Shown here: in pieces, positions 1-32,000 of the stretch
Layout: every line of letters starts with the position of its first letter
Numbering within the stretch: position 1 is the stretch's first letter
DNA from: Puniceicoccales bacterium
Lineage (GTDB): Bacteria; Verrucomicrobiota; Verrucomicrobiia; Opitutales; JAIRLG01
Assembly: GCA_031288595.1 (NCBI GenBank)
Contig: JAITRB010000018.1
Span: forward strand, 2,385-34,384
Length of the DNA: 32,000 nucleotides
Reading direction: 5' to 3'
Notes under the pieces: generated by a model
What the model saw: only the letters and a program-made list of their open reading frames with translations
Told to the model about the DNA's origin: nothing
Database searches by the model: none
Translations under genes and position numbers: made by a program

Positions 1-4
1 GCGC

Positions 5-1105
5 ATGGATAGGCCTCCATCGGAGACAAAAGGGCAGGTGCTCGTCGCCATGTCCGGGGGCGTGGATAGTTCCGTGGCAGCCCTACTTCTACGGCAACAG
101 GGCAGGGAAATTCTGGGTGCCTACATGCGCACCTGGCACAACGAGGATCAGCGGCAGCCGCTCGGCCACTGCCCCTGGGAGGAGGATCTACAGCAGGCCC
201 GGAGCGTCGCCGAGACCCTCCAAATCCCCTTTTCTGTCGTCAACATGATCGATCGCTACCGCCGATGGGTCGTAACGCCCCTCGTCGAGGGCTACCGGAA
301 TGGTCTGACCCCAAATCCGGATATCCTCTGCAACCGACATATCAAATTCGGCTTCCTGGCCGACTACGCTCGAGAACTGGGCTATGCCGGTCTCGCTACC
401 GGACACTACTGCCAAAAACGGACCCATGCCGATGCTTCCTGTGATCTGTTCGAAGGGGTCGATCCGAACAAGGATCAATCCTACTTCCTGGCCTATATCT
501 CCCAATCCCAGCTGCAGTTCGCACAATTTCCAGTCGGCCATTTGAAAAAGCCCGACGTGCGCGCGCTGGCTGCAGAGGCGAATCTCCGCAATGCGGCGCG
601 AAAGGATAGCCAGGGGATCTGTTTCCTGGGCAAAGTCAAGATTCGGGATTTTCTGTCCCACTATATTCCCGACTCGCCCGGGCCCATCGTCGACCCTGAA
701 GGACATATCCTGGGAGAGCACCGCGGACTCCATCAGTTCACCCTCGGGCAGCGCCACGGCATCCGCCTCCCGTCAAACCGAGATCACGAGCACTATGTCG
801 TCGTGGCCAAGAATAGGGAAAAGAATCATCTCGTCGTGGCTCTGGAAGGCTCGGCCTCCGCGTTTCTCTTCCGCCGGAGATTCACCCTGCACCAGCTCCA
901 CTTCATCCACAAACGGATAGAAAAGCCCTGCTGGCTCCTGGGTAAGCCGCGCCATCGGGATCCCTCGCAGAGCCTCTACTTCGAGCCTCTCGGCCCCAAC
1001 AGCGCCGTCGTCGAATTCCAAAACCCTCCGCGCGCCCTTGCCAGCGGACAGGTCCTCGCCCTCTACGATGAAAAATGCCTCCTAGGCGGAGGGATCTACG
1101 TTTAA
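5..1105 (+). CDS. mnmA: tRNA-specific 2-thiouridylase (tRNA U34 2-thiolation) MnmA
   Basis: 366-aa ORF. N-terminal PP-loop VAMSGGVDSSVAALLL. MnmA-type blocks NPDILCN, DQSYFL and GICFLG are present, and the length is typical. Confidence 0.95.
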   Translation: MDRPPSETKGQVLVAMSGGVDSSVAALLLRQQGREILGAYMRTWHNEDQRQPLGHCPWEEDLQQARSVAETLQIPFSVVNMIDRYRRWVVTPLVEGYRNGLTPNPDILCNRHIKFGFLADYARELGYAGLATGHYCQKRTHADASCDLFEGVDPNKDQSYFLAYISQSQLQFAQFPVGHLKKPDVRALAAEANLRNAARKDSQGICFLGKVKIRDFLSHYIPDSPGPIVDPEGHILGEHRGLHQFTLGQRHGIRLPSNRDHEHYVVVAKNREKNHLVVALEGSASAFLFRRRFTLHQLHFIHKRIEKPCWLLGKPRHRDPSQSLYFEPLGPNSAVVEFQNPPRALASGQVLALYDEKCLLGGGIYV

Positions 1106-1459
1106 AAACGGACCACAAAAGAGGCTCTTAAAACTAAACAAACAAATTCCGCTGAGAGAAAGCCTAATTATAAATATAAATTGCTTAAGAGAGGGCCCAA
1201 GATCACTTTCTAAGCCATTTGTTCCTGAGTGGATATAGGCGATAAATTCTCAGGTTCCGGTATTTGAATTTACGACACTGCCCCTCATATACCAGTACAG
1301 CTCAAGCATCCACGTCCCAGTGACCCAAGTCTGCTTATAGGGATCCCAAATCTGATCTCCGTTGACCCGAACTCCGCCATCACGGAGTTCGCCTTCCCCG
1401 TTCTCTCGACGTTTGTGAAAGCATCGATGGGTTAAGCGTCTTCGTATCATCAGAGATGG

Positions 1460-2210
1460 CCTCATCTCCATCTCTGCCCTTGCCACTTGCTAGTATTTCC
1501 CCTTGCAATACCATCGCCTCCAGCGCCACTAATGGCAATTGCTGGAGTTGAACCGATGGCAGCTAGCCAGCCGAGGATCCGATATGGGCTCCCCCTGGAT
1601 TCAGGAGCTTATCCATCGTCGATCGAAACACTCCACGTGGCCATTGAAAAAGGAGATAAATCCCCCTCATCACCCTAGATATCCGTAGCAACATCCCACT
1701 TTCCGGAAGCAATGGTCCAGGCCATAGGTATAGGCGATCGGGTTCACTTCGGGAGACGCATCAGCATCTGGGTTCACTCCTGCTAGGGGCACGGCACTGA
1801 CATGGAGCCAGGCGGCACCCGTAGGCATGCCTCCGCCAGCATCGATGAGCACTTTAGGGACTTTGCCTCCTGCCATCTTTCCCCAACAGGCATCATCATT
1901 CCACAGAGAGACAGCCGCTTCATTGAGAACGCCCGCTCGAGCGAGTACCCTTGTCCAAGGATAAGCCACTATACCGTATCCACTCTCACTCCTGGACCTA
2001 GGGTCCCTGTCTCGCCGGAGAATCCGCTGCGATAATCGATAAATGCCAGCGCGATCTGCCGCATGTTGCTCGCTCCGCGCGCACGGTGGAAGTCCGAAGC
2101 CCCCCTTGTAGCAAGGGAATGAGGATGGCCGTAAGGATCGCGATGATCACGGGCATCCCCTCACTTCCCTCAACGTGAAGCCGCACTCTGCGTCGCGACT
2201 GGAGCGCTTC
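1460..2210 (-). pseudogene. Decayed tandem paralog of the prepilin-type H-X9-DG protein at 2170-2856
   Basis: Minus-strand pieces in at least four frames align in order with the intact neighbour. GFTLREV lies at 2162-2182. PVIIAILTAILIPLL lies in the frame of ORF 1998-2441. MRQIALAFIDYRSGFSGE matches MRQLAVAYMNYSNTFGD. AYPWTRVLARAGVLNEAAVSLWNDD...NPIAYTYGLD (ORF 1670-1969) matches HYDWALELAKANVLNEANVYFWTDD...TPIAWTRGLD. GGFISFFNGHVECF (about 1625-1666) matches GGFVAFLDGHVEWF. Stops or frameshifts separate every piece. The lower boundary is approximate. Confidence 0.6.
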
Positions 2211-2856
2211 CCCCAGTAACGGTAGCCGCATCAATGGGACTCGTGACAGCAGACCCATCTGGGGCAACAAGTTTGCTTGCCGTGGTTTCAAACCATTCCA
2301 CATGGCCATCGAGAAAAGCGACAAAGCCACCCGCATCCCCATAAACACCCTTAGAGGCATCCCAGTTTCCGGTTTCCAAATCCAACCCACGAGTCCAAGC
2401 GATCGGCGTCGTCGTGGCTGGGGCATTGGGATCCACACCAACCAACATCACCACGCTGGGGCCTGGATCAGTCCAATATCCATTGGAGGGCCAGCCGCTG
2501 CCGTTTTTGACAAATTTCGGAATATCCGTTTTCCCCTTCAACAGCGGATCATCCGTCCAGAAGTACACATTTGCCTCGTTGAGCACATTGGCCTTAGCCA
2601 ACTCCAAGGCCCAATCGTAGTGCGATACTACCCTCGTAGGCATCGTCCGTTGATCCCCAAATGTATTGCTGTAATTCATATACGCCACCGCCAGTTGCCG
2701 CATGCTGTTCGAACCTCGCGTACGACGGGCGCTGTCGATCGCCTTTCGTACCGACGGAACAAGAATGGCCGAAAGGATAGCGATGATCGCGATCACCACC
2801 ATTAACTCCATCAGTGTGAAGCCTTGTCCCCCAGATTTCTTCTCCATAATACCCAC
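2170..2856 (-). CDS. Prepilin-type N-terminal cleavage/methylation domain protein, H-X9-DG family (pseudopilin-like)
   Basis: N-terminus is GFTLMELMVVIAIIAILSAILVP, a class III signal with a hydrophobic helix. The C-terminal motif GGFVAFLDGHVEWF is the H-X9-DG signature of the large PVC-group paralog family. Confidence 0.9.
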   Translation of the reverse strand: MGIMEKKSGGQGFTLMELMVVIAIIAILSAILVPSVRKAIDSARRTRGSNSMRQLAVAYMNYSNTFGDQRTMPTRVVSHYDWALELAKANVLNEANVYFWTDDPLLKGKTDIPKFVKNGSGWPSNGYWTDPGPSVVMLVGVDPNAPATTTPIAWTRGLDLETGNWDASKGVYGDAGGFVAFLDGHVEWFETTASKLVAPDGSAVTSPIDAATVTGGSAPVATQSAASR

Positions 2857-2880
2857 CTCTCCAAATTCTGTAAAATCTAT

Positions 2881-2908
2881 CAGCCCCGGTACGGGGCTGT
2901 TCTTTTCT
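2881..2908 (-). terminator. Possible (bidirectional) intrinsic terminator downstream of glyA
   Basis: Hairpin CAGCCCCG-GTA-CGGGGCTG at 2881-2899. It is flanked by TTCTTTTCT on the plus strand and by ATAGATTTTA on the minus strand. It sits 49 nt downstream of the glyA stop. Confidence 0.4.
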
Positions 2909-2947
2909 AGTGTAGAGAATTGAATTTAACGAATATTCATACCGGCG

Positions 2948-4219
2948 TCAATATTTTAATGGGAAATTTCGACAGAATTCCCATACTTCGGCGCGAATGG
3001 CCTTGGGCAAATCATCGTCATTCGGTGCAGAGAGGATCCGTTCGATCCATGCAGCGATCAGCTTCATCTCCGCTTCCCGCATCCCACGGGTCGTCACGGC
3101 CGGAGTGCCCAGGCGCAGCCCGCTTGCCTGAAAGGGATTACGCGTCTCTCTCGGCACCGTATTGGCGTTGACCGTGATGCCGGCCGCTTCCAGGGCCGTC
3201 GCCGCCGCTCGGCCGCTCAAGTTCGGAGACGTCGGTCGCAGATCCAAGAGCAAGAGGTGATTCTCGGTACCGGAACCGACGAGGTACAGACCCAGCCGCT
3301 GCAATTCTCCGGCTAAAGCTCGGGCATTGGCCAAAATCTGCCGCTGGTAGTCCCCGAACTCCGGCCGCAAGGCCTCGCCGAAGCAGACTGCCTTCCCCGC
3401 GATGACATGCATCAGAGGCCCACCCTGATTGCCAGGGAAAACCGATGCGTCGATCGCCCGGGCCCATTTCTCCCGACACAGAATCATCCCGCCGCGAGGA
3501 CCGCGCAGGGTCTTGTGCGTCGTCGTCGTGACGAAATCCGCATGGGGAATCGGAGAGGGGTGCAGTCCAGCCACGACCAGTCCGGCGATATGGGCGATGT
3601 CGGCCAGCAGCAGTGCCCCAGACGCCTGTGCGATCTCCCCGACCCTCTGGAAATCGATGGTCCTGGGATAGGCCGAGGCGCCGATGGTGATCAATCGCGG
3701 TCGCTCGCGGGTGGCGATTTCTCCCAGAGCCTGGTAATCGATGGCACCGGTCTGCGGGTCGATGTCATAATGGGAAACCTGATAGAGCATGCCGCTGAGA
3801 TTTTTGGGATGCCCATGGGTCAGATGTCCCCCATTTTCGAGGGAAAGGCTCAGAATCCGGTCACCTGGCCTCAGCACTGCCGTGTAGACCGCGAGGTTCG
3901 CCTGGGTCCCCGAGTGCGGCTGGACATTGGCATGTTCCGCGCCGAAGAGCCGACGGGCACGCCCTATGGCCAGGGCCTCGATCCCATCCACGCATTCGCA
4001 GCCGCCATAATAGCGCCGCTGGGGATAGCCCTCGGCGTATTTGTTGGTCAAAATGCTGCCGACAGTTTCCAATATCGCTGGCGAGGTGAAATTTTCCGAG
4101 GCGATCAGCTCGATGCCCTCGTTCTGCCGGTGCCACTCTCGATGGATCCAGGTGGCCACTTCGGGATCCTGCCGCTCCAGAGAAGAGAGATTCATCATGG
4201 ATCCCTGAGCATGGGCCAT
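2948..4219 (-). CDS. glyA: Serine hydroxymethyltransferase
   Basis: 423-aa ORF with SHMT blocks [25 protein letters not shown] and the PLP-lysine region [14 protein letters not shown]. The start could be one of the internal Met codons (MMNLSS) a few codons downstream. Confidence 0.97.
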
Positions 4220-4294
4220 CCACTGGCATCGGCAAATGAATTCTCTCCATCGATTCGGGAAATCGACAGCGGCTATTGCTACGGGTTTTGGTGT

Positions 4295-4392
4295 GCGCTG
4301 TCCTTTGGCTCCCGAAGGGAGCGCCCGCGCAGCGGGCCCCAGCGGAGAAAATCAAAGGGGCCCTTTGATTTTCTCCGCTGCAAAGACAGCGC
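4295..4392 (+). repeat. Cloverleaf (closed four-way junction) intergenic element, copy A
   Basis: Closing stem GCGCTGTC(C)TTTG 4295-4307 pairs with CAAAGACAGCGC 4381-4392. Arm 1 is GCTCCC-GAA-GGGAGC at 4308-4322. Arm 2 is GCCCGC-GCA-GCGGGC at 4323-4337. Arm 3 is a near-perfect 41-nt palindrome, CAGCGGAGAAAATCAAAGGG/CCCTTTGATTTTCTCCGCTG, at 4340-4380. It lies between the divergent glyA and xseA starts. For all copies, strand is assigned by arm order (short, short, long). Confidence 0.85.
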
Positions 4393-4465
4393 CCCAAACA
4401 CACAACACTCTCACTCCTCTCCCTCAGGACTTGTCGAACGGCTGCTATACTTATAACTCTCTTCC

Positions 4466-5842
4466 GTGATTCCATCAGCCAATGACAGTTCCTCCACCTG
4501 GGATACGGAAAAAATCTACAGCATTTCCTTCCTGACAGAGCAAATACAAGGCCTTCTGGACTCCCATATCCCCATGCTCTGGATCGGCGGCGAAGTCTCC
4601 AACTTCCGGCAGCAGAGCTCAGGCCATCTCTACTTCAGCCTCCAGGACGAGCGGAGCCAGATCGCCTGCGTTCTCTTCCGCGGCGATGCCCTGCAGCTCC
4701 GCTTCCCATTGGAAAACGGAAAATCTATTATCTGCTACGGCAGCCTGGAGATCTATGCCCCGCGGGGTCAGTATCAGTGGATTGTACGCCACGTATTACC
4801 CTGCGGTACGGGGCAGCGGGATGCGGAATTCCAAAAACTCAAGGAGCGTTGCCGGAACGAAGGACTCTTCGATGCCGAGCGCAAGCGGCCGATCCCCCTC
4901 ACGGCCTGTCCCATCGCTCTGCTCAGCTCCCCGACCGGTGCCGCACTGCAGGATTTTCTCCAAATCCTGCGCCGGAAGAACTGGCGAGGTGAGATCATCT
5001 TCTTCCCCTGCCGAGTGCAGGGCGATGAATCCGTCCAGGACTTTCTCCATAGTCTCTATCTGGCCCAGCAGTCTCCGGCTGAACTCATCGTCCTGGCCAG
5101 AGGCGGTGGCAGTGCTGAAGATCTTTGGGCCTTCAACTCCGAGGCTATCGTTAGAAAAATAGCTGATTGTTCCAAACCCATCATCTCCGCCATCGGTCAT
5201 GAGACCGATTTCACTTTGGTCGACTTCGTAGCAGACCTGCGTGCCGAAACCCCCTCCGCCGCAGCGGAAATCATCGCGACGAATTATCAAAACGCCCGAC
5301 AGCATTGGCGAGATTTAGAAGAACGGTTGACAGGAATTCTCGAAGAATACAAGCTCCGACAGCGGCAGCACTGGCAGTTTTTGCGACAACGCCTACAGCA
5401 CGTCTCTCCCGAGCGGCTGATCGAGCACCGGCAGCACCAGCTCCAGCAGACCTCCCACCGATTTTTAGAAACCGCCCGCTTTACTCTCGCATCCAAAAGA
5501 GAAGGATTCCTGAGCCTTCAGCGGCGCTGGGAGAGCTATGACATCGGACGTAATCTCCGCAGCGGGTTTTTGATCGCCGAAAATTTTCAGGGAAAAATCC
5601 TCCGCCACCGTCATGATGTCCCTCTGGGCAGTGAGCTGATCCTCCATTTCCAGGATGGCCCGCTGCAAGTTAGCAGCAGTGCCCCCTCGATAAGCTACCT
5701 CTCATCAGGGATAAGTAGTATGGATCAGATTCAAAGTCCTTCTCCCAGTCCTGGTGGTGGGGGAGCGATTCGAACGCTCGAAGGGGAAACCCCGACAGAT
5801 TTACAGTCTGCACCCTTTAGCCTCTTGGATACCCCACCATGA
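4466..5842 (+). CDS. xseA: Exodeoxyribonuclease VII large subunit
   Basis: GTG-start ORF of 458 aa. XseA blocks are SGHLYFSLQD (OB fold), ARGGGSAEDLWAFN and ISAIGHETDFT, followed by a coiled-coil region and the C-terminal GSELILHFQDGPLQV domain. The last ~55 codons are low-complexity, and the final 29 run antisense through tRNA-Tyr. Confidence 0.9.
   Translation: MIPSANDSSSTWDTEKIYSISFLTEQIQGLLDSHIPMLWIGGEVSNFRQQSSGHLYFSLQDERSQIACVLFRGDALQLRFPLENGKSIICYGSLEIYAPRGQYQWIVRHVLPCGTGQRDAEFQKLKERCRNEGLFDAERKRPIPLTACPIALLSSPTGAALQDFLQILRRKNWRGEIIFFPCRVQGDESVQDFLHSLYLAQQSPAELIVLARGGGSAEDLWAFNSEAIVRKIADCSKPIISAIGHETDFTLVDFVADLRAETPSAAAEIIATNYQNARQHWRDLEERLTGILEEYKLRQRQHWQFLRQRLQHVSPERLIEHRQHQLQQTSHRFLETARFTLASKREGFLSLQRRWESYDIGRNLRSGFLIAENFQGKILRHRHDVPLGSELILHFQDGPLQVSSSAPSISYLSSGISSMDQIQSPSPSPGGGGAIRTLEGETPTDLQSAPFSLLDTPP
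5752..5838 (-). tRNA. tRNA-Tyr (anticodon GUA), class II with long variable arm, CCA encoded
   Basis: The reverse complement is GGTGGGGTATCCAAGAGGCTAAAGGGTGCAGACTGTAAATCTGTCGGGGTTTCCCCTTCGAGCGTTCGAATCGCTCCCCCACCACCA. Acceptor is GGTGGGG/CCCCACC. The anticodon loop is CTGTAAA. The T-arm is GAGCG-TTCGAAT-CGCTC. It closely resembles canonical bacterial tRNA-Tyr. Confidence 0.95.
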
Positions 5843-5981
5843 CCGGAATTTTTCTGAAGCTAGAGGCCCGTTGAGGCTTAGCAAGATAATTTTGTTCCAT
5901 GGCCAGCTATGAGCTGCAGATGGGCGACCGAGTATCGTTGGGGAGGAGCGAAATTGCGAGAGGAGCAGGGCGGTGCTTGTG

Positions 5982-6077
5982 TTGCCGGCTTTGGCAGAGG
6001 AAGGCAGGGGCGCTGCCCCTGCCCTCCTCTGTGGCCCGCGTCGCGGGCCTGATTCCGCAGGAATCCAAAGCCGGCAA
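5982..6077 (-). repeat. Cloverleaf intergenic element, copy H
   Basis: Read on the minus strand. Closing stem is TTGCCGGCTTTG/CAAAGCCGGCAA (plus-strand 5982-5993 and 6066-6077). Arm 1 is GATTCC-TGC-GGAATC at 6051-6065. Arm 2 is GGCCCGC-GAC-GCGGGCC at 6033-6049. Arm 3 is CAGAGGAGGGCAGGGGC-AGC-GCCCCTGCCTTCCTCTG at 5995-6031, with one G:T (G:U) pair on this strand (A:C on the other). It lies between alr and tRNA-Tyr. Confidence 0.85.
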
Positions 6078-6341
6078 ACGACAAAAATCCTCCCTATTTT
6101 TCCAATGAAAGAAAGCTCCACGAAACACCCAATTTCCCCATAAAGCCCCAGAAGACCAAAGGGTGTAAACCCCTACTCTTGCTATGGGGAGCTCGTTATC
6201 CCGTAAGTCCCAATATCTACCCCAGGATAACACGATTAAAGCGAGCATATACGAAGGTGTATATTACCCCTCTCCATATGAGGCAGCCTGCGCAATTGTA
6301 GAGATGCCATGGGCAGAAGATAGATACCTCTGGATACGGAA

Positions 6342-7505
6342 TTACCTGACATACACTCGCCGGACTCGGGAAGGAATCGAGCAGAGGCACTCGCGGATGA
6401 TGCGCTGCGACCAGCGGCAGAACTCGTTGAGCGTGATCTCATCCTCTCCGTCACGTCCGATCCAGGTCACGCGGTCGCCCACTCGAATGGGCATTCTGGC
6501 CCCTGTGATATCGAGGAGGGTCTGATCCATCGCCACCCGACCCAGGACTCTGAATCGCTGTCCGTGAATGAGCGCTTCGGCCACATTGGAAGCATGGGTC
6601 GAAATCCCATCGGCATAACCGGCACTTAAAAGCGCGATATGGGTTGGTCGATGGGTCATCGCCATCGCGTCGTAGCCAATCGGGACTCCAGCCGGGAGCA
6701 TTTTAACAAGACTGACCCGGCTATAGAAGCTCAGAACCGGTTCTAGGGAGAGCGAACGGATGAAGGGCAGCTGGCACTCCGGCCCCACGCCGTACTGCAA
6801 TGCGCCGATGCGAACGGCATTGCAGGGAGAATTTTCCCAGGTCCCCGGCAGCGAAAAGCTAGCACTCTCGTGAATCCAAAGTTCCGGAGACAGGGGGCCA
6901 CAAGCCTTCTTATAGCGTTCCAGCCAATGGCCAAAGCGTCGGCGCTGGAGCTCGGTATAGGCCTGATTCGAACAGGCACAGGAAAAATGCGTCGCGATAC
7001 CCGTGATGCGGAGCCAAGGGTCTCTGCCAAAGGCCCTAAGGGCCTCTTCCACCGCATCCCCGTACCAGAACCCGACCCGACCCATGCCTGTATCCACCTT
7101 CAGATGGACGGAAATCGCCTTTCCCCGCTCTTGCGCGTAGAGCCGCAGATGCCGCAGTTCTTCCAAACTCGACATGAAGGGCGTCAGCTGGTATTCGAAT
7201 AAAAATGGAACTTCCTCCGGCAACACCGGGCTCAGAATGAGCACCGGAAGGCTTTTATCCTGCTCGCGAATGCGAATGGCCTCCTGCACATTGGCCACTC
7301 CGAAGGCATCGATGCCAAGCTGCAGCATCCGCGAAACAACAGCCGATAGGCCATGGCCATAGGCATCGGCCTTTACCACTGCGATGTAATGCGCGCAATC
7401 CGGGAGATGCTGACGGATATGCTTAATATTGAGCTCTAGGAGCCCGAGGTCGATTTCAGCCCAGGCCCGAAGGGCGCGCGTATCGGTTGGCGTTGAAAAG
7501 AGCAT
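6342..7505 (-). CDS. alr: Alanine racemase
   Basis: 387-aa ORF with the PLP-lysine motif VVKADAYGHG near the N-terminus. Alr length and C-terminal beta-domain blocks (GYADG, R.PM) fit. Confidence 0.95.
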   Translation of the reverse strand: MLFSTPTDTRALRAWAEIDLGLLELNIKHIRQHLPDCAHYIAVVKADAYGHGLSAVVSRMLQLGIDAFGVANVQEAIRIREQDKSLPVLILSPVLPEEVPFLFEYQLTPFMSSLEELRHLRLYAQERGKAISVHLKVDTGMGRVGFWYGDAVEEALRAFGRDPWLRITGIATHFSCACSNQAYTELQRRRFGHWLERYKKACGPLSPELWIHESASFSLPGTWENSPCNAVRIGALQYGVGPECQLPFIRSLSLEPVLSFYSRVSLVKMLPAGVPIGYDAMAMTHRPTHIALLSAGYADGISTHASNVAEALIHGQRFRVLGRVAMDQTLLDITGARMPIRVGDRVTWIGRDGEDEITLNEFCRWSQRIIRECLCSIPSRVRRVYVR

Positions 7506-7680
7506 GACTGAGGCTCAGCTATCTGGTCGCGTAATAGCGAAAGCGGAAGGAAGGACTGTCAAAAGCAAAAAATGTAAGAGGCAGAGGAAAAGTTTGGAAA
7601 TTTGGAAGCTCCTTATCTCTAGCCCTGTACTCCGCTCGGCCTATCCCCAGCCCAGGGATCCCGGGTTGGGAGGGTGGTGG

Positions 7681-7769
7681 GCTGGCTTTACAAGAGACAA
7701 ATGGCAGAAGGCCATTTGCCTCTTGCCGCCCGCGCAGCGGGCCCGATGCCGAAGGCATCAAAAGCCAGC
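7681..7769 (-). repeat. Cloverleaf intergenic element, copy G
   Basis: Read on the minus strand. Closing stem is GCTGGCTTT/AAAGCCAGC (7681-7689 and 7761-7769). Arm 1 is GATGCC-TTC-GGCATC at 7745-7759. Arm 2 is GCCCGC-TGC-GCGGGC at 7728-7742. Arm 3 is CAAGAGGCAAATGGC-CTTCT-GCCATTTGTCTCTTG at 7691-7725, with one G:T (G:U) pair on this strand (A7697:C7719 mismatch on plus). It lies between tRNA-His and the alr start. Confidence 0.85.
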
Positions 7770-7935
7770 CAGCAGAGAAATTCCCCAATTAGGCTATTGA
7801 GATAAAAGAACAACTGTTCCCAGCGAATACAGCAGGAGAAGCCTTTCTATTTCCCGAAGCGCCGAAAAGGGCAGCGTCAAAATGCTCAACCACAGCAAGT
7901 TCTCCTTGTCCAAAACTAACTCCTCCAGTCCTTAC

Positions 7936-8013
7936 TGGGGTGGCTAACCGGATTCGAACCGGTGACCCTCGGAACCACAATCCGATGCTCTAACCAGCTG
8001 AGCTACAGCCACC
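7936..8013 (-). tRNA. tRNA-His (anticodon GUG) with genome-encoded G-1 and CCA
   Basis: The reverse complement is G-GTGGCTG-TA-GCTC-AGCTGGTTA-GAGC-A-TCGGA-TTGTGGT-TCCGA-GGGTC-ACCGG-TTCGAAT-CCGGT-TAGCCAC-C-CCA. The extra 5' G opposite C73 is the bacterial tRNA-His hallmark. Confidence 0.95.
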
Positions 8014-8088
8014 AACCCCAGTCCAGGCAATCGCTTGCTGGGCTTTTGTCAAGTGAGCTTCCGGAAGCCGCTTCGGCAGGTAAAACGG

Positions 8089-9258
8089 ATGATTTCCCTC
8101 GCCGATGGGAGAACAAGTCCTTTTCTGCCGAGCGTGAGGGTCATTCAGTCATACGTCTTGCGGGAAGGCCTTCTCCACAGCTCGCTTTCGGTTGCCCTCT
8201 TTGCCCTCGTCCTCCTCTCGGGCAACGCCATTCGGGATGTACTCGAACTGCTCGCCGATGGGAAGATCAGCCTTTTTTGCAGCCTGAAATTCCTCTGCAT
8301 TTTAAGCCCTTCTCTCATTTCCTACGCGCTACCCCTGGGCATTCTCACCGGCACCCTATGGACACTGGGTAAAATGGCCTCTCGGAACGAAATCCTTCTG
8401 ATAAAAAGCGCCGGCATCAGCCTCTTCCAAATCCTATCGCCCCTAATTCTCATCGCTCTGGGAGCGATGCTTCTCTCGCTCTTCATCAACTTCGAGTATG
8501 CGCCGAAGTCCATCGCCGGTTACCGGCGCTCGTTGCGAGAAATGGTCCGCGAGGACCCATTGCGCTATTTCCGTCCCGCGACCTTTGTGAGGGAATTCCC
8601 AGGTTATATCCTCTTTGCTCAGCGCCGCCAGGAGTCCTGCCTGGAGGATTTCCATGTCTGGGAGCTCGATTCCCAGGGACGGACGATGGCCACTGCCCAG
8701 GCGGAATCGGCCGAAGTGAGCTACGACCCTAATCAGGACACTTTGCTCTTGAGTCTCCACAGGGGGAGCGCCGAGAAGCGGCCCGATGATGCACCGGAGA
8801 ATATCGTGGAGCGATCGACCCCGACCCTTTTTTTCAAGTGCATGGATCTGCAATTGCCCCTAGGAAATCTCCTGGCCCATTGCGGTCCGGGCCAGGTGAG
8901 GCTCAAACACATGAGTTTGGGCGAGCTTTTACGGGCGAGGCGAGAGGCCATTCAGCGGGGCGATTTCGCGGGGCGTGTGGCGATTCAGCTGCAGATTCAA
9001 AAGCAAATCGTCATGGCCCTCGCCACGCTCTCGATGGTCTTGCTGGGCGCACCCCTCGCCATGAAATCCGCCCATGCTGAGATCTTCATCCATCTCTTCC
9101 TGGCCATTCTATTGGCCATGGGCTTTTATTTCTCGGTCATCGCCATTTCCTGGCTGGAAGATTTCCCGCACTGGCGGCCAGACCTCCTTCTCTGGATTCC
9201 TAACCTCCTCCTGCAAGTCCTCGGCTTCATCCTCTTCAGGAGAACGGCGAGGCATTGA
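8089..9258 (+). CDS. LPS export ABC transporter permease, LptF/LptG (YjgP/YjgQ) family
   Basis: The N-terminal IQSYVLREGL resembles the family's N-terminal (I/L)xRY(I/L)xREF motif. There are three N-terminal TM segments, a soluble middle domain and three C-terminal TM segments. The ORF is open from 8035. I prefer ATG 8089; a GTG near 8131 is also possible. Confidence 0.8.
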   Translation: MISLADGRTSPFLPSVRVIQSYVLREGLLHSSLSVALFALVLLSGNAIRDVLELLADGKISLFCSLKFLCILSPSLISYALPLGILTGTLWTLGKMASRNEILLIKSAGISLFQILSPLILIALGAMLLSLFINFEYAPKSIAGYRRSLREMVREDPLRYFRPATFVREFPGYILFAQRRQESCLEDFHVWELDSQGRTMATAQAESAEVSYDPNQDTLLLSLHRGSAEKRPDDAPENIVERSTPTLFFKCMDLQLPLGNLLAHCGPGQVRLKHMSLGELLRARREAIQRGDFAGRVAIQLQIQKQIVMALATLSMVLLGAPLAMKSAHAEIFIHLFLAILLAMGFYFSVIAISWLEDFPHWRPDLLLWIPNLLLQVLGFILFRRTARH

Positions 9259-9387
9259 GGACTGCGATGAGGAGGAGTGGCAAGGGAAAAGGCAAACCTT
9301 GCCCAATTCCAGCTGAAGGCTTGGGGCGAAGAGAGGGAATTTGGGCGAAAGATCGGGAAAGATCGGTTGTCGGAAGTGGTCATTTTC

Positions 9388-9474
9388 TTCGCTGTCTTTG
9401 GATCCCGAAGGGATCGCTCGCGAAGCGAGCCCCAGGATGAAAAGCTTGCTTTTCATCCTGGCAAAGACAGCGAA
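9388..9474 (+). repeat. Cloverleaf intergenic element, copy J
   Basis: Closing stem is TTCGCTGTCTTTG 9388-9400 with CAAAGACAGCGAA 9462-9474. Arm 1 is GATCCC-GAA-GGGATC at 9401-9415. Arm 2 is GCTCGC-GAA-GCGAGC at 9416-9430. Arm 3 is CCAGGATGAAAAGC-TT-GCTTTTCATCCTGG at 9432-9461. It lies between the convergent lptF/G-like and TPR genes. Confidence 0.85.
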
Positions 9475-9575
9475 CATAGCGAAGGACGCAATCCCCCCAA
9501 CACTAGGAACCAAGCGAAAAATACCTAAAAACTTCCTCTGCCAGAAGGAGAAAAGGAGGGATTTCCCCGAAAACA

Positions 9576-10250
9576 TCACGCCGAGGCTTTCGGAGAGAAG
9601 CCTTGGGCCAGCGCGCCTGGGGATGCTCTCTGCGTCGCCGTCTCCCGGAACGCCGAGGCTTCCGCCGTATGCTGTTTCTCCAGGGTATCGTCGACAGAGG
9701 ATTGCCAGAGCAGGTCACGGGCCTTGACATTTTCAGGATCGTGGCCCAGGACAAAATTGGCCATTTCAACGGCTTCGGAAAAATGCCCACAGCCCAGATA
9801 AGCCTCGCCCAGACGGATGAGGTCCGACAGCTTTCTCCTCTGGCCATCGATGTTTTCGATGCAGAAAATGGCCGTCTGGAAATATTCGAGCTGAATGGCC
9901 AGGCGGCTCATGAGGCGCCATACCGCATCCCCCTTCAGCGATATATCCAAGAGGGAATCCAGCAGAACCAGGCATTCCTTTCTCTTTTCCCTCAGCTGCA
10001 GCGAGAGGAAGGCCAGTTTTATCCAGGTCCCCAAAAATAGCCCCAGCTTCTGGCCCCATGTCTTCCGGATGGCTCCACTCCTTCGCAGGTGCAACAGCAG
10101 CTGCCGTGCTTCCACGTAATCCGGATTGCGCCGTAGAAGTTCCTGGCAGAGAAAAACCGCATAGGAATTATCCCGACCCGATGCGCTCAGATCCTTCGCC
10201 CGTTCGTACAGGGCCTGTTCTTCCCGATTGCTCAATAAAAACTGATCCAT
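9576..10250 (-). CDS. TPR-repeat-like hypothetical protein
   Basis: Helical-repeat segments resemble TPRs: AVFLCQELLRRNPDYVEARQLLL and LGEAYLGCGHFSEAVEMANFVLGHDPENVKARDLL. The ORF is open to 10310. Starting at MDQFLLS (10250) avoids overlap with the glmM 3' end. No specific family was recognised. Confidence 0.5.
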   Translation of the reverse strand: MDQFLLSNREEQALYERAKDLSASGRDNSYAVFLCQELLRRNPDYVEARQLLLHLRRSGAIRKTWGQKLGLFLGTWIKLAFLSLQLREKRKECLVLLDSLLDISLKGDAVWRLMSRLAIQLEYFQTAIFCIENIDGQRRKLSDLIRLGEAYLGCGHFSEAVEMANFVLGHDPENVKARDLLWQSSVDDTLEKQHTAEASAFRETATQRASPGALAQGFSPKASA

Positions 10251-10279
10251 ATACAATCCGCCAGTCCATTCCCCTAAAT

Positions 10280-11635
10280 CTAAACAAATTCCAGGTATTT
10301 GGCGACCCATTCTTTCAATGCCGCCATCGTCGCCTCCACGGCATCGTTTTCGGCTGCTTCCACGAGGAGGCGGATCTGGGGCTCCGTTCCCGAATAGCGC
10401 ACGAAAATGCGTCCCTCGCAGCCCATGTTCTCTTCCAGTCGACGACAGCCCTCCTGAAATCCGGCCAGTGCAGCCAGAGGGGGTTTGGCCGCCACCGGAA
10501 GGCTGCAGATTTTTTGCGGAAAGAGCAGGATTTCTTCCCGTAGTTCCCGGAAGGGGCGCCGTGTTCTCGACAGGAGGGAGAGAAGCAAGATGGCCGTCAG
10601 CATTCCATCGCCACCGGGGGCCAGGTCGCGGAAAATGATATGGCCCGAGGCCTCACCGCCCAAGCGGGCTCCTGAGACCAACATCCTCTTCCAAACCGGG
10701 GCATCTCCGACATCGGAGCGCAGAACCTCTATCCCCTTCCGTCTCAGGGAATGGTCCAGCCCGGTATTGCTCATGACTGTCGCGACGCAGCGATGATGCG
10801 CCAGCTTTCCCCGATATTCTAAGTCCAGAGCGAAAATGCCCAGCAATTGGTCGCCGGGCACGCGCACTCCGTCCCCGTCACAGACCACGCAGCGGTCACC
10901 ATCGCCATCGAAGGCAATGCCCAAATCCGCTCCGGATTTCAGGACTTGTTCTGCCAGAAATTCCACGTGCTCACTGCCCACGCCGGCATTGATGTTATGC
11001 CCATCCGCCTCCCGGGCGACGCAGAGGACATCGGTTCCTGGAGAGGAAAAGACCTCTGAGACGAAATCGCTCGTCGCGCCGTGGGCCGCATCGATGAGCA
11101 GGCACTTCAGAGGAAGCTGCCCAGGCCAATGCCTCCTCAGCCATGTGATATAGCTGTCGGCAAAGGACGAGTTCCTCAAATTCGGCCCTGAAGCCCCTGC
11201 ATCCTTCGATGCCAGAGGCTCTTTGGAAGAATGGGTTCCCATTTCATCCAGCCGCCTCTCGATGCCGGCCAGCTCCGTATCCGGCAATTTCTGGGCCTCG
11301 GGGCCCAGGAGCTTGAAACCGTTATCCGTGGCCGGATTGTGGGAGGCGGTGATCATGACACCCAAATCCGCTCCCAAGCTCGTCACGGCCATCGCCAGGG
11401 CCGGTGTCGGAAGGATGCCCAAATCCACAATGGACAGATGCTTCCCGAGCCCACGGACGAATGCCTCCGCGAGATTTTTTCCCGAAAAGCGGGTATCGCG
11501 GCCCAGCAGCAGGGTTTTGCCTCCTCTTTCCCCCAAATATCCCGCTAGGGCCAACCCCAAATGATGGGCCCCTTCCTCAGTCACCGGGAACTGACCATAG
11601 GTCCCGCGGATGCCATCTGTACCGAAATAACGCAT
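10280..11635 (-). CDS. glmM: Phosphoglucosamine mutase
   Basis: Motifs are MRYFGTDGIRG at the start, the phosphoserine loop ITASHNPATDNGFK, the metal loop FDGDGDR and the sugar loop GGEASGH. The ORF is open to 11689, but the homology-consistent start MRYFGTDGIRG is at 11635, which also removes overlap with mraY. Confidence 0.95.
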   Translation of the reverse strand: MRYFGTDGIRGTYGQFPVTEEGAHHLGLALAGYLGERGGKTLLLGRDTRFSGKNLAEAFVRGLGKHLSIVDLGILPTPALAMAVTSLGADLGVMITASHNPATDNGFKLLGPEAQKLPDTELAGIERRLDEMGTHSSKEPLASKDAGASGPNLRNSSFADSYITWLRRHWPGQLPLKCLLIDAAHGATSDFVSEVFSSPGTDVLCVAREADGHNINAGVGSEHVEFLAEQVLKSGADLGIAFDGDGDRCVVCDGDGVRVPGDQLLGIFALDLEYRGKLAHHRCVATVMSNTGLDHSLRRKGIEVLRSDVGDAPVWKRMLVSGARLGGEASGHIIFRDLAPGGDGMLTAILLLSLLSRTRRPFRELREEILLFPQKICSLPVAAKPPLAALAGFQEGCRRLEENMGCEGRIFVRYSGTEPQIRLLVEAAENDAVEATMAALKEWVAKYLEFV

Positions 11636-11649
11636 CGTCCCAAAGTATT

Positions 11650-12756
11650 CTATCGCAGCTTGAGCGTTGCTAGACCCAGCAACAGGCACAGGAAGGATAC
11701 GATCCAGAAACGCACCACCAGTTTGGGTTCCGGAATGCCGGATAGTTCAAAGTGATGGTGCAGCGGGGCCATTCTCAAGACCCGCCGGCCTCCCCGCCAG
11801 CGAAAGGAAGCCACCTGTAAGATCACGGATAGGGTCTCGGCGACGAACACCGCCCCCACCAGCACCAGCAAAAAGGGCTGTTTCACCAGAAAGGCGATCG
11901 TTCCCACAAGCCCTCCTATGGCCAGCGAGCCCGTGTCGCCCATGAAGATTTCCGCCGGATGGGCGTTGTACCAGAGGAAGACCAGACAGGCACCGGCCAG
12001 TGCTGCACACAGGACGGCCAGTTCGCCGCTGCCGGACACGGGACTCAGGTGGAGGTAGCTCGCCACCAGGGCATTGCCCGTGAGGTAGGCCATGAGGGTG
12101 AAGAAGAGGATCGTCATCAGCGCACAGCCCGTAGCCAAACCATCGATGCCATCCGTAAGGTTGATCGCATTGCTCGTCCCCGACAGCACGCAGAAGAAAA
12201 AGAGACCCACCAGCCAACCGGGAAGATCTGAAAGGAGCGGGTGTTTGAAAAAGGGGAAACAGAGCTCGGCATAGGATTGCCGCCATTCCGGTGAATGCGC
12301 CCATAGGACGGCCAGCACAAGCGCCGTCAGCAATCCCTGGATGGCCATCTTCAGCCACCAGGGAAGCCCATGGCTGCTTCGGTGGGAAATTTTGAGAAAA
12401 TCGTCGCCGAAGCCCAGCAGGGTCAGCGCCACATAGACCAGCAGCGACAGACCCACCAAGGTATTCCAGCGCACCCAGAGGAAGGCACTGCTGAGCGTGG
12501 AGAAGAAGATGAGCAACCCGCCCATCGTCGGTGTGTGCTCCTTGGCCGCATGCAGCTCGGCCAGGCGATGGACCTCCCGAGCCGTTCGCTGGGCCTGCTC
12601 CATCCCCCGGCAGCACAGGTAGCGCCGCATCGGCCCGGCGATGAGGAAGCCGATGATGACTGATGTGAATAGGGCCATCAGCATGCGGAAACTGAGGTAG
12701 CGGAAGAGGCGCAAAGGCCCCCAGTGAGGCTCCAGTTTGTAGAGCGCTTGCAGCAT
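11650..12756 (-). CDS. mraY: Phospho-N-acetylmuramoyl-pentapeptide transferase
   Basis: 368-aa polytopic membrane ORF with MraY blocks TPTMGG, NAINLTDGIDGLA, MGDTGSLAIGG and APLHHHFEL. Confidence 0.97.
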   Translation of the reverse strand: MLQALYKLEPHWGPLRLFRYLSFRMLMALFTSVIIGFLIAGPMRRYLCCRGMEQAQRTAREVHRLAELHAAKEHTPTMGGLLIFFSTLSSAFLWVRWNTLVGLSLLVYVALTLLGFGDDFLKISHRSSHGLPWWLKMAIQGLLTALVLAVLWAHSPEWRQSYAELCFPFFKHPLLSDLPGWLVGLFFFCVLSGTSNAINLTDGIDGLATGCALMTILFFTLMAYLTGNALVASYLHLSPVSGSGELAVLCAALAGACLVFLWYNAHPAEIFMGDTGSLAIGGLVGTIAFLVKQPFLLVLVGAVFVAETLSVILQVASFRWRGGRRVLRMAPLHHHFELSGIPEPKLVVRFWIVSFLCLLLGLATLKLR

Positions 12757-12849
12757 GGGAATCGACTAGCAAGAACGCTAGGCAAAGAGAAGCTCCTCTT
12801 CAAGAGGATTCCATCGCCTTCTTCTCCAGTGCTGGAGCCTTAGTTTCAA

Positions 12850-12939
12850 CGCCTTAGGAGCCCGAAGGGCTCCTGTCCGCTCTGCGGACGGCGCTGGGGA
12901 AAAATAAAAAGCTTTTTATTTTTCCCCAGCGCCAAGGCG
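12850..12939 (+). repeat. Cloverleaf intergenic element, copy B
   Basis: Closing stem is CGCCTT 12850-12855 with AAGGCG 12934-12939. Arm 1 is AGGAGCCC-GAA-GGGCTCCT at 12856-12874. Arm 2 is GTCCGC-TCT-GCGGAC at 12875-12889. Arm 3 is GGCGCTGGGGAAAAATAAAAAGC/TTTTTATTTTTCCCCAGCGCC at 12890-12933. It lies between the divergent mraY and MBL-hydrolase starts. Confidence 0.85.
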
Positions 12940-13061
12940 GCGAAGCAAACCGGCCATGCCCCCAATTCCCCTTCACTCGCCGAACAACTCCCACAGGATA
13001 TAAACTTGGATACAGACCGTTTTTCATTGCCCATCTTACCCCATCCCCTTAGGACTAGGGC

Positions 13062-13856
13062 GTGCTTCGCTCACTCCAGTTCCTCGCCAGCAGCAGCCAG
13101 GGAAATGCTGCCGTTCTCAGCACCGACCAAAGCCGCATCCTCATCGATGCCGGACTTTCCGGAAAGCAAATCCTACAGCATCTGGCCTATTACTCCCTGC
13201 ATATTCAGGACATCGACGCCGTATTCCTGAGCCACGAGCACAGTGACCATACCCAGGGCATCCGTGGACTCGCCTCTTTCCGGCACCTTCAGTTCTTCGC
13301 CAACCACGCCACGAAGCATGCGCTACAGGCAAAGCACGACTACGCCATCCACTGGCAGAACTTTGACACCGGGGACTCCTTCGTATTTCGCGACATCGCG
13401 GTCACGACCCATGCCATTCCCCATGACGCGGAAGATCCTATTGCCTATACCTTCAGCTCCACCGCCGAACAGGAACAGCGCCTCAGCTGGATGACCGACC
13501 TGGGCTATATTTCCCCAAGTCTCAACTCCCTCATTCGGGACACCCGAGTGCTCGTGCTGGAGGCCAATTTCGATCCCGGGCTCCTGGAGAGCGACCTGTC
13601 CCGTCCCTGGTCACTCAAGCAGCGCATCCGCGGGCGCCATGGGCACCTCTCCAACACAGCGGCGCTGAACGGACTCTGTGAACAAGTGCCCACCAGGGCC
13701 CAAAAGGTATTTTTGGCCCATCTGAGCCGCGACTGCAATGATCCCAAGATCCTAATCGGGCTCATCGCTGAGGCGAGAAAGCAGCACCCGCTGCTCCCTC
13801 CCGATATCGAGCCCATCGCTCCCGGCAGCGCCCTGGGCATTCAGTATCTCTTCTGA
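13062..13856 (+). CDS. MBL-fold metallo-hydrolase (YycJ/PhnP-like)
   Basis: GTG-start 264-aa ORF. The N-terminus LQFLASSSQGNAAVLS...ILIDAGLS is typical of the family. The metal motif is LSHEHSDH (HxHxDH), and later His/Asp ligand positions are present. Confidence 0.85.
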   Translation: MLRSLQFLASSSQGNAAVLSTDQSRILIDAGLSGKQILQHLAYYSLHIQDIDAVFLSHEHSDHTQGIRGLASFRHLQFFANHATKHALQAKHDYAIHWQNFDTGDSFVFRDIAVTTHAIPHDAEDPIAYTFSSTAEQEQRLSWMTDLGYISPSLNSLIRDTRVLVLEANFDPGLLESDLSRPWSLKQRIRGRHGHLSNTAALNGLCEQVPTRAQKVFLAHLSRDCNDPKILIGLIAEARKQHPLLPPDIEPIAPGSALGIQYLF

Positions 13857-13925
13857 GCTCAATCGGCAAGTTTCGTTGGCAAACTGTGCTCGCACTGAAC
13901 CTTGTCGCCGATTGAAGCGTCTGAA

Positions 13926-14022
13926 GGCCGCCTTGAGAGCCCTTCGGGCTCTGGCCTGCTCCGCAGGCTGCGCTTGAGGAAAGCTAAAGGCCTTTTAGCT
14001 TTCCTCAAGCGCCAAGGCGGCC
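13926..14022 (+). repeat. Cloverleaf intergenic element, copy C
   Basis: Closing stem is GGCCGCCTTG 13926-13935 with CAAGGCGGCC 14013-14022. Arm 1 is AGAGCCC-TTC-GGGCTCT at 13936-13952. Arm 2 is GCCTGC-TCC-GCAGGC at 13954-13968. Arm 3 is GCGCTTGAGGAAAGCTAAA-GGCCT-TTTAGCTTTCCTCAAGCGC at 13970-14012. It lies between the MBL hydrolase and dgkA. Confidence 0.85.
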
Positions 14023-14161
14023 CACGGAAACCCTAGTCCCCAAAATTCCCAGTACCTGAACAGTCGTCGATGAACTCCCCCAAAGCCTCCCCACCCTCAT
14101 GAACCCTTTCCGAAGGACAGCCTCGACAAGGATCTAAACCCATCTAAGCTAAGGGATTCCT

Positions 14162-14518
14162 ATGTTTCTGGAGCGCTTCGTCTGGCGGCCCCTGCGTTAC
14201 TCCCTGGACGGTCTCGCCTATCTCCTCCAAGAGCGGGCCTTTCGGGAAGAGCTTTTGGTCGGAGGCATTTTATGGGGCATTTCCTTCCAGCGCATCGGCT
14301 ACTGTACTCCGCAGGCTCTGCTGACGCTCGCCTGGGGACTCGTCCTGCTGACGGAAGCATTGAATTCGGCCATCGAAAGCCTCGTCAACCTCCTTTCGCC
14401 CCGGAAACATTCTCTGGCCAAGAGGGCTAAGGACATCGGCAGCGCAGCTGTTTTCATCGCCGTTCTCAGCGGACTCGGCATCTTCGCCTTCTGCCTGAAT
14501 ATTCCAGTCCATGGATGA
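14162..14518 (+). CDS. dgkA: Diacylglycerol kinase (DgkA family; undecaprenol kinase possible)
   Basis: 118-aa three-TM protein with the DgkA signature region EALNSAIESLVN and the downstream AKDIGSAAV. Confidence 0.85.
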   Translation: MFLERFVWRPLRYSLDGLAYLLQERAFREELLVGGILWGISFQRIGYCTPQALLTLAWGLVLLTEALNSAIESLVNLLSPRKHSLAKRAKDIGSAAVFIAVLSGLGIFAFCLNIPVHG

Positions 14519-15263
14519 AAAGGTCCACTTTCTCCTCACGCTTCAGGAGTACGAGCAGCGGCAGAGCCGGATCGACCTGAAGGTACCCGAGCGGCACCGC
14601 CATCAGCTGGAGGAGAAGAAACATGACCTGCAGGAAGAGCTCGCCCAGGCACGGCAGGAATTGCTCCGGGGGCAGCGGCAGATTACGGGGAACGAACGGG
14701 AACTCAAGGAATGGGAGGAAGAGCTCCATCAATGCCTGGGCCAGCAGGTTCTCAGCAAAAAACCGGAGGCCTTTCGGGCGCTGGGAGACAAAATCGCCCA
14801 GCTGCGGGAAAAAATTTCCCAGAGCGAAGATTCCATTCTGCAAGAGCTGGAGGCTCAAGAGGAGAAAGGACAAGCGTTCGTCCGACTCGAAGAGGAAATC
14901 TGGGAGCAAATAGCCTCGTTGGAGCAGGAGATGGTGACCCAAGGGACGCTTTTGGCCGAATCGGAACAGGCCCTTCGGGTTTTGGAGGAGAAGATAAAGA
15001 CCTTTCGCGAAACCATCGTCGAACCGGAATACCTGAATCTCTACGATCAGGTCAGGGCTCGAGGTGTCGCTTTCCCCTGGGTTACGGCCATCGTCGAGCA
15101 TCGCTGCCAGGGCTGCCACATCCGTCTATCGCCGGAACAGGATGTATTTTTTCGTCAAAATCCCTGCGGGCATTCCTTCTGCGAGCAGTGCGGACGGCTC
15201 CTCTACCGGCCAAATGTCCGAGCAGGGATGGAAGACGGAGAAGCGGAAACCGGTTCGGACTAA
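14511..15263 (+). CDS. Coiled-coil zinc-ribbon protein (COG1579-like C4 Zn-ribbon, possible nucleic-acid binding)
   Basis: A long E/Q/L-rich coiled coil is followed by CQGCHIRLSPEQ...CEQCGRLLY (CxxC...CxxC). It overlaps the dgkA stop by 8 nt, so it is probably co-transcribed. Confidence 0.7.
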   Translation: MDEKVHFLLTLQEYEQRQSRIDLKVPERHRHQLEEKKHDLQEELAQARQELLRGQRQITGNERELKEWEEELHQCLGQQVLSKKPEAFRALGDKIAQLREKISQSEDSILQELEAQEEKGQAFVRLEEEIWEQIASLEQEMVTQGTLLAESEQALRVLEEKIKTFRETIVEPEYLNLYDQVRARGVAFPWVTAIVEHRCQGCHIRLSPEQDVFFRQNPCGHSFCEQCGRLLYRPNVRAGMEDGEAETGSD

Positions 15264-15313
15264 ATTTTCCCTCTTCTTTCCCGCCCTTTAAAGTGGATTC
15301 GGCATTCTCTTCA

Positions 15314-15397
15314 CTGGCTTTGTAAGAGGGGAAGGGAAGACTTCCTTCCCCTCTTAAGGCCCGCTTCGCGGGCGATTCCTCCGGAATCCAAAGCCAG
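15314..15397 (-). repeat. Cloverleaf intergenic element, copy E
   Basis: Read on the minus strand. Closing stem is CTGGCTTTG/CAAAGCCAG (15314-15322 and 15389-15397). Arm 1 is GATTCC-GGA-GGAATC. Arm 2 is GCCCGC-GAA-GCGGGC. Arm 3 is TAAGAGGGGAAGGAAG-TC-TTCC(C)TTCCCCTCTTA. It is antisense to both flanking plus-strand genes (the Zn-ribbon gene and hisS). Confidence 0.85.
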
Positions 15398-15514
15398 CGA
15401 AGACCCACCGAGAGCCAATACCGGAGCCTTCTGTTCTCATCGACCCACTCCGAGTTCCTGAACGACAAATGGCGTTGCCATGAGGGGCATTTTCCCTTTG
15501 CAAAAATACGCGTC

Positions 15515-16876
15515 ATGTTCCAGCACCTGCCAGGGTTTCGCGATTTCTATCCCCAAGATTGTCGCATTCGCCACCATTTGTTCCGGGAAATGCGCTTCTG
15601 CGCCGAGCAATTCGGCTTCGAAGAATACGACGCTCCCGTCCTAGAACCCCTGGAGCTCTTCACCACCAAATCCGGAGAGGAAATCGAACAGCAGCTCTTC
15701 GGCTTCAGCGACCGCGGCGGACGGGCTGTCGCACTGCGCCCCGAGATGACGCCCTCCCTCGTCCGAATGGTTGGCGCCAAAATCTCTTCGCTGAAAAAGC
15801 CTATCCGCTGGTTCTCCATCGCCGAGCAGTTCCGCTACGAACGGCCCCAAAAGGGCCGACTGCGCTCTTTTTTTCAGCTCAATGCCGACATTTTGGGCGA
15901 GGAATCCATCGCCGCCGAGGCGGAAATCATCGCCCTGGGCATCCACACCTTGCAAAAATTGGGACTGATCCACGAAGACTTCCACGTGCGACTCAGCGAC
16001 CGGCAGCTCTGGGCGCTGTTCCTGAAAGCCAATGGCCTGCCTCCGGAGCTCATACCGCCTGTTCTCGGCATCATCGACAAGATGGGGCGGGAAAGGTCAC
16101 CGACCTCCCCCGCCCATTTGGCGGTCTTAGCTCCCGAGATCTCATCGGGAGCCTGGGAAGAACTATTCCAGAGAATCGGCCAGTTTCGTTCCTTGCAGGA
16201 TGCCTCAAAGCTCTCGATGTTCCTGCAGGGTCAGGCCGTTGATCCTTACCTTCGCTCCGCCATCGGACAGCGTCTGGAAGAGCTGGAGTTGCTGCTGTCG
16301 CGATTGGAGATCATGGGCTACCGCGCCTTCATCACCCTGGACTTCAGCATCGTCCGCGGACTGGCCTACTACACTGGTTTTATCTTCGAATTTTTCGAAC
16401 GACAGGACGGTACTCAAGAGAACCCTACGAGGGCCCTGGCCGGTGGCGGGCATTATGACGAGCTCTTTCAGAAATTCGGCTACTCCCCTCTTCCAGCCGT
16501 CGGTCTAGCCATAGGCGACGTCCCACTGCTGGAGCTTTTGAGTAAAAAAGAAAAACTGCCCCCCGTTGCCTTCACGCGGGACATCTCGCTTCTCTTCGAT
16601 TCTCTAGAAGGAGAATCCTCCGCCCTCAGCGATGCCACTGCGCTGCGCCGGATGGGCTATGCCATCACCTACACACTGCAAAAGGGGAAGACGATTTCGA
16701 GGCAATTGAAGCAGATGGAGCCTGGGAACGCGACTTGGATTTGCCTCTATGAGGCAGAACTTCTCCTGGAGCAGAAGGTAGTCCTGCGCCATTTCGCAAA
16801 TCGCGAAGAGCGGATCCTCCCAAGGGAAAACCTCCTGAGATTCCTCTCCGAAAATTTTCCTAAAAGAGTTTCCTAA
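15515..16876 (+). CDS. hisS: Histidine--tRNA ligase
   Basis: Blocks are LPGFRDFYP, motif 1/2 region ALRPEMTPSLVRMV and FRYERPQKGRLRSFFQ, the His-specific peptides VRGLAYYTG and AGGGHYD, and a C-terminal anticodon-binding-like domain. At 453 aa it is too long for HisZ. Confidence 0.85.
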   Translation: MFQHLPGFRDFYPQDCRIRHHLFREMRFCAEQFGFEEYDAPVLEPLELFTTKSGEEIEQQLFGFSDRGGRAVALRPEMTPSLVRMVGAKISSLKKPIRWFSIAEQFRYERPQKGRLRSFFQLNADILGEESIAAEAEIIALGIHTLQKLGLIHEDFHVRLSDRQLWALFLKANGLPPELIPPVLGIIDKMGRERSPTSPAHLAVLAPEISSGAWEELFQRIGQFRSLQDASKLSMFLQGQAVDPYLRSAIGQRLEELELLLSRLEIMGYRAFITLDFSIVRGLAYYTGFIFEFFERQDGTQENPTRALAGGGHYDELFQKFGYSPLPAVGLAIGDVPLLELLSKKEKLPPVAFTRDISLLFDSLEGESSALSDATALRRMGYAITYTLQKGKTISRQLKQMEPGNATWICLYEAELLLEQKVVLRHFANREERILPRENLLRFLSENFPKRVS

Positions 16877-16882
16877 ATCCCG

Positions 16883-17242
16883 ATGGATTCTTTAGCGTCT
16901 TCTCCGCCTGAACCTTTGCCCTGTGATGCCGATTGCTTCTGGGAGCAGCTCAAGACCGTCCTCGATCCGGATGTGAATGTCAATGTGGTCGACCTGGGCC
17001 TGATCTACGGCATCAGTGTCGAGCCGTGCTCTGCTGAAGGGGAACATTCCCATCGCGTCTCCGTGCAGATGACGCTCACTTCTCCCACCTGTCCTCTGGG
17101 CGATTACCTCCTTACGGAGGTGAAGCAGTGCATCGAAAATCATCCCGCGGTCAAGGAGGTCCAGGTCGAGCTCGTCTGGGAACCGCCATGGCATAAGGAC
17201 ATGATCACCGAAGCCGGACGGATGGAACTGGGTTGGCTATGA
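16883..17242 (+). CDS. DUF59 / MIP18-family Fe-S cluster assembly protein (SufT/PaaD-like)
   Basis: 119 aa with VLDPDVNVNVVDLGLIYGI and the conserved TSPTCPLGD cysteine region typical of DUF59 domains. Confidence 0.8.
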   Translation: MDSLASSPPEPLPCDADCFWEQLKTVLDPDVNVNVVDLGLIYGISVEPCSAEGEHSHRVSVQMTLTSPTCPLGDYLLTEVKQCIENHPAVKEVQVELVWEPPWHKDMITEAGRMELGWL

Positions 17243-17342
17243 ATTTTCCCCAATCGCCACTTCCCAACCATCCCTTTCTTATTTTCTCGGCGCATCATTT
17301 TACCTTGAGAAATTTCGGCAGTTTCCTCTATGAGCGTTATCT

Positions 17343-17416
17343 TGCCCGATGGTGTAACGGTAGCACAACGGATTCTGGATCCGTTTGTCTAGGTTCGAAT
17401 CCTAGTCGGGCAGCCA
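17343..17416 (+). tRNA. tRNA-Gln (anticodon CUG), CCA encoded
   Basis: TGCCCGA-TG-GTGT-AACGGTA-GCAC-A-ACGGA-TTCTGGA-TCCGT-TTGT-CTAGG-TTCGAAT-CCTAG-TCGGGCA-G-CCA. All four stems pair. Confidence 0.93.
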
Positions 17417-17420
17417 GTTT

Positions 17421-17450
17421 TTGAAGCAGAGCTTCGGGTCGCGCTATAAT
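17421..17450 (+). promoter_or_regulatory. Candidate sigma70-like promoter (TTGAAG-18 nt-TATAAT) with no obvious downstream gene
   Basis: A -35-like TTGAAG at 17421-17426 and a perfect TATAAT at 17445-17450 are separated by 18 nt. It points into about 280 nt without a credible ORF, followed by cloverleaf copy I in the same orientation. This is a sequence match only. Confidence 0.25.
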
Positions 17451-17725
17451 GATAGCTGAGACACTGAGCAGCATACGGAGATCATAAACTAAGGCATTCA
17501 TTACCAGAAAAACCCCTCTGCGATATGGGCCTATCCCTATGCAAATAGGATCCCTAGGAAAGAGATCCGGCGCCGCCAGACTCATTCCCGAACTGCTTGA
17601 GCTGCAGGGATGAAGAGACAGCGAGGTGCTGTGCTACCTATATGGCAGATCGAAAGCGATTGGCTACTTGAACCGCCTGGAAAATGGGCGAAGGAACGGA
17701 GTGAACCTGAGGCGCATTCGTCCCA

Positions 17726-17837
17726 GGCGCGATGGCCTCTTTGCAAAGCAAAGGGGTGGCTTCCGCTCCGCAGGAGCGGAAGCCACTCGTGGAGAGGAGG
17801 CGCCAGCCGGCGCCTCCTCTCCACAGGCCATCGCGCC
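17726..17837 (+). repeat. Cloverleaf intergenic element, divergent copy I
   Basis: It has the same topology but different sequence. The 13-bp closing stem is GGCGCGATGGCCT 17726-17738 with AGGCCATCGCGCC 17825-17837. Arm 1 is CTTTGC-AAA-GCAAAG at 17739-17753. Arm 2 is extended to 14 bp, GTGGCTTCCGCTCC-GCA-GGAGCGGAAGCCAC, at 17756-17786. Arm 3 is GTGGAGAGGAGGCGCC-AGCC-GGCGCCTCCTCTCCAC at 17789-17824. Confidence 0.65.
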
Positions 17838-17879
17838 GACAATTGTTCAAGGAAATTCCCATCGAGCCAGGTCCCATGA

Positions 17880-18704
17880 CTACCACGAGCTCATGGTATT
17901 CGTAAACAGACACGTGATATCGAAATACTTGATCAAACCCACTCCACCGGGGTCGATACTCATGTTGAGTTGCCACATCTTGACACCGGATACAATCGCA
18001 TGCCGGATGGCGTCACGGATGACCTTATTCTTCTCCGTCGGTTTCGGAATCTGAAAAATCGGTGCATCGTAGATGAAACACGTGAGCATGGCGGCGCTCT
18101 CATGAGCCTTTAGAGCATCGCTCAGGTCCATGACATGCCGGATGAAGCGCTCGAAGTAGGACGCAGCCCGTTCCTGCAACGGCACACCGTCGAGGAGCCA
18201 CGGCATGTACATCAGCGGCGTTTTGACTTCGACATAGGTGTCCTCAATTTTGAAATCCAATTTGGAATGGCCGACCCTTTGTTCCCTCAGGATTTTATGA
18301 CCATTGGCCGCAATCCCATCAAGCGCTCCACTGCGAAAGAAATGCTCGACATAGCGGTTGACGGCGTTCTGGTTGATGCCCATCCAGGATTCGGCATCAT
18401 CGAGAGAAATCGCCTCGACCGTATAGGCAGTTTTCCTCGTCGCATCCGTGGATGGCGATAGAAGACAGGGTAATCCTTCCAAAGAGATGTTCCCGATTTT
18501 CCCGGTACTGGGACAATGGCAGGTGAAGAGCTCATCCCCCTTTTTTACCTGCATGATGAAGCGGTTGGGACGGCCGACAATCCTTCCCCTCTCTAGAGGA
18601 AGCTCAAATCGATACATCTCCTGATACCTCTCCACGTAAAGACCGCCTGCCCGGAAAATCATCTTAGCTCCTTCATTTTCCAGGCACTCCACCTCGGAAT
18701 CCAA
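17880..18704 (-). CDS. sfsA: SfsA-family protein (sugar fermentation stimulation protein / DNA-RNA nuclease SfsA)
   Basis: Blocks are GRPNRFIMQV, CHCPSTGKIG, GINQNAVNRYVE and GHSKLDFKI...YVEVKT, arranged as in SfsA. The ORF is open to 18704. The homology-consistent start is probably MYRFELPLERG at 18617. Confidence 0.8.
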   Translation of the reverse strand: MDSEVECLENEGAKMIFRAGGLYVERYQEMYRFELPLERGRIVGRPNRFIMQVKKGDELFTCHCPSTGKIGNISLEGLPCLLSPSTDATRKTAYTVEAISLDDAESWMGINQNAVNRYVEHFFRSGALDGIAANGHKILREQRVGHSKLDFKIEDTYVEVKTPLMYMPWLLDGVPLQERAASYFERFIRHVMDLSDALKAHESAAMLTCFIYDAPIFQIPKPTEKNKVIRDAIRHAIVSGVKMWQLNMSIDPGGVGLIKYFDITCLFTNTMSSW

Positions 18705-18829
18705 TGGGGCATATTTCGCTCATACTGTAGCTAATCCTCGCCAAAGCAAGCCCCCTTCTCTCCCAAGACCCTTGACGAAGGTCCCAGTATGACCAGTATC
18801 TGAAAGAGGATTAGGCAGTTCATGAGAGC

Positions 18830-19204
18830 TTTACGGCGTTGTCTGAAATCCCAACTCCATCAACTGCAATATGGTCTTACGGGACTTGTCCGAGCTACGG
18901 CAGTTGCTGAGCAGCTTCCTCCTCCGAATGAATCGAGAGCTGCAGATGCCCGTATGAAAGCTGTCATGTGGCGAACAGCTGCGTTCGCTGTCTCGCCCGC
19001 ATCGCGCTTCAAGTACTTTCGTGGCTCATCCTCGACGGGATGACGATCCATCTCGATACCGCACTATGCGATTGTCTTTGCGATATTCTCAGAAATTTCC
19101 CAGGATCACTCTGTCTCATCTCCCATGACAAAACATTTATTCGATCCCTAGGGATCGAACATATATGGCGTATCGAGGATAAGAAACTCATTGGTCAGGA
19201 TTAA
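18830..19204 (+). pseudogene. Fragment of an ABC (ABC-F-like) ATPase domain, frameshifted
   Basis: The ABC signature LSCGEQLRSLSR lies in frame 1 from 18961. After a frame change comes ARIALQVLSWLILDGMTIHLD (degenerate Walker B/D-loop; canonical is LLLDEPTNHLD) and then FPGSLCLISHDKTFIRSLGIEHIWRIEDKKL (H-loop region; canonical is SHDRxFL). No Walker A or upstream domain is present. Confidence 0.5.
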
Positions 19205-19236
19205 AAATTTCCCCCATTATTTTCGCATATCTTTTT

Positions 19237-19881
19237 ATGAAGATGAATCTCCATTACCGCAGCATTCGCTATTTCTTTTCCATTGCCTTTCGAGAACTTT
19301 GGGGCGGAGAGGTCTATGGGCAGGAAAACATTCCGCCCGCGGGAGCCTGCCTCATCGCCGCCAACCATGCCAGTTTTCTCGATCCGCCCTTCGTCGCCGC
19401 CGTCTGTCCGCAGCGAGAGATCTTCTACTTCGCGCGTCAAACATTATTCAGGCCCGGCTTCTGGCACTTCATCCTCTCGCGGATCAATACGATTCCCGTC
19501 GACCGCGATGGGGACTCCGACTTGAAAGCCATTCGGCGGGTTCTGAAGCTGCTCCGCGAGGATCAGGGTGTGACGATTTTCCCCGAGGGAACCCGTACGC
19601 CGGATGGATATTTCCAGAAGGCTCAGGCCGGTGTCGGTTTTTTGGCCTGTCGGAGTGCCGTTCCGGTCGTTCCCATCCGCCTCTTCGGTACCTACGCCAT
19701 CTGGAATCGCCACCACACCGCCCCCGACTTTCACCGTCGGGCCCAGCTCGTCATCGGCTTACCGATTCTCCCCTCTCTCTACGACCCGGGCCCCACGCAT
19801 CCCCAACGCTATCAGGAAAGCGCCCGACGCATCCTGGGCGCTATCCGACAGCTGTCGCTCCCCCATCTCCGGCGGTGGTGA
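19237..19881 (+). CDS. plsC: 1-acyl-sn-glycerol-3-phosphate acyltransferase
   Basis: The acyltransferase motifs are AANHASFLDP (HX4D) and FPEGTRTPDG. At 214 aa the size is typical for PlsC. Confidence 0.9.
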   Translation: MKMNLHYRSIRYFFSIAFRELWGGEVYGQENIPPAGACLIAANHASFLDPPFVAAVCPQREIFYFARQTLFRPGFWHFILSRINTIPVDRDGDSDLKAIRRVLKLLREDQGVTIFPEGTRTPDGYFQKAQAGVGFLACRSAVPVVPIRLFGTYAIWNRHHTAPDFHRRAQLVIGLPILPSLYDPGPTHPQRYQESARRILGAIRQLSLPHLRRW

Positions 19882-19931
19882 GCCTGGATCGTGAGTCGGT
19901 GCCGAATTCCAGCGATTTCACGGGCCTCTGC

Positions 19932-20024
19932 TTGGCTGGCTTTGCCTACCGGAAAGGCCTTCGGCCTTTCCGGTAGGCGGCCCGCTTCGCGGGCCCGATT
20001 TCTCCGAAATCGAAAGCCAGCCAA
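19932..20024 (-). repeat. Cloverleaf intergenic element, copy F
   Basis: Read on the minus strand. Closing stem is TTGGCTGGCTTT/AAAGCCAGCCAA (19932-19943 and 20013-20024). Arm 1 is CGATTTC-GGA-GAAATCG at 19996-20012. Arm 2 is GGCCCGC-GAA-GCGGGCC at 19979-19995. Arm 3 is CCTACCGGAAAGGCC-GAA-GGCCTTTCCGGTAGG at 19945-19977. It is antisense to the flanking plsC and MFS genes. Confidence 0.85.
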
Positions 20025-20375
20025 CAGAATACCCTCACTTCTCCGGCAATCAAACCGGAGAAAAACTCACCTGAGAAAACCCTCAGGCGTTTTTGCTCCC
20101 TCCATTTGCCGTTGACTCACCGTGGAATGTCCCAAAACCCTTTCCCGTGGAAACCTGTGATGGAGACCTGCGGCCCACGTCATTCCATCGGGAATTTTTC
20201 GAAAAAATCTCTCTGAAATCGAAGTGGATAGGGCCTGCTCTTGGGCTACTGGGGGCTTGTGCTGGCCCGGGCGATGCAGGTCAAGCGGAAGATCGATTCC
20301 GACGGCTATCCTCCCTTGGAGCAAGTTCGGGGATTTCTAAGCCAATTCTCCCACGGAAGACGTCACTTCTTCTCT

Positions 20376-21599
20376 ATGTCAAATTCCGGGACTGAGGAAC
20401 TTTCCCTCTCTGAGCGCTCCCGTCTGACCCTTCGCTACGACACCCTCCGGCAGGCCTTCCAGGGTATTCTAGAGGCCGGTTTCAAAACCTATATCCTGCT
20501 CATCGCCATACGGGTCTTCCACATGGGTGCCTGGGAAAAATCCCTCCTCTCTTCCGCCGGTTTCGCCGGCCTGCTCTGTGCCCCTCTGGTCATGAAAGGG
20601 ATGGCCCGTACCTCCTGGACGAGCATGCAGATCACTGCGCTCTACTTCTTCCTCGTCGCCGCCTGCTTCCTCATCGCTTCCCTAACTCAAGACGCGGGCC
20701 TTTACCTCGTCCTTCTCGTCGCCGCCCGATTCATCTACAAGCAGCAGATCCCCCTCATGATCGACGTCTACAGCCATAACTACGCGGCGGACGAGCGCGG
20801 TTCCAAACTGGGATTTTCCATGTTCTTCCTGGCGACGGTCAGCGTTTTCTTCTCCCTCCTGGCCGGCCAATGGCTCGACCGGCACTTGGACGCCTACCGC
20901 TGGATCCTCGTCCTCATCGCCCTCTCTGCCCTCGGTAGCGCCCTCAGCTTTCTTAAAATTCCCTCCCGAAGGATCCCGAGCAGCTCAGGCCACCGCTGGG
21001 CCAACCTCAGCCTGCTCTGGAAGGACAAGCTCTTCACCGCCATCGTTCTCATCTGGGCCCTGGAGGGCATAGCCAACCAGATGACTATTCCCCTGCGGGT
21101 CGAGTACATCGCCCACGAGCGCTACGGGCTCAATTTCTCCAATCACTGGGTCACCCTTCTGAGCTGCGTCATACCCTCCATCTTTCGCATCCTCGGCTCC
21201 CCGCTGTGGGGCTACCTCTTCGACCGCCTTTCCCTCGTTCAGATGAAGCTGTGGATCAATAGCCTGCTCCTCCTGGGAACCCTGGCCTACTTCTTCTCCT
21301 CGTCCCTGCTCGGCATCCTCATCGGCTCCTGCTTCATCGGCATGGCCCATGGCGGCGGAGTCATCGCCTGGAGCCTCTGGGTCACGAAAATCGTTCCGGA
21401 AGAGTCCTGCTGCGATTACCTCAGCCTCAGCGCAGCGGAATTCGGCTTGCGCAGCTTCATCTCCCCCTTCATCGGCTATGCCCTGCTGGAAGGGACGCAA
21501 TCCTTGCCCTGCGTCGTCGCTATCGCCGTGCTCCTGATTTCCCTATCCTCGCTCGGATTTTGGCTCATCCGCCATCATGAGCGCTTGCGCCCCTCCTAA
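20376..21599 (+). CDS. MFS-type transporter (multi-pass membrane protein)
   Basis: There are about 12 hydrophobic segments in two halves with a central loop, which is the MFS architecture. No substrate-specific motif was recognised. The ORF is open from 20241. I prefer the MSNSG start at 20376 because the preceding 45 codons do not look protein-like. Confidence 0.75.
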   Translation: MSNSGTEELSLSERSRLTLRYDTLRQAFQGILEAGFKTYILLIAIRVFHMGAWEKSLLSSAGFAGLLCAPLVMKGMARTSWTSMQITALYFFLVAACFLIASLTQDAGLYLVLLVAARFIYKQQIPLMIDVYSHNYAADERGSKLGFSMFFLATVSVFFSLLAGQWLDRHLDAYRWILVLIALSALGSALSFLKIPSRRIPSSSGHRWANLSLLWKDKLFTAIVLIWALEGIANQMTIPLRVEYIAHERYGLNFSNHWVTLLSCVIPSIFRILGSPLWGYLFDRLSLVQMKLWINSLLLLGTLAYFFSSSLLGILIGSCFIGMAHGGGVIAWSLWVTKIVPEESCCDYLSLSAAEFGLRSFISPFIGYALLEGTQSLPCVVAIAVLLISLSSLGFWLIRHHERLRPS

Positions 21600-21638
21600 A
21601 ATCTCTCCAGAATCGGGTCTAGATATCCTGGGGATTTT

Positions 21639-24125
21639 ATGAAAATCGACCTGAAATGGTTGAAACGCCACGTGGACATTCCGGTTTCCGCCGCGGAGCT
21701 GCTTGAGATTTTCCCGAAGCTCGGGATGGAGGTGGAGGCGAGCCACATCCGCGGCATGGAGTTCCAGCCCACCCTGGTCGTGGGCGAAATCATCGACATT
21801 GCGGCCCATCCCCAAGCCGATCGCCTGCAGGTCTGTCAGGTCAGGGTCGACGAAGGAAAGCCAAGGACCATCGTCTGTGGGGCGAAGAATTTCAAACGGG
21901 GAGACCGCGTGCCAGTCGCCCTGCCCGGTACCCTCCTGCCGGAAGGCTTCAAGATCGAGGCCCGCGAACTTCGCGGCATCCGCTCGGAAGGCATGATGTG
22001 CAGCGCTCGAGAACTGGGTATTTCCGATGAGCACGAAGGGCTTCTCATCTTGTCGGGGAATCCCAGCATTGGGACAGCCATCCAAGAGCTCTTCTCTTTG
22101 GAAGAGGCCGGTTTTGAAATCGAGACGACGGCGAATCGCGGCGAGCTCCTGAGCCACCTGGGAGTGGCCCGAGACTTGGCCGCGTTTTTTAGAAAGCCGC
22201 TGCGGGAAGAGGCCTTTCCGATCCCCATAGCTCCCTACCCCTCGGCATTGGCGGGTGGCCTTAAGCAAGAACTCATCCTTCAATCGGAAGAAGCGCCCTA
22301 CTACTGCCTCTTCGAAATCCGCGATCTTCGGGTGTGCGAAAGTCCGGACTGGCTTCAGCAGGACCTGAAGGCCATCGGCCTCAGGCCGATCAATAACGTC
22401 GTCGACCTCACGAACTGGATCCTCTTCGACTCCGGCCAGCCACTCCACGCCTTCGATGCCGATGTAGTGTGGGGCAATAGCCTCTATGTCCGGCCGTCTT
22501 GGGAGGGAGAGACTATCCAGACCCTCGACGGACAGCAACGCTCGCTCGAGAAAGGGGTACTCGTCATCGCCGATGAGGACTCTGCTCTGTCCATTGCCGG
22601 CATCATGGGCGGAACATCCTCAGCCATCCGGCCAGATACCTGCCACATTTTCCTCGAAAGTGCCTACTTTCGTCCTGCCAGCATCCGGCGTAGCAGCAAA
22701 TGGCTCGGCCTGCGCAGCGACAGTTCCTACCGCTTCGAGCGCGACATCGACCCGGGCCGGACACTCGCAGCTGGCCAATGGGCCGCGCGGATGATCCTGC
22801 AGGTTTGCGGCGGAACGCTGGTGGGCTGCCGCGTTTCGGGTCGGCCTCCACGGGAGAGGCGGGTCATCGAACTCACGCCTTCATGGGTGGCGGAGCGCTG
22901 TGGCTGCCCCATTGCTCTCGAGAGCGTGGCTGAAAATTTAAAAGCGCTCGGCTATGGGGTCGATCAGGCCCAGCTGCCCTGGAAGGTGGAAGTGCCCAGC
23001 TGTCGCGCCGATGTGCAGCGCCCCATCGACCTAGTCGAGGAATTTTTGAGAATCTACGGCAATGAAAGGATTCCCCTCTCAGCACCTTCAACCCCCGTCT
23101 ACCATCGGGAAGACACAGCGGCGGCCATCTATTTCCGCGAAGTGGCCGATTATCTCTGCCACCGCGGTGCCGTCGAGGCTTGCCACTCCTCCTTCCGCTC
23201 CGAAGCGGAAGCAGGCTTTGGGGAGAAAAATTTCCAAATGCTCCGAATCGAAAATCCCAGTGTGGAGAATCAAAGCCACCTGCGCCTCAGCCTCATTCCC
23301 GGACTGCTGGATACGCTGTCCTACAACCTGCAGAGCGGCCATGAAGTCCCGGAGCTCTTCGAGAACGGACATGTCTTCATCCCTCACGAGGGAAAATTAT
23401 GGGAAGTCTACTCGACGGCCTATATTCAAGCACTCGGTTTCCAGCGGCGGCACTGGGAGAAGCTCCCAGCTCCTGGGCTGATGAGACTCAAGGCTATGGC
23501 TCTATCGATGGCCTCCATCGCCCAGATCTCGGAAGAGATTCTCCTGGGAAAAGGAGCAGAGCCGAGCGGCTTGTGGCAGGAGGAGAACAGCTGGCACTGC
23601 GGAAACCTCCTGGAGAAGCACTACCGTATTCAGCTCGGCATCCTCAACCCGGCTGGCTGTTCCCGGGAATTGCCCTATCCCGTCGCCGCTGTGGAGATCT
23701 GCCTCCTGCCACAGCACTTTGAGAAGACAAGTCGCGTCGAGCCGCGCTTCCGCCCCTTCAGCCTCTATCCCAGAGCTTCGCGGGACTTGGCCCTCATGCT
23801 GGACCGCTCCCTGCCGGCCGAAACCGTGCGCCGGGAGGTTTTGCGGCTGGCCAGGCGCGCGGCTGGGCGGCACTTCGAGGTCCAAGAGGTGGAGATATTC
23901 GATATCCACGAAGGAGAAAATCTCCCTGCGGGGAAGAAAAGCCTCGCGCTAGCCATCGATTTCTATTCCGAGCAGCGCACGCTCCGAGAATCGGAGGTGC
24001 AACACGCCTTCGAGCTGCTCCAACGCTTCATCCTTCGGGAAACTCCCTACGAAATTCGCTGCGATAGGGAACACGAAAGCTCCCTGCAGATGAAAGCGAT
24101 CCCTCATGAAGATGGAGGGAGATAG
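21639..24125 (+). CDS. pheT: Phenylalanine--tRNA ligase beta subunit
   Basis: 828 aa. It begins MKIDLKWLKRHVDI. The N-terminal tRNA-binding OB domain is GEIIDIAAHPQADRLQVCQV...VCGAKNF. B3/4, B5 and the C-terminal FDX-ACB-like domain follow in the canonical order. Confidence 0.97.
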   Translation: MKIDLKWLKRHVDIPVSAAELLEIFPKLGMEVEASHIRGMEFQPTLVVGEIIDIAAHPQADRLQVCQVRVDEGKPRTIVCGAKNFKRGDRVPVALPGTLLPEGFKIEARELRGIRSEGMMCSARELGISDEHEGLLILSGNPSIGTAIQELFSLEEAGFEIETTANRGELLSHLGVARDLAAFFRKPLREEAFPIPIAPYPSALAGGLKQELILQSEEAPYYCLFEIRDLRVCESPDWLQQDLKAIGLRPINNVVDLTNWILFDSGQPLHAFDADVVWGNSLYVRPSWEGETIQTLDGQQRSLEKGVLVIADEDSALSIAGIMGGTSSAIRPDTCHIFLESAYFRPASIRRSSKWLGLRSDSSYRFERDIDPGRTLAAGQWAARMILQVCGGTLVGCRVSGRPPRERRVIELTPSWVAERCGCPIALESVAENLKALGYGVDQAQLPWKVEVPSCRADVQRPIDLVEEFLRIYGNERIPLSAPSTPVYHREDTAAAIYFREVADYLCHRGAVEACHSSFRSEAEAGFGEKNFQMLRIENPSVENQSHLRLSLIPGLLDTLSYNLQSGHEVPELFENGHVFIPHEGKLWEVYSTAYIQALGFQRRHWEKLPAPGLMRLKAMALSMASIAQISEEILLGKGAEPSGLWQEENSWHCGNLLEKHYRIQLGILNPAGCSRELPYPVAAVEICLLPQHFEKTSRVEPRFRPFSLYPRASRDLALMLDRSLPAETVRREVLRLARRAAGRHFEVQEVEIFDIHEGENLPAGKKSLALAIDFYSEQRTLRESEVQHAFELLQRFILRETPYEIRCDREHESSLQMKAIPHEDGGR

Positions 24126-25404
24126 CATGGGGGCGATGGAGGAGCACTCCTGTCAACGGACGGCCTGGTTCGTATGGTTGGCTGCCGTCACCTTTTACGG
24201 CTATGAGTTCTTCGTGCGCGTCGCCCCGGGCAGCATGTTCCAGGAGATGCAGCGGAGCTACGGGGTCACGGCGGGGCTTTTCGGGTTCGCTTCTGGTACC
24301 TACTACTATATCTATGCCCCTATCCAAATCATCGCCGGTGCATTTTTCGACCGCTTCGGCGGGAGAAAGGTACTCCTGCCGGCCAGCCTCTGCGTGGCGC
24401 TCGGCTGCGCCTGCGTCCTGCTACCCCTACCCTCTCTGGGCCTCTTTGCCCTGGGGAGATTGCTCATGGGCCTGGGTTCCGGCTTTGGCTTCATCGGGGT
24501 CATGTATCTGGCCACCGTATGCTTTTCCAAGAGAAAGCTGTCCCTCATCTCCGGCCTGACCACCGCTATAGGATTCCTGGGCGCCATTCTGACCCTGCAG
24601 TACATCCCCCGGCTCGTCGAACGCATCGGCTGGCAGTCCTGTTGGTTCGGCGCCAGCATTTTCGGCCTGCTGTCGGCTGCCCTTCTGGGTATCGCCATCC
24701 CTCGCTCGCCTCGCCCCAAAACTGAGCAGCAGGACTCCCATTTCCAAGAAGAAGGGCCTTCTTTTCTCACGGGGCTCTGGCAGGTGCTGAAAAACCCCCA
24801 GACCTGGGTCATCGGTGGCATCGCCGGCGTGCTCTACGCCACACCGACTGTCTTCGGCGACCTGTGGGGGAATGCTTATTTTCGGAACGTAGCCCAGGCA
24901 TCCAACGAAAGTGCCGGCCAGAGCGTGGCCATGCTCTACCTCGGCTGGTTTCTCGGGGCCCCGTTCTTCGGCTGGCTCTCGGACAGAACGCGGAAGAAAA
25001 AGATACTTCTCCAGGTCGCGACTCTGCTCTGCGGCCTGCTGCTGTGTCTCTTCCTCTATGGCGATGCTTCCCTAAATACCCTGCGGATTTGGCTCCTGCT
25101 CATCGGCTTTTTCGGAACGCCCGAGGTCGCCTGCTTCACGGCCTCCATCGAAAACAATCCGAGCCATGCCAGTGGCAGTGCGGTAGCGGTGGTCAATATG
25201 ATCGTAATGCTCCTAGGGGGACTCACCCAGCCCCTTGTGGGATGGATCGTCGAGATCCTGTCCTCCTCCGGCATCGGGCAGAACACCGGGACGGCCGGCA
25301 TCCACGAGCTCCGCCTCGCCCTCGGTCTCCTGCCCCTTCTCAGTTTCCTCGGATTCATCCTGTGCTTTTTCTACGACGAGAAGACCGAGGAGCAGCATCC
25401 GTAG
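24106..25404 (+). CDS. MFS transporter
   Basis: It has 12 predicted TM segments and an MFS signature-like loop GAFFDRFGGRKVLL (canonical pattern G-x3-D-R-x-G-R-R). The ORF opens at 24106 and overlaps pheT by 20 nt. Starts at 24127 or 24136, just after the pheT stop, are equally plausible. Confidence 0.8.
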   Translation: MKMEGDSMGAMEEHSCQRTAWFVWLAAVTFYGYEFFVRVAPGSMFQEMQRSYGVTAGLFGFASGTYYYIYAPIQIIAGAFFDRFGGRKVLLPASLCVALGCACVLLPLPSLGLFALGRLLMGLGSGFGFIGVMYLATVCFSKRKLSLISGLTTAIGFLGAILTLQYIPRLVERIGWQSCWFGASIFGLLSAALLGIAIPRSPRPKTEQQDSHFQEEGPSFLTGLWQVLKNPQTWVIGGIAGVLYATPTVFGDLWGNAYFRNVAQASNESAGQSVAMLYLGWFLGAPFFGWLSDRTRKKKILLQVATLLCGLLLCLFLYGDASLNTLRIWLLLIGFFGTPEVACFTASIENNPSHASGSAVAVVNMIVMLLGGLTQPLVGWIVEILSSSGIGQNTGTAGIHELRLALGLLPLLSFLGFILCFFYDEKTEEQHP

Positions 25405-25465
25405 GAAGCTTTCGATTGCCAGATGGAGAATGAGCCCTATCCTCCTCTCTGAGAACTAAGGGAAG

Positions 25466-25807
25466 ATGGGAACAGTTCGAAATTCCAAGCTCTTCGCGGC
25501 GCTTCTGGCCAGCCTCCTCTGTCTACCCAGTCTCGAAGGAACAGCCCGCCCATACCGATCCTCACCACCGCCCCCTGCGTCGAGCAACGACTTTTTTCGA
25601 AAATACTCCTGCCGCTACACCCCTTTCGACCCTTCCACGGCCCGACCGGCTCCGGCTCGATTCCGCAACAACACGGCCACTGCTCATCCCCTTCCCCCGG
25701 CCAATTCGAAGCCCTTGAAGCTGCAGCGGATCAACCCTTCCTCCTCACGGCCCTCCCAGAGGCCCGGCCAACCCGTCCCTAGCTTGTCCGCCGGAATGGC
25801 CCCCTAG
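25466..25807 (+). CDS. Hypothetical small secreted Pro/Ser-rich protein
   Basis: The N-terminal signal-like segment is MGTVRNSKLFAALLASLLCLPSLEG. The remainder is low-complexity and proline-rich. No family was recognised, and its coding status is uncertain. Confidence 0.35.
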   Translation: MGTVRNSKLFAALLASLLCLPSLEGTARPYRSSPPPPASSNDFFRKYSCRYTPFDPSTARPAPARFRNNTATAHPLPPANSKPLKLQRINPSSSRPSQRPGQPVPSLSAGMAP

Positions 25808-25815
25808 GCCTTCTG

Positions 25816-25911
25816 CCGCTGTCTTTGGATTCCGCAGGAATCCGCCCGCTACGCGGGCCGCAAGGGGCGAAAAAGAAAAGAATTTTTTTTCGCCCCTTGC
25901 AAAGACAGCGG
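25816..25911 (+). repeat. Cloverleaf intergenic element, copy D
   Basis: Closing stem is CCGCTGTCTTTG 25816-25827 with CAAAGACAGCGG 25900-25911. Arm 1 is GATTCC-GCA-GGAATC at 25828-25842. Arm 2 is GCCCGC-TAC-GCGGGC at 25844-25858. Arm 3 is GCAAGGGGCGAAAAA-loop-TTTTTCGCCCCTTGC at 25860-25900. It lies upstream of mutL. Confidence 0.85.
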
Positions 25912-26028
25912 TCCCGACGAAGCGATTCCTGTCCCATCCCAGTGATAGAATCCCCCTCATCGACAGAAAATAGAGCTTTCCGTCCCGGACGGATACTTTT
26001 AGGCTGAATTTTTCCCATTCCCATCGCC

Positions 26029-27849
26029 ATGCCTCAGATCCACCTCCTGCCCCTTCACCTAGCGAACCAGATTGCGGCTGGAGAAGTGATCGAGCGACCG
26101 GCTGCCATCGTCAAAGAACTGCTCGAGAACAGCCTCGATGCCCAGGCCGACCGGATCACCATCCGCTATCAAAGGGGAGGCAAGACCTTCCTCTCGGTCG
26201 AGGACAACGGCACGGGCATGAGCGCCGAGGATGCTTCGTTGGCCTTTCAGCGCCACGCCACCAGCAAGCTATCCGACATCCAGGAACTGGAACAGCTCCG
26301 CAGCTTCGGCTTTCGGGGCGAGGCCCTTCCCTCCATTGCCAGCGTCGCCCGAGTTCTGCTCCAGACTAAGGACGATGGCAGCTCCCACGGCACGGAAATT
26401 CTCTACCACAACGGCCAATGTCTCCACACCAAGGCCTGCGGGCGTACCCGGGGCAGCAGTCTGACGGTCACCGACCTCTTCGCCGATGTGCCAGCCCGTC
26501 GGCGCTTCCTCAAGGGCGATACCGTCGAGGCCTGGCATATCCAGCAGGTGGCACTGGCCTCTGCCCTGGTACAGCCACAGGTGCACCTCGAGCTCTTCGA
26601 TGGCCATCGACCCGTCCTCAGTTCTCCGGCCCAGGTGCTCTGGACGCAGCGCTGCGCCGCTCTCTTCGAGCCTGCCTTTGCTGAGGAACTTTTCGACCTG
26701 GCCGAAGAAGAGGACGGAGTCAAGCTTCAGGGCGCTCTTCTGAAGCCTGGGAACAGCCGTTTCAGGCCCAGGATGCTCTGGACATTCGTCAACCGGCGCT
26801 GGGTCGTCAGCCGCTTCCTGCAATCCCTTCTAGTCGAGGCCTACCACGAGCTTTTGCCGGTAGGGCGCCATCCCGTCGCCTTCCTCGACATTGGTCTCGA
26901 TCCATCCCTCGTCGACATCAATGTCCATCCCCAGAAAAAGGAAATCCGCTTCCGCCACGAGCGTTCCCTGCGCGCGACTCTCGGCCAATTACTGAGCCGA
27001 GCACTCCCCAAATCCAGACCCTTCCTCGAGAGCATCCCTTTTCGCGAAAAAGCCCAGGGAATCACAGCCGCATCGGTGGATTACAATGGCCACAATGCAG
27101 GCCCGTCCTCCTCTTCCAATACCCGGGACGGTGGCCGCACAGCGCCAGCGCCGAGCTATTCTATCAGCGATATCCCGAGCTCTCCGACTCCGGCGCTGCG
27201 GGAGTCCCAGCTGCCCTTCCGGATAAACGCGGCCTATACCCAGCAGATCGAGTGGCCACACCGGGACATTTCTCTCCCTCGGGAGGACGCGCTGGCCAGC
27301 CGATGGAGATTCATCGGGACGCTCCGATCGACTTATGCCATTTTCGAATCCTCCGGTGGGCTGATGCTTCTCCATTACCGGACGGCTCAGGAGCGCATTC
27401 TCTACGAAGAACTGGAGGGAAAGACCAACGAAGCTCCTTCCCTCCAGAAGCTGCTCCTTCCCCTGGTTTTGCCGGCCATGCCTGACCAGGATAAAACCCA
27501 GCGCCACTTTTCCCTACTGCGGGAGCATGGCTGGGAATGCCGACTCAATGACCTGGGGGGCTGCACGGTCGAGGCGATTCCATCCGGCCTCGATCACGAC
27601 AGAGCCGTCATCTATGCCCAATCTCTCTGGAATTCGGAAGATGACGATCTATCGGCTCCAGACAGGTACGAGCGCAGCCTCTGCCGCTACTATCCCCACG
27701 CCCCGCTCTCCGAAGCAACGGCCCCTCAAATCGAAGAGCAGCTGGCGCGCCTGCTCTCCTGCCGGCAGCCACTCCTGTCGCCCGACGGGAGAGCGACCTA
27801 TTACGAAATCCCGTTTCGGGAAATCGAGAGACGCTTTTCGCTTGTGTAA
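26029..27849 (+). CDS. mutL: DNA mismatch repair protein MutL
   Basis: The N-terminal GHKL ATPase blocks are LANQIAAGEVIERPAAIVKELLENSLDA, DNGTGM and FGFRGEAL. The C-terminal dimerisation domain has a clamp-motif-like QKLLLP. The endonuclease motifs are substituted (see findings). Confidence 0.95.
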   Translation: MPQIHLLPLHLANQIAAGEVIERPAAIVKELLENSLDAQADRITIRYQRGGKTFLSVEDNGTGMSAEDASLAFQRHATSKLSDIQELEQLRSFGFRGEALPSIASVARVLLQTKDDGSSHGTEILYHNGQCLHTKACGRTRGSSLTVTDLFADVPARRRFLKGDTVEAWHIQQVALASALVQPQVHLELFDGHRPVLSSPAQVLWTQRCAALFEPAFAEELFDLAEEEDGVKLQGALLKPGNSRFRPRMLWTFVNRRWVVSRFLQSLLVEAYHELLPVGRHPVAFLDIGLDPSLVDINVHPQKKEIRFRHERSLRATLGQLLSRALPKSRPFLESIPFREKAQGITAASVDYNGHNAGPSSSSNTRDGGRTAPAPSYSISDIPSSPTPALRESQLPFRINAAYTQQIEWPHRDISLPREDALASRWRFIGTLRSTYAIFESSGGLMLLHYRTAQERILYEELEGKTNEAPSLQKLLLPLVLPAMPDQDKTQRHFSLLREHGWECRLNDLGGCTVEAIPSGLDHDRAVIYAQSLWNSEDDDLSAPDRYERSLCRYYPHAPLSEATAPQIEEQLARLLSCRQPLLSPDGRATYYEIPFREIERRFSLV

Positions 27850-27914
27850 AGATCTTCCGAAACGGAAAGAAGCTTTTCAACGGGTCATTTTTCCCTTCTC
27901 TCGGCCGAACGCTC

Positions 27915-30218
27915 ATGAGTTTCCCGAGCCATTCAGCCAGTGTCCTTCTCGGCGAAAAGGGAGCACAGCTCCGCTCTGGCCAGAGTTTCTTTTCAAAACC
28001 CTGGAGTCATTCCTGGGCCTCGCCTCTCCAGCTGACCTTGGCCCTTCTCGTCATCTCCCTCCTCTTTACCTTCATCTGCTTCTGGGGAAGGAAACCGCTA
28101 GACTTTCGATTCTTGCCAGGGCAGAAGATCCAGGCCTCCGTCGTTGCCCAGGTGCCCTTTTCCTACATCAGCAGTGCCGAGACAAAGCGCCTAATCGCCG
28201 AGAAGCGCAGCCAATTGGTGCCCATCTATAAAATCGACCTGGAGCCCTTTGAGACCTTCAACCGAGATCTCTGGGAATTGAGCGCCTTACTCGACACGAT
28301 CGAGGAACAGGCGCATGGTGTGGGAAAGGAAGCCCTTCCGATACAGCACTCCATTGAGAACTTCAACCGCCAGCATTCCCTCAAGGTCGACTGGATGGAT
28401 ATCTCCATCCTCCTCAAGGCATTGGGCCCCGGCGAACGCGCCCAGATCTTTAAGGAAGTACTGATCTTTCTTCGAGAAATGGCCAGCGACGGTATCTTTG
28501 CCGATCATAAGCAGGATTTTTCTTCCCATGTCTTTTCCAAAACCTCCGAAGTGACTTCCCCAAAGCAATTCCAGAACAGCAACGTGCGTTCTATGGAAAG
28601 TGCCCTGCGCAACCTGCGCATCCATCTGCTCTCCATGGACCTGGAACAGGATACGCTGCAGGCCCTGTTTCGCCTCATGAAATTCGGAGTTCGGTCCAAT
28701 CTCCTCTTCGATACGGCCGCCAATGAGGAGAGATTCCAGCAGGTGCTCGCATCCACTCCTAAAGTGCGCAAACACGTCAGCCGGGGCAGCACCCTGATCT
28801 CCGAGGGGGTGCGCATTTCCAACGAGGACTACGAAAAGCTCAGTGCCTATCACAAGGCACTGCACCTCGACGAACAGAAGCAATCGTGGTATCACGACCA
28901 GAGCTTTCAGGATTTTATCAAAACCCTTATCCTCCTATCCTTCACCTTCCTCACCCTCTTTTCCCTAAATCCCTCTCTTCGGGAATCGAAAAAGGACTTC
29001 CTCCTGCTGCTCACGGCCATGATTCTCAATCTTCTACTGATCCGGCTTCTCCTCCAGGTAAGTGAATTTTCCTTCTTGCAGGGGAACAGCGCGGTCCTCC
29101 ATGCCCTCTTCCAAGTGACTCCCTTCAGTCTTGGAGCGATGCTGCTGATGATTTTCCGTCAGATTCCCAGCGCGCTCTGCTGTAGCGTTTCCACTTCTCT
29201 GTTCTATACCTTCATGGTGAGCAAAGGACTCCCCTTCTTCCTCCTCTTCCTAGCCTCGTCCTTCAGCGCCCTATTATTATGCCACGCGGCCCATCTGCGC
29301 TCGCAGGTCTTGCGGGCCGGATTCATATCGGGCCTTCTCTTCGCCATAGGGATGTTCTTTTTCGAATCCTCTACAGAGGCCTCCTCTCCCTCCTGGATGG
29401 AAGCACTAACCCCCACCATTTCCGGTTTCCTGTCCGCTCTGCTGGCCCTGGGAATTCTGCCGTTTCTGGAATGGATTTTCCAGTACACCAGCGACCTCAA
29501 GCTATTTGAACTTCAGGACTACAACCATCCGCTGATGCAGCGCTTCCTGGCCACAGCGCCCGGGAGCTATCACCACAGCCTCACCGTTTCCAACATCGCC
29601 GAGCAGGCTGCCCTGGTGGTCAATGCCAATCCCATCCTCTGCAGGACAGCTGCCCTCTACCATGACATAGGCAAAATGGAAAAGCCAGAGTATTTCATCG
29701 AGAACCAACGGAAGGAAGAGAATTACCACGACAGCAAAAAGGCCGAGATCAGTGCGATCATCATCAAGAATCACATTCGAGAGGGGCTGAAGCTTGGAGA
29801 AAAGGCCAAGCTCCCACGGCCCATCTTGGACATCATCCAGCAGCACCATGGGGACTCCCTCATCGGATTTTTCCACCAGAAGGCCAAGTTACAGCAGGAG
29901 AACAACGAAAAATCCTTGCCCAACGAAAGCAGTTTTCGCTACGACGGGCCCAAGCCCCAGACCAAGGAAGCCGCCATCGTTTGCCTGGCCGATGCCGCCG
30001 AAGCGGCGAGCCGAGTGCTGAAAAAACAGCCACCGCTCAAGGAGATAGAGGAACTTGTCACCCATCTGATTCAAGAGCGCATCGAGGATCACCAGTTTGA
30101 CGAGTGTCCCTTGACCCTACAGGACTTTGGGAAGCTGCAGAAGCTGATCGCCTCGATTCTCTTCAGTGCCGCCCATACGCGCATCAGCTATGATTTGGTC
30201 AGGCAGAAAAAAACGTGA
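27915..30218 (+). CDS. 7TM-receptor HD-domain phosphohydrolase (PgpH/YqfF family)
   Basis: 767 aa. It has an N-terminal TM segment, a large extracytoplasmic domain, a 7-TM block, and then the HD domain with SYHHSLTVSNIAEQAA and LYHDIGKMEKPEYFIENQ. This is the architecture of PgpH-type cyclic-di-AMP phosphodiesterases. Confidence 0.85.
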   Translation: MSFPSHSASVLLGEKGAQLRSGQSFFSKPWSHSWASPLQLTLALLVISLLFTFICFWGRKPLDFRFLPGQKIQASVVAQVPFSYISSAETKRLIAEKRSQLVPIYKIDLEPFETFNRDLWELSALLDTIEEQAHGVGKEALPIQHSIENFNRQHSLKVDWMDISILLKALGPGERAQIFKEVLIFLREMASDGIFADHKQDFSSHVFSKTSEVTSPKQFQNSNVRSMESALRNLRIHLLSMDLEQDTLQALFRLMKFGVRSNLLFDTAANEERFQQVLASTPKVRKHVSRGSTLISEGVRISNEDYEKLSAYHKALHLDEQKQSWYHDQSFQDFIKTLILLSFTFLTLFSLNPSLRESKKDFLLLLTAMILNLLLIRLLLQVSEFSFLQGNSAVLHALFQVTPFSLGAMLLMIFRQIPSALCCSVSTSLFYTFMVSKGLPFFLLFLASSFSALLLCHAAHLRSQVLRAGFISGLLFAIGMFFFESSTEASSPSWMEALTPTISGFLSALLALGILPFLEWIFQYTSDLKLFELQDYNHPLMQRFLATAPGSYHHSLTVSNIAEQAALVVNANPILCRTAALYHDIGKMEKPEYFIENQRKEENYHDSKKAEISAIIIKNHIREGLKLGEKAKLPRPILDIIQQHHGDSLIGFFHQKAKLQQENNEKSLPNESSFRYDGPKPQTKEAAIVCLADAAEAASRVLKKQPPLKEIEELVTHLIQERIEDHQFDECPLTLQDFGKLQKLIASILFSAAHTRISYDLVRQKKT

Positions 30219-31093
30219 GCTGTTCCCATCACCCCATTCGGTTCAGCGCCAAGGACTCTCCGTTGCCAGAAGAAATCGCTCTGCTGGCCGGTGCTGGTCT
30301 CTATCCGCAGCTCTGTGCCCGGCGCATGCAAACCCTCGGTATCCGCATCCATCTCCTGGCCCTCGACGAGGGAATCGACAGGGCATTTTTCGACAACTTT
30401 CTCTTTCAGAGCCGCCATTTCCTCCCCATCACTCGCCTCGGAAAGCTGCTCGCGACCCTGCAGAAAATCCAGGTGAAGTACGCGATTACCGCCGGTCAGA
30501 TTCTGCCGAGAAGGCTATTCGGCGGACTTCGTTTTGACCTCAGGGCCTTCTGGCTCCTTCGCCAGCTACGGGAGAAAAATGCGGCGACGATATTCGCCGC
30601 CATTGCCGACGAGATCGCAGGAATCGGCGTTCGGCTACTGGATGCCCGGAGTTTCATGGAAGAAGACTTGATCGATGAAGGAAGCCCGAGTTCCTCTGCC
30701 TGGAAATTGCCCCTCCGCGTCCTGGAACACGGTACCCGCATCGCCCGAGCCATTGCCGACCTGGATATCGGCCAGGGCATCGTCGTCCACAACGGTACGG
30801 TGCTCTGCGTGGAGGGCTTCGACGGCACCAATGCCTTGCTGCAACACGCCGGTCGTTTTCCGGTCAAGCCGAAACTCTTCATCAAGAGCGCCAAGGCCAA
30901 GCAGGACTTTCGCTTCGATGTGCCGGTGTTCGGCTTCCAGACGCTGGAGCACATGCGCTCCAACGGAATCGAATACGCCGCACTGGAGGCGGGGAAAACA
31001 TTGCTACTCAAGCAGCAGGAGCTCTTGGCTCGGGCCGAAGCGTGGGGGATTCGCCTTCGCGGCTACACGCTCGCCCAGGACTCTGTCCCATGA
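30215..31093 (+). CDS. lpxI: UDP-2,3-diacylglucosamine pyrophosphatase LpxI (DUF1009)
   Basis: GTG start overlapping the upstream stop by 4 nt. The N-terminus is IALLAGAGLYP. Later blocks are DIGQGIVVHNGTVLCVEGFDGTNALL and FDVPVFGFQTLEHM...GIEYAALEAGKTLLL, matching the LpxI family pattern. Confidence 0.8.
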   Translation: MSCSHHPIRFSAKDSPLPEEIALLAGAGLYPQLCARRMQTLGIRIHLLALDEGIDRAFFDNFLFQSRHFLPITRLGKLLATLQKIQVKYAITAGQILPRRLFGGLRFDLRAFWLLRQLREKNAATIFAAIADEIAGIGVRLLDARSFMEEDLIDEGSPSSSAWKLPLRVLEHGTRIARAIADLDIGQGIVVHNGTVLCVEGFDGTNALLQHAGRFPVKPKLFIKSAKAKQDFRFDVPVFGFQTLEHMRSNGIEYAALEAGKTLLLKQQELLARAEAWGIRLRGYTLAQDSVP

Positions 31094-32000
31094 GCTGGTC
31101 CTTTTACTTTGCGCTCAAGCAGCTCTTCCCGAGCCGGCGCTGGCTCTCGTTTTTTTCCTTTGTCAGCATCAGCGGAGTCGCCATAGGCACCGCCGTGCTC
31201 TTCATCGTCCTGAGCGTCATGAACGGTTTTCAGTTCGGAATCCAGAAAAGGATCACCGATTTCCAAGGAGACGTTCAAATCGGCGATGGTGCCCCATTGC
31301 CCGTTTCCGAAACGCTTCTGCGCTTTCTCGTCACCCAGCCGGAGATTCAATCCTTCATGCCCTATGCCCATGGCATCGTCATGCTGCAGGCCGGCAACCG
31401 TCCCATTTTTCCAGCCATTCAAGGGAGCGATTGGGAACAGTGTCCCGCGATACACTCCTACGCCCATCCTTCTCTCTCGCTTGGCTCCCACTCATCCCCC
31501 GATGACCTTGTCTTCCTATCCTCCAACTTGGCTGAAGGCTTGGGAGTTTCCATCGGCGACAACCTGGAGCTCTACTCGCCACTGGCCTTGGCGGAACTGA
31601 AAAAAGGACAGCTCCTGCCCCCGAAAAGCGTGCGCATCGGCGGCATTTTAAAAAGCCAGGAAAATGGCTCTCTGCCCCTGGCCATTCTCTGTTCTCTGAA
31701 GCTCATGCAGGAGCTCTACGGCCTGGGGGAAACCGTTCACGGCTATAGCCTCTACCTACGACCAGAAGTCGAGGCCGTTAGCTATGCCGCACGGCTCAAC
31801 TCCCTTCTCTCGGAGCCCTACCACGCCACGAGCTGGATCGAAAATCATCGGGAACTACTCAGCGCCCTACGACTCGAAAAGACCATGATGTTCTTCGTTC
31901 TCCTCTTCGTCTTGCTCATGGCCGCCTTCTCCTTCTCCTGCGCGCTGAGCTTCAACATCATCAGAAAAACGAGGGAAATCGGGCTACTGCAGGCCCTTGG
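31090..32000 (+). CDS. Lipoprotein-releasing ABC transporter permease, LolC/LolE family (FtsX/MacB type), 3' end outside window
   Basis: Frame 1 is open from ATG 31090 (ATGA overlap with the lpxI stop) to the window end. The translation is MSWSFYFALKQLFPSRRWLSFFSFVSISGVAIGTAVLFIVLSVMNGFQFGIQKRI..., followed by a periplasmic domain and ...LEKTMMFFVLLFVLLMAAFSF...RKTREIGLLQALG. This ORF is not in the supplied ORF track because it has no stop in the window. Confidence 0.85.
   Translation, partial: MSWSFYFALKQLFPSRRWLSFFSFVSISGVAIGTAVLFIVLSVMNGFQFGIQKRITDFQGDVQIGDGAPLPVSETLLRFLVTQPEIQSFMPYAHGIVMLQAGNRPIFPAIQGSDWEQCPAIHSYAHPSLSLGSHSSPDDLVFLSSNLAEGLGVSIGDNLELYSPLALAELKKGQLLPPKSVRIGGILKSQENGSLPLAILCSLKLMQELYGLGETVHGYSLYLRPEVEAVSYAARLNSLLSEPYHATSWIENHRELLSALRLEKTMMFFVLLFVLLMAAFSFSCALSFNIIRKTREIGLLQAL

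Follow-up and report, generated by a model that had tools for sequence, protein, structure and literature searches.

REP/BIME elements and REPINs, which RAYT tyrosine HUH transposases mobilise in Proteobacteria, are among the closest described counterparts of the elements examined here: they too are non-coding palindromes present in many extragenic copies, inserted either way round, grouped into within-genome subfamilies and comparable in density. REPs persist vertically over long periods, show no target-site duplication and are believed to act or move as folded single-stranded DNA (PMC3116915, PMC3337134). Each REP consists of a single imperfect hairpin, ~20–40 nt long; the well-studied families also have a conserved 5' tetranucleotide. 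A REPIN is a pair of inverted REPs forming one long hairpin. By contrast, our elements have a closing stem around three separate near-perfect hairpins (84–140 nt) with no conserved flanking tetranucleotide seen, no RAYT-like gene was found in 250 kb (a phmmer search of all ORFs with E. coli RayT, of low power), and the host phylum is Verrucomicrobiota; no copies were found in E. coli genomes or in plasmids, and there is no sequence similarity to the E. coli genomes. MITEs (Correia/NEMIS, ERIC, BOX, RUP, QMITE) are also small (<300 bp), non-coding and mostly intergenic, with stably folding transcripts, and their terminal inverted repeats correspond to our closing stem. However, they are defined by these repeats together with target-site duplications and descent from an IS, their copies decay and they are not built internally from perfect hairpins, whereas here each of the internal segments forms a near-perfect hairpin, neither duplication nor parent IS was seen, and orthologous loci have conserved the pairing. 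Rickettsia palindromic elements (RPEs), of ~100–150 bp and also from a host-associated bacterium, lie in frame in essential genes without destroying them (PMC10969869). The three in-frame insertions found here, one in mutL and two in pheT, resemble them, but in-frame insertion is reportedly much commoner among RPEs (44 in R. conorii genes) while nearly all our copies are intergenic, and the hosts are unrelated; the distinction from RPEs is by description only, the review PMC10969869 mentioning no four-helix junction for them. Integron attC sites and IS200/IS605 ends share structure-based recognition and single-stranded DNA hairpin substrates, but an attC site consists of one imperfect hairpin that carries extrahelical bases and lies in cassette arrays beside an integrase, and IS200/IS605 ends flank tnpA or tnpB, contexts that are both absent here. 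The double-hairpin elements of Allomyces mtDNA and, in fungal and algal organelles, GC-cluster or palindromic elements are small mobile elements that occur both between and within genes; what defines them is a multi-hairpin fold and not their sequence, and they have no known enzyme. They differ in being organellar, in having two hairpins without a closing stem and in belonging to other sequence families.

The window, the whole stretch of 32,000 nt analysed from a Puniceicoccales contig, contains ten elements (Table 1) that we interpret, with a probability of about 0.6, as small non-coding mobile DNA palindromes of ~90 nt whose fold would act in DNA and not as a strand-specific RNA. The preliminary description had attributed one shared fold to these ten intervals, and this structure is indeed present in all of them: with RNA parameters, each site folds into a closing stem, two short hairpins (6–8 bp stems, 3-nt loops) and one long hairpin, with z values of -8.6 to -14.1 against shuffles. 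DNA parameters give the identical four-helix fold from either strand (z -7.4 to -15.4; 0 of 200 shuffles as stable as the native sequence), and folding energies are equal on both strands. A topology descriptor restricted to Watson-Crick pairs retrieves 56 elements from the 250 kb of real sequence and none after shuffling. The variants listed earlier for arm 1 (GATTCC, GATTTC, GATGCC, GATCCC, GCTCCC, GAGCCC) and arm 2 (GCCCGC, GTCCGC, GCCTGC, GCTCGC) all occur with exact complements, but the copies to which some were assigned were mistaken: GTCCGC belongs to the copy at 12850 (earlier label B), GCCTGC to that at 13926 (C), GCTCGC to that at 9388 (J) and the 14-bp arm 2 to that at 17726 (I). Nor does the occurrence of one element per intergenic region hold as a rule, since relatives can have two in the same region. 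Arm 3 is GC-rich at its base and AT-rich at its tip, and ~75% of the triloops are GNA or TNC closed by a C-G pair; among DNA minihairpins, d(C-GNA-G) and d(GCGAAGC) have exceptional stability.

Table 1. Positions and features of the ten elements in the window, with scores for the family-1 covariance model R1 and copies in relatives (L numbers).
Element	Family	Position	Strand	R1 (bits)	Context	Arms and fold	Copies in relatives
A	1	4295..4392	+	83.6	between divergent starts of glyA (-) and xseA (+)	arm 1 CTCCC-GAA-GGGAG; arm 2 GCCCGC-GCA-GCGGGC; arm 3 perfect 20-bp stem	ortholog L001 1794-1887, flanking genes ~70% identical
B	1	5982..6077	-	70.5	between convergent 3' ends of xseA and alr		
C	1	7679..7771	-	70.9	between tRNA gene (-) and alr (-)		
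D	1	9386..9476	+	77.1	between convergent lptF/G-like gene and TPR gene		orthologs L010 150-235, L002 3566-3653
E	1, GAGCCC subfamily	12846..12943	+	80.2	between divergent starts of mraY-like and MBL-fold genes		ortholog in L010, with a second element nested in the arm-1 loop
F	1, GAGCCC subfamily	13925..14023	+	79.2	between co-directional genes	arm 2 GCCTGC/GCAGGC	ortholog L010 5225-5328, at least 4 compensated pair changes
G	1	15308..15403	-	83.4	upstream of hisS; antisense to both flanking + strand genes		ortholog L010 6929-7020
H	2	17726..17837	not assigned			closing stem GGCGCGATGGCC; arm 1 CTTTGC-AAA-GCAAAG; arm 2 14 bp; arm 3 15 bp; folds z -14 to -15	L017 149-254, L018 2186-2284, in-frame copy in L030 pheT
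I	1	19932..20024	-	78.7	antisense to flanking + strand genes	arm 1 GATTTC/GAAATC	
J	1	25815..25912	+	95.1 (best match)	upstream of mutL		orthologs L014, L030, L032

Nine of the ten copies form a single sequence family, recognized at 70–95 bits by one covariance model (R1) and with a clear consensus (closing core GCYGKCTTTG, arm 1 GAKYCC, arm 2 GCCCGC, arm 3 hypervariable). The initial characterization of the elements as conserved in structure but not in sequence was thus overstated. The copy at 17726–17837 has no match to R1 and belongs to a second sequence family with the same topology. Four sequence-unrelated families have this topology in common. Elements are spaced at ~1 per 2.5–3 kb, in both orientations and in all types of intergenic context, and in this lineage they occupy the majority of gaps between transcription units; the window has one at almost every gap between transcription units, and 8 of its 10 copies lie downstream of at least one gene 3' end. 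Relative to co-directional genes, 13 copies have the same orientation and 10 the opposite one; nine copies sit where the starts of two genes diverge. There is no bias in orientation with respect to genes, nor any link between orientation and transcription.

These positions bear on an alternative that we consider unlikely, namely that the elements are cis-acting structured RNAs, transcribed copies serving as operon-boundary elements (factor-independent or bidirectional terminators, 3' exonuclease barriers or sRNA-like modules) with a fold selected as RNA. The frequent location 3' of gene ends agrees with this possibility, as do the constrained stems with compensated changes described below and a slight excess of G-U pairs on the sense strand (20 versus 11). 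Moreover, the window shows no enrichment of canonical intrinsic terminators, which may leave a need for another signal, and transcripts of REPs and other MITEs stabilise or terminate mRNAs (PMC10969869). By contrast, the hairpins are followed by no T-tails (U-tracts in RNA), terminator-like sites are not enriched, an Rfam search gave no match, as anticipated from the sequence, and the loops are triloops where RNA typically has GNRA or UNCG tetraloops. Copies also lie between divergent starts (A, E) and in frame inside genes, orientation shows no preference relative to transcription, and G-U pairs are rare and near-equal in number on both strands (69, or 1.9%, on one and 47, or 1.3%, on the other, against 3551 Watson-Crick pairs). 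Strand-symmetric RNA roles, such as bidirectional roadblocks or 3' exonuclease protection, are compatible with these data. Nevertheless, near-pure Watson-Crick pairing, the lack of a link to transcription and the C-G-closed GNA/TNC loops together favour a fold at the DNA level. Of the two options raised at first, a single-stranded DNA element is therefore favoured and a new structured RNA disfavoured.

Several lines of evidence show that the elements are mobile repeats that have arisen by insertion. They are present in some relatives and absent in others, and they form subfamilies of paralogs with near-identical arm 3, one subfamily also having a common 5' flank. In the L010 ortholog of element E, one element is nested inside the arm-1 loop of another. 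The mutL genes of L014 and L030 carry an in-frame insertion of 120 nt, absent from the window, that moves the Pfam domains by exactly 40 aa, and pheT has an in-frame family-1 insertion in L032 and an in-frame family-2 insertion in L030. The near-identity of paralogs and the insertions in coding sequence point to recent spread. Given these paralogs, presence/absence, nesting and in-frame insertion, the earlier view that a MITE or IS would not show such a pattern is not supported. The window contains no transposase genes. Neither a conserved flanking cleavage motif nor a target-site duplication was seen, which leaves the transposition chemistry unconstrained. The GC skew of the window suggests a single replichore, yet its family-1 copies are oriented 5 on the + strand and 4 on the - strand, contrary to the prediction for lagging-strand insertion of the IS200/IS605 type.

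The stems covary extensively. In an alignment of 61 copies, chosen with a pairing-dependent descriptor whose bias the following nhmmer control offsets only partly, 96.2% of cells are paired and 28 of 35 pairs have changed on both sides; none of 500 shuffles reaches the observed covariation, and slid controls are 40–48% paired. In 91 copies collected with nhmmer by sequence only, arms 1 and 2 are still 96–97% Watson-Crick. Many elements are kept at orthologous sites across genomes diverged to 70–85% nucleotide identity, and at these loci identity is 92.5% in stems (30 of 400 positions differing), 67% in loops (19 of 58) and 72% in neighbouring intergenic DNA (232 of 816). Across ortholog pairs, 15 stem pairs have a change on each side that preserves Watson-Crick pairing, and 13 are broken on one side. 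Evolution has thus been slower in stems than in the intergenic DNA around them, and has proceeded partly via paired changes. Covariation, the sequence-only collection and orthologous stem conservation agree with the selection on the fold proposed at the outset: base pairing is kept by selection. Conservation of stems at fixed loci implies a host cost of lost pairing, which a purely selfish model does not account for.

Alternatively, the elements could be neutral self-perpetuating palindromes in which template switching or hairpin-templated repair mimics compensation without selection, which we regard as very unlikely. The mechanism is documented, template switching yielding compensated changes, loop inversions and stem extensions (PMC8794818), and several features here would fit it. 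In the mutL insertion, a coding insertion that needs no fold, copies with 96% identical flanks differ by two compensated changes within a single 18-bp stem; loops flip to their reverse complements (GAA/TTC, GCA/TGC, GGA/TCC, AAA/TTT); one arm in L021 is longer than in L024 by a perfect 16-nt palindrome; and tandem duplications adjoin insertions. However, unbiased arm-to-arm copying would leave the substitution rate unslowed, at odds with the difference between stems and both loops and flanks, and three of five elements have 0–2 stem changes while their flanks differ at ~25–35% of aligned positions. The sequence class of the loops is constrained too. Stem substitution well below neutral refutes this process as the sole cause.

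The conserved stems of copies retained at orthologous positions would also suit sites recruited by the host in duplex or cruciform DNA, with mobility only historical, for which HU/IHF-like proteins, gyrase or junction-binding proteins are candidate partners; another role could be that of a single-strand priming signal made of three hairpins, as in the complementary-strand origin of phage G4. Gyrase, IHF and Pol I are known to bind to REP/BIME elements. Strand-symmetric Watson-Crick-only pairing and the presence of a copy at almost every gap in the window are consistent with such sites, and the composition of arm 3 would ease extrusion. Nonetheless, this explanation appears quite unlikely: no protein partner has been identified, the close relative L031 has zero elements in 10 kb of syntenic DNA, which makes them dispensable, and the near-identical paralogs and coding insertions point to recent spread.

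In the mobile DNA palindromes that we favour, each element is a compound palindrome whose ends, acting as terminal inverted repeats, pair as the closing stem around the three internal hairpins. The relevant fold would consist of hairpins formed by either strand on transiently single-stranded DNA, or of an extruded cruciform. Insertion may target single-stranded or hairpin-loop DNA, without target-site duplication, a mode that would fit a structure-recognising enzyme acting in trans, e.g., RAYT or an IS200/IS605-type HUH transposase. Purifying selection against unpaired stems would keep pairing perfect, and template switching at replication within the palindrome probably helps, because this process makes one arm a copy of the other, inverts loops and extends stems. 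If the host benefits at all, the elements could serve it as DNA sites with a topological or architectural role, like the one proposed for REP/BIME.

The elements are a new class, so far known only from one termite-gut clade of Puniceicoccales (Verrucomicrobiota), and they are of the REP, MITE or RPE kind. A scan of 185,579 GTDB species gave 29 loci, from three Puniceicoccales MAGs only, and scans of JGI metagenome contigs and IMG/VR found none. All sequences come from metagenome-assembled genomes, which might suggest an artefact of assembly or binning, or hairpins clustered by chance. The probability of this is negligible, as the families recur in assemblies made independently for different projects and samples (JAITKE, JAITIW, JAIRRP, JGI 3300042590 and 3300042596), the artefact is refuted by cross-assembly copies at orthologous positions with ordinary divergence, and shuffled sequence contains zero such elements. 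MutL identity, 56%, falls to 39% outside the clade. Besides the ten copies of the window, five related Puniceicoccales MAGs contain ~90; the count in 211 kb was ~85 distinct copies, with others in L030 and L032.

Our structural analyses show that the four-helix elements of the window, in which a closing stem encloses two short hairpins (arms 1 and 2) and a long one (arm 3), are real, and the structure reported in the preliminary description is present in 10/10 intervals. Under RNA parameters, the predicted fold of every copy consists of a closing stem, a pair of short hairpins with 3-nt loops and a single long hairpin (z of -8.6 to -14.1 against shuffles). With DNA parameters, the four-helix fold forms on both strands of 10/10 copies with essentially equal energies (z of -7.4 to -15.4), and 0/200 shuffles were as stable. 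A strict descriptor that allowed only Watson-Crick pairs and required three hairpins of ≥6 bp within a closing stem of ≥7 bp retrieved 56 elements from 250 kb of genuine sequence, whereas shuffled sequence yielded none. The ten copies had been taken for a single family; nine do share an obvious consensus, scoring 70–95 bits with one covariance model, and the copy at 17726-17837 (element H), unmatched by it, represents a second family. The letters formerly attached to the arm-2 variants were wrong: GTCCGC belongs to the copy at 12850, GCCTGC to that at 13926 and GCTCGC to that at 9388, and the 14-bp arm 2, likewise mislabeled, to that at 17726.

In 61 aligned copies, 96.2% of cells are paired and 28 of 35 pairs have changed on both sides (388 cells); 0/500 shuffles reached any of these measures, and sliding the partners by 1–3 columns left 40–48% paired. 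This set had been picked with a pairing-dependent descriptor and the copies were therefore re-collected with an nhmmer profile that covered the 5′ half and used sequence only, which yielded 91 matches with 528/546 Watson-Crick cells in arm 1 and 522/546 in arm 2. Many elements occupy orthologous sites in the window genome and in two related MAGs, bin38 and bin136, the orthologous copies covering 4–30% divergence. Ten ortholog pairs comprise 401 stem pairs, of which 363 show no change, 15 have both sides altered and are still Watson-Crick, 13 are broken on one side, and 4 turned into G-U; the other 10 consist of 6 that changed on both sides and are not Watson-Crick and 4 in alignment gaps. Unpaired positions changed in 42 of 113 cases. 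Full alignments of five orthologous intergenic regions gave a stem identity of 92.5% (30/400 positions differing, with 22 of these in a single element), versus 67% for loops and 72% for non-element intergenic DNA, or 62% counting gaps. The stems are therefore islands of conservation, including the locus-specific arm 3, whose conservation gene conversion between paralogs is unable to explain. Because the stems evolve more slowly than their flanks, purifying selection is required, which supports the earlier proposal of a selected fold.

A concerted mutational process is visible as well. Between L014 and L030, two relative loci 96% identical around an insertion in mutL, a single 18-bp stem has undergone two double changes that are compensated and one change that is not; independent mutation would be expected to produce ~0.01 compensated pairs (18 x 0.04^2 x 0.5, our own calculation). 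Loops have been inverted, tandem duplications lie beside insertions, and an arm has been lengthened in a third family, where a perfect 16-nt palindrome (AGTGGCTTAAGCCACT) has entered the loop of arm 2 in the L021 copy and made this arm longer than its L024 counterpart. Loop inversions, arm lengthening and tandem duplications are documented outputs of replication template switching (PMC8794818). Since such outputs are present, compensated changes alone are no proof of selection; the contrast in rate between stems and flanks is that proof.

The elements are inserted DNA, devoid of coding capacity and with a strand-symmetric fold. One family-1 copy is nested exactly in the arm-1 triloop of an ortholog of element E, and hairpin loops appear to be insertion targets. 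In mutL of bin38 (L014) and of its close relative L030, a 120-nt insertion absent from the window mutL consists of a 99-nt element and a 21-nt tandem duplication; it keeps the reading frame and shifts the downstream Pfam domains by exactly 40 residues. Its target in the window, CCAGG-TGCT-CTGG, reads as a small hairpin loop itself. Two other insertions reside in pheT: that of L030 came with a long tandem target duplication, the ‘LRIEN’ segment being duplicated, and that of L032 lies in a region too divergent at the DNA level to set its boundaries. Frame and Pfam domains are intact in these essential genes of the relatives, and mutL and pheT of the window are uninterrupted. At least one insertion entered a hairpin loop, and copies have long been retained with constrained stems. 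Flanking direct repeats were absent at 59 copies and none was clear at the two best-resolved insertion sites; the same 59 copies have no conserved target motif or flanking tetranucleotide. When loci were compared automatically for empty sites, only cases already seen came up, and no clean empty site could be recognized in the pheT-MFS spacer of L030. In view of the near-identical subfamily copies, the nested copy and the in-frame insertions, the initial opinion that the pattern does not fit recent copies of a MITE or insertion sequence is not supported; it fits a long-lived MITE-like element.

The family-1 closing stem is NNN-GCYGKCTTTG / CAAAGMCRGC-NNN, with all six Y/K combinations found, each exactly compensated, and its outer 3–8 bp are variable yet complementary. 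Arm 1 (GAKYCC-NNN-GGRMTC) has at least nine variants, fully complementary, and arm 2 (GCCCGC-NNN-GCGGGC) four, while arm 3 is a near-perfect stem of 12–23 bp, essentially specific to a locus or subfamily. The base of arm 3 is GC-rich and its tip AT-rich (34% vs 54% AT, p = 2e-4), a composition that could ease cruciform nucleation or bend DNA. Together with the purine-rich 5′ arm described next, it gives arm 3 AnTn-type centers (e.g. GGGGAAAAATAAAAAG|CTTTTTATTTTTCCCC). In the 59 family-1 copies, its 5′ arm is A/G-rich with only 7% T; this was rejected as an orientation signal because the stem is a perfect palindrome and shows the same on both strands. Near-identical paralogs exist: the same arm 3 recurs in L021, L008 and twice in L023, and a Ct408_bin121 subfamily has about ten copies with a ~25-nt 5′ flank in common. 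Only one subfamily, that of GCCGCCTTTGAGCCC, has a conserved 5′ flank (CGTCTCC..CGGCGGGTTT); these ~25 nt, CACCGTCTCC-N8-10-CGGCGGGTTT, lie outside the closing stem on the 5′ side only, travel with the element, also into pheT of L032, and may be a recognition or cleavage region. Perfect 6-bp/3-nt hairpins number 195 within elements and 128 outside. The idea that arms circulate as solo mini-hairpins was rejected, most outside hairpins being unrelated in sequence; the few that match arm motifs are truncated, other-family or solo copies.

Three further families have the same topology of a closing stem plus three hairpins and are unrelated in sequence to family 1 and to one another. Family 2, to which H belongs, has CYTTTGC-AAA-GCAAAGG as arm 1 and GGC..GCTCC-GCA-GGAGC..GCC as arm 2. 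The bin38 loci also contain 11 copies of a G-quadruplex-type motif, GGGG(T/C)GGG(T/C)GGG(C/T)GGGG, of which the window has none; 10 of the 11 directly adjoin four-helix elements or sit in their loops, and the motif may be a second tiny mobile one targeting the same sites.

Coordinates of the features discussed, in the window and in loci L003-L032 of related Puniceicoccales
Feature	Location	Details
Family 2	window H 17726-17837; L017 149-254; L018 2186-2284; L030 ~955-1060	closing stem GCGAYGGCC
Family 3	L021 6060-6152; L024 4709-4787	closing stem GGGCCCCGGGAC
Family 4	L003 3509-3594; L012 5483-5564	closing stem CCGGCGAYCC
Nested family-1 copy	L010 3853-3941	within the E ortholog, L010 3803-4015 (window 12846-12943)
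mutL insertion	L014 1183-1302; L030 5468-5588	in frame, +40 aa
pheT insertion, family 1	L032 ~2030-2190	in frame, ~+54 aa
pheT insertion, family 2	L030 ~900-1085	in frame, ~+62 aa, target duplicated
GCCGCCTTTGAGCCC subfamily flank	L022 3760-3795, 7850-7885; L023 6745-6777; L007; L020; L032 2035-2062	
Example of a family-1 arm 3	window 12890-12933	
G-quadruplex-type motif	L005 388-453; L011 3710-3727; L017 4760-4775; L019 3037-3053; L024 2680-2709, 6876-6903; L027 2761-2776, 2902-2918	
tRNAs	window 7939-8012, 17343-17413	above Rfam gathering threshold
tRNA-Sec match	window 5755-5839 (- strand)	34.5 bits (gathering 47)
Bidirectional terminator-like site	window 20068-20089	9-bp hairpin, T-rich tails on both strands
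Adjacent paralogous segments	window 1998-2441, 2170-2856 (- strand)	repeats 2028-2160 vs 2667-2800

Several lines of evidence bear on whether the fold acts in DNA or in RNA. Alongside 3551 Watson-Crick pairs, 85 copies contain 69 G-U pairs when read on the canonical strand and 47 when read on the opposite one, these 47 being A-C on the canonical strand; RNA stems under selection normally accept G-U much more readily than A-C. Between co-directional genes, 13 copies have the orientation of the genes and 10 the opposite one; a further 9 are flanked by divergent gene starts and 7 by convergent ends. Elements A and E of the window are ~75–120 nt from the start codons of both divergent neighbors and, judging from this position, may not be transcribed at all; E is nonetheless conserved. 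Of the triloops in arms 1 and 2, about 75% have the sequence GNA or the complementary TNC, in every case with a C-G closing pair, and most of the others are AAA or TTT. d(C-GNA-G) sequences, specifically d(GCGAAGC), which is found literally in arm 2, form exceptionally stable DNA minihairpins, and tetraloops are favored by stable RNA hairpins. The loop class flips between copies regardless of element orientation, and a tie of GNA/TNC loops to one strand of the window was rejected (10 GNA vs 7 TNC on the + strand). We hold with moderate confidence that the pairing matters in DNA and on both strands, either when the DNA is transiently single-stranded and forms hairpins or when it forms a cruciform; a role in RNA is conceivable if it, too, is strand-symmetric. 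The elements were also considered as intrinsic terminators, a reading that we rejected: family-1 arms are followed by no T-tail, only one arm of H has a weak one, and terminator-like sites in the window are not enriched (19 vs 19.0 expected). One of these few sites, bidirectional, lies 44 nt downstream of element I. The elements have no match in Rfam, with only two genuine tRNAs of the window passing the gathering threshold; in E-value mode, only weak miRNA-like hairpin matches appeared, far below threshold. A sub-threshold tRNA-Sec match within the 3′ end of xseA is probably due to chance.

Mobilization would take place in trans, by an enzyme recognizing structure in single-stranded DNA, for which RAYT or IS200/IS605-like HUH enzymes are the nearest precedent. 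This analogy encounters several difficulties: no such gene occurs in the 250 kb searched, a search of low power because only 250 kb were covered; the 59 copies are without a flanking cleavage motif; and the window, where GC skew suggests a single replichore, shows no orientation bias. The most novel of our readings, to which we give roughly a one-in-five chance, is that the elements form a topology-defined class of mobile DNA: the existence of at least four sequence-unrelated families with one topology would suggest that the folded junction itself is recognized. In this reading, a pre-folded single-stranded four-way junction, mimicking a Holliday junction, would be the enzyme substrate and the host would perhaps have co-opted junctions as structural sites at transcription-unit boundaries. 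Candidates for such a junction-recognizing enzyme would include tyrosine recombinases, resolvase-like proteins and HUH proteins of a new type. We infer that loss of pairing carries a host-level cost, which would imply some DNA-structural role.

Compared with known systems, the elements work most like REP/REPIN and Rickettsia palindromic elements, with the addition of MITE-like terminal inverted repeats. As with REP/REPIN, they are high-copy, extragenic, present in both orientations and vertically inherited. However, a REP/REPIN unit is a ~20–40-nt imperfect palindrome, or an inverted pair in one long hairpin, whereas here four helices span 84–140 nt, and the RAYT cleavage motif 5′ of the REP hairpin (e.g. 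GTAG) has no counterpart among 59 copies; they thus differ from REP in both unit architecture and flanking motif. In REP systems the cognate RAYT gene is single-copy and usually REP-flanked; when E. coli RayT was compared by phmmer with every ORF of the 250 kb, a search of low power, the best E-value was 1.7. The closing stem, with 10–20 perfect bp at the element ends, resembles the terminal inverted repeats of MITEs, but target-site duplications, a defining MITE feature, are lacking at 59 copies; as for a parent IS with matching ends, no transposase was seen in the window or in the annotated loci of these incomplete genomes. In-frame insertion in protein-coding genes (mutL, pheT) recalls the Rickettsia palindromic elements (~100–150 bp), a functional analogy only, as those elements are defined by sequence homology to RPE families 1–10 and by a Rickettsiales host, and the host here is Puniceicoccales. 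Integron attC sites are single imperfect hairpins with extrahelical bases, in tandem cassette arrays beside intI, unlike these four-helix copies scattered around housekeeping genes with neither integrase nor cassette array. The literature searched for four-way-junction repeats or Puniceicoccales repeats contained no prior description; as far as we found, novelty extends to the closed four-helix architecture and its recurrence in four unrelated families, to the rule governing GNA/TNC loops and to the measurable constraint on copies at orthologous sites.

Few parts of bacterial genomes are as poorly understood as small palindromic repeats (REP, REPIN, RPE, Correia), and it has long been asked whether their folds are selected, and at which level. 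For this question the clade is an unusually clean system, with ~90 copies in 250 kb, four families of one topology, orthologs at 4–30% divergence, a locus-specific arm, conserved stems, and insertions in loops and essential genes. It makes testable the relative parts of selection and template-switch repair in ‘compensatory’ evolution, DNA-level versus RNA-level folding, and the identity of the structure-specific mobilizing enzyme. A further lesson is that covariation, taken alone, is no proof of a structured RNA.

The elements have a narrow known distribution. A scan of 185,579 GTDB species (one genome each) with the arm 1 + arm 2 pattern produced matches only in three Puniceicoccales MAGs, Pcl387_bin38, Pcl387_bin136 and Ct408_bin121; the ‘Pcl387’ bins originate from lower-termite guts. 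Genes flanking the elements in the window genome are ~81–88% identical to those of bin38 and ~70% to those of bin136. Three more syntenic contigs (L030–L032) were reached through MutL relatives at 73%, 59% and 56% identity, beyond which MutL identity drops to 39%. The family-1 and family-2 patterns each had 0 matches in JGI metagenome contigs, a scan of IMG/VR likewise gave 0, and blastn against E. coli genomes and plasmids found no match. Concordant descriptor, covariance-model and nhmmer searches count ~85–95 family-1 copies in the ~250 kb examined, that is, ~1 per 2.5 kb and 4% of bases, in loci picked for containing a match. L031, a 10,173-bp contig with syntenic pheT-MFS-mutL-HD-lpxI and a MutL 59% identical, has no four-helix element of any family; their absence from 10 kb of this relative shows that they are dispensable and that their presence differs from one member of the clade to another. 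The window itself (GC ~57%), whose MutL is 100% identical to MDR3143857.1 from a Puniceicoccales MAG, carries housekeeping genes: mnmA-like, glyA, xseA, alr, lptF/G, a PGM/PMM-family phosphohexomutase, mraY-like, dgkA, hisS, sfsA, pheT, two MFS genes, mutL, a 7TM-HD gene and lpxI. Near its start, two adjacent paralogous segments, ~640 bp apart and 72–75% identical, give the appearance of a gene duplicated locally in tandem; in the ORF at 2170-2856, an N-terminal methylation motif of the type IV pilin-like kind is accompanied by a weak match to DUF1559.
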